64,000 nucleotides of DNA, from sequence record MZ422438.1; one strand, 5' to 3'. Shown here piece after piece: positions 1 through 64,000 of this stretch. Every line of letters begins with the position of its first letter. Position 1 is the stretch's first letter. Under the pieces are notes generated by a model, which did no database searches, was not told the origin of the DNA, and was given only the letters and a program-made list of their open reading frames with translations. The translations under genes were made by a program, and so were the position numbers.

Positions 1-249
1 AAATAATTTATCCATAAAGTTTTCAATATCAGAAGTAGTTTTCTTAATGGGTTTAATTTCTTTAATTATTTCATTAGTATATTTATTCGTTTCATCTGCT
101 TGTTCTTTAATTGCATTTAAAACAGCATCAGTTTTCTTCTTATGTGCTTCAAATTCTTCTTTTGTAATATATTTTTCTTTATCAATATATTTATCGTTAT
201 CTTTTCTTTTAAATATCCTTTTTAGTAGTGCAGTGAACTTTTCCATCAT
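1..249 (-). CDS. Hypothetical coiled-coil protein, runs off the window edge (partial)
   Basis: Manual translation MMEKFTALLKRIFKRKDNDK...FMDKLF with no stop before base 1; AAGGTGG-type RBS upstream; absent from the ORF track because it has no stop. Confidence 0.7.
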   Translation of the reverse strand, partial: MMEKFTALLKRIFKRKDNDKYIDKEKYITKEEFEAHKKKTDAVLNAIKEQADETNKYTNEIIKEIKPIKKTTSDIENFMDKLF

Positions 250-268
250 CCTTAAACCCACCTTATTT

Positions 269-730
269 TTATTTTAATAAAAGGTCGGGTACGATATTAA
301 TAGCTGAAACAATTATACCACTCAGAGCAGGTAACAATGCTAACCATATTTTATTTCTGCTTTCACTATTATCTAATTTATGACTATGTGATAATTGTGT
401 TGTTTCAAGATTCCCTATTCGTTCATCTGAAGATTTTGTAAATGAATCTATTTTTGTCCTAGTTTCATTTTTAACTTCCTCGATATTTGAATTAAATCTT
501 TCACCAAGATCATCAATTTTATTAAAAATTTGACTTGAGAAATCATCAAATTTTTCTTTAATATTATCTACATTTTGACTTATTTTAGCAATCTCTATAT
601 TTGTATCATTTAGTTTTGTTGAATTTTCATCAGTTTTCTTCTTAATATCTGAAGTAGTTTGATTATAGTTGTCGATAAAAAGTTTAAATTCATTTCTGGA
701 AACTAGTTCTTTTTCTGAGTTATTTGCCAA
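269..730 (-). CDS. Coiled-coil protein with C-terminal transmembrane helix (XhlA/holin-accessory-like)
   Basis: Heptad-rich N-part, then hydrophobic IWLALLPALSGIIVSAINIV; TTG start after GGGGGTGAGG RBS; overlaps the upstream membrane gene. Confidence 0.55.
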   Translation of the reverse strand: MANNSEKELVSRNEFKLFIDNYNQTTSDIKKKTDENSTKLNDTNIEIAKISQNVDNIKEKFDDFSSQIFNKIDDLGERFNSNIEEVKNETRTKIDSFTKSSDERIGNLETTQLSHSHKLDNSESRNKIWLALLPALSGIIVSAINIVPDLLLK

Positions 731-1164
731 AACCTCACCCCCCCAGTTATAGTAGCCATACCGTTAAATACCGATATGATTAATAGACGGTTAAAGTTTG
801 ACTTAATGAGAGTATTTGTATCGTTTACTGCAGAAGCATAAATTATCCATGCTATTGTTGCAAAGAAACATGATATCGCTATTATAATATATCTAGAGGG
901 TTTCTTATAAGATATAAACGCCGATATAATGAGTAATGAACCAGTAACAACAAAGATATATGACCATATAATTATGGGAAATACCCTATTTAACATAATA
1001 TATGTTTCAGAAGTAAGTAATACACTAGATTCGGCAATATTAAAACTGATTCCCGTACTTAATGATAATAATCCTAATAGGATTAATAGAGATTGTTCCA
1101 TCAAAAGAATATAATTAAATTCATTCATAAATTTTTTAATTATATTTTTCATTATAATAAACAA
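703..1164 (-). CDS. Small multi-pass membrane protein (holin-like)
   Basis: About 4 hydrophobic segments; coupled to the XhlA-like gene; true start may be ATG at 1152. Confidence 0.5.
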   Translation of the reverse strand: MFIIMKNIIKKFMNEFNYILLMEQSLLILLGLLSLSTGISFNIAESSVLLTSETYIMLNRVFPIIIWSYIFVVTGSLLIISAFISYKKPSRYIIIAISCFFATIAWIIYASAVNDTNTLIKSNFNRLLIISVFNGMATITGGVRFWQITQKKN

Positions 1165-1169
1165 TCCTT

Positions 1170-2087
1170 TCAGAAAATATCAATAGCACTTACCCGATTT
1201 AATAATTCATTCCACTGAGCTTCAGTCGGAAATCCATTATCACCTTTTGCACCTTTAAGACTAGCTAACCATTCAGCTTCAGTTCCACTAAATCCAGATG
1301 CTTTTGCTAGGTCGTAAGCAGACTTACCGTTATCACCAGTGCTTCCTTTATCGCCTTTATCACCTTTTGCGCCTTTAATACTAGCTAACCATTGAGTTAA
1401 TGTACCGTTAAATCCATCAGCAACTGCTAAGTAGTAAGCAGACTTACCGTTATCACCATTATCACCTTTTGCGCCTTTAAGACTAGCTAACCATTCAGCT
1501 TCAGTTCCACTAAATCCAGCTAATTTTGCTAGTTCGTAAGCAGACTTACCGTTATCTCCAGTGCTTCCTTTATCGCCTTTTGCACCTTTAATACTAACTA
1601 ACCATTCGGCTTCAGTTCCACTAAAGCCGGCTAATTTTGCTAGTTCGTAAGCAGAATTACCGTTATCACCAGTGCTTCCTTTATCGCCTTTGTCGCCTTT
1701 TGCACCTTTAAGACTAGCTAACCATTCGGCTTCAGTTCCACTAAATCCATCTAATTTTGCTAGATCGTAAGCAGACTTACCCTCTTCACCATCAACTCCG
1801 GGATCACCCTTTGGTCCACGGTCACTATCGGAAACGGTATCATCTACGATATCTTCATTAGGTTTATGATAGTTAACTTGAGATATTTCATCAATATTAC
1901 TAATTACATTAGTAACTCTTCCCGCTTCAGAATACGTTAATACAAGTTCATCACGATCATATTTTAATGTACCACTACGTTTAATATCTTTTACTAGTAC
2001 TCGATGATCTGAGTATATTGATGTGATTATTATTTCATTTTTGTTATGTCTATCGATGTATTCTTCTATTCTATATCCTATAGCCAT
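1170..2087 (-). CDS. Collagen-like repeat tail-fibre/whisker protein
   Basis: Gly-X-Y runs (GDKGDKGSTGDNG) alternating with five GKSAYxLAxxxGFSGTEAEWLASLKG units; late promoter motif upstream. Confidence 0.8.
   Translation of the reverse strand: MAIGYRIEEYIDRHNKNEIIITSIYSDHRVLVKDIKRSGTLKYDRDELVLTYSEAGRVTNVISNIDEISQVNYHKPNEDIVDDTVSDSDRGPKGDPGVDGEEGKSAYDLAKLDGFSGTEAEWLASLKGAKGDKGDKGSTGDNGNSAYELAKLAGFSGTEAEWLVSIKGAKGDKGSTGDNGKSAYELAKLAGFSGTEAEWLASLKGAKGDNGDNGKSAYYLAVADGFNGTLTQWLASIKGAKGDKGDKGSTGDNGKSAYDLAKASGFSGTEAEWLASLKGAKGDNGFPTEAQWNELLNRVSAIDIF
1243..1810 (-). repeat. Five imperfect tandem coding repeats (~100-120 bp units)
   Basis: Recurrent ctagctaaccattc(a/g)gcttcagttccactaaa and gcagacttaccgttatc blocks. 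Confidence 0.9.
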
Positions 2088-2169
2088 TTTATTATATCAT
2101 CCCTTTCGTATAAAGAAACCTTTATATAATTTTTTGTTTTATATATTGGAGTTCTAAATATAAAAATTA

Positions 2170-4059
2170 TTATGATTTGTATATATTAATAACATCTATA
2201 ATTCTAAGCTGTGCTTCTTGATATAATTTATTCTTCCAATCTTCACCTAAGTCAATAATTTTATTTTTTGGTAATGTTTCTAGTAATTCAATCTTATTTT
2301 CACGTATATCGGTAGTAATTACATCATTATCGTCATATACGGTTAATGATTTATAATTATATTTATAAAATGATAATTCTATAAATCTACCTATATCGTT
2401 TATATTATTTTTTCCTATAACTACTAATTTAGGTATCATATAATCATTATAATCAACTTCAATAGCATTATCGTTATCAATATATTCAATAGTTGTATGA
2501 ATTTTATCATCTTCAGTAATTACTTCTGGAAGATTATATGGTTTAATACTGAAGTCAAAACCATATTTTTCAGAATAGTTATACGTATCTGTAATATTAA
2601 CAGAATAGTTTCGTATTCCTTCATTTTGAATTGAATTAATATCGTCTATATTATTAAATAAATAAATATTATCAATATTTGGTAGTTCTAAATAATGATA
2701 ATTATTGAATTCTCTTTCTAGTACTGTTTCACTAAAGAACATTGAATCAAAAAGATAATCATCATCATTGTTAGAAGTAATAATAAACGTATTAATACCT
2801 TTATTAAGTTTAATTTTATTAGCATATTCGTAAACATTTGTTTGTTCATTATAAATGCTTAATCGATCATGAGATATACCTTGACTATTATATTTATACG
2901 TATATGACAATCCGTTAATATTTACTTTTGCATTACGATTATATTTATCACTAGGATTATATCCAGTAATATATACATATTTCTCAATATCATTTTCTAG
3001 GTTAATCTTAAATTCGATATTACCTTTATTTATCTTTACTAATTTATTAGATAATAAGTTATTATAAGTATTATCAACAATCTCTGAAGTATTATCATCA
3101 TTTACTGTTTTTAATGAAGATGATAATTCATATCCTGTAATATTTCCATTAATTTTTATAGGATCGATGAAATGATTATATATTGGAACATGGTTAATAA
3201 TTGCTTTTCTAAGAACTAAAATATTAAAATCTACATTTTTTGTATTTCTAGGTTGACCTGACTTTAATAATATTTCTTCAATATAATCATTATGGTCAGC
3301 ATTAATAATATTATTGTTGATTTGATTCTGAGTATACATACTATACTGTTTAGGAGTTATATCTTGCCATACATTCTTGTTATTACCATTAGTTGTTAAA
3401 CTTCTTTCAATATTATTAATAAAGATTGAAGATGTTTTAGATGTCAGATTATTACTTCCCATATATACCGTCATATTGTAATTATTCATTTCAGGAATAA
3501 ATATCTTCATTCTTAAATACCCATCTTCTAATCGAACATAACCCTTTCCAAAATATTTTAAATAGTCAGAAGTCATTCGTGATCCAGAAGTTTTAGTATC
3601 TTCATATTCAAATATTGTTCCATCATAACATTCATATACATAAGTACCGTCAGCTAGTATAGACGGATATATGACTCCATCATTATTGATATAACCATGA
3701 GTAATGATATCCTGATCAAAAATAATATCTTTTGGATAGTGTGGATGACAATAACACTCTCCATTACAATTACACCCATTATCACAGTCATCATCATCGT
3801 CATCACCATTATTAGGTGGAGTAAATTTATTATTAATGTAATTTACCATTGTTATACTGGTAGGATCAACAATACTTTGAACTTTTCCATTCTTATCAGT
3901 AAAATTTATTTTAAAATCTTTATGTTCTAATAAGCCATCATGATTAATATCTTTAATTAATGTCTTAACATTAGAATCGATTGATGTAATATCAATTAAT
4001 CCTGAGTTATGATCATCAATCATTTCTTCAATACGATAAACTTTCATATTTTGTTTCAC
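2170..4059 (-). CDS. Putative receptor-binding/tail appendage protein with carbohydrate-binding-like beta-sandwich modules
   Basis: N-terminus homologous to the collagen-fibre gene; LNKGINTFII...LFDSMFF resembles CBM6/35-type ends; late promoter upstream. Confidence 0.5.
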   Translation of the reverse strand: MKQNMKVYRIEEMIDDHNSGLIDITSIDSNVKTLIKDINHDGLLEHKDFKINFTDKNGKVQSIVDPTSITMVNYINNKFTPPNNGDDDDDDCDNGCNCNGECYCHPHYPKDIIFDQDIITHGYINNDGVIYPSILADGTYVYECYDGTIFEYEDTKTSGSRMTSDYLKYFGKGYVRLEDGYLRMKIFIPEMNNYNMTVYMGSNNLTSKTSSIFINNIERSLTTNGNNKNVWQDITPKQYSMYTQNQINNNIINADHNDYIEEILLKSGQPRNTKNVDFNILVLRKAIINHVPIYNHFIDPIKINGNITGYELSSSLKTVNDDNTSEIVDNTYNNLLSNKLVKINKGNIEFKINLENDIEKYVYITGYNPSDKYNRNAKVNINGLSYTYKYNSQGISHDRLSIYNEQTNVYEYANKIKLNKGINTFIITSNNDDDYLFDSMFFSETVLEREFNNYHYLELPNIDNIYLFNNIDDINSIQNEGIRNYSVNITDTYNYSEKYGFDFSIKPYNLPEVITEDDKIHTTIEYIDNDNAIEVDYNDYMIPKLVVIGKNNINDIGRFIELSFYKYNYKSLTVYDDNDVITTDIRENKIELLETLPKNKIIDLGEDWKNKLYQEAQLRIIDVINIYKS

Positions 4060-4084
4060 CTACTATCCGTTTAATATTATATTG

Positions 4085-5518
4085 TTATCTTAAAAATTTT
4101 AGGACTTTTTGACCTATTCCATATTTAATATCTTTAAATTTATTATCTAATGACCTAAATGATAAAACTTGGACTGCTCTATCCCTAGTCATCAACAAGT
4201 TTGTTTTAATACGTTTCATTAGGTTTAATTCATCATAACGCATTCCTGCCATACACTCAATATATGATGTTAATCCAATATTATATCTTAATTGCTTAAT
4301 ACGCTTAGAAGCCATTAGGTTAGGATATAAGTCACGTACTTGCATAGATACGGTTACTTCACGAGGAAAGTTTTCAGCAGTCCATGTTTGTTCTTCGCCA
4401 CGAACCATATTTATTGATGATATTACGCCACATTCACATTCAAATCTTCCTGGACAAGACATTCTAACCAAGAAAGGTTGTTTATAACTATAATATGCGT
4501 CTTGTAACGGTAAACCTAATACCAGTAAAGATACAAATGGTACATATACATAATTGAATATCGCTCTAGGATCTCCATAAGGAGTATAGAATCTAAATTC
4601 TAAATTATACGATCTATCGAAAGTAGAGTTTGACCATAAGTCTGGATAGTATAACTGAGAACCATCTAGATTTTCAGTAAACGCACCAACTAAGCTACCC
4701 AATACCGGAATTGTTTCAATAACGTCTGTTATCATATCCTTGATTCCATCAGTAATAGCACCCAATAATCCTCCGCCGCCAATTCAGGCAAGAGTTTTAT
4801 TTTCTCTAATTTCAGCCTGTTTACTATTAGATTCACTAGCTAAAGAAGACTGAGAATAATCATTAGATGAACTTTCTGATACGCTGGTTGATTTATTTGC
4901 ATAGAAAGCAATGCCGTAGTTATCACCATTATTATATTTACTAAAATCGAAAACACCTTCTAATCCCATAGAATGATATATATAGCTTAGTATTGTTTGT
5001 ACATATCGATAATACTCTTCGTAATTTTGTTTAAACGATATAAATCTTCCATCACTAAACTTATTTGCATTAATCATTGGAAAGACATTATCTTCAATTT
5101 TCTCTCCAATACCGAAAAGATTAAAAGTGTTTCCTGACATACTACCAAATAATTTCTTATTTAGTCTAGGTTTTCCGGGAGTAATAAATATTACTGGTAG
5201 ATCATTTTCGAATGTATTTCGGTACACTCTAGAGTTTGCATCATCTAATGGACCATATTTAAGTGGCATACCTAATACCCTTATATTATCTTTACCATAT
5301 GAAGCATCAAACGTATCTATTTTAGTATTTCCAAAAGCATTAATAGTTTCTCCCATTGCATTGACATATAGACCTTCATTATTAACTTGTGAAGGGTCAA
5401 TATCATCTTCTTGCATTAGTGTGTCTCCCTCAACTCCACTGTCTGGTTTTACAATATAAAAATCATCATCTGAATCCGTATTATTATTAGAATTTTTATT
5501 ACTTACTAAATCAGGCAT
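4085..5518 (-). CDS. Baseplate/tail-tube initiator-like protein (T4 gp48/gp54-like); one gene interrupted by an in-frame TGA at 4784-4786
   Basis: Track ORFs 4784..5557 and 4085..4765 are in the same frame (TLA*IGGGGLLGAITD). C-half YPDLWSNSTFDRSYNLEFRF...GVISSINM resembles tube-cap folds. ATG 5518 has an RBS. Confidence 0.55.
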
Positions 5519-5543
5519 ATTTTCACCACTTTCAAAATAAATT

Positions 5544-5584
5544 TTCCTTGAGACCAAATTTAATACATTTATGGTCTCAAGGAA
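5544..5584 (-). terminator. Intrinsic terminator-like hairpin after the giant tail lysin gene
   Basis: 13-bp perfect inverted repeat ttccttgagacca/tggtctcaaggaa. Confidence 0.65.
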
Positions 5585-5591
5585 ATAAAAT

Positions 5592-8500
5592 TTAATATCC
5601 CGCTAATATAGGAGTTATACTATTAGGATCAAGTTTAAAGCTTGGTTGATCTAATTTATTATCTCTATCATTTTTATGATCATTTCTAGTTTGTTTTAAG
5701 ATGTTATTCGTTTCATTAGTTAAGTTATTATTAGTTGCTTCTAGTCTACTAATATTTCTAATTTCACGAATTAAATCACTCAATTTGCTGATAGAATCTT
5801 TATCATTCTTATCAATTAATTTATACATCTTATCGAGAATATGATTTACTTTTTTAAGTTCATCATATTTTTCTTTATCATATTGGTAAGGTTTATTAGG
5901 TTTAGCGGAACTTCCATTAGATCCATTTTTACCATTAGAACCGTTAGCACCATTAGATCCGTTTTTACCTCCGGAACCATTCTTTCCACCGCCGTTAGGT
6001 TTAGCGGAACTTCCATTAGATCCGTTTTTACCATTAAAACCGTTAGAACCATTACCATTAGAAGAACCACTAGAACCAGGACTATTATCTCCAGAATATC
6101 AACCCTTAGAGCCACCACTTTTAGAAGGTTCAGCGGTTGCTGAAGTTGAATTACTACCATCTTTACCATTAGAGAAGTCTTCATTATCTCCTTTTAGACC
6201 GTATTCTTTAGCATATTTACTGTTAATACGATCACCGATAGCTTTCTTTTCTTCTTCAGTTAGTTTAAAGTTAGCTCTTGATTTTTGTTCTTCAGTTTCT
6301 TCATTAACTTCTCCAGTACCAGACAGTTCTGCACTACCATCAGCAGTACCTCCAGTGTTTCCACTAACTCTACCAAATCCTACTAATCTACCAAACCAAT
6401 CTGCAGGCATATTTAATGCATCACTACGAATGTTTACACCTTTACTAGATTCAGCATTGATCATTTTCCCTTCACTGATATAAATACCTACGTGGGAAAT
6501 AGAACCATCTGGGTTTGCTGAGAAGAATATCAAATCACCAATAGATAGTTCATCTTTTTTAATTCTTTTAGTAGCTTTATATTGTTCTCTAGAAGTACGT
6601 GGAAGTTTCTTACCGACAGAATTGTATGCATTCATAACTAGACTAGAACAGTCAAAGGTCTTAGTTTTACCTAAACCAGAACTTGGTCCCATTGAGTATG
6701 GAGTACCGATATACTTCTTAGCATATTCTACGTCTTTATATCCTATAGATTGTCCGTCAGTTTTATCAGAACTTCCATTATTGGACATTACAGAACCTAA
6801 ATTACTTCCAATATCTTTACTGGTATTTTTATTTTCTTTACTAGACGATACTTTTTGGTTTGTAAGATCTTTTAGTTTTGCACCCTCTTCTTTAGCACGT
6901 CTTCTTAATCCCGCTTCTTGATTGGTTCCTGCATATTGACCCATATATTGACTTAATCTTTGTTTTTGGACTAAATCAATAATTTGATTGTCTGATAGTT
7001 TACTAATATTTTTTCTGGCTAATGCACGTTTAAATAGACTAGTTGCACCTCCAGCACCATGCTGTACTGAAGCACTTAAAATTAATTCTTGAATACCTCT
7101 AGATCGACCACTTAAATCAGTTCCCAGTGCTTTATTTATTTTAGCTAGTCCTGGATTATAGAAGTCTTTTTGGAAGTATTCTTGTTGTGCTTCACCAAAT
7201 GCTTTATTTTGTCCTAATTTTTTCCAAGAAGCATCAAAGCTAGATGAACCTGGAGAACCACTAAGCTTTTTAGCAAGGTCTGGATGAGCTGATCCTAACC
7301 ATTTAACAAAATTAGCCAGTGATCCTTTAGTAGATGATAATTGGTAAATACCGTAAGATTTACCGCCGGCATCTCCAACCCCACTAGAGATATATCCCGC
7401 ACCACTAAAGTCTTCTTTACCAGTTTCATAAAATCTGGCTACTGAACCAAAGTCTTTTGAAAGATTCTTTCCAGCTCCGGAACCGCCAGAGTTTCCACCA
7501 GTCGATGCAGCATTTGCATTAACGCTACCTAATCCTTTTACAATATCTTTTAATTTATCAGTAATTGATGAGAAGAAATTGCTTATTTTACCCCATACTG
7601 ATTTAGATGGTTTATTTGGATCAAATCCATTTTCCGCCATATTATATAATGCTGCAACCGGAGTAAGACTGAATAAAGATTTAGCAAATGATTTAGGATT
7701 CTTTTTCATATCTTGACCTACTCTAGATGACATTAATTTACTGTATTCAGAACCCATATTCATAACCATTCCTAATGGAGTAGCATCTAAAAAGTCTTTA
7801 AACTTACTTTGTTCTTTACCATCTTTACCTTTATCATCTTTCTTTTTCTTTCTAGCATCATTGAATTTTTCAGCAATACCCATTGGAGTTAATCCGTAAT
7901 AGTGCATCTTTAATCTTATTTTTACGTTCTTCGGATTTTTTCTCTTTATCATTCTTTTTCTTTTCTTTTTCAGCTTTATCACCTTTAATTAAATCCCCAA
8001 TAGAAGGTAATTTAGGAGTGCTTGCAGATTTACCTGATTTAGCACTCGACATTCCTTTTACAATTGATCCTACTAATATAGAACCTAATATTGCTGCACC
8101 GCCAACAGCTAATGCCGGTCCGGCAATTGGAATTCCAGATACTAATGATAGTAATGCCCTTCCACCATTTCCTGCAATCCTAAGAGCTGATGAGATTCCA
8201 GATACTAATTTTTCTCTGGTTGCATTAAATATTGCAGTTCCTCTTTCAGTAACAGTTCTAAATGCTTCAGTTTCACCTAGACTTTTCATTCGAAACATCA
8301 TTCGAGCAATTATTCCTTTTTTACTTTCTGCGGATTCTAGTGCAATATCTTTAGTTGCTGAAGCCATTCTCATTTTAGCTATTAGATTTTCAGTTTTTTC
8401 ACGAATGGAATTGATTGTACCCATTGGATCTTTTACTGATGAAACAATTGATCCTCCAACTTTTTTAGCAGTATCCATAGCAAGACCGCCTGCATTTTTG

Positions 8501-10685
8501 ACCATTACACCAAATTTTGTATCTTTAACCATTCCCCATACAGATCCGGCTGCATTAATGGCTCCAGATATAGTATCTTGGTTAATAATATTATCGGGTT
8601 CACCGCTAATGATATCACCTTTAGTTTTATTATTAAACATATTCATACGATCTTTGGTTTTCTTGATTTTATCTTGCATAGAATGATACTTGGATACAAT
8701 TGAACTACCTAGTTTACTTGAAGGATTTTTAAATGCCGAGCTTGCATCTTTAATTTTGGTTCTAGAGCCATAATCCTCACCGACTGAAATATCTAAGATA
8801 TTTACAGGGTCGCTTGCGTCAGGAGTAACATCTTGACCATTCGCATTTTTTACAAAATCACTCCTAAGGTCTGATACGCTTGATGCAATAATTGACAGAT
8901 ACCCTAGTTTCTTAGATATNTCTANNNAGAATANNTNTCNNCTNNNNATNNTTNTNANTANNTCNANTAAGAATGCANNATTAGAATCTATGATANNGTN
9001 NANCNNNNATCGTCATNANGAGTNATATTNNNNNTANTTTCATTATCAAATAATCCAAATAATGCATTTTTTACTGATCCTAGAGGAGTCTCTGCTTGTA
9101 AATATCTTTGACCTTTTACTTGTGTCTTAAGAACATTTCTTGAAAAAGTTGCACTATTACCATCTATAATCTGTGATAATTTTTCATAGATGTCTCCATC
9201 AAACATGTCTTTGTTATTATCTAATGCAGTACTGTTTTTAATATTATTTTTAGATAATTTGATAATAGTATCTTTAATATTATCATTATCGATTCCTGCT
9301 TCACTCATCATAGATTCTAATGTTGCATTCTTACTAGATTTATTTAAAAGTATGCTGAGTGGAGATTTATTCTCCGTAGAGATTGCTCTATCCATTCCAG
9401 AATTAAAGTTATCTTTAGCTTTACTAGGATCTAACCATTTTCCACTCTTATAATCATATACTAATTTTTGACCTGAAGAAGCTTCTAGCATTTTTGCTAA
9501 ATAACCTGGAATTACCGTATTAATAGTATTATGAGTTTGAGCATCAAAGTTAACAGGTCTGTCTGCTGAAACTCTAGCCATAGAGCTTACTTTTCCTAGA
9601 TTAGCAGGACCAAATTGTCGATTGAGTGAAGTCATTAGTGGATTTTCACCAAAGATTTTCTTAAATTGACCACTAATGATACTTTCGTCACCTTCAACAA
9701 GATTACCTAGTGCTGAATGTATTTTTCCGCCAACTTTACCATTGGGATTAGTTCGATTAAGCGTACCTTTAACCATTCTGTCAATTAATCTTTCTTTATT
9801 TTGGAATGGTCCAATTTCACCAGTAGATAATCTTTCAATAGTGTCATATATTGATGCAGGTATATTTGATACATTCTTATCAAAATAATTTTTTACTCTA
9901 TCTCTTGCATATCTATTTGCTCGTTCATTAATATTTTTAGAGATAGAATTTTTTGCATTTTTAAGTAAGTCTTTAGCGCTTGCATTTCCAGAATTTAGAC
10001 TACTAAGTTTAAACATTGATGATGTTATTTTACCTATTCCAAATATACCAGAAAGCATATCATCCATTAGACCCACATTATTGATACTTGCTTTAGCGCT
10101 TGCTTGAGATATTCTATTCATTTTTTCTAATAATGTAGTAGATTTAGAAGATTGCTCGATTAATTGTGAATAGAATTTGATATTTGTTTGATTCATTTTA
10201 TTTAAGGTATTATTTAACGTAGAAAATCCTCTTGTATTTACCCCAACTACTGAACTTGCTGATACAATAGTAGATTCAACAATTTTATCAATATTTTGTT
10301 CTTCATTTACATCTTCATTATTGATATGATCATTATTATCTTGAGGAGATTCGGTATCAATAATAACTTCAGAGTTAACGCTTGAAGTATTACTTGATTT
10401 TCGATTCATTTTATTTAATGATCTACTTAGTATATCTAACGTGTTTTTACCATAAGCTTCAATACCCAAATTATCTTGGTTCATTGAATTATTTGAAGTT
10501 CTATTATTCTTACTTTCCAGTTTATCGTCTAAATCTTTAGATATACTTCGGTATATATTATTAGCAGACATATTGGATGCAGGAATTCGATTATTTCCTT
10601 TTCCCCAATTTTTATTACCTTTATTCATATTGTCAATATATTTACTTCCCTCTTTAAAAGTGCTATCAATACTTTTATCTGCCAT
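5592..10685 (-). CDS. Giant (~1,700 aa) tail-associated/tape-measure-like protein with lysozyme-like (VgrG3-C-like) and NlpC/P60 peptidoglycan hydrolase domains; disrupted in this assembly
   Basis: Joins track ORFs 8988..10685, 7870..8679, 6099..7982 and 5592..5828 through a frameshift in the N block, a frameshift near 7896 and an in-frame TGA at 6099-6101. Motifs GDAGGKSYGIYQLSS; FDCSSLV...LPRTSREQY...GDLIFF...SHVGIY. Confidence 0.8.
5899..6056 (-). repeat. Direct repeat (99-bp period) encoding a Gly/Ser/Asn-rich linker
   Basis: ggtttagcggaacttccattagatcc..ttttaccatta occurs at ~5899 and ~5998; the real frame reads NGSNGKNGSNGSSAKPN. Confidence 0.8.
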
Positions 10686-10797
10686 TCTAGTGTCTCACCA
10701 ACTTTCATATGTAGAGATTAAATCGCATTATTAATCTTCTTATATATTAATGTTTAAGAATAGTAAAAATCTGATAACTTTAGAAAAAAAAAAAATA

Positions 10798-10826
10798 ACC
10801 ATATAGAGATAATATCTCTATATGGT
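10798..10826 (-). terminator. Intrinsic terminator
   Basis: accatatagagat/atctctatatggt stem plus a long U-run on the minus strand. Confidence 0.8.
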
Positions 10827-10835
10827 AAATATAAT

Positions 10836-11468
10836 TTAAAGATCAATATTAAATTGTGATTTTTCAGTTATAAGAGTATTTAATTCTTCCGCACTATATT
10901 TACTATAACGTTTATTTATAGTACTGCTAATATATTTTAAAATATAAACTAGATTTAATAATACGCTAAATCTTCTTAATTCTTTTTCATCTTTAGATAA
11001 TTCTTTTAGTTTTTTATGATATTTTCTTTCAGGATATTGCCTGCGAATATTAAGGAAAAGTATTTCTGAAATTACATCATTAAATTTATCTATTTGAAGC
11101 TTAGTTTTATATTCGCTAGGTAGTTCTTCTAGAATAATCTTTTTAAAATGATCCTTGTTTAGATTATAATCTACAATAAGATGAGTAATGACTGAACCAA
11201 TATATAAATATATATCCATAATTTCTAAGATAGCTAATTTTTCATTATCCATAGATTGATTGTTTACTTCATATAAATATTCTTGTACTTCTTCCATTAT
11301 CTGAGGGTAAAATCTTTCTAGCATTTTACATTCTGTTTCTTCTGGAAATTTATACTTAGATATCATATGTTTTTGATTTTCAATAAGATTTTCTATAGAG
11401 AATGAGAAACTATTGTTTTCTTCCGTAATAATTGATTTAACTTTATAAGCCAAATTTACAACACCCAC
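10836..11468 (-). CDS. All-alpha NTP pyrophosphohydrolase-like protein (MazG/dimeric dUTPase fold)
   Basis: QIMEEVQEYL...LEIMDIYLY matches the ExxE...ExxD metal-binding pattern. Confidence 0.45.
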   Translation of the reverse strand: MGVVNLAYKVKSIITEENNSFSFSIENLIENQKHMISKYKFPEETECKMLERFYPQIMEEVQEYLYEVNNQSMDNEKLAILEIMDIYLYIGSVITHLIVDYNLNKDHFKKIILEELPSEYKTKLQIDKFNDVISEILFLNIRRQYPERKYHKKLKELSKDEKELRRFSVLLNLVYILKYISSTINKRYSKYSAEELNTLITEKSQFNIDL

Positions 11469-11495
11469 AATCTGTTTATTTATAAGTATTATTAT

Positions 11496-11900
11496 CTAAA
11501 AGGGTCTTGGTATTAATCTAAATTCCTTAATATCTTCTTCAGTATTAAGATTAAATTCAATTTCCCACTTATTTTTATTTAATATTTTTCGAATATTATA
11601 GTCAAAAAAGAATTCGGCAGTATCTATAAAATTTCCTAAAATACTTGTTCTAAAGTTATACGTAAAAGATTTTCCAATAATAATCTTTTGATTTATACTG
11701 GTCGGTATTTTCCAAATTCCATTGATATCAATTCTGAAAAGATTATCTGGATCATAGTAAATATTAGAAAAATAATCTAATATTGTTTTAATATCACCTA
11801 TATTTCTATTATAAGGAATAATGCTTTTCTTAGTTTTCTTATGGATAATTTTTAATATACCGTCATAATTTTTTGTTTCCATAAGCGACATGCCTTTCAA
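11496..11900 (-). CDS. Hypothetical protein
   Basis: 134-aa ORF in a co-oriented operon. Confidence 0.6.
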   Translation of the reverse strand: MKGMSLMETKNYDGILKIIHKKTKKSIIPYNRNIGDIKTILDYFSNIYYDPDNLFRIDINGIWKIPTSINQKIIIGKSFTYNFRTSILGNFIDTAEFFFDYNIRKILNKNKWEIEFNLNTEEDIKEFRLIPRPF

Positions 11901-11909
11901 TTAATTTTA

Positions 11910-12608
11910 TTAATAATTTATTTTTGAAAACTGATTTTTTAGATATAAATTTATTCTAATATTAGAGTTTTGTATTGAATGAGTTAGATCTATGATATTC
12001 TCATTACTATTACCAGAATTATTTAGTACATTTATAATTCTTAGTAAGTTTTGTTGACTTTCAGGAGTTACCTTCATACTCATATCATTAATTATATTAT
12101 AATCTAAACTTTCTTTTGACATATTAATATCAATAGAATCAATAATATTAATATTTTCTAAAGATATATCTTTCATTCTTTTATTATCCTCAATATCCGA
12201 TATAATATAACTAAGATAGAATATTGTCCGTAGTTGATTTATTCGGTAAGTATTTTTATAATGAATGTTTGGATACGTTATCATGAATGGTGGTTCAATC
12301 TTATCTTTATATTTAACATTATTATTGAATATTTCATCAATCTTATAAACAATATCCTGATACATTCCCCTATACATTATGTCTTTATTGTAACAAACAC
12401 TGGAATAGTATACTAAATATACATTTATAATTAAAAACGAAAAAATATTTATCATTAGAAACATTTTTATTTCATGAATATTATAATAATTTATAAATGT
12501 ACTAAAATTAAAAGATACTAGTAGTATACAAGTATTAATAGCTACTAGGTATAAAGGATTCTTATAAATAATCTTACCAATAGTAATAAATTTATATTTC
12601 TTTAACAA
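11910..12608 (-). CDS. Hypothetical membrane protein (2 N-terminal TM segments)
   Basis: Hydrophobic N-terminal stretches; operon context. Confidence 0.6.
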   Translation of the reverse strand: MLKKYKFITIGKIIYKNPLYLVAINTCILLVSFNFSTFINYYNIHEIKMFLMINIFSFLIINVYLVYYSSVCYNKDIMYRGMYQDIVYKIDEIFNNNVKYKDKIEPPFMITYPNIHYKNTYRINQLRTIFYLSYIISDIEDNKRMKDISLENINIIDSIDINMSKESLDYNIINDMSMKVTPESQQNLLRIINVLNNSGNSNENIIDLTHSIQNSNIRINLYLKNQFSKINY

Positions 12609-12687
12609 TTTAGATCACTTCCATTTCTTTATATGACGTGAATATATTATTGTATAGAAAAAATATAAATGTACAATAAATATTATA

Positions 12688-12733
12688 GTGCAGGTAGTTA
12701 TATCTATAATAAAATAAATATAACTACCTACAC
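12688..12733 (-). terminator. Hairpin downstream of the HU-like gene
   Basis: 15-bp stem whose single mismatch is a U-G wobble only in the minus-strand RNA. Confidence 0.6.
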
Positions 12734-12771
12734 TGATTCCCCGATTTAACTAATACAATAATAAAAAATTG

Positions 12772-13617
12772 TTATTGTTGTCTATGTTGTTTGTATTTCT
12801 CTTCAAACTCAGAAGTGTATGATTCATTTAGTTTGGAGATATCATAATCTTTACCGTCATCTCCAGTGAACGTACCATCCCCATTATCTGTTCCACGAAT
12901 CTTATCATAATTCATTACGCTTGCAAACATACGAGTTCCTGGCATACACAATGTTTCAGTTTCACGGACTTTACCAATATGAGCATTTGTTTTCTTACGT
13001 GAAAATCCAGTAGAACCTACACGAACTCTTAGTCCATTTTTAAGAGTCTCATCTAAGATATCCCCAAAGGCGGTAATCATATCAAATACTTTTCGTTTAG
13101 AAAGATCATCTTCACTAAAAGATCCATCAGCAATCAGTTTATCATAAAGAAGATTTACTTGATCGTCCTTAATCAACATATCTAATTTTTCACCACTATC
13201 TGTCTTTTGATCAATAAGTTTATTAAGAGTTAGATATTCACGAGATTCTTTTGGTTTCTCTTCTTTTTTCTTTTTAGATTCTTTTTTAGGTTTATCCTCT
13301 TTTTTATCTTTTGTTGAATCTTTCTTGACTGATTTAGTAGTTTTAGATTTTTCTTTAGGTTCAACTTTTTCTTTATTAACTACTTCTTCTGAAGAAATCT
13401 TAGTAGGTTCACTTTCTTCACTAGTTTTTACCACTGGTTTAACAACACGTTTCTTGGGTGTTTCTTCTTTAGCTTTACTTTTTACCACTGGAACTACTTT
13501 TTTATTAAGTTCAACTTTTTCTTCACTAACTGCTTCTTCTGAAGAAGGTTTAACTGTACTCTTTCTTACTGCTCTTTTTACCATAGGACGAACGACTTTC
13601 TTCTTTTCTTCTGCCAT
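12772..13617 (-). CDS. HU/IHF-like DNA-binding protein with a long Lys/Glu-rich N-terminal extension
   Basis: C-part KRKVFDMITAFGDILDETLKNGLRVRVGSTGFSRK..AHIGKVRETETLCMPG follows the HU fold pattern; the first ~125 aa are K/E/V/P low-complexity. Confidence 0.6.
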   Translation of the reverse strand: MAEEKKKVVRPMVKRAVRKSTVKPSSEEAVSEEKVELNKKVVPVVKSKAKEETPKKRVVKPVVKTSEESEPTKISSEEVVNKEKVEPKEKSKTTKSVKKDSTKDKKEDKPKKESKKKKEEKPKESREYLTLNKLIDQKTDSGEKLDMLIKDDQVNLLYDKLIADGSFSEDDLSKRKVFDMITAFGDILDETLKNGLRVRVGSTGFSRKKTNAHIGKVRETETLCMPGTRMFASVMNYDKIRGTDNGDGTFTGDDGKDYDISKLNESYTSEFEEKYKQHRQQ

Positions 13618-14670
<1,053 letters not shown>

Positions 14671-17600
14671 TTGTTATATATCAGTGACCTAAAGAAGTAT
14701 AGATTATATAAAGGTAATAAGCTTAATGGTATTAATAAGTTAAGTGAAAATAAAGATCCAAATAAAGGTCAATTAATATTACATTTAGGAAATAATGATA
14801 CAGATATTATCAGTTTCTTTAATTCAAGAATATTTAAGAATAATCTATTCAAAAGTTATTCTACAGCTAGAAGATATAGAACTAATAATAAACGAAAAAT
14901 GTATATTAAAGATCTTAAAGAACATTTTGCAAAGATAAAGAAAGAAACAAAAGTTACATTATTTACTAAAGTAAATTATAAACAGTTTAAGGGTAATAAC
15001 TTAGTATATGATATTACAGATCAATATAATATTGAAATTGAATCAATTAATAATAAAAAGAATGGTTTAATGGTTTCTAATAACTTTATAAAGTTATTAG
15101 AAAAATCTCTGTTGGAAGAATATGATGATACAGTATTATTAATTAATATGAATACATTGAACGTAGATATGGATGATATATTCAATATTACTAAGTCTAC
15201 TCATCCACTAACAGTTATTGATTTTATTATTAAAAAGAAATTGGATATTAGTAACTTAATTGACAAGAATATAACAATTGTTGTATTTAATCCTAATAAC
15301 AGATTATTTTATAGTTATCCATTAACTACAGAATTATATCCTAAAAGACAGATCATCAATCAAAGATCTAAATCACTAATTAATTTGGAAGTTAATGAAA
15401 TTGAAAGCAATGATGAGATGAGTAATATTCCAGACATTAATGATATTGATGATGCTAAAAGACAACTAGGTAATAATATGAGGTTAGGTCGATTAAGGTC
15501 TAGAAGTAAGATACCTGTTAGTATAGACAATTCTGAAGTAAGTAATAATTCTTCACAAGAAGACTCAATAACAACTAAAAAATTAGATGATATTGATAAA
15601 GCTAATGAAATAAATGATAAGGTTGAAGAAATTATTACCCTTACTAGTGATAATACTTTATTATCTTCAGAAGCTAAAAAACAATTATATACAATAGCTC
15701 AAGATGAAATTAAAAATAATAAAGATTTAGTTAAGATGGATAGTGCTAAAGTTGTCTCTATTCTTAATCGTAATGAAGAATTCAATAGAATAGTTTCAAT
15801 GTCTTATAGATCATTTAATATTGGTGGATCGAACGCAAAAGAGCTTGCAAGAACAGCAGCACTACAAAAAAGACAGAATGAAATCCTTAATGATAAAAAT
15901 ATTTCGAATGTATTAGCTCATGCAAATGATAAAATGATTGATAAAGGAATTATTAAATCAAATAATATTAATGATGAAACATTATCAGAACTTTCTGTAA
16001 ACTCTTTTGATAAGAGTTACATTGAGAAACAATTTAATGCCGATATTATTAATGTGTTAAAATCATTTAACGATAATGAGGATATTAGCGTATTCATCTC
16101 AGACATATCTTCTGAAGACTCTTCAGACTTTCAGACAAAGAAAACTACATTAAACGTTAAGCTTAAAGATACTAAAGGCATTAATCATAAACTATCATTA
16201 GATATTCCTAAGATATATAACGGTAGATATATGATGGTTAACGGTAGTAAAAAAATACTAACAAAACAGTTACTGTTAAAACCTGTAGTAAAAACTGCAC
16301 CGGACACAGTACAAATAACTACTAACTACAATAAAATGTTTGTTAAGAGATTTGGTAGAAAAGATACTCCAATGTTAGCTTCTATCAAAGAAATCTTTAA
16401 TAAATTTAAAATTGAAGATCATCTTCTTTCTGGTAAAAACATTAAATATTCTTTAGGTAATTCATTATTAGTTAACTCAAAATATCTAACTTCAGTAGAA
16501 TACAATAATATTTCTAATTATTTACTAAGCTTTAGTTCTGGTAAAGATTATTACAATTTTAACCAAAAGTTATTATTAGAATTCATTGATAATGATGATA
16601 AACTTAATTCACTAGAATATGATTCTACGTTATATTTCCCAGTAGGATATACTTCAGATAAAAGTAAACTTATCTTAGCAAATTTTAAAGATTATCACGT
16701 TTATTATAAAGGTGCAACTAATAATTATGAATTTGTAGAAGAAAGTTTAAGTAGAATGATATTACTAAATATTTTGATGAATGTTGATGATGAGGTTGCT
16801 AAGTTTATTGATAAGGGAATTAAAGCAAATGATAAACTAACATATACACGAGTAAATATCATTAATAAAACAATTCCTCTAATAATATTATTGTCATATG
16901 AGAATGGATTAATCAATACATTGAATCGATATAATATTGACTTTGAAGTATTAGATTCCAATCCTAAACTAAAGATTACTGATAATAAAGTTAAACTTAA
17001 ATTTAAGGATAAATATTTGGTATATGATAATACACTAATAAGAAATTCATTATTATTGTCAGGTCTTCATATAATGGATATTAATGAATATAACTTAGAT
17101 GAAATGGAAACCAAAGAACCATATTTAGATTTATTCCAAGAATTGTTTAATAGTCGGAATGTAGCTAAAGGTATTCATAATGCATTATCTCTCGCTATTG
17201 ATCCTATCACCAAAGAAGTTTTAGAAGATCTGGGATTACCAACTAATATATTTGATGTCTTATTGTATTCAAATACATTATTAGAAGATATGTCTTATAA
17301 TACTCCTAATGATATGAATGTCTATCGAATTCGTGGGGCAGAGCAAATCTCTGGTATGATTTATAAGATAATTGCTGAATCATACAAGAACTATAAGGAT
17401 TCTCTAAATTCAAGAAATAGTGCTACTAGAATTACTGTACCAAAGGACATTCTTATAAAGACTCTTATGGAGAGTCATACGGTAGAGGAAAATTCTGAAT
17501 TAAACCCAACATTAGAAGTTGAAGTTAGTGGTAAAGTATCTTATAAAGGACCAAATGGTCTTAACTTAAGTCAAGGTTATACTCCTGCAGTTCGTTCATA

Positions 17601-18981
17601 TGACCGTTCTATGAAAGGAATATTGTCGATGATATCACCAGACAGTAGTAAGATTGGTGAAGTTCGTCAATTAAGTTATAATCCTGCAATAGTTAGTACT
17701 CGTGGATATTTAGATGTAGATGCTTTAAACGGTAATGAATCTACAAGCCTATATTCTCCTTCTGAACTTTTAAATAACTTTACAAGCTTACATGCTGATC
17801 CACCACGTATATCTATGCAAGTAACTCAACAAAAACATTTACTAACAACAAGAGTCAATAGTAAACCGCTTATCGGTACTGGTGTAGAAAAATCATTAGC
17901 ATATCAAATATCTGATACTTTTGCTACTAAAGCTAAATATGATGGTAAAGTAGATAAGATAGATACTGTTAATAATTTAATGATGGTTTCTTACGATAAC
18001 GGTAAAAAAGATATCATTGATATTGGAGTTGTAATGAATAAAAACTCCGGTGGAGGATTCTTTTTAGCACAATCTAAAGATATTATGTTTAAAGAAGGTC
18101 AAAAGTTCAAGAATGGAGAAATTCTTGCAAAGAATCCTAACTTCTTTATTGGTGATAAGCAAGGTGAAATATCATATGCTATTGGTAAACTTTCTAAAGT
18201 AGCTTTAGCTCCATTAGACGGAACTTATGAAGATAGTTCTATGATATCATCATCTATGTCAGAGGATATGACTTCTAAAATTACAATGAAAAAAGATTTA
18301 GTGTTAGGTACTTCGGCAAACTTATCTTATATTGTAAAAGAAGGTCAAAACGTTAAGACTGGAGATTCATTAGCTGTATTTGAAAATGAATTTGATGATG
18401 ATTCTATAAATCAGCTATTAAATACTATTGGTGATAAATTTGAAGAAGAAATCCAAGAAATATCTAATAAAGTTGTAAAATCAAAGTATACTGGGGTAGT
18501 CCAGAAGATTAATATTTATTATAATCGAGAGATTGATGAATTTTCTTCTTCATTACAAAAGTTAATTAAAGCTTATATTTCTAAATATGAAAAGAAAAAT
18601 AAGATAATCTCAGATTATATGAAAGATAGCGATATTGATATATCATATGATATGAATATTCCTAGTATTACTAAAATGGATTCAGATAAGATTAAGGGTA
18701 ATGATGTAGATGGATTATTAATTGAATTCTATATTGAATATGAGGATAATTTAAGTACTGGTGATAAAGTAACATATTATACGGCACTTAAAACGGTTAT
18801 ATCTGACGTATTCCCAGAAGGTGAAGAACCTTTTGCAGAATCAGACCCAGAAGAACATATTGAAGCAGTATTGTCTCCATTATCTGTTATTTCTCGTATG
18901 ACTCAAGACGTTTATCTAACATTATATACTAACAAAGCATTAATCAATCTGAAAAAACAAATTGGTGAAATGTTAAAATAA
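14671..18981 (+). CDS. Phage multisubunit RNA polymerase beta subunit (probably virion RNAP)
   Basis: KVSYKGPNGL, PDSSKIGEVRQL, HADPPRISMQVTQQKH, GDKVTYYTALKTVIS and VLSPLSVISRMT align with RpoB conserved blocks; late promoter at 14615. Confidence 0.9.
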   Translation: MLYISDLKKYRLYKGNKLNGINKLSENKDPNKGQLILHLGNNDTDIISFFNSRIFKNNLFKSYSTARRYRTNNKRKMYIKDLKEHFAKIKKETKVTLFTKVNYKQFKGNNLVYDITDQYNIEIESINNKKNGLMVSNNFIKLLEKSLLEEYDDTVLLINMNTLNVDMDDIFNITKSTHPLTVIDFIIKKKLDISNLIDKNITIVVFNPNNRLFYSYPLTTELYPKRQIINQRSKSLINLEVNEIESNDEMSNIPDINDIDDAKRQLGNNMRLGRLRSRSKIPVSIDNSEVSNNSSQEDSITTKKLDDIDKANEINDKVEEIITLTSDNTLLSSEAKKQLYTIAQDEIKNNKDLVKMDSAKVVSILNRNEEFNRIVSMSYRSFNIGGSNAKELARTAALQKRQNEILNDKNISNVLAHANDKMIDKGIIKSNNINDETLSELSVNSFDKSYIEKQFNADIINVLKSFNDNEDISVFISDISSEDSSDFQTKKTTLNVKLKDTKGINHKLSLDIPKIYNGRYMMVNGSKKILTKQLLLKPVVKTAPDTVQITTNYNKMFVKRFGRKDTPMLASIKEIFNKFKIEDHLLSGKNIKYSLGNSLLVNSKYLTSVEYNNISNYLLSFSSGKDYYNFNQKLLLEFIDNDDKLNSLEYDSTLYFPVGYTSDKSKLILANFKDYHVYYKGATNNYEFVEESLSRMILLNILMNVDDEVAKFIDKGIKANDKLTYTRVNIINKTIPLIILLSYENGLINTLNRYNIDFEVLDSNPKLKITDNKVKLKFKDKYLVYDNTLIRNSLLLSGLHIMDINEYNLDEMETKEPYLDLFQELFNSRNVAKGIHNALSLAIDPITKEVLEDLGLPTNIFDVLLYSNTLLEDMSYNTPNDMNVYRIRGAEQISGMIYKIIAESYKNYKDSLNSRNSATRITVPKDILIKTLMESHTVEENSELNPTLEVEVSGKVSYKGPNGLNLSQGYTPAVRSYDRSMKGILSMISPDSSKIGEVRQLSYNPAIVSTRGYLDVDALNGNESTSLYSPSELLNNFTSLHADPPRISMQVTQQKHLLTTRVNSKPLIGTGVEKSLAYQISDTFATKAKYDGKVDKIDTVNNLMMVSYDNGKKDIIDIGVVMNKNSGGGFFLAQSKDIMFKEGQKFKNGEILAKNPNFFIGDKQGEISYAIGKLSKVALAPLDGTYEDSSMISSSMSEDMTSKITMKKDLVLGTSANLSYIVKEGQNVKTGDSLAVFENEFDDDSINQLLNTIGDKFEEEIQEISNKVVKSKYTGVVQKINIYYNREIDEFSSSLQKLIKAYISKYEKKNKIISDYMKDSDIDISYDMNIPSITKMDSDKIKGNDVDGLLIEFYIEYEDNLSTGDKVTYYTALKTVISDVFPEGEEPFAESDPEEHIEAVLSPLSVISRMTQDVYLTLYTNKALINLKKQIGEMLK

Positions 18982-19010
18982 CTCACTCTTGAGAGAAACA
19001 TATTAATATT

Positions 19011-19049
19011 ATAGATGTGAAGGTTGCTTTGTGCAGCTTTCGCATCTAT
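19011..19049 (+). other. 17-bp RNA hairpin with three G-U pairs
   Basis: atagatgtgaaggttgc/gcagctttcgcatctat with a 5-nt loop, between the RNAP stop and the next gene. Confidence 0.6.
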
Positions 19050-19066
19050 AATTTCTATCAAGAAAG

Positions 19067-20341
19067 TTGGTGAAACTAGTGGGTAAGTTAGTATCAAATA
19101 ATAATAACGGGAATAATGTAAGTCCTATAGAAAAAGATATTGTAAATAACTATATAGGTAGTTATATTGAAGGTACTAGTGCATATAGTAAACTATTAGA
19201 AAATGCTCCCAATTTTGTTACCTATTACTCTAAAAATACTAGATCATCTAATGAAGATCCGGGTCTTGGAGGAACTGTTGAATACGTAGGTTCAGAATCT
19301 TCACTATTATATAACAAAATAAAGAATTTTCCAGTATTTTCCGTTAATGAAATAAATCCTACTTTTAATTTTGAAGAAGGCGTAGGACTGGATACTGAAT
19401 TAGAAAGTCAAGCAATAGTACTACCTAAAACTATTATACCTTTACCTGATGATTATTTGACATTTTCATATCATGAAAAAGGATATGAGTATTTTAAGAC
19501 ATATCGAATTAATAATGTTTCTACTTCTTCAATAGGTAGTAACACCTACTATTCAATAACTTTTATTAATGATCCTATAGATATAAGGATTCTTGAAGAA
19601 AGACAAGTAGATAAAACTTATAGATTTGTTTATGAAAATGTAGGTACTACTGATAAAGTAATTATAGAAGAAGATGACATATTATTAATTGATAAAATTG
19701 AAAAGATATGTGGAGATATTAATGAAAGATATATTAATAATTTCTACAATTCACAGTTAGGTATTTTATTATACGAAAATCTAGATGAAAGTTTATTATA
19801 TAGTCCTAATCTTCATTATTTTATAAATAAGAATCAGGTATTTATAAATAATCGAACTTTCATGAGAAACGTATATATAGAAGATATAACAAAAGTGAAG
19901 CTGAAAGATTATAACAAATCTTTATTTAGCATTATTGATAATGGTTATAATAACATTAATATGTCTTATCAATATATAACTAGGGTTTTGGAAAATAATA
20001 TTCTAAAGAAAACTAGGGGTCTTTATGTTGAAGATTTAGAAATTATTGGATCTAGTTGTAATATTAAAATTCCGAGAACTACGATTCATAATTATTTTTC
20101 AGTAGATATTAATGATTTGATAAATAACTATGATGGCGTAGACTCGTTAAATGGTATAGATGCGATAACATCAATTATAACAATTTATTTAGAACAACCA
20201 GAACAATTAAGTATTAATACGTTATTTAATTTAGTTTCTAAATTAAATTATGATGACTATTCAATCAGTAATTATTTCTTTATACCATGCGTATTATCCA
20301 TTATAAATATAATTACTAATAAAAATTACTATACATTCTGA
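19067..20341 (+). CDS. Putative virion structural protein
   Basis: 424-aa ORF behind the late promoter at 18997; true start may be GTG 19079. Confidence 0.6.
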   Translation: MVKLVGKLVSNNNNGNNVSPIEKDIVNNYIGSYIEGTSAYSKLLENAPNFVTYYSKNTRSSNEDPGLGGTVEYVGSESSLLYNKIKNFPVFSVNEINPTFNFEEGVGLDTELESQAIVLPKTIIPLPDDYLTFSYHEKGYEYFKTYRINNVSTSSIGSNTYYSITFINDPIDIRILEERQVDKTYRFVYENVGTTDKVIIEEDDILLIDKIEKICGDINERYINNFYNSQLGILLYENLDESLLYSPNLHYFINKNQVFINNRTFMRNVYIEDITKVKLKDYNKSLFSIIDNGYNNINMSYQYITRVLENNILKKTRGLYVEDLEIIGSSCNIKIPRTTIHNYFSVDINDLINNYDGVDSLNGIDAITSIITIYLEQPEQLSINTLFNLVSKLNYDDYSISNYFFIPCVLSIINIITNKNYYTF

Positions 20342-20374
20342 AGAAGTATAGAACTGAGAGGAACGTGAATATAA

Positions 20375-21100
20375 ATGTTTAAGAAAATAGAAGAAAAAAT
20401 CCATCAAAGAAATATGGAAGTTGAAGCTAGTAAAATTGTAAGTGAAGAATTAGAAGTTGTTGAACCAGAAGAAGAAAAAATTATTGCAGTACCTAATACT
20501 TCTGAAAACAATGAAGTTTTGGGTAATCCAGAACAAGATCCTGAAATTGGTCAATTTATCGATAGCACTGATGAATACGATGATGAAGAAGATGCATTGA
20601 TTGATGCTTTAGAAGATAAAAATGACGATGAAGGTTTAGACGGTATTGTTGATAAAGATAATGAAGAAAAACCTGTAGAAACTTCTGAAGTTACATTTAG
20701 TGAATCTAAAGATGATAAAAAAGAAGATAAGAAAGATGAGGACGAAAAAGAAGATTCTGAAGATGAAGACAACGATGAATCTGAGGAAGCTGAAGAAGAA
20801 GATGGTGATGATGAGTCTGAACTTGAAGAAGGAATCAGTTCCATGTTCTCTGGAATTTTTGACATCAATGAAGAAATTGAAGATGATACTAATAATATTT
20901 TAAATACACTAATCAGCGAAGAAGAAGATATCTTTATTAAAGATGAAGAAGACGAAAAAGATGATGAACCTATTGAAATTGATTTTATTGGTGATGATGA
21001 AAAAGATCAAGAAGATAAAGAAATCGAAGAATCTGATACTGATTATCTTAAAAAAGAATATCTAGGTGAAACAATACTTAATAAAATCTTCGACAAATAA
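20375..21100 (+). CDS. Highly acidic protein (scaffold/internal head protein-like)
   Basis: Very D/E-rich; AGAGGA RBS; several I/L-X-E motifs. Confidence 0.6.
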   Translation: MFKKIEEKIHQRNMEVEASKIVSEELEVVEPEEEKIIAVPNTSENNEVLGNPEQDPEIGQFIDSTDEYDDEEDALIDALEDKNDDEGLDGIVDKDNEEKPVETSEVTFSESKDDKKEDKKDEDEKEDSEDEDNDESEEAEEEDGDDESELEEGISSMFSGIFDINEEIEDDTNNILNTLISEEEDIFIKDEEDEKDDEPIEIDFIGDDEKDQEDKEIEESDTDYLKKEYLGETILNKIFDK

Positions 21101-21166
21101 TACTGTTAACATAATATTATTAAGGGTATATAAAATATAAATTATATAAAGGATGTGTATTTCAAA

Positions 21167-21649
21167 ATGCCAAAAGTTGTTATAAAAGATAATAAATTTG
21201 TATTTGGTTTAGGTAAAGGACCATTTAATAATCCAGTTGAGATTAGTGATGAACTTTTACGTAAATTAAAAATCTCTGGATATACGGTAATTGAAGTAAA
21301 TGATCGTCATATCGTATATGAAACTCCAAATAATGAAGAAAAAGCTGAAGAAGTTAAAGAAGATCCTAAAGAAGAACTACACCAAGAAGAAGAGTCTGAT
21401 GAATCCGTAGAAGCTACTGCAACTGAAGAAGAAAATAAAGACGAAGAACATCAAGAAGAATCTAATGAAGAAAAAACCGAATCATCTAAAGAATCTGATA
21501 ACGAAAAAGTTGAAGATGATAGTGATGAAGAAGATTTCAAATCAATGAAGGTTGATGAACTTAAAGAAATTCTAGAAGAACGTGGAATTGAATTCAAAGC
21601 TAATGATACTAAAAAAGTTCTCCTTTCAAAATTAGGTGTAAGTGAATAA
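21167..21649 (+). CDS. Small protein: conserved N-terminal module, acidic linker, C-terminal HeH/LEM-like helix-extension-helix
   Basis: ATG 21167 after AAAGGATGTG; C-terminus DFKSMKVDELKEILEERGIEFKANDTKKVLLSKL. Confidence 0.65.
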   Translation: MPKVVIKDNKFVFGLGKGPFNNPVEISDELLRKLKISGYTVIEVNDRHIVYETPNNEEKAEEVKEDPKEELHQEEESDESVEATATEEENKDEEHQEESNEEKTESSKESDNEKVEDDSDEEDFKSMKVDELKEILEERGIEFKANDTKKVLLSKLGVSE

Positions 21650-21667
21650 TATTTTTATATTATATTG

Positions 21668-21705
21668 ATAGGTCTACTTGTTGAAATTATAGCAAGTAGA
21701 CCTAT
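21668..21705 (+). terminator. Intrinsic terminator
   Basis: ataggtctacttg/caagtagacctat stem followed by T-run; argues against the track's 21665 start. Confidence 0.8.
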
Positions 21706-21745
21706 TTTTTTCGATTATTATAAGTTAGATAAGAGGTGTTTATGT

Positions 21746-24700
21746 GTGCCAAAAGTAATTATATTAAATAATAAATATATACCAGATATTGGTAGTGGTC
21801 CAATACTAGAACCAATTGAAATCAGTAATGAAAAATACCATTATCTAATAGATAATGGTTTTAATATATATCAGATAGACGATAATGAAGATATTATGAT
21901 TGATCCATCCATAACTACCATATTGAAAGGTAAAGTTAAGTCAGTATATGGAATGTTTCATGCAGATCAGAAAAAACTTGATTCACTATTAATGTTTAAT
22001 AGAACAAGCATATCTTCATTAAAAAATGTTAATACTAAGAGTATTACAGAAAATAATAATATAATATATTGGAAATCAATAGATACCGATATTGCATATG
22101 TAAATTCTGACGGTTATATTGCTGCAAAAGAAAATGGTTACACAATAGTTACTGGTTTTGATTCAAATAATACGCTTAAAGCAATAATGTTCATAACGGT
22201 AATACCTAAACTTCCAATATTACCCAATGATATTAATGTTAATTTAGAAAGCTATATGGAACTTAATAGATATGCAGAATTTCAATACTTAGTTGAATTA
22301 CTTCCTAGCGAAGTAGATAATAATAAAGTAAGTATTACATCAAATAATATACAAATTGCAACTATTGATGAAAAGAATAAAAGAATTATTGCTGAAGAAC
22401 CTGGATATGCTGTTATTAATGTTAAGAGTGCAGAAAACCCTGAAGTATCTCATAGTACGTTGCTAAAAGTTTTTCCTAATGATGATAGGAATAATCCTTC
22501 TAATATAAATGTAAATATTCCGGACGAGATTACAATTAAGGTTGGAGAGGAAATTCCCTTTGAAGTAAAAATTACTCCTGAGTCGGCTAATAATCTAGGA
22601 TATATGTCTTTCTCATCAAAAGTTGGAATTGTATCTTTATTAGATAATAACCATATTCTTGGTAATAGTATTGGCGTAGCAACCATAACTATTGTATCGA
22701 ATAAAATATCATCATTATATAAAGAAATACGAGTTAATGTTGAAGCACCAGACCCTAATGATATTATTGTAAATTTAACTGAAGTATCTATTGAGAAAGG
22801 TCAGACTAGAGGGTTTAATGTAACAGTTCTTCCAATATCAGCTAATGACAGAACTTACAGTAATAGTTCTTTAAATGAAAATATTGCGACTGTAACTCAG
22901 AATAATATTATTACCGGAGTTAATATTGGGGACACAAAAGTAAGAATAACATCTAATAAAAAGCCTGAATTATTTAGGGATATTATCGTGCATGTTACTC
23001 CACCAAGCCCTAAAGATATTATGACTGATCTTCCAGACGAGATTACAATTACTGATACCGAAACTAGAAATTTTACAGTTCAAATTCTTCCTGAAGATAC
23101 ATTTAACAACAAATATGATATGGAAGTAACAATTCCGGATATTATTGATCTTGATAAAGAAAATTTATCATTTAAAGGTAAAAAGATAGGTGTAACTAAT
23201 TTAAGAATTTTTTCACAGTATAACCATGATATTTTTAAAAATGTTAAAATTAATGTAGTACCAAGTCCATTACCTGATCCGACATCTTTTAAAGTTATTC
23301 GTAGAGATACTGGGGAAGAATTAAAAAATGGAGATACTGTACCTAGTAATAAAGATATACTTTTTGATGTTATAGTTTTACCAGAAAATGCCAATGATAA
23401 AAGTTATATAGTATCATCTTCAGACGTAACGATTGCAAAAGTTAACTTAAATTCTATAATAGGAGTTTCTCCTGGTCAAGTTAATATTAGAATAACATTA
23501 AACAAAGTTTCAACAATATTTAAAGTATTTCAACTTAATATTGAAGAACCTGTTCCTACATTAATTGATATTGATGTACCAAGCAATATTACTGTACAAA
23601 CTATGCAAACACGTAATTTCACTGCAACTATATATCCTGAAAATACTCCATACCAAAATTTCTTAACATCTGTTGAAAATCCTGATATAGTAACTATTTT
23701 AGATAATACAAATCCAAAAATACGTACGATTAAAGGAATAAAACAAGGTGTAACTAAGGTTAAAGTGTATTCCGAATTTGATCCAACAATATTTAAAGAA
23801 ATTAACGTTACAGTAGTTAATCCTAATCCTAGTTCAATAGAAGTTTCTCCAAGAAGTATTTCAATGTTATTAAATGAAACTAAAGAATTGGATATTAATG
23901 TATTGCCAGAATATGCTAATGATAGAACATACACTATTAAACAAACAGGCTTAGGTATGGTTTCTATTAATGGAAATAAGATTACTGGTGTGTTAAAAGG
24001 AAATGTAAGATTAGATATTATATCTAACAAAGTAAGTTCTCTTGGAACTACGGTATATGTTACTGTTGATAATCCTGACCCTGAAGATATGATTGTCGAT
24101 ATACCTGACGAGATCGATATCAATGTAGATGAAAGAAGAAATTTTGGTATAACATTTGTTCCAGAAATAGTTAGTGATGATTCTATTATTATAACATCAT
24201 CTAATTCTAGTATTGCTATAGGTAGTGCTGTACAAAAATTTATTAATGGAGTTTCTGTTGGTACTGCAACATTAACTATTAGATCTAATAAAGTAGCTAC
24301 TTTATTTAAAGAAGTTATCGTAAATGTTCATGAAGATAGACCTGACCCAACAAGTATCAATGTTGGAACTAATCCGCTTACTTTAGAATTAGGTACTACA
24401 ACTCCAATAAATATTGCATATGAACCAGAAATTAATAGTGGTGGTAAAATAATTGATGATTATTCCACATCAAACACTATTATTAGAATGGATCAATTTA
24501 AAAATTCAATACAAGCTATTCGACTAGGATCTACTAGTATTAAATATACTTCTGAAAGATTTCCAAATATTACAAATACGTCTAAATATTACAGTTATTC
24601 CTCCTAGACCAAAAAGTATTAGTGATAACTTTTCATATAATAATTCTTTAAATGTTAATGAAGCAACAAATAAATCGTTAATTGTTAGCTTTTTACCAAG

Positions 24701-27700
24701 CACGGCGGTAAACATTGGATACAATGTAGTTATTGATGATCCAACTGTTTTATTATTTAATACAAACTCTAAGAAATTTGAAGCATTAAAAGAAGGAGAG
24801 ACTATCGTTAAGGTGGTATCTACTGATAATTCTTCTCTATTTGTAGAACATAAATTTAAAGTTAATAAAAATATTATTATCGATGACGGTGGTAACGGTA
24901 AAGATGATGATGGTAATGAAGTTATAGTTCCAAAATCAATAACGTCAGATATAGTCACTGAAATGATAGTCGATAAGAACTATCGGGTAAACGTAACAGT
25001 TTTACCAGATAATGCTATTGATAAAGGTTTTGAAGTTATAACTAGCGATAATAATGCGTTTAATATAGTTCAAAACAGTGGATCATATTTTACTATTAAA
25101 TCATTGGTTTCTGGAATGTATAATATTACGTTGCAATCTACATTAAATCCTAATATAAGCGTATCTTATGATATCGTGTCAGGCACTGAAGATGAATTAC
25201 ATCCAATCTTACCAGAAACAATAAATATTATAAATGCTACTGATGAAATGACTGTAGATGAAGGTACATCTATGAATTTAGATATACAAGTTCTACCAGA
25301 AAATTCAACTAATAAAAATGTAACTGGTTACAGTAGTAATGAAGAATTAGCAACTATACCTAATAATAAAACTATAAGTTTTATTAAAGAAGGTTCAGTA
25401 GACATTACAATTACATCAAATAAAGTACCTACATTAAGTAAAACAATTCACTTTATTATTAAAAAACCCGACCCTAAGAGAATTGAAATTAATGCACCCA
25501 ACGCAGTAACTTTAAATATCGGTGAGTCTAAAGAATATCTGATAAGTGTAATTCCTGAAAATAGTATTGATAAAGAATATATTTCAGAAACACTAGATTC
25601 TAGTATTGTTACTACTAATGGAAAAAATATTATTAAAGCGGTTAAAGAAGGAAACACTACAATTGTGTTTAGGTCTAAAACTTTTCCAGATATATTTACA
25701 CGACTTAATGTTATTGTTCTTCCTCCTGAACCGAATGAAATAATTGTATCTCCATCCAATGAAACAATTAATATGATTAAGCTTGATGAATTAGTATTTG
25801 ATGTAACGATTAATCCTTCAAACGCAATCGATTTAACATATAAGATTGAGTCAAGTGATACTAATATTGTAAAAATTAAAAATCAAGATACAGTGGTTGC
25901 AGTAAATCCCGGAGAAGCAAACGTGACTATATCGTCTAGACAGAATGCTAATCTAAAAGTTATTAAAAAGATTATTGTAACTGCGCCTGACCCAGAATCT
26001 ATAGATGTTATTGGTTTTGGACCAGACGAAACAATGATTACAAATTCAACAACTAAGTCCGTTAATTTTATAGTCAATCCGGCTAATGCTAAAGTATCTA
26101 ACTTTACAGTAGTATCTTCTAGTGATTCGGTACAAATTAATATTCCGGATCAAACAAAATATGGATTTACTGTAAAACCTGTTAAAGAGGGTAATGCAAT
26201 TATCACTATCCAATTATCATCATTCCCAGATATTATTTACAATATTAATGTAAGGGTGAATAACCCTGATCCTGAAAGCATAACTGCAGGGATAACTAAT
26301 CCTCCAAATATGCCTTCTGGAAATATTCCAGGAAAAGGAATTGCTATAGGAGAGAAGGTTGTATTAAATGCTAAGATACTACCTGAATATGCTAATGATA
26401 TAACTTACTCAATTAGTAGTAGCGATAATGATGTCTTTGAGGTTCGAGATGATGGAATTTATGCATTAAAAGCCGGAACATCTAAAGTTAGGGTATTCTC
26501 TAATAAAGTTCCAACAATATTTAAAGAATTTGATTTAGAATGTCTAGGTAATAATGTTAGTGATATTGAACTGGATATTCAGTCACCATTCAATATGGTC
26601 GTTGGTAATACGAAACAAATAAGTATAAATATTCTTCCTACTGATGCTATTGATAAGAGGTATCAGCTTAAAACAGATGACGCTAATATTGTATCGGTAT
26701 TAGATAATAATACAATACGAGCTATATCTCTCTGGGGTAAATGGTGAAGGATTTACGAATATACGAATAATATCTTTACGTAATAATTCTGTGGTTAAAG
26801 TAATACGAGTTAATGTAGAAAACTTAACGCCTCAAAGTATTGATCTTGTTCCATCTGGACCCATAGAAATATATTCATTAACATCAACTACATTTAATGC
26901 ATATGTAAGACCAGACACTGTAATTGATAGGGATACGGTAGTTAGTAGTTCAGACATTTCAATAGCTACGGTTCAACAATCATATATAACTGAAGGTGGC
27001 ATAAAAATTACTAGAGTTACAGTAAATGCACTTAAATCTGGAAATGTTAATATTCGTGTATCATCTAATAATTATAGAAATATTTTTAAGATGATTAATA
27101 TAAATATTATTGACCCAGATCCGGAATCAATTACTGTAACTCCATTAACAATAAATATGGCTCAAGATACATCTACTAATTTTAATGTAAATATTCTTCC
27201 AGAGAATGCTAATGATAGAACATTTAATACTGAGATTGCAGATCCTACAATTGTTTCTGTTAATGGAAATACAATTACTGGTCTTAAAACAGGAACGACT
27301 ACAGTTAAAGTATCTTCAAATAAAATACCATCATTAAATAAGACAATCACAGTCAATGTGAGTCTTCCTAATGTAAATAAAATTGAGATTACTACTGCAT
27401 TAGTTGCGGGAACAGTTAATACTGTATATGAGGGCGAGTCTTATCCATTTCTTATTAAGTTATTGCCAGAAGTTGCTGCAGATAAATCATTTACGATAAA
27501 ATATTCTGCTAATGCTGATATGTCTGGTACTGCTGATTACTCATTTAATTTTGGATATCGTAATGATTCATTAAATCCATCACTATATATATCAGCTACA
27601 AGTTCATCTAGATATGTTCCACCTTTTGTTAGATATATTCAAGTGGTTTCAGCTAATGGAATTACCTCGGATATATATGGTCTAAGTGTTGTACTTAAAC

Positions 27701-29880
27701 CTATATATAAAATGGATAGTACATTTACATTTTATAATGATCAGTAAGCTTCTGCTAAAACTACTATATCTTTTGATAGTACTAATCCTAATTCTGAAAA
27801 TTATGTAATTAATGCCTATGCCGGAACAACAGCTAGAGACCCTAATATTAATACTGTTAATTTATATCCTCTTGAAGCAAAAGATACAAATTTAACAGTT
27901 ACTATAAGTGATCCTACAAAAGCATCATATAATAGTACAACTAAGACTTTTACAGCTCTTCAATATGATACTGAAACTACTGCAAAGATTGCATCCACAA
28001 CTAGCCCTGATGTATTTGTAATTGTTAAGATTAAATGTATGAGATCTAGAATAACGTCTGTACAAGTTACAGGTCAGAATGGATTAAGATATAGTACTGG
28101 CGATGTCTTTGGAATAGTAGTAACAACTGGTCCAGAAGGTGCTATTGATACAAATGATTATACATTATCTTCAAGTAATGATACTATTATATCAATAAAT
28201 AATGAAACTAGAACTGGAGTTGCTTTAAAGGCAGGTTCATCAACTATTACCGCATTATTTAATAAAGCCGGCGTATCAAATAGTGCTAGATTTACTATAT
28301 CTGACGTACTTCCCACTTCAGTAGGTATTACTGACCCTCCAGGAGGTTCTGAGCTAATTATTGGAAGATCCTATCCGATAACTCCAAGTGTATTGCCGAC
28401 TAATACAACTAATAAAGCGGTAACCTATTCTGGAAATAATTCAAGTTATTTAACATTGTCTAAAATAAATAATATTGATTATATTAATGTGTTGGGTAAA
28501 ATTGCAACAAATACACCTATAACTATTCGATCAGTTGCTAGTACGGGAATTTACAGTACAGTTCAATATAAGACTGCGTATGAATACCCAACAAGCATTG
28601 ATATATCCAAAATTAATGACTCATATAATTTAACTGAAACAATTGACTTATCTACTTTGATAAATATAATTCCATCAAATACCGATAATGATAATAATTA
28701 TACAATAACAACTCAAGATACCGATAAAATAAATATTGATGGTAAGAAATTAACATTTATTAAAGATGGTAGTGCAACTATTACAGTAACTCATAATAGA
28801 AATAATATTTCCGTTAATAAATTGATTAATATTGTATATAATGATTCAATTAAACCGAATATTGTATTTACTACTTCAAATATTATCATAAATAATAATG
28901 AATTTGATATTAAAAATAATATTACTAAAGATTTAACACTAGATGAATACCTCATTACTGGTGATCTTAATGGTTGGAGATATAATGGCAATAAGAAGTT
29001 TTCAGATAGTGGAGATTTTCAAATTAAATTTAATTATCCTATTAATATGCTTGAATTTGAAAGTATTAATGATCAATTTTCAAGTGAATTTATGTATAAT
29101 TTAAATAATCCGGATTCTAAAGTTGATCCACCCCAATATGTTGACCTTGATAGGGGTAGTGATTTGATTAATGATCGATTATTTAGTATATTAGATACGT
29201 ATACCATTTCTTCATATTATAATAAACGAAGAAGTACTAGTGGTAATGAAAGTCAATCATATATTGTAAGCGCTTCACCAGTAATAAATAATATATCTCC
29301 TGCAGGAGAATATTTTTATAAAGTCTATGTAAAGAATGATCCTAATAATTATATTATTATTAGAATTAATATCGGTATTCATGGATCAAAACAATCCAGT
29401 AATTTGATATATAATGGATATCCTACTCTCATTAGTCCAGTATCAATATCTACTGATGATAATATAAACTATGAACTTAAAGTACAGCTGTATTTAAGAT
29501 CTAAGTGGTTGAGTGGGGACAAATCACCTTTATTATTTAATAATGAGTTAATTACTCATCGATTAATGCTTGATTCTTCATATAATAATAAAATAAATAT
29601 TAATGGTATTGAATATAATAACATTAGTGATTTTATTGAAATTGATAATAGAATTATTAATCGAATAAGTAGACTAGGTGTAAATCGTGTAAATACTATT
29701 ACCAATACTGTCGCATCTATTGATAGTGTGGTCGCAGCATATCCGGACAGGGTAAGTTATTTTATTAAAAGAAATCCTACTAAAAATGAAGAATTTAGTA
29801 TGGATATAAGATTAGTAAGTATTGAGGATTCGAATATCAAAATTCCAGTAACTTATACATTCACTACAATTAATAAATAA
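21746..29880 (+). CDS. Giant (~2,700 aa) Ig-like (Big_2-type) repeat surface protein; disrupted in this assembly
   Basis: GTG 21746 after AAGAGGTG. Roughly two dozen ~87-aa repeats (PxPxxIxV...VLPENANDKxY..SS..IATV..G...IxIxS..K.IxVxV). The four track ORFs join by +1 shifts near 24571 and 26730 and an in-frame TAA at 27745-27747. Confidence 0.8.
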
Positions 29881-29940
29881 TTCTTTCAAAGAAGCATATG
29901 ATAAGATTCTTGAAAAGAAGATTAAAAAAAAAAAAAAAAT

Positions 29941-29980
29941 AAATCTCCCATAACCTATTAATTTAGGTTATGGGAGATTT
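29941..29980. terminator. Bidirectional terminator between convergent genes
   Basis: aaatctcccataaccta/taggttatgggagattt, flanked by an A-run and a T-run. Confidence 0.85.
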
Positions 29981-29985
29981 TATGA

Positions 29986-30441
29986 TTATTTATTAAACAG
30001 ATCATCAATATTATTAGTATCGATATCTTCTTGAGTTTCTTCCTCATCATCTTCATCTAACGGTACAAAATTGATAACTGGTTTATATCCTAATGCCTTT
30101 GCAATATCTGATAGACTGGAATAAGATGTCGCACCTTTTTTCCGTAGTCTGTAAAAGATATTAGAAGCTCTTCCTTCATTATTAGGATTATCAAGATCAA
30201 ACTTTTCAAAGAATTCTTCAAATGTTTTACCTTTTTCACCCTGCTCATTAATGAATTCTGCAGTAATTAATGCTAATTCTGTTTGATTTTCAATAGAATC
30301 CACATCAATATGCAATGGACCAGTTAATTTCTTTCGTTTAGATTTCTCAGAAGGATCTTTAGAAGCCTTGATCATACTATCTTTCTTATCTAATTTATCC
30401 ATATTTACATTATTTAGTTTTGAAAATAGATCATCGGACAC
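29986..30441 (-). CDS. Putative XRE/Cro-like helix-turn-helix protein
   Basis: SYSSLSDIAKALGYKPVINFVP resembles the C-terminal XRE HTH pattern. Confidence 0.5.
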   Translation of the reverse strand: MSDDLFSKLNNVNMDKLDKKDSMIKASKDPSEKSKRKKLTGPLHIDVDSIENQTELALITAEFINEQGEKGKTFEEFFEKFDLDNPNNEGRASNIFYRLRKKGATSYSSLSDIAKALGYKPVINFVPLDEDDEEETQEDIDTNNIDDLFNK

Positions 30442-30469
30442 GAGAATTTCACCTCATTTATTATTCATA

Positions 30470-31546
30470 TTAGAAATCCATATCATCATTAGAAATTTCT
30501 TCAGAAGCACCAATCTCAGTTGATTTTGCAATTAATGATTTAAGATCTTTTGATCCACCACTAGCTTGGATAATTTCTGTATCCACATCTTCTGTTTGTT
30601 TATCTGCAACTTTTTTCTAGGATGATTTAAAGTTACTACCACTATTATTACTGTTATTAAATGTAGAACTTACATTTTTAGGTTCAGTGGTTGTATCATT
30701 TTGTGATAGATTGTTATCATAAGGATGTTGAGTTGCGTTTGGATTCTTTCTAGTTACTCGATTACTATTGAATCCACCACTTGTGTTTCCTGAACGATTG
30801 AATGGAGTTGTTGATGTAGGTCTATTAAATCCACCAGTGTTTGGACGTTGACTAAATGAACCACTATTATTAGATTGACCTTGAGAATAATTTCCTCCGC
30901 CCAAAATATTAATAACGTGATCTAATTTATTTTCTACAGTATATAATTTCGCTTGAATTTTCTGGAACTCTTGTAGAATATAAAGATCAATATTATTAAT
31001 ACAATCAATCATATTGAATAATTGTAGTGTAGTTAGTTCTACTGAATATTCATCGCCATTTACGCATAAAATAAATCCTGGATAAGTAGTATCATCATTA
31101 CGATGAATGATTGAAGGATAGATTAATAATTTTTTACCTTGACCACCAAACTCTGGAGAGAACCATTGTGGTAATTCTGGAAGATCCCATACACGATTAC
31201 CTGAATTATTACCTTCAATAATTTCATTAGCAACTTGGTTCATATATGATTTTAATGTTTCATGATGAGCCTGACTAACTACAACATTCTCACGAACGCT
31301 TTGATTAGTTTCAGGATTAAATCGACTATAATCAAAACGTAAAAACACCGTTGCGCTGTTTTGAATACTAGTTAACGTTTGAACATCGGAATATCGATCT
31401 GAAGTGTATTCTCTTGCATATTCAGCATCCCTACGTTTATCATTAGTTGATGTTTTATTACCTAGTAATAAAGAACTTTCTAGTTTAAAATTGAAAGCAC
31501 TAAATAGCGTTAGACCATGAGATTCTACTGGATTAAAATTTGACAA
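30470..31546 (-). CDS. Putative ssDNA-binding-type protein with G/N/S-rich linker and acidic tail; in-frame TAG at 30617-30619
   Basis: The frame continues 48 codons past the TAG to ...EEISNDDMDF*, an SSB-like C-terminus. Confidence 0.45.
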
Positions 31547-31616
31547 AATATGATTCCTCCTAATAATTTTATATATTACAATAATATAATATATGATTAT
31601 AATTTATTTTAAATGA

Positions 31617-32237
31617 TTATTCATTTGTATCTTGATTTAATGATAATGCAGTAAGTCTGGAAAGCTTACTAACAAACTGACTTCGTATAATTGATGAGTA
31701 CAATGCTTCTTCAGGAACATTAAACATTTCACCAATCTTACTGATACTGTCACCTGAAGTATAATCTAAGAATTGATATACACTAAAAATATTGATAGGT
31801 TCAGGAATGATATATTCTGGAATTACTGGAATTTTATTTTTAAATAAGAAAGCTTTATCTAAGAAATGAATCCAATCTATTGGATTATCTACCCAAAAAA
31901 GTATTTTATTTTTTCCTGAATTAGAAAGCTCTAATAACAATGATTCAATATTATTGTATATTGTTGCATCTTCATCTTTCATAATTCTAATATTTTTGTT
32001 AGCATCATAAGTATAAATCTTTTCAACATTATTCGCTAGTTGATTATTATATACTTTCATACTATCTTCTTGGGATATAGCTGTAGCAATATCGTAATTT
32101 GTAAATTCATAATAGTAATTAGATATTACACCTTCTGCTTCTTCTACACCCAAACACATATTCATGATGTTAGATGACGTACTAGACCCATCTAACATAC
32201 ATGATAAGTAAATATTTACAATCTTAGTTCTTTCCAT
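31617..32237 (-). CDS. Degenerate DEDD-fold (Rv2179c-like) 3'-5' exonuclease homologue
   Basis: Pattern IYLxCxxxG...LG...YYEFTNYD...DWIHF...INI resembles the family, but Exo I acidic residues appear replaced. Confidence 0.35.
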   Translation of the reverse strand: MERTKIVNIYLSCMLDGSSTSSNIMNMCLGVEEAEGVISNYYYEFTNYDIATAISQEDSMKVYNNQLANNVEKIYTYDANKNIRIMKDEDATIYNNIESLLLELSNSGKNKILFWVDNPIDWIHFLDKAFLFKNKIPVIPEYIIPEPINIFSVYQFLDYTSGDSISKIGEMFNVPEEALYSSIIRSQFVSKLSRLTALSLNQDTNE

Positions 32238-32240
32238 ATT

Positions 32241-32960
32241 TTACCCATCCTTATTTAATTCTTTTTGTTTTTTCATTTCTTTATTATAGAATATATCATG
32301 AGTTAATAAAAATTTGAAATTAAGTTCAGAATTAATACTATTGATAATATCTTTAATACTTTTATTAATAACTGCAGGGTTTGTTAAATCTTCAAGAATT
32401 TTCTTTTCCCTAATATCATTATTAATAGTTAAAGACATATCAAGTAGATCGTTTTTAATTTTATGATATTTTTCAAATTTAAGTTTACGATGTCTATAGA
32501 AAAAACCATCACTATTATTTTCACTATACATCTTTAAGAATGATGCATATTTATTAAATAAGTCTTCCCTTTGAATTTTAATTTCACCTTTTTGGAGTTC
32601 TAAAATTTCAATAGACCTTTTAATATGGTTATTAATTTTTCTAAGTTGAGTTAATTCAATATCAATAATCTCTGTAACAAGATCAAAATTTACAATTCCG
32701 ATAATATTACCGTCAATATTAATATTAAATCTAAGAATATTAAAGTCTTCTGAAATTTTAGCACCAATTAATGAAAAGATATCTTCATCATACTGTCCAG
32801 TATTAACATTCTTTGTTAAAGAATATATAAAATCTTTCTTAATACGATTCACAATCGTATTAAAGATATTTTTACTAGCGATTAATTCTTCAATGAATTT
32901 TGAAGGATTTGTTTCTGAGAGGGAATAACGATCGTTAGATGCATACAAAATTTTCACCAC
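32241..32960 (-). CDS. Hypothetical coiled-coil protein
   Basis: 239-aa ORF coupled to its neighbours. Confidence 0.6.
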   Translation of the reverse strand: MVKILYASNDRYSLSETNPSKFIEELIASKNIFNTIVNRIKKDFIYSLTKNVNTGQYDEDIFSLIGAKISEDFNILRFNINIDGNIIGIVNFDLVTEIIDIELTQLRKINNHIKRSIEILELQKGEIKIQREDLFNKYASFLKMYSENNSDGFFYRHRKLKFEKYHKIKNDLLDMSLTINNDIREKKILEDLTNPAVINKSIKDIINSINSELNFKFLLTHDIFYNKEMKKQKELNKDG

Positions 32961-32966
32961 TTTCCG

Positions 32967-34436
32967 CTATATAATTTCCAATTTAGATTCAATAATTTCT
33001 TTACATCTTTTACGATAAATTTTCTTTCTTTTAGTTAATTGACGTTTACATTCATCAAAACCTGTATCAATGACATCAAAGTATAGACATTCTTTATTTT
33101 TTACCTTACGTAAACGACCCATAATTTGTATCAACCCTTCTTCAGAACCAGAAGGTACAGTATTTACTAATACTCGTAAAGATTGTTCATCTAAACCTTT
33201 ACCGAAAGATTTATCCGTAGTAACAATAATATCTTTTTCAAACGCAGTAGATTTTTCATCTTTAGGAACGTCTGAATAAAATCTACTTACCGATATATCC
33301 CACTTATTATTTTCAATTTCTACTAAGAAATCTTGGTAGAAAGCATTAACCATAATCTTATTTTTAAATAAGATTGCAGTCTTTCTTTTATTCTTACCTT
33401 TATCAAAGATAATATCGAAGATAATCTGATAAATATAGTTATAATATTCATCATGCTTTTTATCAATAATATACTGAGAATAGCTTGGTACATTAAATCC
33501 ATAACCTTTAGATTTCTTTCTAATTTCAACTAAATCTTCATTACTAGGTTTAGTATCTATTTTACAAATGATTGTTCTAATGTATCTATCACTATCACTA
33601 ACTACAGTAGAGAATTTTGGAACGTTCATATACATATTCTGATAAACTTTATTTTCAATAGGATTAGATCTACTAGGAGTCGCAGTTAAATATAATGATG
33701 GACAGTCATAAGTAGAATCAATATTAAATACAGAAATATATTCAACGTGAGCTTCATCATAAACTTTAATTGATATTCCAATTCGATTAAATAACTTTAC
33801 AACCCTATCAGGATCAGACTGAATTAATTGGTTAACAGTCTTGTGAATAGATAAAAAGAATTTATACTTAGATATATCACGTTTAGTCATCTTTTCTAAT
33901 TTTTCAATAGATTCTATTCCTGAAATAATATAAATATTATCTAATGATACGTCTGTATATTCACTAATTCTATCCTTCCACTGTTCTAATAATGATTTCA
34001 TATCAATAAAGATAATTGGTACTGCTTTGATTTTATTAATATAATTAATAGCACAAAAAGTTTTCCCTTCACCAGTCTTTAACGATAAAAACTTTTGATA
34101 ATAATTATTATCATCATTAAGAAAATTCATTGCATCTTCTTGAATTTTATTTTTAGGTTTATATTTCATTTTAAAATTATTTTTCCTAAGAATATTTTTA
34201 TTTCTTTTATCATTAATATGAATATTAACATTTTGTCTTCTTCTTAAGTTACTAGATAAAGAATCAATATCAATACCAGAAGGAAATATTGCTTTATCAT
34301 CATCTATCTTGTATGCTTTAAAATCATACTTAAACCATTTAGCATTCCATACAGAAAGACTATTTTCTACAGCACTAGCCATTTTTTCGCTATAGTTATT
34401 AATAACTATCCTTGTTGGATAAATATCAAGATCCAT
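32967..34436 (-). CDS. SF2 DEAH helicase (UvsW-like)
   Basis: Walker A LKTGEGKT, Walker B VYDEAH, motif III LTATP, motif VI QIMGRLR. Confidence 0.9.
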   Translation of the reverse strand: MDLDIYPTRIVINNYSEKMASAVENSLSVWNAKWFKYDFKAYKIDDDKAIFPSGIDIDSLSSNLRRRQNVNIHINDKRNKNILRKNNFKMKYKPKNKIQEDAMNFLNDDNNYYQKFLSLKTGEGKTFCAINYINKIKAVPIIFIDMKSLLEQWKDRISEYTDVSLDNIYIISGIESIEKLEKMTKRDISKYKFFLSIHKTVNQLIQSDPDRVVKLFNRIGISIKVYDEAHVEYISVFNIDSTYDCPSLYLTATPSRSNPIENKVYQNMYMNVPKFSTVVSDSDRYIRTIICKIDTKPSNEDLVEIRKKSKGYGFNVPSYSQYIIDKKHDEYYNYIYQIIFDIIFDKGKNKRKTAILFKNKIMVNAFYQDFLVEIENNKWDISVSRFYSDVPKDEKSTAFEKDIIVTTDKSFGKGLDEQSLRVLVNTVPSGSEEGLIQIMGRLRKVKNKECLYFDVIDTGFDECKRQLTKRKKIYRKRCKEIIESKLEII

Positions 34437-34518
34437 TCATATATCACACCTTTATTAGTTTAAAATCAATAGAATGTATTATATAACTAAATAATACATT
34501 CTATTGATATATTTTAAT

Positions 34519-34917
34519 TTAATATTCTTTAAAGAATAAGTGAGGAAAAGATTCAAAGAAATTAATATGGTTAAGTTCTTCAGGACTTTCAGCATCTGTA
34601 GCATTAATAATGTAACCAAAAATAGGGACTTTTGAAGTGATATAATATTTACCTTCTTTAAATGGACCAACTGTCTTTTGACATTTATCCATTAAATATA
34701 ATTCACCATCTAACTGGTATCCTACTGAAAGTTTATCACCTAGTTCATACATTGATAAAAAATCGGTATTATTAATAAATTCTGTAAATTCTTTTGGATT
34801 ATTGGTATATCGTCTGATTCTAAATTTATTTTCATCTGGAATATTATCTAAACTAATAATAAATCTATTTTTTTCTACTTCTTCGGAATCAATTAAATTA
34901 TCTTTGTCCATATTCAT
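34519..34917 (-). CDS. Hypothetical protein
   Basis: 132-aa ORF with GGGAGA RBS. Confidence 0.6.
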   Translation of the reverse strand: MNMDKDNLIDSEEVEKNRFIISLDNIPDENKFRIRRYTNNPKEFTEFINNTDFLSMYELGDKLSVGYQLDGELYLMDKCQKTVGPFKEGKYYITSKVPIFGYIINATDAESPEELNHINFFESFPHLFFKEY

Positions 34918-34946
34918 ATATCTATATATCTCCCTTATAAATAAAA

Positions 34947-36956
34947 TTATCTAAATACCCTATCGAATTCAGATTCAACATCTTTACCAAAAAGATCATT
35001 ATAACTATCTGTCTTAAATTGTTTTTCAATATTTTGATATAATAGTGACATTGCAGGACTTTTCTTACCGATAAGTATTGCATCACTTACATTATATATA
35101 TTATATTTTGGTAATTCTTCAGCATTAGCAAATTCGGTTCTATCATTATTTTCTAGACTTACCATTTCCCTTACAATAGTTTCTACATGTACAGAATCAA
35201 TCATTGTTCCTGAATCCACTAATAAGTTTACAATTTCTTGTACAATGATAGAATAATCATTATTTGATACATTTCTAATAAAATGATTTTTTTCTAAGAT
35301 ATCTTTAATCTTTAGAAGTGGGTCTGCAATACCATCATTTTCCACAATAATATTAAACATATATTCATTATCAGGCATATATTTTAATGAGAATACATAA
35401 TTATTTGTGGAATTATCATAATACTGTTCAATATCATCCGCAATCTCATTAGGAATAATTAAGCTTAATGGAGTGTCAATTCTAATCTGAGTGTCTTTCC
35501 TACCTTTAACATAGATTGTTCTTGTTTGATATTTATTCTTTTCAGAGTCTTCATTTTCCATAAGATCATCTTTATGAATATAGATTGTTTCATTATCAGA
35601 AATAGGACTAACCTTATCTTCAAATAATTGAAACTTAGATAAGAAATCTTTAGACCAGTTAGCATCCTTAATAATAACTTCTAATAAATGCTTTGTTGAT
35701 AAGATTTTTTGTGTTAATGGATTAGTAAGTTCTAAAGTTGCAGCAGTTCCTACTTTAATGTGTTTATTAATCTTTTCTAATCTTCCATAACATCTAGGAC
35801 ATATACCTTTTGAATGTGCGCATGTTATTGGACTAAATATCTTAATATCTTTACCAATAAGATGTGTATCATTCTTAGTTATTACGGTAGTTTTATTAGT
35901 ATCTTCATCATACATCCAACGATGATTATATAGTGATAACATGTCTTTATCTCTAATATGAATATTAATATAATGAGAAGTGTTACAACTATCTACATTA
36001 TTTTCATCTTTGTGAAGTTCTTTATCTTGTGGATCAATATCTAATGTGTATATTACTGAATCTTCAGTTAATATAGATATCTTTCGGTTAGTATATCCAG
36101 ACTGTTTTACTTGATCCTTTGCAGTGATAATTGCTTTTCTACCACCTACTGCATCAATAAAGAATTCTGTTACATTTTTAATTCCCCTTACAAAAGAACT
36201 ATTAATTGGAGTAGTAATAACTTTACCATATAGATCGGGCTTATAACCAATTAATCCAAAATTTTGATTAAATTGTTTTATATTAATTCCTGCACCCGAC
36301 ATGATTAAATCTCTAGTAATATTATCTTTATCTTCTTTAATAATTTGAATCATTTTATCTTTGTTTTCTGCAATTTTTTGATTATTTGTTCCAATATCAT
36401 CTTTTAATTCTGGATCAAGTTCGAATTCTAAAGTTTTCTTAAATTCTTCATTTCTATCCATAATATCGATTATATCAAATAAACTATAAGTCACTCCGCT
36501 CTGATATAATACGTTTTGAGTACTAAATATTGATAGTTCATCTACTGACCACGCAATATCTTTTTTAATCAATTTTATCTTTTCATCACTAATATCATAA
36601 TTATAAATTTTGTTAATAATCTTATCATAAAATACATTATGAAGATTAACATTATAATTACCCTTTTCATTACAATCTTTTAAGATAAATGTAAACTCTT
36701 CGGTAAATTCTTCTTCCAAACTCTTAAAAGGTTTTGCCAAAATAAACGTTGTTAATAAATTTGACCTAGATATTTTTGATGTTCCAAATTGTAAAATTTC
36801 TCTACGAGAATCCACATCTTCTACAATTTTCTTTCCTAATTCATCAATCTTCGAATAATACTTAGTATCATCATGAAGAATTGAATTAAATAAAGATAGA
36901 TCTAATACTGTACTCAATATCCTCCACACAATCCTTTCTGTAATATATTTAACCAC
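34947..36956 (-). CDS. Phage RNA polymerase beta' subunit, C-terminal part (probably non-virion RNAP)
   Basis: MSGAGINIKQF...PINSSFVRGI..EFFIDAVGGRKAI...QSGYTNRKI (bridge-helix region), Zn motif CAHSKGICPRCYG, HVETIVREM; no DxDGD motif. Confidence 0.9.
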   Translation of the reverse strand: MVKYITERIVWRILSTVLDLSLFNSILHDDTKYYSKIDELGKKIVEDVDSRREILQFGTSKISRSNLLTTFILAKPFKSLEEEFTEEFTFILKDCNEKGNYNVNLHNVFYDKIINKIYNYDISDEKIKLIKKDIAWSVDELSIFSTQNVLYQSGVTYSLFDIIDIMDRNEEFKKTLEFELDPELKDDIGTNNQKIAENKDKMIQIIKEDKDNITRDLIMSGAGINIKQFNQNFGLIGYKPDLYGKVITTPINSSFVRGIKNVTEFFIDAVGGRKAIITAKDQVKQSGYTNRKISILTEDSVIYTLDIDPQDKELHKDENNVDSCNTSHYINIHIRDKDMLSLYNHRWMYDEDTNKTTVITKNDTHLIGKDIKIFSPITCAHSKGICPRCYGRLEKINKHIKVGTAATLELTNPLTQKILSTKHLLEVIIKDANWSKDFLSKFQLFEDKVSPISDNETIYIHKDDLMENEDSEKNKYQTRTIYVKGRKDTQIRIDTPLSLIIPNEIADDIEQYYDNSTNNYVFSLKYMPDNEYMFNIIVENDGIADPLLKIKDILEKNHFIRNVSNNDYSIIVQEIVNLLVDSGTMIDSVHVETIVREMVSLENNDRTEFANAEELPKYNIYNVSDAILIGKKSPAMSLLYQNIEKQFKTDSYNDLFGKDVESEFDRVFR

Positions 36957-37132
36957 AAATATATAATATATAATTGTAAGATAATTTAATAATCACAAAC
37001 CTATATTATGATTCTAACAGAATATTTCATTGTTGTAAATTAAAATTAACTTTTTATCTTATGAAACTTAATGTGGATCATAGAAAATTTAAACTATCAA
37101 TAAAAATATATATTATATATTTGCGAATAAAA

Positions 37133-37175
37133 TCCCCTATCATATAATTATAACACAAATTTATATGATAGGGGA
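37133..37175 (-). terminator. Intrinsic terminator
   Basis: tcccctatcatataa/ttatatgatagggga 15-bp stem. Confidence 0.75.
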
Positions 37176-37181
37176 AATAAA

Positions 37182-37505
37182 TTATTTATCTTCGACTTTT
37201 TTAGATTCTGATTTAGCTTTACGTTTTTCTCCGAATTCACGAAGTTTTTGTTTTCCTTTGCTTGCATACTTAAGTTGAATTGCTCGGCGAGTTTCTCGGC
37301 GCAACTTAGAATATTTAACGTATTTACGGTAAAGTGGATCATTTGCTTCTTTAGCGGAAATTAATACTGCTTGAGTATATAAACGTTTCTTAGCGGTACG
37401 TTTATCTAAACGAACAATATTGGCTTCTTCTAGATAGCTTAAAGATTCTTCCAAAGTTTGCATTGAACTTTCTTCATTATTATAATTAAAAAATGTATCT
37501 TTCAT
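37182..37505 (-). CDS. Small basic protein, probably virion head-associated
   Basis: Acidic N-terminus with L-X-E motifs, then an R/K-rich helix; late promoter at 37545. Confidence 0.6.
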   Translation of the reverse strand: MKDTFFNYNNEESSMQTLEESLSYLEEANIVRLDKRTAKKRLYTQAVLISAKEANDPLYRKYVKYSKLRRETRRAIQLKYASKGKQKLREFGEKRKAKSESKKVEDK

Positions 37506-37714
37506 ATTGATTAAGCATCCCTTTCTCTAAATAAAATGGTTTAATAATTATATGTTTATCAATTCAATGCAGAAAAAATAATAATTTATTTTTATTCGTT
37601 AATAATGTTTTATATTATATAAAATATAGAAAGGAAAGATAATTTATGTATAGTTTTTAGTAGTAATATTCTCTTTAATTATATAAAAAATAAAATTGGT
37701 GGTGTATTGTTTAT

Positions 37715-38814
37715 ATGAAGATTGAAGAAAAAGAACGTGAAATGAAACATATTGGTTACATGAAGATATTACTTAATGTTGCTAAAGAAGAATTTCCAGA
37801 TATGGAAGAAGATGTATTAAAAGAAAAGATTAAAAATATTGTAAAGGATAACATGAAAAATCCAAAAGCAATGATTGATGATCGTGAAACAACATTATTA
37901 GGATTAGACAAATTTATCGTAACTGAGAAACCTATCATTACTGGTTTTGGATCAATGTATTTAACTCATGATAAGTTTGATAATCTATTAGCAAAATTGG
38001 TTGAATATATTATCAAAACTCGTAAAGTTTATAAAAATAAAATGTTCGAACACGTTAATGATGATGATCAAACACTGAGAAATATGTATGATATGTATCA
38101 ACGTACCATGAAGATCCTAGCGAACTCATTTTACGGATCATTGATCCAAAGTAGCTTTATTTTGTATAATCCGATATCTGGTCCGTCAGTTACTTATTCT
38201 GGTGTTGATATTATCACTACTGCACTAAATAATTTTGAGAAATTCTTAGCAAATAATATCTATTTTAGAAATGTAGATGATATTATTGTATATATGAATA
38301 ATATTAAATCTGAAAATTATAGTATGGATAAAGTTAAATTTAAACAATCCCGTAGTAAAGATCAGATTATTGATTATTTATTTGATAAGACAGATAATTA
38401 TATGGATGAAGATAGAATATTATTGATGACAATGATGAATAATTATACGGATGAAGATTTACTTAAGCTTTATTATAAAAATAACTTCATTGATTTATTA
38501 AAAGAATCTGATATTGCAGATAATTATTTTAAAGAAATTCTAAGTTGCTATGAATTTACTGATCCAAACGATCCTCCTGCTAAAGTTATCTCCACTAATG
38601 AAATTTGTACTATTAAAGGAAAAGATAACGGTAAAATTAAAGTTAAATTATCTAATGGTGAAATTTCTCTAGAAGATCCTAGTAATATTTTAGATTATAG
38701 GGAAAAATTAGATAATTTATGGAATATTATTAGAAATATTGTATTCTACAATTATCAAGATTTCTATCGTATGGAAAATTCTGAAGAAAGATTAAGAAAA
38801 ACAGTGCTCGTGGT
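37715..38814 (+). CDS. Family-B DNA polymerase (phiKZ-type), exon 1
   Basis: Motif B KILANSFYG and SVTYSG; ends ...KTVLV-GT at the group I 5' splice site. Confidence 0.85.
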
Positions 38815-39295
38815 TAATGTATAGCCACACTTATATAGTAATATATAGGTTAAAAATTCTATTAATTGCTGGAAAATCCTAAAGCTTATTTAACTACAAC
38901 GGAATCAGTAATGATAAACGTGAATGTTGTCGAAAGACTGAAAAAATAAATAAGATTAATACATGGTGAAATAAAAGTACTATAATATATAGTATCCTAA
39001 ATATTAATTATAATGGATGATCAGCAGCAGTATTTCTTTAAGATTATAAATGAAAGAAAAAAGAAATGTTGTTCAACGACTATCAAAAGATTATTATATA
39101 AATAATAATTTAGTAGAGTAGAGCCAAGCTTTTGGGTTAGTATTTAAGAGATATTATCTTAATGTAAAACTATTAAATCGAAAAATAGAATTATCCTTTA
39201 GTAAGGATAAAGATATAGTCTGTTCTTTAAGGAAATCTTAAAGAAGTTCATAAGAGAACTGCATAAGAATTAGCGCACTTATGTGAACACGAAAG
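38815..39295 (+). mobile_element. ORF-less group I intron (IA-like, 481 nt) in the DNA polymerase gene
   Basis: P1 GUGGU/GCCAC with a U-G pair at the splice site; P aattgctggaa; Q atcagcagc; R gttcaacgacta (39071-82); S aagatatagtct (39210-21); terminal G 39295. Splicing restores VVDTDSNF. Confidence 0.9.
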
Positions 39296-40220
39296 TGATA
39301 CCGACTCAAACTTCTTGTATCTCAATCACTTTGTCGATTTATTCTCAGAAATTTATCCAGATATTACGATGAAAGAAAATGATAAATCTATTGTATCTGC
39401 CATTAATACTATTATGTATATTGTTACTGAATGTATTAATGAAACGTATTACAAGTATGGAATGGAACTCGGTATTCCAGAAGATAAACGTGGACTAATT
39501 AATATGAAGAATGAATTTCTATATAAACGTTTAATGCTAACAGACGCTCAAAAGAATTATGCTGGCGTAATTTTAATGCAAGAAGGAAATATTCTTCAGA
39601 CTCCTAAGATTGATATTAAAGGATTAGCAATTAAGAAGACAAATACGAATAAACATGTACGTGAAGAATTTTCAGGAATTCTTAAAGATGTCATTCTTGA
39701 ATCAGATAAGATTGATGGTTCTGAATTTATTACTAGATATAAGAATCTAGAAAAAGAAATTCGAAGATCTTTAATGAATAGTGAAATCACATTTACTCTC
39801 CCTAGAACTGCAAATATTAAAGAAAACTACGTAGCACCATATACGCAAGCACCATACAAAGGTGTATTAGTATGGAACACATTATATCCTGATAAAGAAA
39901 TTAACTTACCAAACAAAGTTAATCTTATCAAGCTAAATATTGAAACTTTTGATGATATTGAAAGTAAAACTAATGATCAAGATCTAATTGAACGATTTAA
40001 GAAAGTTTATGAAGATGAGGAATTGACAAAAAAAGGAATTACTTATATTGCTATTGAAGCAGAACAAAAACATATTCCTGAAGAAATCATTCCATTTATT
40101 GACATACCTGAAATGGTTAAGACTCATGTATCATCAGGATCCAAACTAATGACGTCATTAGGATTCAATCCATTAGTAATTAATGGATCATTATTCCCAA
40201 CAAATATTATTAACTTTTAA
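39296..40220 (+). CDS. Family-B DNA polymerase, exon 2 (spliced product 674 aa)
   Basis: Starts T-GAT ACC GAC TCA (DTDS, motif C) in frame with track ORF 39315; MKNEF and QKNYAG follow. Confidence 0.85.
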
Positions 40221-40948
40221 TGAAAGTAGGAAATCTATTGGAAAATTTAAATATTGATATGAATGATCCAACCAAGAAAAAACATATTGTGGTAGATTGT
40301 GATGAAGTATTATGCAATATTTCACCAAAATGGACATACTTAATACATCAAGAAAAAGACTATTTTGGTAAATATATGAATCTTATTGATAATTTTGATA
40401 TTGATCTGCATTATAATATGGTTTTATCTAGAAATAAGTTTTATCTAAATCAGTGGTTAATTAAAGATGAATCATATACGAATTATAGTGAAGACGAAAT
40501 GGATGAAGTATTAAGACGTATGATGATGCTTTATGAAACTGAAGATTACTATGATAACTTAAAACCAAATCCTATTGTAGAGTCATTAGCATTATCGATT
40601 CGTCAACCTATTTTAGATAGAATATCTATTGTAACAAGAACAAACGCTAAAAATCTTAAGTCTAAAGAAAGATTTCTTAAGAATTGTTTTCAAGGTGTTA
40701 TGAATAAAGTTGATATATACTTTGTAGAAAATGATGAAAATAAGTCTGATATTATTAAAGACTTAGGTGACGGTATTGCAGCTATATATGAAGATGAAGT
40801 TAAAAATATTGTAGACATTTTAGATAACTGTAATAATCTTGATAAAAGCTTAATATATGTACCTAGTTATGGATATAATAACGCTAACCTTGATTTATAT
40901 ACTAAAGCAGAAGAAAAAGGAACTCAATTAAGATATTATTCATATTAA
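40220..40948 (+). CDS. HAD-superfamily 5'(3')-deoxyribonucleotidase-like protein
   Basis: N-terminal VVDCDEVL (DxD), SIVTRT, IYEDE motifs; TAATG coupling to the polymerase. Confidence 0.7.
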   Translation: MKVGNLLENLNIDMNDPTKKKHIVVDCDEVLCNISPKWTYLIHQEKDYFGKYMNLIDNFDIDLHYNMVLSRNKFYLNQWLIKDESYTNYSEDEMDEVLRRMMMLYETEDYYDNLKPNPIVESLALSIRQPILDRISIVTRTNAKNLKSKERFLKNCFQGVMNKVDIYFVENDENKSDIIKDLGDGIAAIYEDEVKNIVDILDNCNNLDKSLIYVPSYGYNNANLDLYTKAEEKGTQLRYYSY

Positions 40949-40964
40949 AGGATGTGGACTTATT

Positions 40965-42038
40965 ATGTATAATGGTAATTATGATATAAGTCTATATGAA
41001 TATTTAAAAAGTAAACTTAAAGTATGCTATATCACAAGCAAAAAGGATGAAACTGTTATACGTTGTCCTTTTTGCGGTGATTCTGCAAAAAATCAGTATT
41101 CTGCACACTTATATATAAATAATAAACCACCTTATAAATATTATTGTCAAAAATGTAATTCAAATGGAATATTTAATGATAAGATACTTAATAATCTAAA
41201 TATTTTTGATGCAAAACTAAATCAACAACTTAAAGTATCATACGAAAAATTCATTAAAGATGCAGGAATAAAATATGGAAAATCATTTTCATCACTATTT
41301 AATATGGATGAAACGGACATTCTTCCAAATAACTTTGGAATGTTAGAATTAAGAAAAATAAAATACTATGAAGATAGATTGGGAATAAAACTCAATGATG
41401 AATTATTAATTAAGTATAGAATTATTCTTAATCTTAGTGATTATATGGAAAATAATAAAATTCCAATAAAACAAGACAAATGGTATATTGAAAAATTAAA
41501 AATGATTAATGATAATTACATTATATTCTTATCTAATGACAAGAATGTTATTAACTGCAGAAATATAACAAATGTTACTGAAAAAAAGAAACGTCATATT
41601 AAAATGAGACTATTTGAAGATTTTACTGATGAAAGTAGAAGTTTTTACTCAATAAAGAATAATATATCTCTTGATAAATCTTTATACAATATTCATTTAA
41701 CAGAGGGTATATCTGATATTATATCCGTGCATCATAATATATTTAAAGATCAGGAAAATAATAATGATATTTTTATATCTAGTAATGGTAAGGGTTATAA
41801 TTCGGTATTACAATATTTATTATCAATTGGGATTACAAACGCAAATATTAATATATATGGTGATTCAGATGTTAATCGTAATTATTATAATAGATTAAAG
41901 TATAATTTACTAGCTAAATATAATGGGGTTAATCTCTATTTTAATATTGCTAAGGATCCTTATGGTAATGGATTTAAAGACTTTGGCGTAAGATCTGAAA
42001 ATGTAGAATTAAGTAAAAGCATTAAGATTTCTTTCTAA
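40965..42038 (+). CDS. DNA primase (Zn ribbon plus TOPRIM)
   Basis: CPFCGDS...HLY...CQKC; TOPRIM LTEGISD and YGDSD. Confidence 0.8.
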   Translation: MYNGNYDISLYEYLKSKLKVCYITSKKDETVIRCPFCGDSAKNQYSAHLYINNKPPYKYYCQKCNSNGIFNDKILNNLNIFDAKLNQQLKVSYEKFIKDAGIKYGKSFSSLFNMDETDILPNNFGMLELRKIKYYEDRLGIKLNDELLIKYRIILNLSDYMENNKIPIKQDKWYIEKLKMINDNYIIFLSNDKNVINCRNITNVTEKKKRHIKMRLFEDFTDESRSFYSIKNNISLDKSLYNIHLTEGISDIISVHHNIFKDQENNNDIFISSNGKGYNSVLQYLLSIGITNANINIYGDSDVNRNYYNRLKYNLLAKYNGVNLYFNIAKDPYGNGFKDFGVRSENVELSKSIKISF

Positions 42039-42075
42039 CTTAATGGATCATAGAAATTTTCTAAAAAAAAAAAAG

Positions 42076-42104
42076 ACCCTAATAGATATTATATCTATTA
42101 GGGT
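42076..42104 (-). terminator. Intrinsic terminator (possibly bidirectional)
   Basis: accctaatagata/tatctattagggt with an A-run on the plus strand. Confidence 0.8.
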
Positions 42105-42117
42105 TATATTTATTTAA

Positions 42118-42351
42118 TTATTCTTTTTTTAATTGATAAGGATACACATTAATATATTTACTATCTAATAAATCATACACATTAATTAACCGACCATACA
42201 TATTAATCTTTGAAATTACCACATCGTGAATTTTTCCTAAAGAATCAATAATATAAAAATCTTTTCCTACAATAATATTTCTATTATAAATTTCTTTCAT
42301 GAATTCATCTAATGAATTTTGGTCTAATTCAGTATTATACATATTAATCAT
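42118..42351 (-). CDS. Hypothetical protein
   Basis: 77-aa ORF abutting the upstream gene. Confidence 0.55.
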   Translation of the reverse strand: MINMYNTELDQNSLDEFMKEIYNRNIIVGKDFYIIDSLGKIHDVVISKINMYGRLINVYDLLDSKYINVYPYQLKKE

Positions 42352-44388
42352 TTATATTTCCTTCTTTCTTTTTTTTTTTAATATATTTTCCATTTCATGA
42401 TAAGGTATATTCATTATAATTGATACATCATTAGTACTATAATTATCATCTAGATATTTATCTATTAATCTTTTTCTTTCAGAGATGCATTTATTTTTAG
42501 CAGTATAATGATCATACTGTCGGTTAGCACTTTTAAGTTCTTTAAAGAATAAACTATTATTGTTAATATATTTTTTAATATTAGATTTATCTACTGATAA
42601 TTCATTAGCTAATGAATAAACACTGCTGATATTCTTCTTATTGATAATATCAAGAATATATGATAAACGAGAAATTCTTTTAACTATCAAATTGCAATCT
42701 TTAACTTCCATATTAAAAATAATATCTACATATTTTTTCCATGATGGAGGATTATCGATAGATGTAGTTTTATTATTTAATAGTGAATTAAGATATATGA
42801 CAATATCTTTATTTAATTTGGTATTATTTATGATATCATCATATTTTCCTTCATCATAATTACGTTCTATATATTTTGTAAGGTATTTTATTTTTTCATC
42901 ATCAAGACTAAAATATGTCATATATTTCTTAAAGAAAGTATTTAACTTTAATTTAGTATATCTTCTTCGAATATTAAAACCATAAACAAACACATTAGTT
43001 ACTGTGGTATCTATATCTTCCATAACAGTATTAACTTTAATATTATTATTAACAGTATTAACTTTAATATTATTATTCTTAATAAAATTATTCATGTTCT
43101 TTATTTCATCGATAGTATTAATGATAATATTTCTAGACAATAATTCTTCTTTTTTAAAATTATTAATAACTTCTGTATTATTTAAAGATAAAATGAAGGC
43201 ATTTTTCATCTTTTTAATATTATTTCTAATAACTTTATTAATTATATTTATATCAACACTATAAGTTTTTGATTTTATGTTATTAAATATATCTAGGTTA
43301 GTAATAATATCTTTTTTAGTAGATAATTTTAGATAAGTGTTGATTATAAATTCATCTATATCTTTAGGATATATAATATACAATGCATCAACCATAACCT
43401 TATTATCATAGATAAGTTTAATTTTAATTGATAATTCTTTTTCTAGAATATTAATACAATTTTCACTAATTGATGTCTTAGTATTAATTTTTTTACCATA
43501 ATGGTAGTCATTTCGTATATCACATATTATTGAATGTTCTAGATTAGTAATTATATAAATTTTATTATATAATTCTTTATTATTCTTTATAATATTATTA
43601 ACACTATAAATATAACCAACGCCAATATCATAAAATATATCCATATTTGTAACAAAAGAAAATTTCTTTTTTAACTGATTATATGACTTGATAATATTCT
43701 TTTCAATACTATCAGTACTTCCATCATTAAATATCAATTTATTATCCTTTAGATATTCTTTAAATGAATCTAATATAGTATTATAGTTATCTAGATTCTT
43801 ATTGAGTACTAAAGATATAATATCAATGTCATTCATTTTTCGATAGTTCTTAATACTTTTGACAATACTTTTCTTTGTTGGAATTTTTATATTGTTCTTT
43901 ATATTTAATTCATTTATTGTATTAAATGGTATATTACAGTATAATAATATATCATCTAAACTTAAATTTTCAATAAAAATTAATTGAATAAATTCATTAT
44001 AGTTGATGTAATTATTTTTAACTTTATTTTCTTCAGTAATTCGTATTCCTTTTAACATGGAATAAAGCTTTGACTGATCATAACTAAATCCTGATAGTTC
44101 AGAGATTTCTTCTAAGGTTACTTTATTAGGATTAAGTTTATTAATATTATTTAGGATAATATTATCAACAATCTTAGCTTCTGAGATATTTTTGTTCTTC
44201 TTATTATTTTTAGTTTTATTATCATAACTAATTTTCATTTTTTTATCAAATAGACCGGATTCATCAATATATAGATTTACTACACCTACTGGAACTTTAT
44301 ATTTCATACATATTGACTTTAAATCAAAATTATCATTAAGATATGTACTATCTATTTCATGTTTTAATTCCTCGCTAATTCTTAACAT
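42352..44388 (-). CDS. Hypothetical N/I/K-rich protein
   Basis: 678-aa ORF; contains a 27-bp tandem duplication at 43024-43077 (NNNIKVNTV x2). Confidence 0.65.
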   Translation of the reverse strand: MLRISEELKHEIDSTYLNDNFDLKSICMKYKVPVGVVNLYIDESGLFDKKMKISYDNKTKNNKKNKNISEAKIVDNIILNNINKLNPNKVTLEEISELSGFSYDQSKLYSMLKGIRITEENKVKNNYINYNEFIQLIFIENLSLDDILLYCNIPFNTINELNIKNNIKIPTKKSIVKSIKNYRKMNDIDIISLVLNKNLDNYNTILDSFKEYLKDNKLIFNDGSTDSIEKNIIKSYNQLKKKFSFVTNMDIFYDIGVGYIYSVNNIIKNNKELYNKIYIITNLEHSIICDIRNDYHYGKKINTKTSISENCINILEKELSIKIKLIYDNKVMVDALYIIYPKDIDEFIINTYLKLSTKKDIITNLDIFNNIKSKTYSVDINIINKVIRNNIKKMKNAFILSLNNTEVINNFKKEELLSRNIIINTIDEIKNMNNFIKNNNIKVNTVNNNIKVNTVMEDIDTTVTNVFVYGFNIRRRYTKLKLNTFFKKYMTYFSLDDEKIKYLTKYIERNYDEGKYDDIINNTKLNKDIVIYLNSLLNNKTTSIDNPPSWKKYVDIIFNMEVKDCNLIVKRISRLSYILDIINKKNISSVYSLANELSVDKSNIKKYINNNSLFFKELKSANRQYDHYTAKNKCISERKRLIDKYLDDNYSTNDVSIIMNIPYHEMENILKKKRKKEI

Positions 44389-44457
44389 CTAGTTATTCCA
44401 CCTTTTAAATATTATTAAAGAAAAGGATAATGAAAATAAATTTCATTATCCATATAA

Positions 44458-45669
44458 TTACAATGCAATAATCAAGTTTGTTTTAGCTCTAGTAATTCCA
44501 GTGTATAATTGTTGATGATATATGCTCTTATTATATATTTCATCAAACAGTAATACATTATCATATTCCGATCCCTGTGATTTATATACGGTTGTTGCAT
44601 AACCAAACTTAAACTTATTAATGATAACATGTGATTCTTCAAAAATATTTCTTCGAAGAATTAATGACTTATACATTTCATTTTCATAAATTTGATCATC
44701 ATTAGTTATTCCATCCGTAAAATATAATGCATCTACATGCAATCTATTATAGATTCCAGTATCTGATGAAAATGTAGGTTTAAAGTCTAATTCAAAAGTA
44801 TCCAACCTTTTCTTATATTCATAGATATTTTCCACATAACCGATAATACCATTTGTTAAATACTGTTGTGATCCATTATCTTCATACATTTCTAACCAGT
44901 TATTCTTAAGACATATTAATTTTTCACCAACATATGGAAATGGTGAATTCAAATTAAGTATATTTTTTCTAATAAGAGAGTTTATCCTATCAACAGTTAT
45001 ATTTTTTGAAGCTAGAATTTGATCTGCGCCAGTATACATATCATAGTCTACATCTTTTTTATTAATAATCATTACATTTTCATCGATAGGACCAATTCTT
45101 AATCTATTTTTCTTACGAACTTCATTAGCTAACCATATAATTGGATTATCCAGTGCTTGCCTTAATGGTTCATCTAGGAAGATATCTGGTCTTTTCATAT
45201 ATTTATTAATTCCACCTTTAACTGGTGGAAGCTGCATCGGGTCTCCAATCATAATGATTGGGACGTTAAATGTAATTAGTTCTTCAATCATTGAATCTGT
45301 AACCATACTACCTTCGTCTACAATAATTAATTTAATATTTTTTGAAATACTTTCTTTTTTAATAAAGTTAAACTTATTCTTTTTTTCATCATAAACTACA
45401 TTATACATTAACCTATGAATTGTTGAAGTGTTATTATTCCCTTTCCTATTAAGAACATTAGTAGCGGTTCCAGTATATGCAGAATATACTACCTGTTCAT
45501 CGTTTAAATTGATTGCCGAAGTTATAAATTTTATAATTGTACTTTTACCTGTTCCGGCTAATCCTGCTATTGTAAAAACTTTTTTAATATCTTTATTCCA
45601 CCATTCAACTGCTCGCATAACAACCTCTTCTTGTTTGTTTGTTAGCGTAATAATACTCATTATATACAC
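44458..45669 (-). CDS. SF1B helicase (RecD/Dda-like)
   Basis: AGLAGTGKST, IVDEGSMV, GDPMQLPPV, YATTVYKSQGSEY, YTGITRA. Confidence 0.9.
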   Translation of the reverse strand: MYIMSIITLTNKQEEVVMRAVEWWNKDIKKVFTIAGLAGTGKSTIIKFITSAINLNDEQVVYSAYTGTATNVLNRKGNNNTSTIHRLMYNVVYDEKKNKFNFIKKESISKNIKLIIVDEGSMVTDSMIEELITFNVPIIMIGDPMQLPPVKGGINKYMKRPDIFLDEPLRQALDNPIIWLANEVRKKNRLRIGPIDENVMIINKKDVDYDMYTGADQILASKNITVDRINSLIRKNILNLNSPFPYVGEKLICLKNNWLEMYEDNGSQQYLTNGIIGYVENIYEYKKRLDTFELDFKPTFSSDTGIYNRLHVDALYFTDGITNDDQIYENEMYKSLILRRNIFEESHVIINKFKFGYATTVYKSQGSEYDNVLLFDEIYNKSIYHQQLYTGITRAKTNLIIAL

Positions 45670-45804
45670 CGCTTTCTATCCATTTTATTTACTATAATTT
45701 TTTATTAACATTATAAATTACTTTTTCATTAATATAATATATAATTAAAAATTTATACAACTTTCTAACATAACATTATAATAGTAAATAATGGCGGTGA
45801 TAAA

Positions 45805-46497
45805 ATGTCAATGAGAGATATGAATGGAAATCGTATTATGGACTCATTTAGCTTCGATAAAGAGTATGAAGGAATAGTATTAGATAATAACGATTTTGAC
45901 GATAAACTATTTATTAAAGTATATATCTCTGAATTGTTTATTAATGATATTCCTGAGAAGGTTATCGATATTAATGAAAATATTGATCATACTAAAATAA
46001 TTAATAATAATAAAATAAATTTTAAAAAATCTGTAGTACATAATAATTATTTGAAGTGCTATCCAATCATATATAATAATATGAATCTTGATATAATGAA
46101 ACCAAAAATAGGTTCAAAAGTTATTGTCAAATTTATTAATGGTAATCCAAAATTGCCATATTATGAGAATAAAGGATATTATACAGATATTATTATACCA
46201 ATTCCTCCCGAAATTATAGATCCTCCTACTGATCCATCCACTAGTGATGATTATACTTCTTTTGGATACTATAGAATGATTAAACTTACTAATCCGGCTA
46301 TGATTGGTCGAGATATACTAAAAATCCAAAAGAAATTAAAGACTCTTGGGTATACATTCACTATTGATACACTAGACGGTATATATGATTTAAGAATGTT
46401 GAATTATATAAAAGATTTTCAATCTAAAAATAAACTAAGTGTAGATGGACAGATTGGTCCAATTACGTTTAGAACAATTATGCGTAAAAATATATAA
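45805..46497 (+). CDS. gp5/VgrG-like OB-fold spike/baseplate protein fused to a peptidoglycan-binding domain
   Basis: N-part YEGIVLDN.D...PKIGSKVIVKFINGNP; C-part GRDILKIQKKLKTLGY...DGIY...FQSKNKLSVDGQIGPITF. Confidence 0.65.
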   Translation: MSMRDMNGNRIMDSFSFDKEYEGIVLDNNDFDDKLFIKVYISELFINDIPEKVIDINENIDHTKIINNNKINFKKSVVHNNYLKCYPIIYNNMNLDIMKPKIGSKVIVKFINGNPKLPYYENKGYYTDIIIPIPPEIIDPPTDPSTSDDYTSFGYYRMIKLTNPAMIGRDILKIQKKLKTLGYTFTIDTLDGIYDLRMLNYIKDFQSKNKLSVDGQIGPITFRTIMRKNI

Positions 46498-46557
46498 TTT
46501 TTAAATTCGAACATATATTTATAGTAAGATAGTTTACTATAAATATATTTAATTGGG

Positions 46558-46956
46558 GTGGAAATTTTTATGGAACAAGTAACTTCTGGACTATTAATTT
46601 TGACAGTATTATCCGTAGTAATTCAGTATTTAGTTGAAAGAATTAAAGATATTTTTCCAACAAAAGTTATGGATAAACTAGCAAACTATGTTAATCCTGC
46701 TTTCTGGTCTTTAATTGTATCTCTTCCTATTGCTTTTGGTATAAATATTGATTTATTTGCAATTATCGGTTATAATATGCATCCAACATGGCTTGCAACA
46801 TTATTTACTGGTTTTGCATTGAGTGGTAGAGCAACTGGTATTAATGAACTTATTAAATCATTAAGTGCTGTTAAAACTAATAATTTTACTCAAGCAGATT
46901 CGGTAAAAAATACTGATGAAGAAGAAATTAAAGTTGTCGCTAAATCTAAAAAATAA
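46558..46956 (+). CDS. Holin-like membrane protein
   Basis: Three hydrophobic segments and a charged C-tail; own late promoter at 46510. Confidence 0.6.
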   Translation: MEIFMEQVTSGLLILTVLSVVIQYLVERIKDIFPTKVMDKLANYVNPAFWSLIVSLPIAFGINIDLFAIIGYNMHPTWLATLFTGFALSGRATGINELIKSLSAVKTNNFTQADSVKNTDEEEIKVVAKSKK

Positions 46957-46962
46957 TATATA

Positions 46963-46992
46963 TCCCTATAGTGTATAATTGCACTATAGGGA
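46963..46992 (+). terminator. Intrinsic terminator
   Basis: tccctatagtg/cactataggga stem followed by attttattt. Confidence 0.75.
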
Positions 46993-47076
46993 ATTTTATT
47001 TACTAAAATTATAAAATACATAATAAAATAACATTAAAATATATTTACATTAATATACAGAAATGGATGATTAAAT

Positions 47077-47658
47077 ATGAAATATCCGATACGTGAGGAT
47101 CATAGAAAAAGAGTCAAGACAAATTACATTATTATTACTCATGCTAATAATCTTATAAAAAGGGGAACACATATAAATAATGCATTGAGGCAGAGAACTT
47201 TTAAATACACTTGGGGAATATGGCAAGAATATTTAATGACTCACGTTAATAAAAGATATTTACCAATGCATTATTTTATTGAATTAATTGATAAAGATTA
47301 TGCAGTATTGAAGGGTCTTTCTGACCATAAACCTTCTTACTTTATTAATGATTTAGTAGACGAAGGTGTAATAAAATATGTTTACCGAGATTCGATATTA
47401 ATAGTCATTGGAGATAATTTTAGTATAAATAATCCTGATACTAGAATGATTGATCATTTAGCAACTAAAGTTATTCTTCCATTAATGAAAACGTATAATT
47501 TAAGTTGGAATAAAATACAATTTTTTGATGAGTGTTTAACTGACTCATTTATTAATAATATTGATAATGATGAAATAAAATATAATTACGAATATGAACC
47601 AATGTCTATGTTTGATATGAGTATTCTAAGAAATGCAGTACTTAGATATAAATCATAA
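47077..47658 (+). CDS. Amidase_2-like (N-acetylmuramoyl-L-alanine amidase fold) protein, possibly degenerate
   Basis: YIIITHA...PMHYFIE...SILIVIGDNF..NPD pattern; C-terminal Zn-ligand His not evident. Confidence 0.45.
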   Translation: MKYPIREDHRKRVKTNYIIITHANNLIKRGTHINNALRQRTFKYTWGIWQEYLMTHVNKRYLPMHYFIELIDKDYAVLKGLSDHKPSYFINDLVDEGVIKYVYRDSILIVIGDNFSINNPDTRMIDHLATKVILPLMKTYNLSWNKIQFFDECLTDSFINNIDNDEIKYNYEYEPMSMFDMSILRNAVLRYKS

Positions 47659-47695
47659 ATATAAAATAATAATTATAAGTATTGTGTGGTGATAA

Positions 47696-48106
47696 TTGGA
47701 AATGGATAATAATCAAAGACATAAGAATAGAAATTTTTTTAATATAATGATAATTATAAATATTGTAATTATTGTTATAATAATTGTATCTTCAGTATAT
47801 CTATATATACATATAAATTCAGGAAACAGTTATTCAAAAGAAACATATGCTAAAGTGAATAATGTGTATATGACATATGATAATGAAGATAAGGATATAC
47901 AAGTAAGAATTGGTAAAAAGAAACTAATAATATTTAATAATGGTAAAATTAAAGAGATTATATTTAATAATTTTGAAGTATCAGTATATGATGAATATAC
48001 TTTAATATACATTTCTGGAGATAATGATGAAGTTAGTATTTCTGTAGACAATGATAAAGATTCCATTTCTGATATAGTCATAAATAATCAAAGTTTAATA
48101 GAATAA
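47696..48106 (+). CDS. Hypothetical membrane-anchored protein
   Basis: Strong N-terminal TM helix IMIIINIVIIVIIIVSSVYLYI. Confidence 0.6.
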   Translation: MEMDNNQRHKNRNFFNIMIIINIVIIVIIIVSSVYLYIHINSGNSYSKETYAKVNNVYMTYDNEDKDIQVRIGKKKLIIFNNGKIKEIIFNNFEVSVYDEYTLIYISGDNDEVSISVDNDKDSISDIVINNQSLIE

Positions 48107-48126
48107 TTATATAGATATATAGAAGT

Positions 48127-48609
48127 GTGGAAAGAAGGTTACAATATATGCTCATATTAAAAATGAGAACTGACAAAAAAGTAGACTATAAAAAATTATG
48201 GTTTATAAAACTTCATAGAAAATTAAATATTGAAATTCATTATAATATAGAGGAAAATGGATTCTACTATATTGATAATAATAAAACATTAAAACTTAAA
48301 AAAGATTTTTCAAGAACAATTAGTATGATTCTTGATATTAAGAAAAGATTCAATTCGTTTAATACTGAAATGGATATAATTGATAATAATATTAATATGT
48401 ATCTTAATGACGTTATAAATAACTTTGAAAAAGAAGAAATGCTAAGAATTATACTAGGAACTTCGGAATATAATGTGAAGAATCTATATAATGATCTTAC
48501 TGAATTAGGAATTAATATTGATCCAGACTTATTATATGTAAATTTATATAAAAATACAAAACATTCCGAATATAATGATGAAATAAAGAATACATTTAAA
48601 AGAATTTGA
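48127..48609 (+). CDS. Hypothetical protein
   Basis: 160-aa ORF ending TGA TAA before a bidirectional hairpin. Confidence 0.55.
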   Translation: MERRLQYMLILKMRTDKKVDYKKLWFIKLHRKLNIEIHYNIEENGFYYIDNNKTLKLKKDFSRTISMILDIKKRFNSFNTEMDIIDNNINMYLNDVINNFEKEEMLRIILGTSEYNVKNLYNDLTELGINIDPDLLYVNLYKNTKHSEYNDEIKNTFKRI

Positions 48610-48649
48610 TAACCTGAATACTAATAATTAAAATAGTATTCAGGTTATC
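48608..48649. terminator. Bidirectional terminator between convergent genes
   Basis: gataacctgaatacta/tagtattcaggttatc. Confidence 0.75.
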
Positions 48650-48654
48650 AATTT

Positions 48655-49356
48655 TTATCGAGCAAAAAATATTTTTTTCCTTCTTGAATGTTTTAAGGCA
48701 CCAATGCGCATTTTTTCAACTAGTTCTTCTTTCTTATTTTTTCCATCAGCTAGATCTTCAATAAATAATTCTATACTGCCATACGTTGTTTGAATATTTT
48801 GAAAGCGATGTCTAATTTGATATAATGATTCTTGAGTATCATATAGACATAATTGCATAAAATGTTCTTGAAGATTTACTGGTATGCTGTCAAAATGTTC
48901 ACTATGAACTGCGTTTGCATATACTAGAATTCCGTTTAATGTATATTGGGGAGCAATTTCAATTTGGTTTGGATGAATAAACCGGAATGTTGAAGGATTT
49001 ATTTGACCTTGAATGTTACTCATCATCTGATTTTCAAATAAACTTCCAGAACCAGAACCAGCTCTAGGAGTTCCTCCGATAATTGCACTATTACTACTAT
49101 ACATATCTAATCCAATTACACGATTAATATTTAATACGGAAGTCTCTGTATCTAAATAATAACGATTCTCATATCCCGGAACAAGATCTTTATTAAATAC
49201 TCGGATTTCTTCAATTCTTGGGAAATACTTACTAAACGTAATCAAACTTTCTGATCTTATTCCACTAAGAATTTCTTCATGAGAAAGTTCTAATTGTGTA
49301 AATTTATATCCTAATTTTCGTTCTAAGAATCGAATAACCTCTGTAGGATTAATCAT
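48655..49356 (-). CDS. Neck/head-completion protein (T4 gp13-like)
   Basis: VIRFLERKLG...LELSHEEILSGI...FSKYFP resembles the gp13 N-terminal pattern; head-gene context. Confidence 0.55.
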   Translation of the reverse strand: MINPTEVIRFLERKLGYKFTQLELSHEEILSGIRSESLITFSKYFPRIEEIRVFNKDLVPGYENRYYLDTETSVLNINRVIGLDMYSSNSAIIGGTPRAGSGSGSLFENQMMSNIQGQINPSTFRFIHPNQIEIAPQYTLNGILVYANAVHSEHFDSIPVNLQEHFMQLCLYDTQESLYQIRHRFQNIQTTYGSIELFIEDLADGKNKKEELVEKMRIGALKHSRRKKIFFAR

Positions 49357-49428
49357 TTAGTTATCACTATCCTTCCAATAATAAAAATACAATACCACTT
49401 CCTAAATTTAATTAAGAAGTGGTATATT

Positions 49429-50265
49429 TTAAAACATATCTTGTATATATTTGCTTAAATCACGTTTAATTTCTTCTTCGAGATAAATCCGGATAGTTTC
49501 GTTTGATTGTTTAATACTTAATGTTTGATCTTCAGTAAGAGTTACTGAACCATTCTCTAGATTCATAGATATACCTAATGATTCTGCTAATGAATATACA
49601 TTTTCAGATTTTTTAGTAACAAACTCTAATAATTCAGAAACTTGATAAGGAACTACTTTACCTGAAAGATTATATGAGTTTGAGCTTGCTGCTTCTAACA
49701 ATCCTTGATAATCTTCTGAGAAGTCTTCATTAATCCGGTGAGTCATATATGAGTTTGGATGGGATGGAATAACAACCCAATCATAGCAGCAAATCATTAA
49801 AGGTGAATGAACTCGTTGATACTTCCCATCAGGCTTAATAATATTACCAATACCACGCATGGAGAATGCTGCCTTTGATCCTTGATTAATCAAACCTTTC
49901 ATGTCTCTACCTACAGATGTATCTGCAGTTTCAACTCGTCCAATTAATCGATTCCCATCAAACTTAGCTTCAGTTACAATATGCGAAATATTGCGTTGAT
50001 CAATATATAATTGTCTACGATTATCAGTATTTAATGGATGACCTGCTTCTCCAAAGAATGTTCTATTTTTAATTTTTTCCTGAACAATTGGGTTTTGTAT
50101 TGCTTCATCAATTGCACGTCTATCATAAATACGGTTTTTTTGTTCTGGTGCATCAGCTTCTTGCAACTCAGTCTCGAATAATACATTATTAAGTGTTTTA
50201 TCTATAATTTTCGGTTTAGATTCAGTGACCGATTCCATTATAATATAACCTTTTTCTTCAGTCAT
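49429..50265 (-). CDS. Prohead core protease (T4 gp21-like)
   Basis: NRIY, FFGEAGHP (catalytic His), NISHIV, FSMRGIG (catalytic Ser), YDWVVIPS. Confidence 0.9.
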   Translation of the reverse strand: MTEEKGYIIMESVTESKPKIIDKTLNNVLFETELQEADAPEQKNRIYDRRAIDEAIQNPIVQEKIKNRTFFGEAGHPLNTDNRRQLYIDQRNISHIVTEAKFDGNRLIGRVETADTSVGRDMKGLINQGSKAAFSMRGIGNIIKPDGKYQRVHSPLMICCYDWVVIPSHPNSYMTHRINEDFSEDYQGLLEAASSNSYNLSGKVVPYQVSELLEFVTKKSENVYSLAESLGISMNLENGSVTLTEDQTLSIKQSNETIRIYLEEEIKRDLSKYIQDMF

Positions 50266-50445
50266 AATAGTAATACACGTCCTTTCTTAGTATATAAATA
50301 AAATTTATAATAAAATGTTTGATTAGATAATTATTTTTTTAAACAACTTATTATAAAATATTCTTTTTATCATTTTTGATAAAATATGTTTTAAATTTAA
50401 AGAATATTAAATTATAAAATAAAATGATAAGGTGGGAAATATAAA

Positions 50446-51336
50446 ATGCCAAAAACTTTTTTAGATGTAATCCTTGAAGATGCAGACGCATTTGAAGCTA
50501 GTAAATCTGTTGAAGTGGTTGATAAAAATACTACTGAACCTGAAGTAGTCGCTAAAGATGAAAAAGCTGATGTAGAAGAACAAAAAGAAGTATGTGACGA
50601 AAAAGAAAAAGCTATTGAAAAAGAAAAAGAAGAATATACTAATGATGCAGAAGTTGAAATTACTAGTGACGTTTCATTAATGAATAATGTTGCTGATAAA
50701 TTAGATAGTGGTATGTCTATTGAAGAATCATTCAATTCTCTAATCGAGGTTAATCTAGTTAAGAATGAATTTAAAAACATGGGCTTGACTTCTGAAGAAA
50801 TTAATCTTCTTGCTGAAGATGCTTCTAAAGAAAGAAAAGGAATTATACGTGGATTGGCTAAAAAAATCGGTATCGATGATAGCGGTAATGTTGATGCTCG
50901 TAAATATGTTAATGCTCGTAAAAAATTAGGCGTAAAACAAATTACTGCCGCAGTAACTTCTACGGTTGCTGCAAGTGCTGCTGCTGGAGCTAGTAGCTAT
51001 TATATTGAAACATCAAAAAGTAAAAGCGAAACTGTTAAAGGTGGAATCTTTTCAGGTTTAACTGTAGGATTGGTCGTAGGTTATTGGGTTTCCCTTTTCT
51101 CATTTGTAGTTACTATTTTGCAAAGTGCTAAAGTTAAAGGTCAAATGAAAAGTGATCCATCTATCTTAAGAAATGCTCTTGCTGAAAATAAAAAAGATTT
51201 AGCTGAAGTTGTATCTTCTATGTCTAAAGTTAAAGAAGATGCTAAAGCAACCAAGCAATTAGAACGTATTCAAAAAGCTTTACTTCGTGAAAAATCCAAA
51301 TTATTGAAATTGCAAGAAAAATTAAATACAAAATAA
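50446..51336 (+). CDS. Internal head/ejection protein, paralog 1
   Basis: Acidic propeptide-like N-terminus, two hydrophobic segments, C-terminal DPSILRNAL...LERIQKALLREKSKLLKLQ. Confidence 0.6.
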   Translation: MPKTFLDVILEDADAFEASKSVEVVDKNTTEPEVVAKDEKADVEEQKEVCDEKEKAIEKEKEEYTNDAEVEITSDVSLMNNVADKLDSGMSIEESFNSLIEVNLVKNEFKNMGLTSEEINLLAEDASKERKGIIRGLAKKIGIDDSGNVDARKYVNARKKLGVKQITAAVTSTVAASAAAGASSYYIETSKSKSETVKGGIFSGLTVGLVVGYWVSLFSFVVTILQSAKVKGQMKSDPSILRNALAENKKDLAEVVSSMSKVKEDAKATKQLERIQKALLREKSKLLKLQEKLNTK

Positions 51337-51427
51337 GTTATATATGATCTCAATTCTGATTAATTTCAGAATTGAGATTTATTTAAACATTATTATATAA
51401 GAAAATATATATTGGTGGTGATTTCAA

Positions 51428-52060
51428 TTGCATCTAGATGAGGAAAGTATTAGATACGCTATAAAATTTACAGAATCTTTAGAAAAAAATGATTTTGAAT
51501 ATGGTCAAACAATTCGTGAAGAAATTCAAAATGAAAATAATTCATCTCAAATAAAAAATATTATGAATATGCTCAATATTAAAAATCCAAATACTATTAC
51601 TGTTGAAGAATATTTAAAGATACGTAGAAAAATTAAATTTTCGGGTCTTATTGGATTCTTAGCAGGTCTCGGAGGAAGCGTAATGTTTACTTCAGATATT
51701 ATTATAAATAATGATCGGCTTAGAGACGATCCTCAAAATAGAGGAGTCGCTAATAGAAATAATCGTAGTAAGCTAAGTATGCTTAAGTCAACCTTATTTG
51801 CTTTAGTTTCGGCTTTTGGTTCATTTGCTTTATCAGTATTATATAGTAAGAGCGTTAAGAAAACTTCAGTAGCTAATCCATCAATAGTTAGAAGTTTATT
51901 AGCTATTAATGCAAATGACTTAAGAATGGTAGAAAAAGCAAATAATAGTGTAGTTACTAAGTCTGACTTAAAATATATACGTAGAATAGAACGAATATTA
52001 ATTAGGGAAAAAAGGGATCTATTAAAATTGCAAGCATACGTTATAAAGAAAAATAAATGA
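51428..52060 (+). CDS. Internal head/ejection protein, paralog 2
   Basis: NPSIVRSLL...IRRIERILIREKRDLLKLQ aligns with paralog 1; own late promoter. Confidence 0.6.
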   Translation: MHLDEESIRYAIKFTESLEKNDFEYGQTIREEIQNENNSSQIKNIMNMLNIKNPNTITVEEYLKIRRKIKFSGLIGFLAGLGGSVMFTSDIIINNDRLRDDPQNRGVANRNNRSKLSMLKSTLFALVSAFGSFALSVLYSKSVKKTSVANPSIVRSLLAINANDLRMVEKANNSVVTKSDLKYIRRIERILIREKRDLLKLQAYVIKKNK

Positions 52061-52737
52061 AAGAAGTGAAAATTTTTATGGAATATAATGATGTATTTTT
52101 AGAATATTTAAATTCTGAAGAAGATAATATTGAAAATATGGAAGAATTCCTATCAAGCTACATTGGAATTAAACCAAGATATCTTGAAATTAGACCTACT
52201 GTATTTAGTGAAACAAGAATTACTAATGATGGTATTAGTGATGAAGAAGATAATAGCGAAGAATCTGATCGTAAAAGATCTACTGATGAAGTAAAAAAGA
52301 TTAGTAGAGAAGTAATGGAAAAAGATAAGAAAAAGAATCTTAATCCACAAAATAAAGCAAAAATTGCAACTATTAAACGTGAAATGGAAAAATCGATTAA
52401 AATGGATCCAAATAGTCTTGGTAATGATACTAAACTTAAAAGACTTATGCGTGTAGGAATTACAATGTTAGTTTCTTTCGGGATTATTTTTGCTCCTGCA
52501 GTTGGTGTCTTAATAAAGATTATTGCTCTTATCGGAGTAGCTGCTACTGCAAAACACGTTAATCGTAAAAAATTGGAAAATACTATTATATTACTAATGG
52601 ATAAAATTAAATATATTGAAGATGAAATGGAAAAAGCATCAGACAATCCTAAAAAGAAATATGAATTAACAAGAGTAAAACGAGAACTCCAAAGAACACT
52701 TATGAAGTATCAGTCTAGACTTCGGAATTTCCATTAA
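52057..52737 (+). CDS. Internal head protein with a hydrophobic hairpin (possible distant paralog 3)
   Basis: Acidic N-terminus, GITMLVSFGIIFAPAVGVLIKIIALIGVAA, C-terminal coiled coil. Confidence 0.55.
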   Translation: MKEVKIFMEYNDVFLEYLNSEEDNIENMEEFLSSYIGIKPRYLEIRPTVFSETRITNDGISDEEDNSEESDRKRSTDEVKKISREVMEKDKKKNLNPQNKAKIATIKREMEKSIKMDPNSLGNDTKLKRLMRVGITMLVSFGIIFAPAVGVLIKIIALIGVAATAKHVNRKKLENTIILLMDKIKYIEDEMEKASDNPKKKYELTRVKRELQRTLMKYQSRLRNFH

Positions 52738-52781
52738 TATATGATTTGTATAAGCGATGTTGCAAAGGAGGTACTATTATA

Positions 52782-53342
52782 TTGAAAGATGATTTCTTTA
52801 ATTATTTATTTGAAGCAGATGATCCAGAAGAAATAAGTAATATTGATCCTAATGAAGATAATACTGAAAATAATAACGAGGATACTCCTTCTAATGAAGA
52901 AAGTTTACCAAACGAAAATAGTGATGAAAATGATTTAGAAAAGGATCCAGAAATAGAAGAACCTGATAATGAAGAAGAAATAGAACCTAATGAAAATGAA
53001 GACCCGAATAATAATTTACGTATAAAGGAAATATTATTTGAGAATTTCTCTGGACTTAAAAATGCAATTAAACGATTATTTACTGACATTGAATCGGTAA
53101 TACATATCGTAAAATCATATGATTCTAATAATGATAATCATAATTTAGAAAATACTGTGGATGGAATATCTGAAAAAGGATATGACATTTTAAATAAAAT
53201 TCAAACATTACAAAATGGTGTAATTCTTAATATATCAAACGATAAATTAAAAATCATATATAATGAATTAGAAAATCAAGTAAGTGATATTATTAAGGAA
53301 TATTCAAATAAAGTTGATGTAAAGTTGAAAAACAAGTATTAA
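52782..53342 (+). CDS. Acidic scaffold-like protein
   Basis: TTG 52782 after AAAGGAGG; LFE motif, then a D/E/N-rich tract; immediately upstream of the major capsid gene. Confidence 0.55.
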   Translation: MKDDFFNYLFEADDPEEISNIDPNEDNTENNNEDTPSNEESLPNENSDENDLEKDPEIEEPDNEEEIEPNENEDPNNNLRIKEILFENFSGLKNAIKRLFTDIESVIHIVKSYDSNNDNHNLENTVDGISEKGYDILNKIQTLQNGVILNISNDKLKIIYNELENQVSDIIKEYSNKVDVKLKNKY

Positions 53343-53349
53343 TAATATA

Positions 53350-53361
53350 AACAATTTAATA
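53350..53361 (+). promoter_or_regulatory. Late promoter motif AACA-N6-TA (representative; at least 17 copies)
   Basis: Also on + at 13830, 14615, 18997, 45767, 46510, 47030, 50342, 51386, 53424, 61203, 62009 and on - at 2127, 4075, 10743, 37545, 50308, nearly all shortly upstream of virion genes. Confidence 0.75.
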
Positions 53362-53501
53362 TAAAAATTTTAATTTATTTCTATGTAAGTTTCGTTTATT
53401 ACTTTTTTAAAGTAAGAATGATGAACAATTATATATAAATAATTTATAATATTATTTTTATAATCTATAATTTTATATAAGAAAAGGAGAGAAATTAAAT
53501 T

Positions 53502-55088
53502 ATGCGTAATTTTAAACGTATTACAAAGACTAATACAGATTCTTTTAGTACTCATCTAAGCGAAACTCAAGACTATTTCGCTAATACTAAAGGAACAAAT
53601 ATTACTGGACAAGATATCGCTGCAATTATAGTGAATGAACAATATTTTGATGAGTATGCAACTCGTCTATTAGAAGGTTTCGATGCTGACCTTAGTGAAG
53701 AACTAGGTGTTCTTTTAGAAAACACTCGTAGCAACATTATGGAATCCTTGGGTGGAATTACTCCATTTGCTTCACTTTCAATGCCTGTTTTGGTTAAACT
53801 TTGGGCTCGTTTGTCTATGGTAAATGCTATTCCTACTACTCCTGTTACTACTCCTGCATTTGTAGTACCAACTATCAAACCATATACTATTGGTCCAGAT
53901 GGTGAAAAATACTACCTACCAGAAGCTATTAATACTATTCCTGAACACTTTGTAAGTCTTCGTCAACTTAAAGAAGATATCACTATTACTGGTGGTCGTC
54001 TTTCTGACTATGATCTATTTACAGGTGTATCAACTGCTGACCGTGCTAAAGGTGATCAAGTAGACCGTAAATTCCAAATTGTTGCAGGAACATGGTCTGA
54101 TTCTTATAATGTCGCTGATGCTGCTCTTGGCGAATATGAACTTAAAGGTCAAGCTCTTAAAATGGATATTCATGGTAATATCTTTGGTAAAGTAACATAT
54201 ACTACTGATGGTAATGGTGCTACTAATGAAGATACTATTATGGGACATGTTGATGTTGAAAAAGGTCGTTTAGATTTAACTTCTCTTTCTGGTAAATTGA
54301 CTGAGTTCAAAATTCAAGGTTTCGTTTCTTCTGAAATGCATACTGGTACAACTCAAGTTGGTTTTGATGTTGATGATCGTACAATCAACATTGGTACTGC
54401 TCCACATATCGAAGGTATCCTACCTATCGAATCCGTACAAGATAGTAAAGCTATGTATGATATTGATGCAGCAGCTGTTATTGTTGATACAATGTCTGCT
54501 ACTTCTGCACAAAAAGTTGATACTGACTTGATTGAATTCTTGTTACGTTCTTATGAAGGTACTAATGCTGCTTATCATAAAACTTTCGATGTACATCCAA
54601 ATGGTGGATACAACATGCATCCGCATGAATGGCGCCGTGGTATTCGTGACGTTATTGACTGGATGTCTCAAGCAATGAAAAATGATTACAAAACTTATGA
54701 TGCTTACTTTGTAATTGTTGGTAATCCAATTGACACTCAATTGATTCCTGACATTGAATGGGAATTCCAAGGAGCTACTGATGAAGTTGCGGGAATTAAC
54801 GTTTCTTATAGCGTTGGTGCTTCTTCTACAGTTAACCGTTATAAAGTTGTTTCTTCTGACTTAGTACCTGCTGGAGATCTATTAATCTTTGCAGTTCCTA
54901 CTCGTGAAGACTTCAAAACTTACGAATACTACCCATACACTTTCAATATCGTTAATAATTACAACAATGCTGTTAACCAAAGCGTTCCTAACATTATGCT
55001 TTCTCGCCGTTATACAGTTGAAGAATTTGTTCCAATTATCGGTAAAGTTACAATTAAAAACAACGATGCAACTCAATACGCTCGTTAA
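53502..55088 (+). CDS. Major capsid protein
   Basis: 528 aa; two late promoters (53350, 53424); AAGGAG RBS; highly biased codons (cgt, ggt, gct); gp23-like region SMPVLVKLWARLSMVNAIPTTPV; strong terminator downstream. Confidence 0.8.
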   Translation: MRNFKRITKTNTDSFSTHLSETQDYFANTKGTNITGQDIAAIIVNEQYFDEYATRLLEGFDADLSEELGVLLENTRSNIMESLGGITPFASLSMPVLVKLWARLSMVNAIPTTPVTTPAFVVPTIKPYTIGPDGEKYYLPEAINTIPEHFVSLRQLKEDITITGGRLSDYDLFTGVSTADRAKGDQVDRKFQIVAGTWSDSYNVADAALGEYELKGQALKMDIHGNIFGKVTYTTDGNGATNEDTIMGHVDVEKGRLDLTSLSGKLTEFKIQGFVSSEMHTGTTQVGFDVDDRTINIGTAPHIEGILPIESVQDSKAMYDIDAAAVIVDTMSATSAQKVDTDLIEFLLRSYEGTNAAYHKTFDVHPNGGYNMHPHEWRRGIRDVIDWMSQAMKNDYKTYDAYFVIVGNPIDTQLIPDIEWEFQGATDEVAGINVSYSVGASSTVNRYKVVSSDLVPAGDLLIFAVPTREDFKTYEYYPYTFNIVNNYNNAVNQSVPNIMLSRRYTVEEFVPIIGKVTIKNNDATQYAR

Positions 55089-55099
55089 TAAATATTATG

Positions 55100-55133
55100 A
55101 ACCTTTCAGAGACCTTTTGGTTTCTGAAAGGTT
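55100..55133 (+). terminator. Intrinsic terminator after the major capsid gene
   Basis: aacctttcaga/tctgaaaggtt stem followed by attattt. Confidence 0.75.
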
Positions 55134-55167
55134 ATTATTTATAAAAATTTAAATTGGCGGTGCAACC

Positions 55168-56130
55168 ATGCATATTGATTATGGTATTGAAAAGAATATA
55201 TCAAAGTACTTACATGAAGAATTACTAACTGAAGATATCTATAATCATCCTTTATTAAAAAAGATTGATGATGAATTTCAGAAAATATTAGATGAAGATA
55301 ATATTAATGATACTAAACTACCAGTAACATCATATAAAAAAATTCAAAATATAATTAAATATGTCTCAACTATATTTAATATAAATTTAATTATAACGAT
55401 TGATAACGATAATATCCTTACTTATGGAATGATGACATTTATTCCGGTTAAAAATCTAACAAAGATATCTAATAATATAAAGAAGATTGTACTTCAACCA
55501 AAAACTGGTTTTGAATATATTAAAACTGAAGTTATTGAAATTAAAATACAGAAAAAATTAATATCTTTCATTAAGGATCCAAACTTACTTATAAGAAATA
55601 ATAAAGTTCCAAAAAATTATACTCCTAGTGGAAGAATATTGACCAGTATACTTCTTCATGAAGTAGGTCATCATATATTCATTGGATTTGAAATTAAGAA
55701 ATCTATTAAAAATGATAAACTTTTTTCAATTAACGGTGGTAATGGTAAAGAAATAACTATACCTAGTAATGTTAATAATAATAAATATGTATTAACAAGC
55801 ACTATATTATCTATATTAACGTTAAGTATTTCTATGCATAGTTATATGAGAAGTGAATACAATGCGGATAACCTACCAATACAATATGGTTATGGTAAAG
55901 AAGTATTTTATTTTTCAGAATTAATGGAAATATTAGAAAAACAAAAAAGAAATTCAATTCTATTAAAGATTAAAGGATTTCTAATGTTTGGTAAAGATAA
56001 TTATTATAATCGTAAAATAAAGAATCAAGTAATTATTATGATGAAAAAAGAATTAAATAATGATAATAATAGTCCTAAAGATAAGGAAATTATTATAGAT
56101 AATTTAAAAACTATAGAAAATCTTGAATAG
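55168..56130 (+). CDS. HExxH zinc-metallopeptidase-like protein
   Basis: ILLHEVGHHIF and a downstream SEYNAD (ExxAD) motif. Confidence 0.6.
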   Translation: MHIDYGIEKNISKYLHEELLTEDIYNHPLLKKIDDEFQKILDEDNINDTKLPVTSYKKIQNIIKYVSTIFNINLIITIDNDNILTYGMMTFIPVKNLTKISNNIKKIVLQPKTGFEYIKTEVIEIKIQKKLISFIKDPNLLIRNNKVPKNYTPSGRILTSILLHEVGHHIFIGFEIKKSIKNDKLFSINGGNGKEITIPSNVNNNKYVLTSTILSILTLSISMHSYMRSEYNADNLPIQYGYGKEVFYFSELMEILEKQKRNSILLKIKGFLMFGKDNYYNRKIKNQVIIMMKKELNNDNNSPKDKEIIIDNLKTIENLE

Positions 56131-56225
56131 ATAATGTGGTATAACTTATTAATTAATAAGTTATACCATTAATACGCAAGTAACTATTAATTATAATAAA
56201 ATAAAGAAATTGTGGTGATAAAAGT

Positions 56226-56900
56226 ATGCTTAAGATTAATATTAAAGATAATCCTGAACTTAAAAAGAATATTACTTCAAAAAATAAAAAACTCTTTTAT
56301 GATTTCAATACAAATAATCAATCTTTCCTAGAATTAGCTATTGAATTAAAAAGATTGGGAATCAGAAATAATAAGTTACATTTAGTTTTATATGATAAGA
56401 GTCTTTCCGGAGTAGATCCGTATGACCCGAACTTAACTGATAACGTAAAGGCAAGAATTGTTAAAGAGAGCATTATTAATTTTTGGTACTTTATTAGGGA
56501 AGTAGTTCGTATTCCAGTTCCAGGATCTTCAGTCCATTTTGCTATTCATAGAGGGAACCTTGCAATGTGTTTCTGTTTATTAAATAATTTAAATACCGTA
56601 TTAATGTTACCTCGACAACATTATAAGACATATAGTGCTGTAGGTTTTTATTTATGGATTGAATTATTAGTAGGTAGAAACTATCAAATGATCTTTTCAC
56701 ATAAATCATTAACGGATAGTATTGCCAATCTAAAAAGATTGACGGCTCTATTTGAACTATTACCGACATATATGACTGAACCTATCTTAAATAGTAAGAA
56801 TGATAAGAATGCTGAAACTATTTTAACAATTGACTCAATAAATAATACCATTAGGACAATTGGTCCAAGCACAGATATTGCTTCAGCAGATAAGTCAGGT
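56226..56900 (+). CDS. terL: Terminase large subunit, exon 1
   Basis: NFWYFIREVVRIP, Walker A-like LPRQHYKT; ends ...SADKSG at the group I splice site. Confidence 0.85.
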
Positions 56901-58203
56901 TAACTTAATTTTTCGGCTTGACTATAAAACTTTTTTAATTGCTGGAACATCCTTAAGTCTATTAAACTACAACGTAACTGGTAACGGTAAGCGTGAATGT
57001 TTGAAAATTAATAGAATTGGACAATCAGCAGCCAAGCTTCCAATGATTATTGGATGAAGGTTCAACGACTATCGAAAGGGTAAATTTATATTTTAAATTT
57101 AGAACTGAGTAGAGTAGAGCCAAGACAAAAATTTGCAAGTTTACTTGGTTAGTAATTAAGTGACATTAACTTAATGTAATTCTATTAAATCGAAACGGAA
57201 AGTATAGAATAAAAATAAATATATATTATAATAATGATGAGATAATTTATATCTTCTTTAATTAAGATTATTAAAGAGGTGATTATTATGGTAAGAAAAA
57301 ACACAGAATTTGATCTAGTTAATAGAATATCACAAAAATTCAGTAATAATGAATTTACCTATATTGAAGGGTTTAATAGAATGATAGATAAATGTAGATT
57401 TAAATGTAATAATTGTGGAAATGATAATTATTATACTTCGCCATCCATATTATTGGATAAAAATAAATCTATATACTGTAATCTATGTAATCCTGCAACT
57501 TTACGAAAAAATTCATTTATGGATAATGTTAATAAAAATTACACTGTTTTAGAAAAACCTAAAAATAATAAACAAAATATATCTGTAAAGTGTAATTTAT
57601 GTGATTTCATATTTAAAACAAGGTCACAATATTTAACAGCTATGGACAAACCTAGTAAAACTCGAAATTTGTGTCCTAAATGTAATGCATCAAATTCTGA
57701 AAAAATATTTGCAAAATTTCTTGATTCTCAAAATATTAATTATGAAATGCAGAAAAAGTTTAAAGAATGTATCGGTATTAATAATAGAGTCACTCCATTT
57801 GATTTTTATATAGATTCAATGAATCTAATTGTTGAAATTGATGGAAAACAACACGATTCATTAAAATATGCATTCCATAGAGATATTAAAGAATATGAAA
57901 GAACTGTTGCTAATGACAATATTAAAAATAATTTTTGTAGTGAAAATAATATTGGATTAATACGTTTAAGATATAATTGCAAAAGTAAAGAAATTGAATT
58001 CATGGAATCAATTATTGATGCAAAATATATTCCAAACGTAAAATTATCCATAAATGCAAATCTTATTAAATATTAGATATAAATCTCATCAATTTATAAT
58101 TCTGACTCTTCAAATAAAATTTGGAGAGTTTATTATTTTTAGGTTTTTCTATAAAGATATAGTCTATGGGGAGAGAAATCTCTTAAACTTGTTATATTCT
58201 AAG
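56901..58203 (+). mobile_element. Group I intron (IA-like, 1,303 nt) with a homing endonuclease in P8
   Basis: P1 UCAGGU/GCUUGA (56916-21); P aattgctggaa; Q aatcagcagcc; R gttcaacgacta; S aagatatagtct (58154-65); terminal G 58203. Confidence 0.9.
57288..58076 (+). CDS. Intron-encoded homing endonuclease: Zn-ribbon repeats plus a Vsr/DUF559-like (EDxHD-type) nuclease domain
   Basis: Four CxxC pairs; FDFYIDSMNLIVEIDGKQH; ATG 57288 after AAAGAGGTG (the track start at 57279 is GTG). Confidence 0.8.
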   Translation: MVRKNTEFDLVNRISQKFSNNEFTYIEGFNRMIDKCRFKCNNCGNDNYYTSPSILLDKNKSIYCNLCNPATLRKNSFMDNVNKNYTVLEKPKNNKQNISVKCNLCDFIFKTRSQYLTAMDKPSKTRNLCPKCNASNSEKIFAKFLDSQNINYEMQKKFKECIGINNRVTPFDFYIDSMNLIVEIDGKQHDSLKYAFHRDIKEYERTVANDNIKNNFCSENNIGLIRLRYNCKSKEIEFMESIIDAKYIPNVKLSINANLIKY

Positions 58204-58218
58204 CGAGGAATGACCGTT
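58204..58218 (+). CDS. terL: Terminase large subunit, 15-nt micro-exon 2 (RGMTV)
   Basis: CGA GGA ATG ACC GTT joins KSG and PLIWLDE in frame, giving KSGRGMTVPLIWLDEYAF (Walker B region). Confidence 0.8.
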
Positions 58219-58890
58219 GTATGCGCCGTAATGAGTTTATAAAAACTCTAATCAATTTTGAGAATAACGGAATGATAGATAGCAAATAATCTTGAAACGT
58301 TATATCTAATACTCCTACATGCATATATTTATTAAACGGACTATATGTGTGAAGTTAGGTGAAGTCAGTTGAACCACTCCCCTATAACGGGAAACTTAAG
58401 TATTATATACTAAGAGTGTATAGACTGGGATGCGTTATAATATGGTAAGGATATTCTTTAAAAGAATTAGACGAATCAATGAATTAAAACCGTTAAAAAT
58501 TAATCTAACAGGTTAATGAATACTAATAGGGATGAGTAAGTGAGCGGTTATGAAAATCCTATTTAAGTTATGCTCTTAAATTATTATTAGTGCGGTAGAG
58601 TTGGTACCTAAGTTATAACTATGCTATCAAAATTGAAAAGGTGGAAACTAGGAAGATCGTAAAGATGTTTAATGTCTGATCTAATAAATAGGAAATGATT
58701 TATGAATCTTAGTGGCAGCAGCCTGTAGTAGTGATGAAGCTCTTGTAATGAGAGTGGAGTGAAGGGGCATAGTCAGAGATTATATTAACCAAATAATCTT
58801 TGATGGAACGCTGTATACGATGAAAGTCGTACGTACAGTGTGAAGTGGGGGAAAATCCGGAGATAATTTCAAAGGATTACCTATCACTAT
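58219..58890 (+). mobile_element. ORF-less group IIB intron (672 nt)
   Basis: 5' GUAUG; EBS1 AGCGGU (58543-48) pairs with exon ACCGUU; EBS2 UAUUCU (58452-57) pairs with GGAAUG; D3 gcagcctgtagtagtgatgaagctc; short D4; D5 acgctgtatacgatgaaagtcgtacgtacagtgt; D6 bulged A 8 nt from the 3' AU end. Confidence 0.9.
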
Positions 58891-60123
58891 CCGTTAATAT
58901 GGTTAGATGAATATGCGTTTTTAAAATATAATGATACGGTATTTAAAGCAATGCGCCCTGCTTTTACAGAAGCAAGTAAAGCTGCAAGCATGAATGATAC
59001 TCCGTATTCAATACTTATTACAACAACGCCTAGTAATTTAGATTCCGATGAAGGAAATTCATGTTATAATCTTATACAAAATGCAGCTAGGTTTGATGAA
59101 AAGATGTATGATTGGTACTATCAGTTTGGTCCAGAATACCTTCAATCATACTTGGATAAAAACTCTGGTAATGATTTTATATATATTGAATTTAGTTATA
59201 AAGAATTAGGTAAAGATGATGAATGGTTAGAGAGTCAGATTCGGGCAATGTTAGGTGATAGACTTAAGGTTAAGATTGAATTATTATTAGAATGGGTTTC
59301 TAGTAGTGAAGATTCAATCTTTAGTGAAGATATTATTGAATCTCTTGAAGGTAATATTATAAAAAGGGAAAATTATGCAGGATCCATATATTTATGTGAT
59401 GGAACATATAAACTAGATGTTATTAAAAATCCTATAAACTTATTAACTAAAACATACGTTATATCAATAGATATTGCCGGAGGATTAGGTAAAGATAATA
59501 CCGTTGTAACCGTTATTGATCCAGTAGACCTTAATACGGTAATGGTATTTCAAAATAATAAAATTACTGTTCCGGAATTAGAAGATCTTGTTACTGATCT
59601 AGTGTTAAATTATATTCCAAACGCAGTAGTTATTCCAGAACGAAACTATGGTGGGGAACAACTGATTGATTATATTATTAAACATAATTTAATATCTAAA
59701 AATCTTTTTTATGTAACAAAACAAATAACTACTGAAAAGACAATCTTACAAGAAAATAATGTTTTTAGAAAAAGAAGTAATAAAGTTAGAAAAGAAAAAA
59801 GGGTATATGGTATATATACAACAACTAAGACTCGTGATATAATGATTAATACTATCCTTCCAATGATTGTTTATGAAAGACCCGAATTGGTAAATAATGC
59901 TTCCTTATTTAATGATATTAAAACGCTAGAAAGAAAAAGAAATGGTAAGATTGAACATAAGTCAAATCGCCATGATGATAATTTATTTTCATATCTGGTA
60001 GGATTATATGCACTATTATATGAACACTCGATCAGTAGGTTTGTGGATATTATTGATAAACCCGAGTTAAATAAGGAAGATGAATTAGTTGATACCGTAA
60101 TAATACGGGTCAACATCGTTTAA
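58891..60123 (+). CDS. terL: Terminase large subunit, exon 3 (Walker B and RNase H-like nuclease); may extend to 60305 via a frameshift near 60095
   Basis: LIWLDE, LITTTP, ISIDIAGG..KD, PERN, HDDNLFSY; in frame with track ORF 58951. Confidence 0.85.
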   Translation, partial: PLIWLDEYAFLKYNDTVFKAMRPAFTEASKAASMNDTPYSILITTTPSNLDSDEGNSCYNLIQNAARFDEKMYDWYYQFGPEYLQSYLDKNSGNDFIYIEFSYKELGKDDEWLESQIRAMLGDRLKVKIELLLEWVSSSEDSIFSEDIIESLEGNIIKRENYAGSIYLCDGTYKLDVIKNPINLLTKTYVISIDIAGGLGKDNTVVTVIDPVDLNTVMVFQNNKITVPELEDLVTDLVLNYIPNAVVIPERNYGGEQLIDYIIKHNLISKNLFYVTKQITTEKTILQENNVFRKRSNKVRKEKRVYGIYTTTKTRDIMINTILPMIVYERPELVNNASLFNDIKTLERKRNGKIEHKSNRHDDNLFSYLVGLYALLYEHSISRFVDIIDKPELNKEDELVDTVIIRVNIV

Positions 60124-60357
60124 CTAGTTCTCAAAAAGCATCAAGAACTATTAATAATTTAAGAAAAGTTAGTAAAAAACCAACAAGCAAATCAATTATT
60201 AATGCATCAATGAATATAAATAACGAAGATTCTAGTATTAATAATTCTATGAGTAAAAAACCACGAAGAGGACTAAATTTAGTCCGAAAATATAATAAAA
60301 AATAAATTAATTTTTTATATACTATCCTAAAAAATATTATATAATAATTAAATATAA

Positions 60358-61155
60358 TTGATTGGAAGTGGAAATTTTATTATGGTTATGTTAAATGCAA
60401 CTGTAAATGAAGAATATAAACGTGAAAACGTAAATGAAATTATTACAAATATTAGTGAGGATATTATGATTGATAATATCTTATCTCAAATAAATGATAC
60501 TGATATTCAGGATCTTTCTGAAGTAAGAAAATCATTCTTTGAATACTTTGAAGAACGTTATAACTTTGTTAAGAAAAATTATAACGATGATGATGAAGCA
60601 ATGCAAAATTGCCGAGAAGTCTTTGATGATATTTTAAATCAAATTATTAAAGCAATCTCTGAAAAATACAGTTTTGATCTTTTCTTTTCAGATATCCTAT
60701 TATTCGATACAAAAGTAGAAATTACTAAAAGTCTATATTATTTCTTTGTCATCAATATTCGGGAAAATATTGAAAATATGATTTATTATTTTATCATGAA
60801 AAATAGAAAAACATTAGTAAAAATGTTTAACACTATTAGTAAAGAAGAAAGAAAGAATTTAAGCTATATTAATCTTAGTTCTGCAATCAATAATGATTAT
60901 ACGACAATGATATATCATTTAAGCATGATTATTGATAATATTGAAATTCCTACTAATGAAGATATTATTGAATTAATGGTTGAAGATAATTCATATGAAC
61001 TTTATAACTACGTAACTGTTAATACATTAGTTCTTACAAATTTCTGCGAAGTAAATTATAATGAAAACTTTTACTCAATCTTTCTAGATATTATTAAGAA
61101 TTCTCCAATTATTGTAAGAAATGTTAGAAACTCACTTATTGACTCATTAAAATAA
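60358..61155 (+). CDS. Hypothetical protein
   Basis: 265-aa ORF followed by a terminator. Confidence 0.6.
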   Translation: MIGSGNFIMVMLNATVNEEYKRENVNEIITNISEDIMIDNILSQINDTDIQDLSEVRKSFFEYFEERYNFVKKNYNDDDEAMQNCREVFDDILNQIIKAISEKYSFDLFFSDILLFDTKVEITKSLYYFFVINIRENIENMIYYFIMKNRKTLVKMFNTISKEERKNLSYINLSSAINNDYTTMIYHLSMIIDNIEIPTNEDIIELMVEDNSYELYNYVTVNTLVLTNFCEVNYNENFYSIFLDIIKNSPIIVRNVRNSLIDSLK

Positions 61156-61163
61156 TATTAATT

Positions 61164-61194
61164 ACCCTATCCTTAAATAATTTAAGGATAGGGT
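61164..61194 (+). terminator. Intrinsic terminator
   Basis: accctatccttaaa/tttaaggatagggt followed by T-run. Confidence 0.8.
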
Positions 61195-61247
61195 TTTATT
61201 TAAACAATTTTTTATAAGAAATATTTAAAGAAGGGAGACGTTAATGG

Positions 61248-62000
61248 TTGACTAAAAAGATGAGCAGTTTAGACCGAATTAAAGATTCACTTATTTTTAA
61301 AGGTGAAATATTAGATATATACTTACCAAAATCTAATTTTGATAAAAATCTATCAACGTATAATGGTGAATATATAAATACTATGGGTATCTTTTCATTC
61401 ATTGAAAAGAAAGCTGGACCTGAAGATAAAACAACTAAAGGAACTTTACGTAAACTAGAATTACCTAATATGATTGACTTTCAATACGATTCAAGTTATT
61501 CTTTTAAGGGAAAATTATCGGATGAATTACCCTCTGACACATACGAAGTTTTTCGACTTACTACAGGAAATCAATTTATTGCAAATGTATTTACAGAACA
61601 AAATGCTTCTAATGTTAAAAAATTTATATCGGCTCTTCATGGTGGTAATATTCCGAGTTCAGTATCTTATGATAATATTATTAAACTATACTTAGATACT
61701 TTATCAATTAATAAAGTTAGTTTACGTAGTCCATCAGTAATTTATGAATTGATTATCTCCGAATTATGTAGGTATAGTAAAGATATTAATGAACCTTTTA
61801 GAAAGATTATTGCTTCAAAAAATAATATTAGTCCCTATATGTATACAAATATTAATCTTAAGAAATTACCATCAATCAATTCTACTTTTGCGGCACTTAG
61901 TTTTGAAAATCCAAATCAAGCAATTATTGACAGTATTAATAAGAATATCAATGGTGAAAAAGAGAATGAATCTCCTATTGAAAGGACTATTAAATACTAA
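61248..62000 (+). CDS. RNA polymerase beta' extreme C-terminal fragment (probably virion RNAP)
   Basis: VIYELIISELCR and STFAALSFENPNQAI resemble the RpoC KHIEVIVRQM and SFISAASFQET blocks; late promoter at 61203. Confidence 0.55.
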   Translation: MTKKMSSLDRIKDSLIFKGEILDIYLPKSNFDKNLSTYNGEYINTMGIFSFIEKKAGPEDKTTKGTLRKLELPNMIDFQYDSSYSFKGKLSDELPSDTYEVFRLTTGNQFIANVFTEQNASNVKKFISALHGGNIPSSVSYDNIIKLYLDTLSINKVSLRSPSVIYELIISELCRYSKDINEPFRKIIASKNNISPYMYTNINLKKLPSINSTFAALSFENPNQAIIDSINKNINGEKENESPIERTIKY

Positions 62001-62101
62001 TATTTTAAAACAATAAAATATAATCTTAATAAGATGATTTATTTTTATGTTTATTAAGTTTTTTATAAAAAAGATTATAATGAAAGGAATGAATTATAAA
62101 T

Positions 62102-64000
62102 ATGGCTAATGATGCAAGTTTGACACAACTACATCCATCAGTTTCATCCGTTATCAATGCAAATCAGTCTAATTTTCTTACATCTAATGGTGTAGTTACT
62201 CTATTTGCTGCAGACACCTTTGCTAAAGGTAAAGATGGTGCAATTGATTTTGTTAGTACTAAAGATGAATTTATTTTTAAATACGGTACTCCAGATTATT
62301 CCAAATACGGTCAATCAGCTTATAATATTGTAGAGTGGTTAGAAAATGGAGGTCAAGCATTTGTCCTACGTCTTCTTCCTGATGATGCTACCTTCTCTCA
62401 TGCAATTCTGAATGTACAAAGTAAAGTTGTATCTCAAGGTAAAAATGTTTTAACTACTGCAGGAGAATTGGTTAAATTAGATGATGTTCATCTACGTCCT
62501 ACTACTGCTTTTATTAAGAAAAATAATCGTGATAAGAATATGTTGATGTCTGAATTGACAAAAACTCGTTCTGATGAGAATACTGTTGATGGTTATACAA
62601 ATAACTTTGTATTGCTAGTATATCCAGAAGGTCGTGGAGAAGCTTACAATAATTTAGGTTTCCGTATGACTCTTAATGGTTCTTTCGATTCAGCAGTAAA
62701 TAGTTCTCGTGTTTATAACTTCGAAGTAATTCAATATGATTCTGAATCTAATATGACTGTAGTTGAAGGACCATTTTATGTATCTTTCGATCGTACTGCA
62801 ATCTCAGCTTCTGGGGAATCTATGTTTATTGAAGATGTTATTAATCGCTATTCTAAACACGTTAATTGTGAATTTAATGAAGAAAACTTTAACCGTTTGA
62901 CTAAATCTATTAATCCTAATGTTAACCCAGGACATATTGATATTCTTACTGGTAAATCTAAAGTTCTTCCTTCTGGTAAAGCTGAAACAGTTTATTCCGA
63001 AATTACTCGTGATAACGAAGATATTCATATTTCATTACAAAAATATAATGCTCGTGGAGAACTAGTAACTCAGAATGGTAATGCTGTGCTTAATATTCCA
63101 GACCCTACGGATACTGTTGAAGCAGCATTGATTAGTTTAGATAATGGATTACGTGAAAATATTTACAATCTAGACTCTAATAAACTTGCTTACATGAAAG
63201 AACAATTCCCTAAACTAAAAACTGATAGTTCTAGCGAATTTAAATTGGCTATGAATCAAATTATCAATGTTCCAGGAGATGATTCTCAACCTAAAACAGG
63301 TGAAGTGGTTACGCTTATTAATAATAACTTTGATTCATCTAATCCTAGCAGTCTTTATAGTAAATACCTTATTGCTAAAGAAGCTTATATTAGTGAAGAT
63401 AGTGATGAAAATCTTTCTGCAGTATTATCATACGTAGATCGTTTGTCTGAAGTATTGAAGTCTCAATTTATTGATTATTCTACTAAAATGAATGCTTCTT
63501 ATACATTAACTCTTCATAATTCACCAAATCCTCAACTTCCGGCACAATATGCGCTTGAACTTAACTCTTTGACTGATCTTCTTAATAAGAAAGATCAAAT
63601 CAATATCTTTACAGTTGAGCATCAAGGTAAACTATTTGATATTCAAGAAACAATCACTAAATATCGTTTAGGTACTGTTAGTGGAAGTTATTTGGAAGGA
63701 TTGTCATTAATCCTAAACAATGTTGAGAATGAAATTAAATATGTATATGAAAGCTTACTTCCAGTAGCATACAATGGTTATCAAAATGTACCTGTAGAGA
63801 TTTCTGATAAATTTGATTCATCAAAACCAGAAAGCATTACAAGTCGTTATAACCGTATCTTAGATCTTCAAAGTGATATGCAATCAGGAATTATTGACAA
63901 TACAGCAACTAATCGTGATGAAATCACTTCAGTAGCTAATGATATTACTATTGATCTATTGGATGTTATTAATGAAGTTACATTCACTTCTAGCACTACA
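62102..64000 (+). CDS. Contractile tail sheath protein (partial, runs off the window)
   Basis: Manual translation MANDASLTQLHPSV...EFIFKYGTPDYSKYGQSAYN...GGQAFVLRL...YPEGRGEAYNNL; AAAGGA RBS; late promoter at 62009; missing from the track because it has no stop. Confidence 0.8.
   Translation, partial: MANDASLTQLHPSVSSVINANQSNFLTSNGVVTLFAADTFAKGKDGAIDFVSTKDEFIFKYGTPDYSKYGQSAYNIVEWLENGGQAFVLRLLPDDATFSHAILNVQSKVVSQGKNVLTTAGELVKLDDVHLRPTTAFIKKNNRDKNMLMSELTKTRSDENTVDGYTNNFVLLVYPEGRGEAYNNLGFRMTLNGSFDSAVNSSRVYNFEVIQYDSESNMTVVEGPFYVSFDRTAISASGESMFIEDVINRYSKHVNCEFNEENFNRLTKSINPNVNPGHIDILTGKSKVLPSGKAETVYSEITRDNEDIHISLQKYNARGELVTQNGNAVLNIPDPTDTVEAALISLDNGLRENIYNLDSNKLAYMKEQFPKLKTDSSSEFKLAMNQIINVPGDDSQPKTGEVVTLINNNFDSSNPSSLYSKYLIAKEAYISEDSDENLSAVLSYVDRLSEVLKSQFIDYSTKMNASYTLTLHNSPNPQLPAQYALELNSLTDLLNKKDQINIFTVEHQGKLFDIQETITKYRLGTVSGSYLEGLSLILNNVENEIKYVYESLLPVAYNGYQNVPVEISDKFDSSKPESITSRYNRILDLQSDMQSGIIDNTATNRDEITSVANDITIDLLDVINEVTFTSSTT

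Follow-up and report, generated by a model that had tools for sequence, protein, structure and literature searches.

AACA-N6-TA elements before virion genes of the Listeria jumbo phage LPJP1 are very probably late promoters of the AR9 type

The short element AACA-N6-TA, which occurs upstream of virion genes in the Listeria grayi jumbo phage LPJP1, is very probably the late promoter of this phage, recognised in a uracil-dependent manner by its five-subunit non-virion RNA polymerase (RNAP). The window analysed is a stretch of 64,000 nucleotides (MZ422438.1, 62001-126000) and coordinates below are those of the window.

Across the window AACA-N6-TA is depleted rather than enriched (63 matches compared with 89.5 +/- 9.2 expected from dinucleotide shuffles). 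The evidence must therefore be positional, as an earlier sequence-only reading had maintained. We used 53 upstream intergenic regions (5889 nt), each oriented with its downstream gene. These contain 20 sense and 6 antisense copies compared with 4.2 +/- 2.0 in shuffled regions, and 0 of 2000 dinucleotide shuffles reached 20 sense copies. The 20 sense copies are located 22-154 nt from the start codons and occupy 18 upstream regions, since one pair of copies overlaps and another pair precedes the capsid gene. The earlier figure of 'at least 17' was thus conservative, and the first and last copies it had placed are those that open and close the late-type list in Table 1.

The spacing is fixed. When the gap in AACA-Nk-TA is varied, 20 sense upstream copies are obtained with k=6 but only 2 with k=5 and 1 with k=7. 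A TA follows at exactly 6 nt in 20 of 30 sense upstream AACA sequences, where the local TA frequency is 0.163 (P = 1e-9). An unbiased scan of 4-mer/gap/2-mer combinations, ranked by strand asymmetry, places AACA-6-TA and AACA-7-AT at ranks 2 and 3. The spacer is nearly all A/T. The base at +2, which lies outside the search pattern, is T in 19/20 window copies (P about 1e-6) and the element is therefore AACA-W6-TAT, of which 15 of the 17 window copies are sense and upstream. Over the whole LPJP1 genome AACA-N6-TAT occurs 42 times in sense and 16 times in antisense orientation (shuffles, 8.0 +/- 2.8), with weak enrichment in the left arm, which carries small minus-strand genes.

Could these copies simply have arisen by chance, given a short A/T-rich pattern and intergenic DNA of 26% GC? 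The shortness of the motif, the low window-wide count and the location of about two thirds of the copies (approximately 40) within genes or on the antisense strand would fit. However, the spacing, strand and shuffle controls rule this out, and neither the unselected T at +2 nor the presence of the motif before orthologous genes in AR9, MarsHill, phiR1-37 and 19/21 uncultivated relatives (two of them GC-rich) is expected by chance. We consider its probability to be practically nil.

The genes behind the motif (Table 1) include tail, head and virion RNAP genes, which bears out the original proposal. Several structural genes (at 4085-8679, 24813-29880 and 55168-61155) lack an individual motif and must depend on read-through or on deviant promoters. 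The proposed absence of the motif before polymerase, primase, helicase and HU genes holds for the positions directly upstream of the polymerase, primase and RecD helicase genes, but no HU gene was found in the window or in the whole LPJP1 genome. A lysis cassette, also proposed, is plausible from the presence of a peptidoglycan-binding protein and a holin-like protein with two transmembrane (TM) segments, although no catalytic lysin domain is present.

Table 1. Late-type motifs, early-type elements and RNAP genes in the window (distances are from the element to the gene).
Feature	Position	Strand	Distance 5' (nt)	Downstream gene or context
Late-type motif	2127-2138	-	40	Collagen-like tail fibre, 1170-2087 (AR9 g012-like)
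Late-type motif	4075-4086	-	28	2170-4047 (orphan, 625 aa)
Late-type motif	10743-10754	-	58	8988-10685; probably also serves downstream tail-lysin/tape-measure-like and g205-like virion genes, 4085-8679
Late-type motif	12762-12773	-	154	11910-12608; unit contains g202-like gene 10836-11468
Late-type motif	14615-14626	+	45	Virion RNAP beta-like gene
Virion RNAP beta-like subunit, 1436 aa	14671-18981	+		AR9 g189 homolog
Late-type motif	18997-19008	+	71	Virion protein, 19079-20341 (AR9 g165-like)
Late-type motif	21108-21119	+	48	21167-21649 (AR9 g163-like); heads run of Ig-like (Big_2) protein genes up to 29880
Non-virion RNAP beta' C-terminal subunit	34947-36917	-		AR9 g154 homolog
Late-type motif	37023-37034	-	106	Non-virion RNAP beta'-C gene
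Late-type motif	37545-37556	-	40	Virion protein, 37182-37505 (AR9 g153 homolog)
Two overlapping late-type motifs	45767-45778, 45772-45783	+	27, 22	45805-46497 (tail-fibre-like N-terminus, peptidoglycan-binding domain)
Late-type motif	46510-46521	+	49	46570-46956 (128 aa, two TM segments, holin-like)
Late-type motif	47030-47041	+	36	47077-47658 (AR9 g011-like); preceded by terminator-like hairpin 46963-46992
Late-type motif	50308-50319	-	43	Prohead scaffold/protease, 49429-50265 (AR9 g114 homolog)
Late-type motif	50342-50353	+	93	50446-51336 (orphan); divergent partner of preceding motif
Late-type motif	51386-51397	+	31	51428-52060; heads three orphan genes to 53342
Late-type motif, distal	53350-53361	+	141	Major capsid protein gene
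Late-type motif, proximal	53424-53435	+	67	Major capsid protein, 53502-55088 (AR9 g117 homolog)
Late-type motif	61203-61214	+	34	Virion RNAP beta' C-terminal subunit, 61248-62000 (AR9 g125 homolog); preceded by bidirectional terminator-like hairpin 61164-61194
Late-type motif	62009-62020	+	82	Tail sheath, 62102-64000+ (AR9 g126 homolog)
Early-type element	13766-13782	-		12772-13617
Early-type element, one core mismatch	31579-31595	-		30617-31546 (AR9 g161-like)
Early-type element	36956-36972	-	39	Non-virion RNAP beta'-C gene; unit runs into SF2 helicase 32967-34436
Early-type element	37107-37123	+	592	Points towards DNA polymerase - deoxyribonucleotidase - primase unit 37715-42038; antisense to 37182-37505
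Early-type element	45727-45743	-	58	RecD-like helicase, 44458-45669
Early-type element	57220-57236	+	52	Homing-endonuclease-like ORF 57288-58076, within interrupted terminase gene

None of the 25 positions preceding AACA (-25 to -1) is conserved, and there is consequently no -35 element. This is difficult to reconcile with the copies being parts of host sigma-A (sigma-70 type) promoters with TAT(W)A as the -10 box. Several copies do have a TATAAT-like sequence downstream of the TA, and in a few places, such as 45754-45782 and 53422-53450, a match to the sigma-70 pattern overlaps a motif site, but such matches are not enriched (175 compared with 154.8 +/- 12), sigma-A promoters contain nothing equivalent to an AACA with a fixed 6-nt distance to TA, and the phage supplies two RNA polymerases of its own. 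We consider a host promoter very unlikely.

Terminator-like hairpins are enriched in the window (13 compared with 3.5 +/- 1.8) and several are located directly 5' of motifs. Copies at these positions, and others between divergent genes, where a transcript must start anew, argue against the motif being an RNA processing site or 5'-UTR element instead of an initiation site. Many AR9 phage 5' ends did respond poorly to a treatment that enriches primary transcripts (PMC5312081), but both primer extension and in vitro transcription assays with the purified polymerase have confirmed that the AR9 motif itself acts as a promoter (PMC5312081), and a structure is available for the motif bound to the enzyme (PMC9209446). 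Processing is therefore extremely unlikely.

The LPJP1 element matches the AR9 late consensus, AACA-(6N)-TA/G, in which the final base is the start site (PMC5312081). AR9 served as a positive control: the identical statistic gave a single spike at N6, with 95 sense T[A/G] matches compared with 94 experimentally mapped consensus late promoters. Motif-headed units of LPJP1 contain orthologs of AR9 g012, g189, g165, g163, g153, g011, g114, g112, g117, g118, g121, g123, g125 and g126, and late starts have been mapped at the AR9 motif before g012, g114, g117, g121, g123, g125, g126, g153 and g189. The AR9 promoter P153 is a validated late promoter (PMC5312081). Five minutes after infection, the AR9 orthologs of genes in motif-headed units show a median expression of 1.24 FPKM compared with 42.9 for those in early-headed units (P = 0.0015). 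Leaning on this homology, we infer that the LPJP1 units are expressed late and that their transcripts start at the A of TA.

The likeness extends further. In both phages the motif lies tens of nucleotides before virion genes, among them those for capsid, sheath, prohead protease, the g153 protein and virion RNAP subunits. The late promoters of AR9/PBS1 are read by a holoenzyme of gp270, gp154, gp105, gp089 and gp226, and all five subunits have homologs in LPJP1. A sigma-like specificity subunit, which the sequence-only reading had suggested looking for, is found as a gp226 homolog (PDB 7S01 chain A, E = 1.6e-39). Together with the consensus, the N6 spike and the late orthologs, this upholds the assignment to an AR9-type late regulon. 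There are also differences: T at +2 is found in 19/20 window copies and 42/53 genome-wide compared with 48% in AR9, G starts in 1/21 compared with 19%, and the almost pure A/T spacer is not an AR9 feature.

Dependence on uracil would rest on the deoxyuridine pocket of the enzyme. The pocket residues of gp226 (V206 and I207) and gp105 (R363 and K375) are kept in LPJP1, as is Y263 of gp226, and the role of these residues has been described (PMC9209446); to judge by its sequence, the gp226-like subunit retains the valine/isoleucine pocket that excludes thymine. Native LPJP1 DNA was amplified only with a uracil-tolerant polymerase (PMC8460666). The uracil inference of the sequence-only reading is thus sound but is not new, having already been published for LPJP1 (PMC8460666).

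A phage polymerase might nevertheless read these late promoters independently of uracil, through partial substitution, another modification or a thymine-tolerant pocket. The published evidence is indirect, depending on polymerase tolerance, and its authors ask for confirmation of base identity and frequency (PMC8460666); no Ugi homolog was found in LPJP1 (see PMC10303552); and the specificity subunit departs from gp226 in an N-terminal extension shared with Staphylococcus phages, in the replacement of F261, a main-chain contact, by S, and in one in-frame stop in the deposited gene, which separates off the C-terminal domain. Against this, LPJP1 keeps I207, R363 and K375 as well as the valine that in AR9 clashes with the methyl group of thymine, and it is V206G that allows T in AR9 (PMC9209446). 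In addition, dCMP-deaminase and 5'(3')-deoxyribonucleotidase homologs are present, and the outcome with Q5 and Q5U was that predicted for uracil (PMC8460666). We consider uracil-independent recognition unlikely and retain the uracil-dependent reading.

A second AR9-like class of element, TATATATTAT-N6-G, precedes helicase, polymerase-primase and non-virion polymerase units (Table 1). Compared with the companion early promoter of AR9, its core is near-identical and it has the same N6-G start. The non-virion RNAP beta'-C gene has both element types upstream (a dual, 'continuous' class).

The closest relatives of LPJP1 are the MarsHill-like Staphylococcus jumbo phages (MarsHill, Machias, Madawaska, S6 and PALS_2), with 47% identity in the capsid protein and 33% over 98% of the length of the specificity subunit. 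In MarsHill, AACA-N6-TAT occurs 9 times (1.3 +/- 1.1 expected) with T at +2 in 9/9, and the capsid gene is again preceded by two copies. Its specificity subunit is encoded by one uninterrupted ORF (577 aa), unlike that of LPJP1 with its stop-split gene. The authors describing these phages found an early motif with MEME but reported the late motif as not identified. No late consensus was reported in the transcriptome study of the Yersinia phage phiR1-37, a uracil-DNA jumbo phage that also has a gp226-like subunit. Here, AACA-N6-TA gives 17 sense and 2 antisense copies (shuffles, 4.4 +/- 2.0) with an N6 spike upstream of capsid, sheath and other structural genes, but the +2 base is G in 16/19 copies (AACA-N6-TAG, 15 compared with 0.7 +/- 0.9 expected). 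Among distinct uncultivated capsid loci, 19/21 have a sense N6 copy upstream compared with 3 antisense and 3-10 loci for other spacings.

More distantly, phiKZ resembles LPJP1 in having two polymerases, a split beta/beta' non-virion enzyme with a fifth subunit (gp68) homologous to gp226, and a very short promoter element. It differs in its late motif (TATG at the start site, with no AACA), its thymine genome, its nucleus-like compartment and its uracil-independent recognition. The bacterial sigma-70 -10 element is likewise centred near -10, with bases held in pockets of a sigma-like subunit. There, however, the non-template strand is read, whereas LPJP1 would read the template strand, would need deoxyuridine and has no -35 element.

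We propose that the injected virion polymerase reads TATATATTAT-N6-G, which would head the replication and non-virion polymerase units. The five-subunit non-virion RNAP (split beta and beta', with the gp226-like specificity subunit) would then recognise each late promoter by reading the template strand as 3'-UUGU-N6-AU-5'. The specificity and beta-N subunits would form a pocket that accepts deoxyuridine at -10 but excludes thymine by steric clash, so that the late promoters would be active on no template other than the uracil-containing DNA of the phage itself. They would head virion and morphogenesis units (tail fibre, sheath, capsid, prohead protease, virion proteins and virion RNAP subunits), while the non-virion beta'-C and helicase unit, with both elements, would probably be expressed throughout infection. 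LPJP1, whose host is Listeria, does not present a new system with this late motif but extends the known AR9-type system to another phage.

The window is identical (100%) to positions 62001-126000 of the genome record of LPJP1 (MZ422438.1), a 223.6-kb jumbo phage of Listeria grayi whose deposited genes are almost all hypothetical and whose relatives, according to the describing paper, include AR9, PBS1 and S6 (PMC8460666). In the Bacillus phage AR9, where the promoter class, the polymerase that reads it and the dependence on uracil have been established, the late consensus is AACA-(6N)-TA/G. The last base is the start site, and the consensus is present on 94 of the 118 mapped non-early starts (PMC5312081). 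We took the AR9 consensus for comparison from this study, while the count over the whole window used the motif as described in the sequence-only reading, AACA-N6-TA. That reading proposed that copies with exact spacing precede virion genes and form an AR9-type late regulon. Tests within the window used the deposited gene coordinates, which define 53 upstream intergenic regions. Genome-wide tests took the longest ORFs as genes, with a 36-nt tolerance. A gene caller that selects starts from ribosome-binding sites reproduced just 42 of the 56 annotated starts, and these two gene sets took its place.

Counted across the window as a whole, the motif occurs less often than expected (63 versus 89.5 +/- 9.2 copies). 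In the upstream intergenic regions there are 20 copies in the sense of the downstream gene versus 6 antisense; dinucleotide shuffles of these regions give 4.2 +/- 2.0 copies and none of 2000 attains 20. Scanning AACA-Nk-TA gives 20 copies at k=6, 2 at k=5 and 1 at k=7, with a secondary rise at k=8 because TATA often follows. TA lies exactly six bases after 20 of the 30 sense upstream AACA words (TA frequency 0.163, P = 1e-9), and an unbiased dyad scan for strand asymmetry ranks AACA-6-TA second and AACA-7-AT third. Chance occurrence of the motif is excluded by these spacing, strand and shuffle controls together with a footprint control. The copies and their positional enrichment, as first noticed, are real.

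The base immediately after TA (+2), which is outside the search pattern, is T in 19/20 copies (P about 1e-6 against P(T|TA) = 0.43) and the spacer is nearly all A/T. The element is therefore AACA-W6-TAT; 15 of its 17 copies on both strands of the window are sense-upstream. Genome-wide, AACA-N6-TAT occurs 42 times sense-upstream and 16 times antisense (shuffles 8.0 +/- 2.8), and N6 is a lone spike (42 versus 6-14 at other spacings). The left 62 kb, a run of small minus-strand genes, shows weak enrichment only (8 versus 3.1). The same pattern is seen in the positive control, AR9, where 95 sense T[A/G] copies have the N6 spacing. Within genes, N6 is depleted on the coding sense strand relative to synonymous-codon shuffles (78 versus 111.6 +/- 8.8), as is N7, and N5 is enriched, a comparison that is confounded by codon phase.

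The same upstream regions might instead be read as carrying host promoters of the sigma-70 type. This is not supported: pattern matches (-35/-10 hexamers 16-18 nt apart) are not enriched (175 versus 154.8 +/- 12). Moreover, positions -25 to -1 upstream of AACA contain no conserved position and therefore no -35-like element.

The late-type copies precede genes for tail fibre, sheath, capsid, protease, virion proteins and virion RNA polymerase (RNAP), and their presumed starts lie 22-154 nt (median 46.5) from the annotated start codons. The AR9 orthologs of the motif-headed units (see table) were assigned by local tblastn against AR9 (KU878088.1). The AR9 supplementary tables report late starts mapped at the motif before g012, g114, g117, g121, g123, g125, g126, g153 (two starts) and g189, with expression of these genes near zero at 5 min. 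At this time point the median FPKM of the AR9 orthologs is 1.24 for late-headed versus 42.9 for early-headed units (Mann-Whitney P = 0.0015). Terminator-like hairpins are enriched in the window (13 versus 3.5 +/- 1.8). One lies immediately 3' of the capsid gene and several directly precede motifs (46963-46992 before 47030; 61164-61194 before 61203), which fits promoters at transcription-unit boundaries.

Several gene products behind or near these units were also considered. A peptidoglycan-binding protein (45805-46497) adjoins two small late-unit proteins with predicted membrane segments. One is a holin-like product of 128 aa with two predicted membrane segments (46570-46956, plus strand) and the other a product of 134 aa with one N-terminal predicted membrane segment (47702-48106, plus strand). 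No catalytic lysin domain was found beside these three genes. HU, which the sequence-only reading had named, could not be located: tblastn with AR9 g103 and phiR1-37 g131 found no counterpart in LPJP1 (lowest E = 8.9), and the small proteins of the window have no Pfam match. PHROG and Pfam searches with about 30 window proteins returned no match for most orphans.

Some copies of the motif are atypical. One, at 11866-11877 (minus strand), falls within the opening codons of an annotated gene; we judged it coincidental. An orphan copy at 13830-13841 (plus strand) has exactly the sequence of the copy at 18997 and is located within 1 kb of intergenic DNA. It is immediately followed by about 430 nt of GC-richer sequence without any ORF longer than 53 aa (13830-14270, plus strand). 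This stretch has a modest fold z-score (-2.5), belongs to no Rfam family, has no similar DNA in other phages and may be a late non-coding RNA. Two copies are antisense: 62040-62051 (minus strand) is directed into the g125 homolog, and 62533-62544 (minus strand) lies inside the g126 (sheath) homolog. AR9 antisense RNAs reach their highest abundance at the same two genes. Three sense copies of AACA-N6-TAT (20202-20213, 26614-26625 and 40063-40074, all plus strand) occur in the 3' parts of genes, 162-166 nt before the next start, and are possible internal promoters, of which 13 are present in AR9.

De novo, the highest-ranking word in the upstream regions is TATATATTAT. Of its 42 copies, 21 have G six bases further on (the genome contains about 13% G), which is the AR9 early promoter architecture. 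The LPJP1 element TATATATTAT-N6-G is almost the same as the early promoter of AR9, used by its virion RNAP, AAATATATATTAT-(6N)-G (PMC5312081). A matrix made from the early-type sites identifies six such sites between genes of the window, placed ahead of genes for replication, non-virion RNAP and homing endonuclease (see table). The unit of the non-virion beta' C-terminal gene carries both early and late elements, as does the continuously expressed class of AR9. The copy at 37107 is directed through a late gene on the opposite strand (37182-37505) toward the DNA polymerase gene, which is 592 nt away. In all, the window would contain 20 candidate late and 6 candidate early promoters, as read from sequence alone.

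Early-type elements, late-type elements of two GC-rich uncultivated loci (L033, L037) and AR9 orthologs of motif-headed LPJP1 units
Feature	Position	Strand	Remark
Early-type element	13766-13782	-	before gene 12772-13617
Early-type element	31579-31595	-	before g161-like gene
Early-type element	36956-36972	-	before non-virion beta'-C gene; unit runs on into SF2 helicase
Early-type element	37107-37123	+	upstream of DNA polymerase - deoxyribonucleotidase - primase unit
Early-type element	45727-45743	-	before RecD-like helicase
Early-type element	57220-57236	+	before homing-endonuclease-like ORF inside terminase gene
AACA-W6-TAA	L033:3858-3869, L037:3850-3861	+	about 130-140 nt before capsid gene match, GC-rich surroundings
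Ortholog g012			tail fibre
Ortholog g189			virion RNAP beta
Orthologs g165, g153, g112			virion proteins
Orthologs g163, g011			unnamed
Ortholog g114			prohead protease
Ortholog g117			capsid
Ortholog g118			unnamed
Ortholog g121			terminase
Ortholog g123			unnamed
Ortholog g125			virion RNAP beta' C-terminal part
Ortholog g126			sheath

A number of LPJP1 genes are split. The terminase large subunit occupies two ORFs (56226-56903 and 58951-60123) about 2 kb apart, and Rfam recognizes a group II intron between them (plus strand; domains 1-4 at 58247-58439, 94 bits, and domains 5/6 at 58806-58890, 56 bits). The homing-endonuclease-like ORF (57288-58076) has its own early-type promoter and is followed by a terminator-like hairpin. 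The catalytic subunit of DNA polymerase (AR9 g152 homolog) is also found as two ORFs (37715-38824 and 39315-40220), separated by a 490-nt gap without a match to an Rfam intron family. Elsewhere in the genome, the DNA ligase and the exonuclease part of DNA polymerase are represented by two ORFs each.

LPJP1 encodes homologs of all five non-virion and of four virion RNAP subunits of AR9, and the g125 homolog (61248-62000) provides the fifth virion subunit, the beta' C-terminal part. The core non-virion subunits gp089, gp105, gp154 (34947-36917) and gp270 are matched with E = 1e-74 to 1e-145. The sigma-like specificity subunit that the sequence-only reading had suggested seeking was found: the counterpart of AR9 gp226 is QXN67979.1, an annotated ORF of 382 aa (PDB 7S01 chain A, E = 1.6e-39). 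Its C-terminal domain aligns to AR9 residues 300-464 (E = 4e-15) and continues in frame into the ORF annotated next to it. The whole span (record positions 216484-218106, minus strand) comprises 540 codons with one in-frame stop before this domain and is free of ambiguity codes; in MarsHill, one ORF of 577 aa encodes the homolog. The stop is possibly a sequencing error, the assembly having been made from amplified DNA, or could be a real split. The deposited genome, assembled from phi29-amplified DNA, contains 148 ambiguous bases in total, with a cluster of ambiguity codes at 8920-8958 in the intergenic region 8680-8987.

The AR9 non-virion polymerase reads the template strand, as 3'-UUGU-N6-AU-5', and accommodates the -10 U in a pocket between gp226 V206/I207 and gp105 R363/K375. 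V206 clashes with the methyl group of thymine, and the V206G substitution allows T to be accepted (PMC9209446). In LPJP1, gp226 V206, I207 and W208 correspond to V275, I276 and W277, Y263 is also retained, and gp105 R363 and K375 are conserved; F261 of gp226, a main-chain contact, is replaced by S. These conserved pocket residues suggest that LPJP1 promoters would be recognized through template-strand deoxyuridines and that thymine templates would be inactive. By analogy with AR9 (its Tables S3 and S4), transcription would start at the last base of the motif and would be late. The N6 consensus, its sense position before virion genes, the late AR9 orthologs and the presence of all five polymerase subunits bear out the proposal of an AR9-type late regulon, and uracil-dependent recognition of the template strand very probably operates in this Listeria phage.

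Several observations concern uracil in the DNA itself, a suggestion of the sequence-only reading that had already been published for LPJP1. Native LPJP1 DNA is amplified by Q5U and not by Q5, and library preparation was successful only once the DNA had been amplified with phi29 (PMC8460666); LPJP1 is counted among the uracil-DNA phages (PMC10303552). The capsid protein and the specificity subunit each match, besides LPJP1, only 20 phage records of the uracil-DNA group. AR9 matches are present in 92 of the 234 LPJP1 ORFs, and the gene core shared with this group (capsid, both RNA polymerases and specificity subunit) is present. By homology only, LPJP1 has a dCMP deaminase (AR9 g221) and a deoxyribonucleotidase (AR9 g151; 40238-40948), enzymes of the kind that raises dUTP or depletes dTTP. 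The former is annotated as two overlapping ORFs (record positions 5245-5752, minus strand, outside the window). AR9 g104, the uracil-DNA glycosylase inhibitor Ugi, has no tblastn match in LPJP1. Ugi was likewise not found in LPJP1, phiR1-37 or Staphylococcus phages by others (PMC10303552) and is thus not a defining feature of the whole group. The presence of uracil is supported by the thymine-excluding valine, the two enzyme homologs, clade membership and the published polymerase-tolerance experiment; promoter dependence on uracil would follow the AR9 model.

The motif can also be detected in relatives. In MarsHill (50 kb, positions 30001-80000) AACA-N6-TAT occurs 9 times sense and 2 times antisense (shuffles 1.3 +/- 1.1). 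The sense copies lie upstream of genes for prohead protease, tail fibre and capsid, and the capsid gene has two of them, as in LPJP1. The signal is visible only with the TAT form, since plain AACA-Nk-TA gives 9 copies at both N5 and N6 and no clear spike; T is the +2 base in 9/9 N6-TA copies. In phiR1-37 (50 kb, positions 60001-110000) AACA-N6-TA occurs 17 times sense and 2 times antisense (shuffles 4.4 +/- 2.0), before capsid, sheath and other structural genes. Here G occupies +2 in 16 of the 19 T[A/G] copies (AACA-N6-TAG, 15 versus 0.74 +/- 0.85). The +2 base therefore differs by lineage: T in the Listeria and Staphylococcus phages, G in phiR1-37 and mixed in AR9. Searching viral contigs with a single capsid sequence gave no match, and uncultivated capsid loci were retrieved with an alignment query; the equivalent query with the specificity subunit retrieved AR9 alone. 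A sense N6 copy is found in the 260 nt upstream of 19 of the 21 distinct uncultivated capsid loci, compared with 3 for antisense copies and 3-10 loci for other spacings. At the two GC-rich loci (57% and 61% GC) a copy with an all-A/T spacer occupies this position.

The authors describing MarsHill did not identify a late signal (MEME failed), the phiR1-37 transcriptome paper reports no late consensus and no new conserved sequences, and we found no paper on LPJP1 late promoters. As far as the searchable literature shows, the LPJP1 promoter map, the extension of the motif to AACA-W6-TAT, the lineage specificity of the +2 base and the finding that the motif is detectable in MarsHill, phiR1-37 and uncultivated relatives are new. 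According to a review (PMC7598289), bioinformatics cannot predict late promoters in jumbo phages that encode polymerases. This statement is contradicted by their detection in LPJP1, MarsHill and phiR1-37 with a simple comparison of strands and spacings.

The analysis provides a first transcription map, read from sequence alone, for LPJP1, a reporter-phage platform and the sole jumbo phage of Listeria. The lineage-specific +2 base bears on a part of the promoter that is unresolved in the AR9 structures. We give roughly even chances to the broader proposal that AACA-N6-TA is the ancestral late promoter of the entire AR9-like jumbo phage clade, beyond the Bacillus phages, detectable from sequence and with a +2 base fixed by lineage. 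If the base is so fixed, the initiation site of the polymerase would co-evolve with the promoter and, if the proposal is true, uracil genomes could be recognized from sequence alone in metagenomes by the motif in combination with the conserved valine of the specificity subunit.

Follow-up and report, generated by a model that had tools for sequence, protein, structure and literature searches.

The DNA analysed here, a window of 64,000 nucleotides, corresponds to bases 62001-126000 of record MZ422438.1, with window base 1 being record base 62001. Window positions 58000-59100 match record positions 120000-121100 with 100% identity. The record is that of Listeria phage LPJP1, a jumbo phage of Listeria grayi (223,580 bp), which is viable and has been propagated (PMC8460666). 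The gene of its terminase large subunit (TerL) lies on the plus strand at 56226-60123 and appears to be made of three exons separated by two introns, a group I intron followed by a group II intron. In GenBank (MZ422438 118226-122123), the two TerL pieces and a homing endonuclease gene (HEG) are annotated as separate hypothetical proteins, with no intron features.

TerL exon 1 (56226-56900) is composed of 225 codons and ends with ..ADKSG, its last base being a U. It matches phrog_32359, terminase large subunit (E 5e-56), and tblastn aligns it to residues 9-214 of the TerL of Staphylococcus phage S6. The stop codon TAA that follows in frame (56901-56903) belongs to the intron. Exon 3 (58891-60123) begins with PLIWLDEYAF and contains the Walker B motif and the nuclease domain; it matches Terminase_6C and phrog_2 and is 48% identical to residues 220-611 of S6 TerL (tblastn). 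A micro-exon of 15 nt (58204-58218, CGAGGAAUGACCGUU), encoding RGMTV, is located between the two introns. At the junctions, S6 TerL, which is intron-less, reads ..ANKAG RGSTV PMVWLDEWAF and LPJP1 reads ..ADKSG / RGMTV / PLIWLDEYAF. The counterpart of the micro-exon is RGSTV in S6 and RGCTV in AR9. TerL is uninterrupted at this place in S6, UFV_DC4, SA1, Goe21 and BpSp, and in these five intron-less homologues exactly 15 nt separate the two TerL tblastn blocks. The S6 alignment and this spacing make the splice sites 58218|58219 and 58890|58891 exact to the codon. The group II intron separates the V and P codons and sits three codons ahead of the Walker B motif WLDE. The nearest TerL sequences among GenBank phages are about 48-50% identical, and a search of IMG/VR for related loci gave no closer TerL relative, with or without introns.

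Neither the micro-exon nor the stretch formed by the first 20 codons of exon 3 has its own start codon, although both are conserved in frame; their translation is therefore possible only once both splicing events have taken place. We take this conservation as indirect evidence for an active intron in a viable phage. Conversely, one may imagine that the intron is a dead relic and that two polypeptides, one N-terminal and one C-terminal, do the work of TerL, as suggested by the separate proteins annotated in GenBank at 56226-56903 and 58951-60123. However, translation from M58951 would give a C-terminal protein without PLIWLDEYAF, the Walker B segment, and the split-protein form of TerL was rejected. 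The conserved, start-less segment, the ribozyme catalytic elements, all intact and compensated (see below), and the viability of the propagated phage (PMC8460666) also argue against a relic, which we consider very unlikely.

The first intron (56901-58203, plus strand, 1303 nt) is unannotated in GenBank, carries a HEG ORF, ends in G and stops 15 nt upstream of the group II intron. A search of 2.25 kb gave a partial match to RF00028 at 56927-57120 (E 1.6e-8); its score, 41.1 bits, does not reach the gathering score of 50, and a whole-window Rfam scan by E-value did not recover the intron. In its 5' half, the intron shares homology with AR9 TerL intron 1, which is inserted at the same G|R codon junction and scores 82 bits on RF00028. 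U56900 precedes the 5' splice site and G58203 is the last base of the intron. Three helices were read from the sequence: P1, between the exon GUCAGGU and the IGS GCUUGAC at 56916-56922; P10, between UUUCG (56911-56915) and CGAGG; and P7, between GACUA (57067-57071) and UAGUC (58160-58164). In AR9, P1 is formed by the exon ACUGGGU and the guide GCUCAGU, and P10 by CUAUG and CGUGG. Hence, P1 and P10 covary between the two phages. The 3' part (P7', P8 and P9) was assigned by eye only, and Rfam gave nothing meaningful on this part alone. With its P3-P8 core, its 5' U.G, its terminal G and its P1/P10 helices, 56901-58203 has the predicted features of a group I intron.

The ORF at 57288-58076 (plus strand), inside this intron, would encode an EDxHD/Vsr-like nuclease with Zn-ribbon repeats. 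It matches phrog_559 (E 3e-36) and phrog_9084, homing endonuclease (E 8e-22), and weakly DUF559. It also shows 34% identity over 115 aa (E 9e-18) with AR9 gp146, the HEG located inside the AR9 group II intron. A 62-aa ORF at 58054-58242 was discarded as a spurious read-through of intron, micro-exon and intron. An earlier note on this DNA, made from the sequence, had described the group II intron, and that part stands; it had missed the group I intron ending 15 nt upstream.

Architecture of the group II intron

To our knowledge, group II introns were long thought to be absent from phages. A 2025 survey overturned this supposed absence, and the LPJP1 TerL intron is one of its 20 curated examples (Merk, Jones & Eddy, NAR 2025; PMC12350094). 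Table S1 of that survey lists MZ422438 120219-120890 in the terminase large subunit, with the model group-II-D1D4-5, as class B, orfless, with triad CGC, 5' GTATG and 3' AT. The authors also report similarity to classified IIB introns of the Zimmerly database (PMC12350094). The element described here is identical to that entry in coordinates, class, triad and 5' pentamer. Thus, its identification is correct but already known, and the intron itself adds nothing new since it is already among the curated examples. The main text and Table S1 of Merk et al. do not mention the group I intron 15 nt upstream or the micro-exon, and the epsilon' compensation and the grouping with RT-free AR9-type introns are both absent from them. 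What is added here is the epsilon' compensation, the placement in an RT-free lineage, and the tandem arrangement of a group I and a group II intron with a shared micro-exon.

The intron spans 58219-58890 (plus strand, 672 nt) and is ORF-less. RF02004 (group-II-D1D4-5) matches 58247-58439 with 94.1 bits (E 5e-19) and RF00029 (D5/D6) matches 58806-58890 with 56.3 bits (E 2e-8). These are the sole Rfam matches in the 64 kb at gathering thresholds. The class IIB criterion of Merk et al. is an epsilon' inside a 4-nt AARC bulge (PMC12350094). The AARC-type bulge of the LPJP1 intron is AAGU (58352-58355), where epsilon' is formed by G58354 and U58355. Together with the two Rfam matches, it bears out the group IIB assignment made in the earlier note.

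The intron's 5' end reads GUAUG (58219-58223), with epsilon at A58221 and U58222, the junction being set by the protein alignment, and its 3' end reads ..CACUAU at 58890. Domain 1 has approximate limits of 58224-58644, derived from the Rfam D1 alignment, a family alignment with RNAalifold and sub-folds. EBS1 (AGCGGUUAU, 58543-58551) pairs with IBS1, exon positions -9 to -1 (AUGACCGUU), over 9 bp. It falls in the same alignment column as the EBS1 of relatives that have different exons, and the helix length averages 7.9 bp with an intron's own exon versus 4.8 bp with the exons of other introns. A candidate EBS2 (UAUUCUUU, 58452-58459) pairs with exon positions -14 to -7 (GAGGAAUG). Support for this 8-bp helix, which has 3 G-U pairs, is moderate: we estimate that a match of this kind would arise by chance in D1 in about 1 case in 3, and its place in the alignment roughly coincides with that of AR9's candidate EBS2. 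For EBS3-IBS3, no clear covariation with the first 3'-exon base was seen in the 10-sequence alignment.

Domain 2 (approximately 58647-58713) was delineated from a sub-fold. Domain 3 (approximately 58721-58768) is closed by GCC/GGC where AR9 has ACC/GGU, a covariation of the pairs. Domain 4 (58772-58804) is reduced to 33 nt, with a 12-bp stem and a 9-nt loop, and holds no ORF. As no ORF of at least 40 aa is found on the plus strand inside the intron, the description of D4 as a hairpin of about 30 nt without an RT ORF proves correct, and an RT/maturase encoded in D4 is absent. Group II domain 5 is a helix of about 34 nt with an AGC or CGC catalytic triad, a 2-nt bulge and a GNRA loop. In the RF00029 alignment, the LPJP1 domain 5 (58808-58841) has the triad C58809, G58810, C58811, a GAAA loop and an AC bulge. 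The CGC triad had been noticed earlier, as had the intact branch point. Group II domain 6 carries an adenosine that bulges out 7-8 nt before the 3' splice site. In the LPJP1 domain 6 (58845-58887), A58883, the eighth nucleotide from the 3' end, is unpaired in both the Rfam alignment and the MFE fold and is the predicted branch point.

Bases 1-5 of the micro-exon are the group I P10 partner, bases 2-9 the candidate IBS2, and bases 7-15 pair with EBS1; the P10 partner overlaps the candidate IBS2 by 3-4 nt. Because P10, candidate IBS2 and IBS1 are all held within 15 nt, the micro-exon serves both ribozymes.

Compensated variants at the 5' splice site and in domain 5

GUGYG is the commoner 5' consensus of group II introns. 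One may therefore ask whether GUAUG was mis-called and the true 5' splice site, at a canonical GUGYG, lies elsewhere. Yet no GUGYG is found within 30 nt of the junction. Only the 58218|58219 junction restores RGMTV|PLIW, the nine bases that pair with EBS1 end at 58218, and the epsilon' base is U, as in other GUAUG introns. Merk et al. made the same call in their Table S1 (PMC12350094). An alternative site is extremely unlikely and was rejected, frame, EBS1 pairing and epsilon' U all fitting 58218|58219. The earlier note had supported the GUAUG end by frame and by EBS1/IBS1 pairing, and both arguments hold.

The variation of the 5' end was followed in a family alignment of ten introns, namely the four LPJP1 group II introns and those of AR9, Internexus, PALS_2, S6, MarsHill and c-st. 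Four IMG/VR introns were added for the epsilon' count, giving 14. The bulge is AAGU in every GUAUG intron (LPJP1 TerL, AR9, Internexus and c-st) and AAGC in every GUGYG intron, including the four from IMG/VR, so that epsilon and epsilon' are consistent in 14 of 14 cases. Since AAGU accompanies GUAUG and AAGC accompanies GUGYG, A3 is proposed to pair with U58355 and U4 with G58354. A compensatory epsilon' change in D1, which the earlier note had suggested looking for, is thus found as U58355 in AAGU, facing A3. As the GUAUG members are all on one side of the family tree, GUAUG/AAGU may be a single inherited compensated event.

A comparable relation is seen in domain 5. In ten of the ten aligned introns, CGC occurs with GUGU on the 3' strand (C-G pair) and AGC with GUUU (A-U pair). 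GUAUG and CGC are also combined in AR9, PBS1 and Internexus. Merk et al. used GWYRG as 5' consensus and describe the triad as "usually AGC or CGC" (PMC12350094). The "non-canonical" label given to GUAUG and CGC in the earlier note is thus not sustained: both are compensated (14/14 and 10/10). From these covariations, GUAUG and CGC read as ordinary compensated variants, not as defects.

Pattern scans for further GUAUG/AAGU relatives in IMG/VR gave AR9 itself, about 8 canonical AAGC/GUGYG introns and many chance matches. An 18-mer common to the relatives (TGAAGTTAGGTGAAGTCA) gave only chance matches in genome contigs and metagenome contigs.

Lineage of the intron and the maturase question

LPJP1 has four group II introns according to Merk et al., three ORF-less and one with an RT (PMC12350094). 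The four are related in structure, and a single Rfam D1 model matches them all. The RT-encoding intron interrupts the DNA-polymerase gene, at record positions 139556-137009 (PMC12350094). Its IEP, encoded at record positions 137137-138933, outside the window and 17 kb from the TerL intron, matches RVT_1 (E 1.7e-27) and HNH (E 3.6e-5). Thus, the search for a related RT in the phage, proposed in the earlier note, finds one.

Over 397 ungapped columns, the TerL intron shares 66% identity with the AR9/Internexus intron and 58% with the RT-bearing LPJP1 intron, a modest difference. In an unrooted IQ-TREE phylogeny (505 columns, ten taxa), in which the TerL intron sits on a long branch, a split with UFBoot 98 separates LPJP1-TerL, AR9, Internexus, c-st and MarsHill from LPJP1-RNAPb, LPJP1-RNAPbC, PALS_2, S6 and the RT-bearing LPJP1-DNAP. 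None of the introns on the TerL side has an RT; they are ORF-less or carry an EDxHD/Vsr-like homing endonuclease. On the AR9 side of the split, D4 is a minimal hairpin in those members that lack an ORF.

The nearest relative is the intron of the virion RNA polymerase beta' gene of AR9, PBS1 and Internexus. It shares GUAUG, the AAGU epsilon' and CGC with the LPJP1 TerL intron, and AR9-type D5/D6 are about 85% identical to those of LPJP1. The Internexus intron is also ORF-less with a similarly minimal D4. In contrast, the host gene and the EBS/IBS sequences differ. The location of the endonuclease differs as well: AR9 and PBS1 have an EDxHD/Vsr-like HEG in D4, whereas in LPJP1 the homologous HEG is in the neighbouring group I intron. 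A tblastn search with the LPJP1 IEP matched 53 phage records, and AR9, PBS1 and Internexus are not among them.

Merk et al. speculate that the RT of the LPJP1 DNA-polymerase intron acts in trans (PMC12350094). In a stronger form, the TerL intron would be spliced and retrohomed only with this RT, and terminase expression would depend on it. The presence in the same phage of an IEP with RVT_1 and HNH matches, and the structural relatedness of the four introns, speak for this idea. A precedent exists in Trichodesmium, where ORF-less introns are spliced by the maturase of a sister intron (Meng, Wang & Liu 2005, cited in PMC12350094). As cited there, the Trichodesmium case resembles that of LPJP1 in that several related introns are present per genome and one alone encodes an RT. 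Unlike in that case, however, the RT-bearing intron of LPJP1 has closer relatives than the ORF-less TerL intron: the two are on opposite sides of the UFBoot-98 split. Moreover, the phages that carry the nearest relatives have no detectable RT, and the TerL D4 retains only the basal GUCA/UGAU stem, nothing like the D4 arm of the RT-bearing intron. Overall, we regard strict dependence on the RT in trans as possible but somewhat improbable.

Maturase-independent splicing, or splicing with general factors only, appears slightly more likely than dependence on the DNA-polymerase-intron RT, because the closest relatives sit in essential genes of RT-less phages. From the tree and the absence of RT, we infer with moderate confidence that the TerL-side sub-lineage can splice without a cognate maturase. 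The earlier proposal that the intron either self-splices or borrows a maturase was a disjunction unable to fail. An RT-encoding IEP does exist in the same phage, yet the intron groups with RT-free relatives. If maturase independence is true, these compact phage introns (about 600-670 nt) would represent natural maturase-independent group II splicing in bacteria.

Proposed splicing and spread, and neighbouring introns

Taken together, the features of 58219-58890 make it very probable that this segment is a functional, ORF-less group IIB ribozyme interrupting LPJP1 TerL. In the proposed mechanism, domain 1 would grip the 5' exon through the 9-bp EBS1-IBS1 helix, and probably through EBS2-IBS2 too. 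A3 and U4 of GUAUG would pair with U and G of the AAGU epsilon' bulge, and D5, with its compensated CGC triad, would form the catalytic centre. The bulged A58883 of D6 would then attack the 5' splice site, as in lariat splicing. Finally, the freed exon would attack the 3' splice site after ..CACUAU and restore ..RGMTV|PLIWLDEYAF... Searches for sequencing runs that could show the spliced junctions listed none. An essential packaging gene would need two different self-splicing ribozymes, 15 nt apart, both working. As they share the micro-exon, the two splicing reactions might have to proceed in a set order, or might compete.

The TerL group II intron encodes no protein and cannot move by itself. 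Retrohoming with an RT supplied in trans is possible. The most economical route of spread would be co-conversion with the HEG-bearing group I intron that ends 15 bp upstream. Mobility by such co-conversion with the group I endonuclease is speculative; hitch-hiking is favoured because the HEG of the group I intron 15 bp away has a homologue within the AR9 group II intron. T-even phages offer an analogy, with trans or collaborative homing of endonuclease-less elements such as T4 mobE with I-TevIII (PMC2790892). There also, an element without a working endonuclease is carried by gene conversion from a nearby endonuclease cut. The T4 system involves group I introns and free-standing HEGs, whereas a group II passenger beside a group I HEG is our own extrapolation. 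We therefore advance only tentatively, and consider rather doubtful, the full scheme in which the tandem pair would reflect an RT-free, HEG-associated and maturase-less lineage that spreads passively when the group I endonuclease cuts an intron-less terminase allele. If true, such introns would be examples of a group II intron spreading via the DNA endonuclease of its neighbour.

The pentamer CCGTT is present at 58214-58218 and at 58891-58895, forming a 5-nt direct repeat that flanks the group II intron. This repeat could be due to chance (about 1 in 1000) or be tied to target recognition.

In the AR9/LPJP1 clade, the part of TerL around Walker B is a hot spot for introns: in AR9 (NC_031039 94700-97900), a stretch of about 55 codons there is interrupted by four group I introns, which score 70-93 bits. 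At or near the same site, TerL of the Staphylococcus jumbo phages Madawaska (MW349129 56200-59700) and Machias (MW349128 57000-62100) has HEG-containing inserts, which Rfam assigns to neither group I nor group II at E<0.01.

The window contains a second group I intron, this one ORF-less, at about 38815-39310 (plus strand), where it splits a DNA-polymerase gene. Of the two flanking ORFs, 37715-38824 matches one half of phrog_2927 and 39315-40220 the half that follows. This intron has no Rfam match at E<0.01; with the core of the TerL group I intron it shares 77-80% identity.
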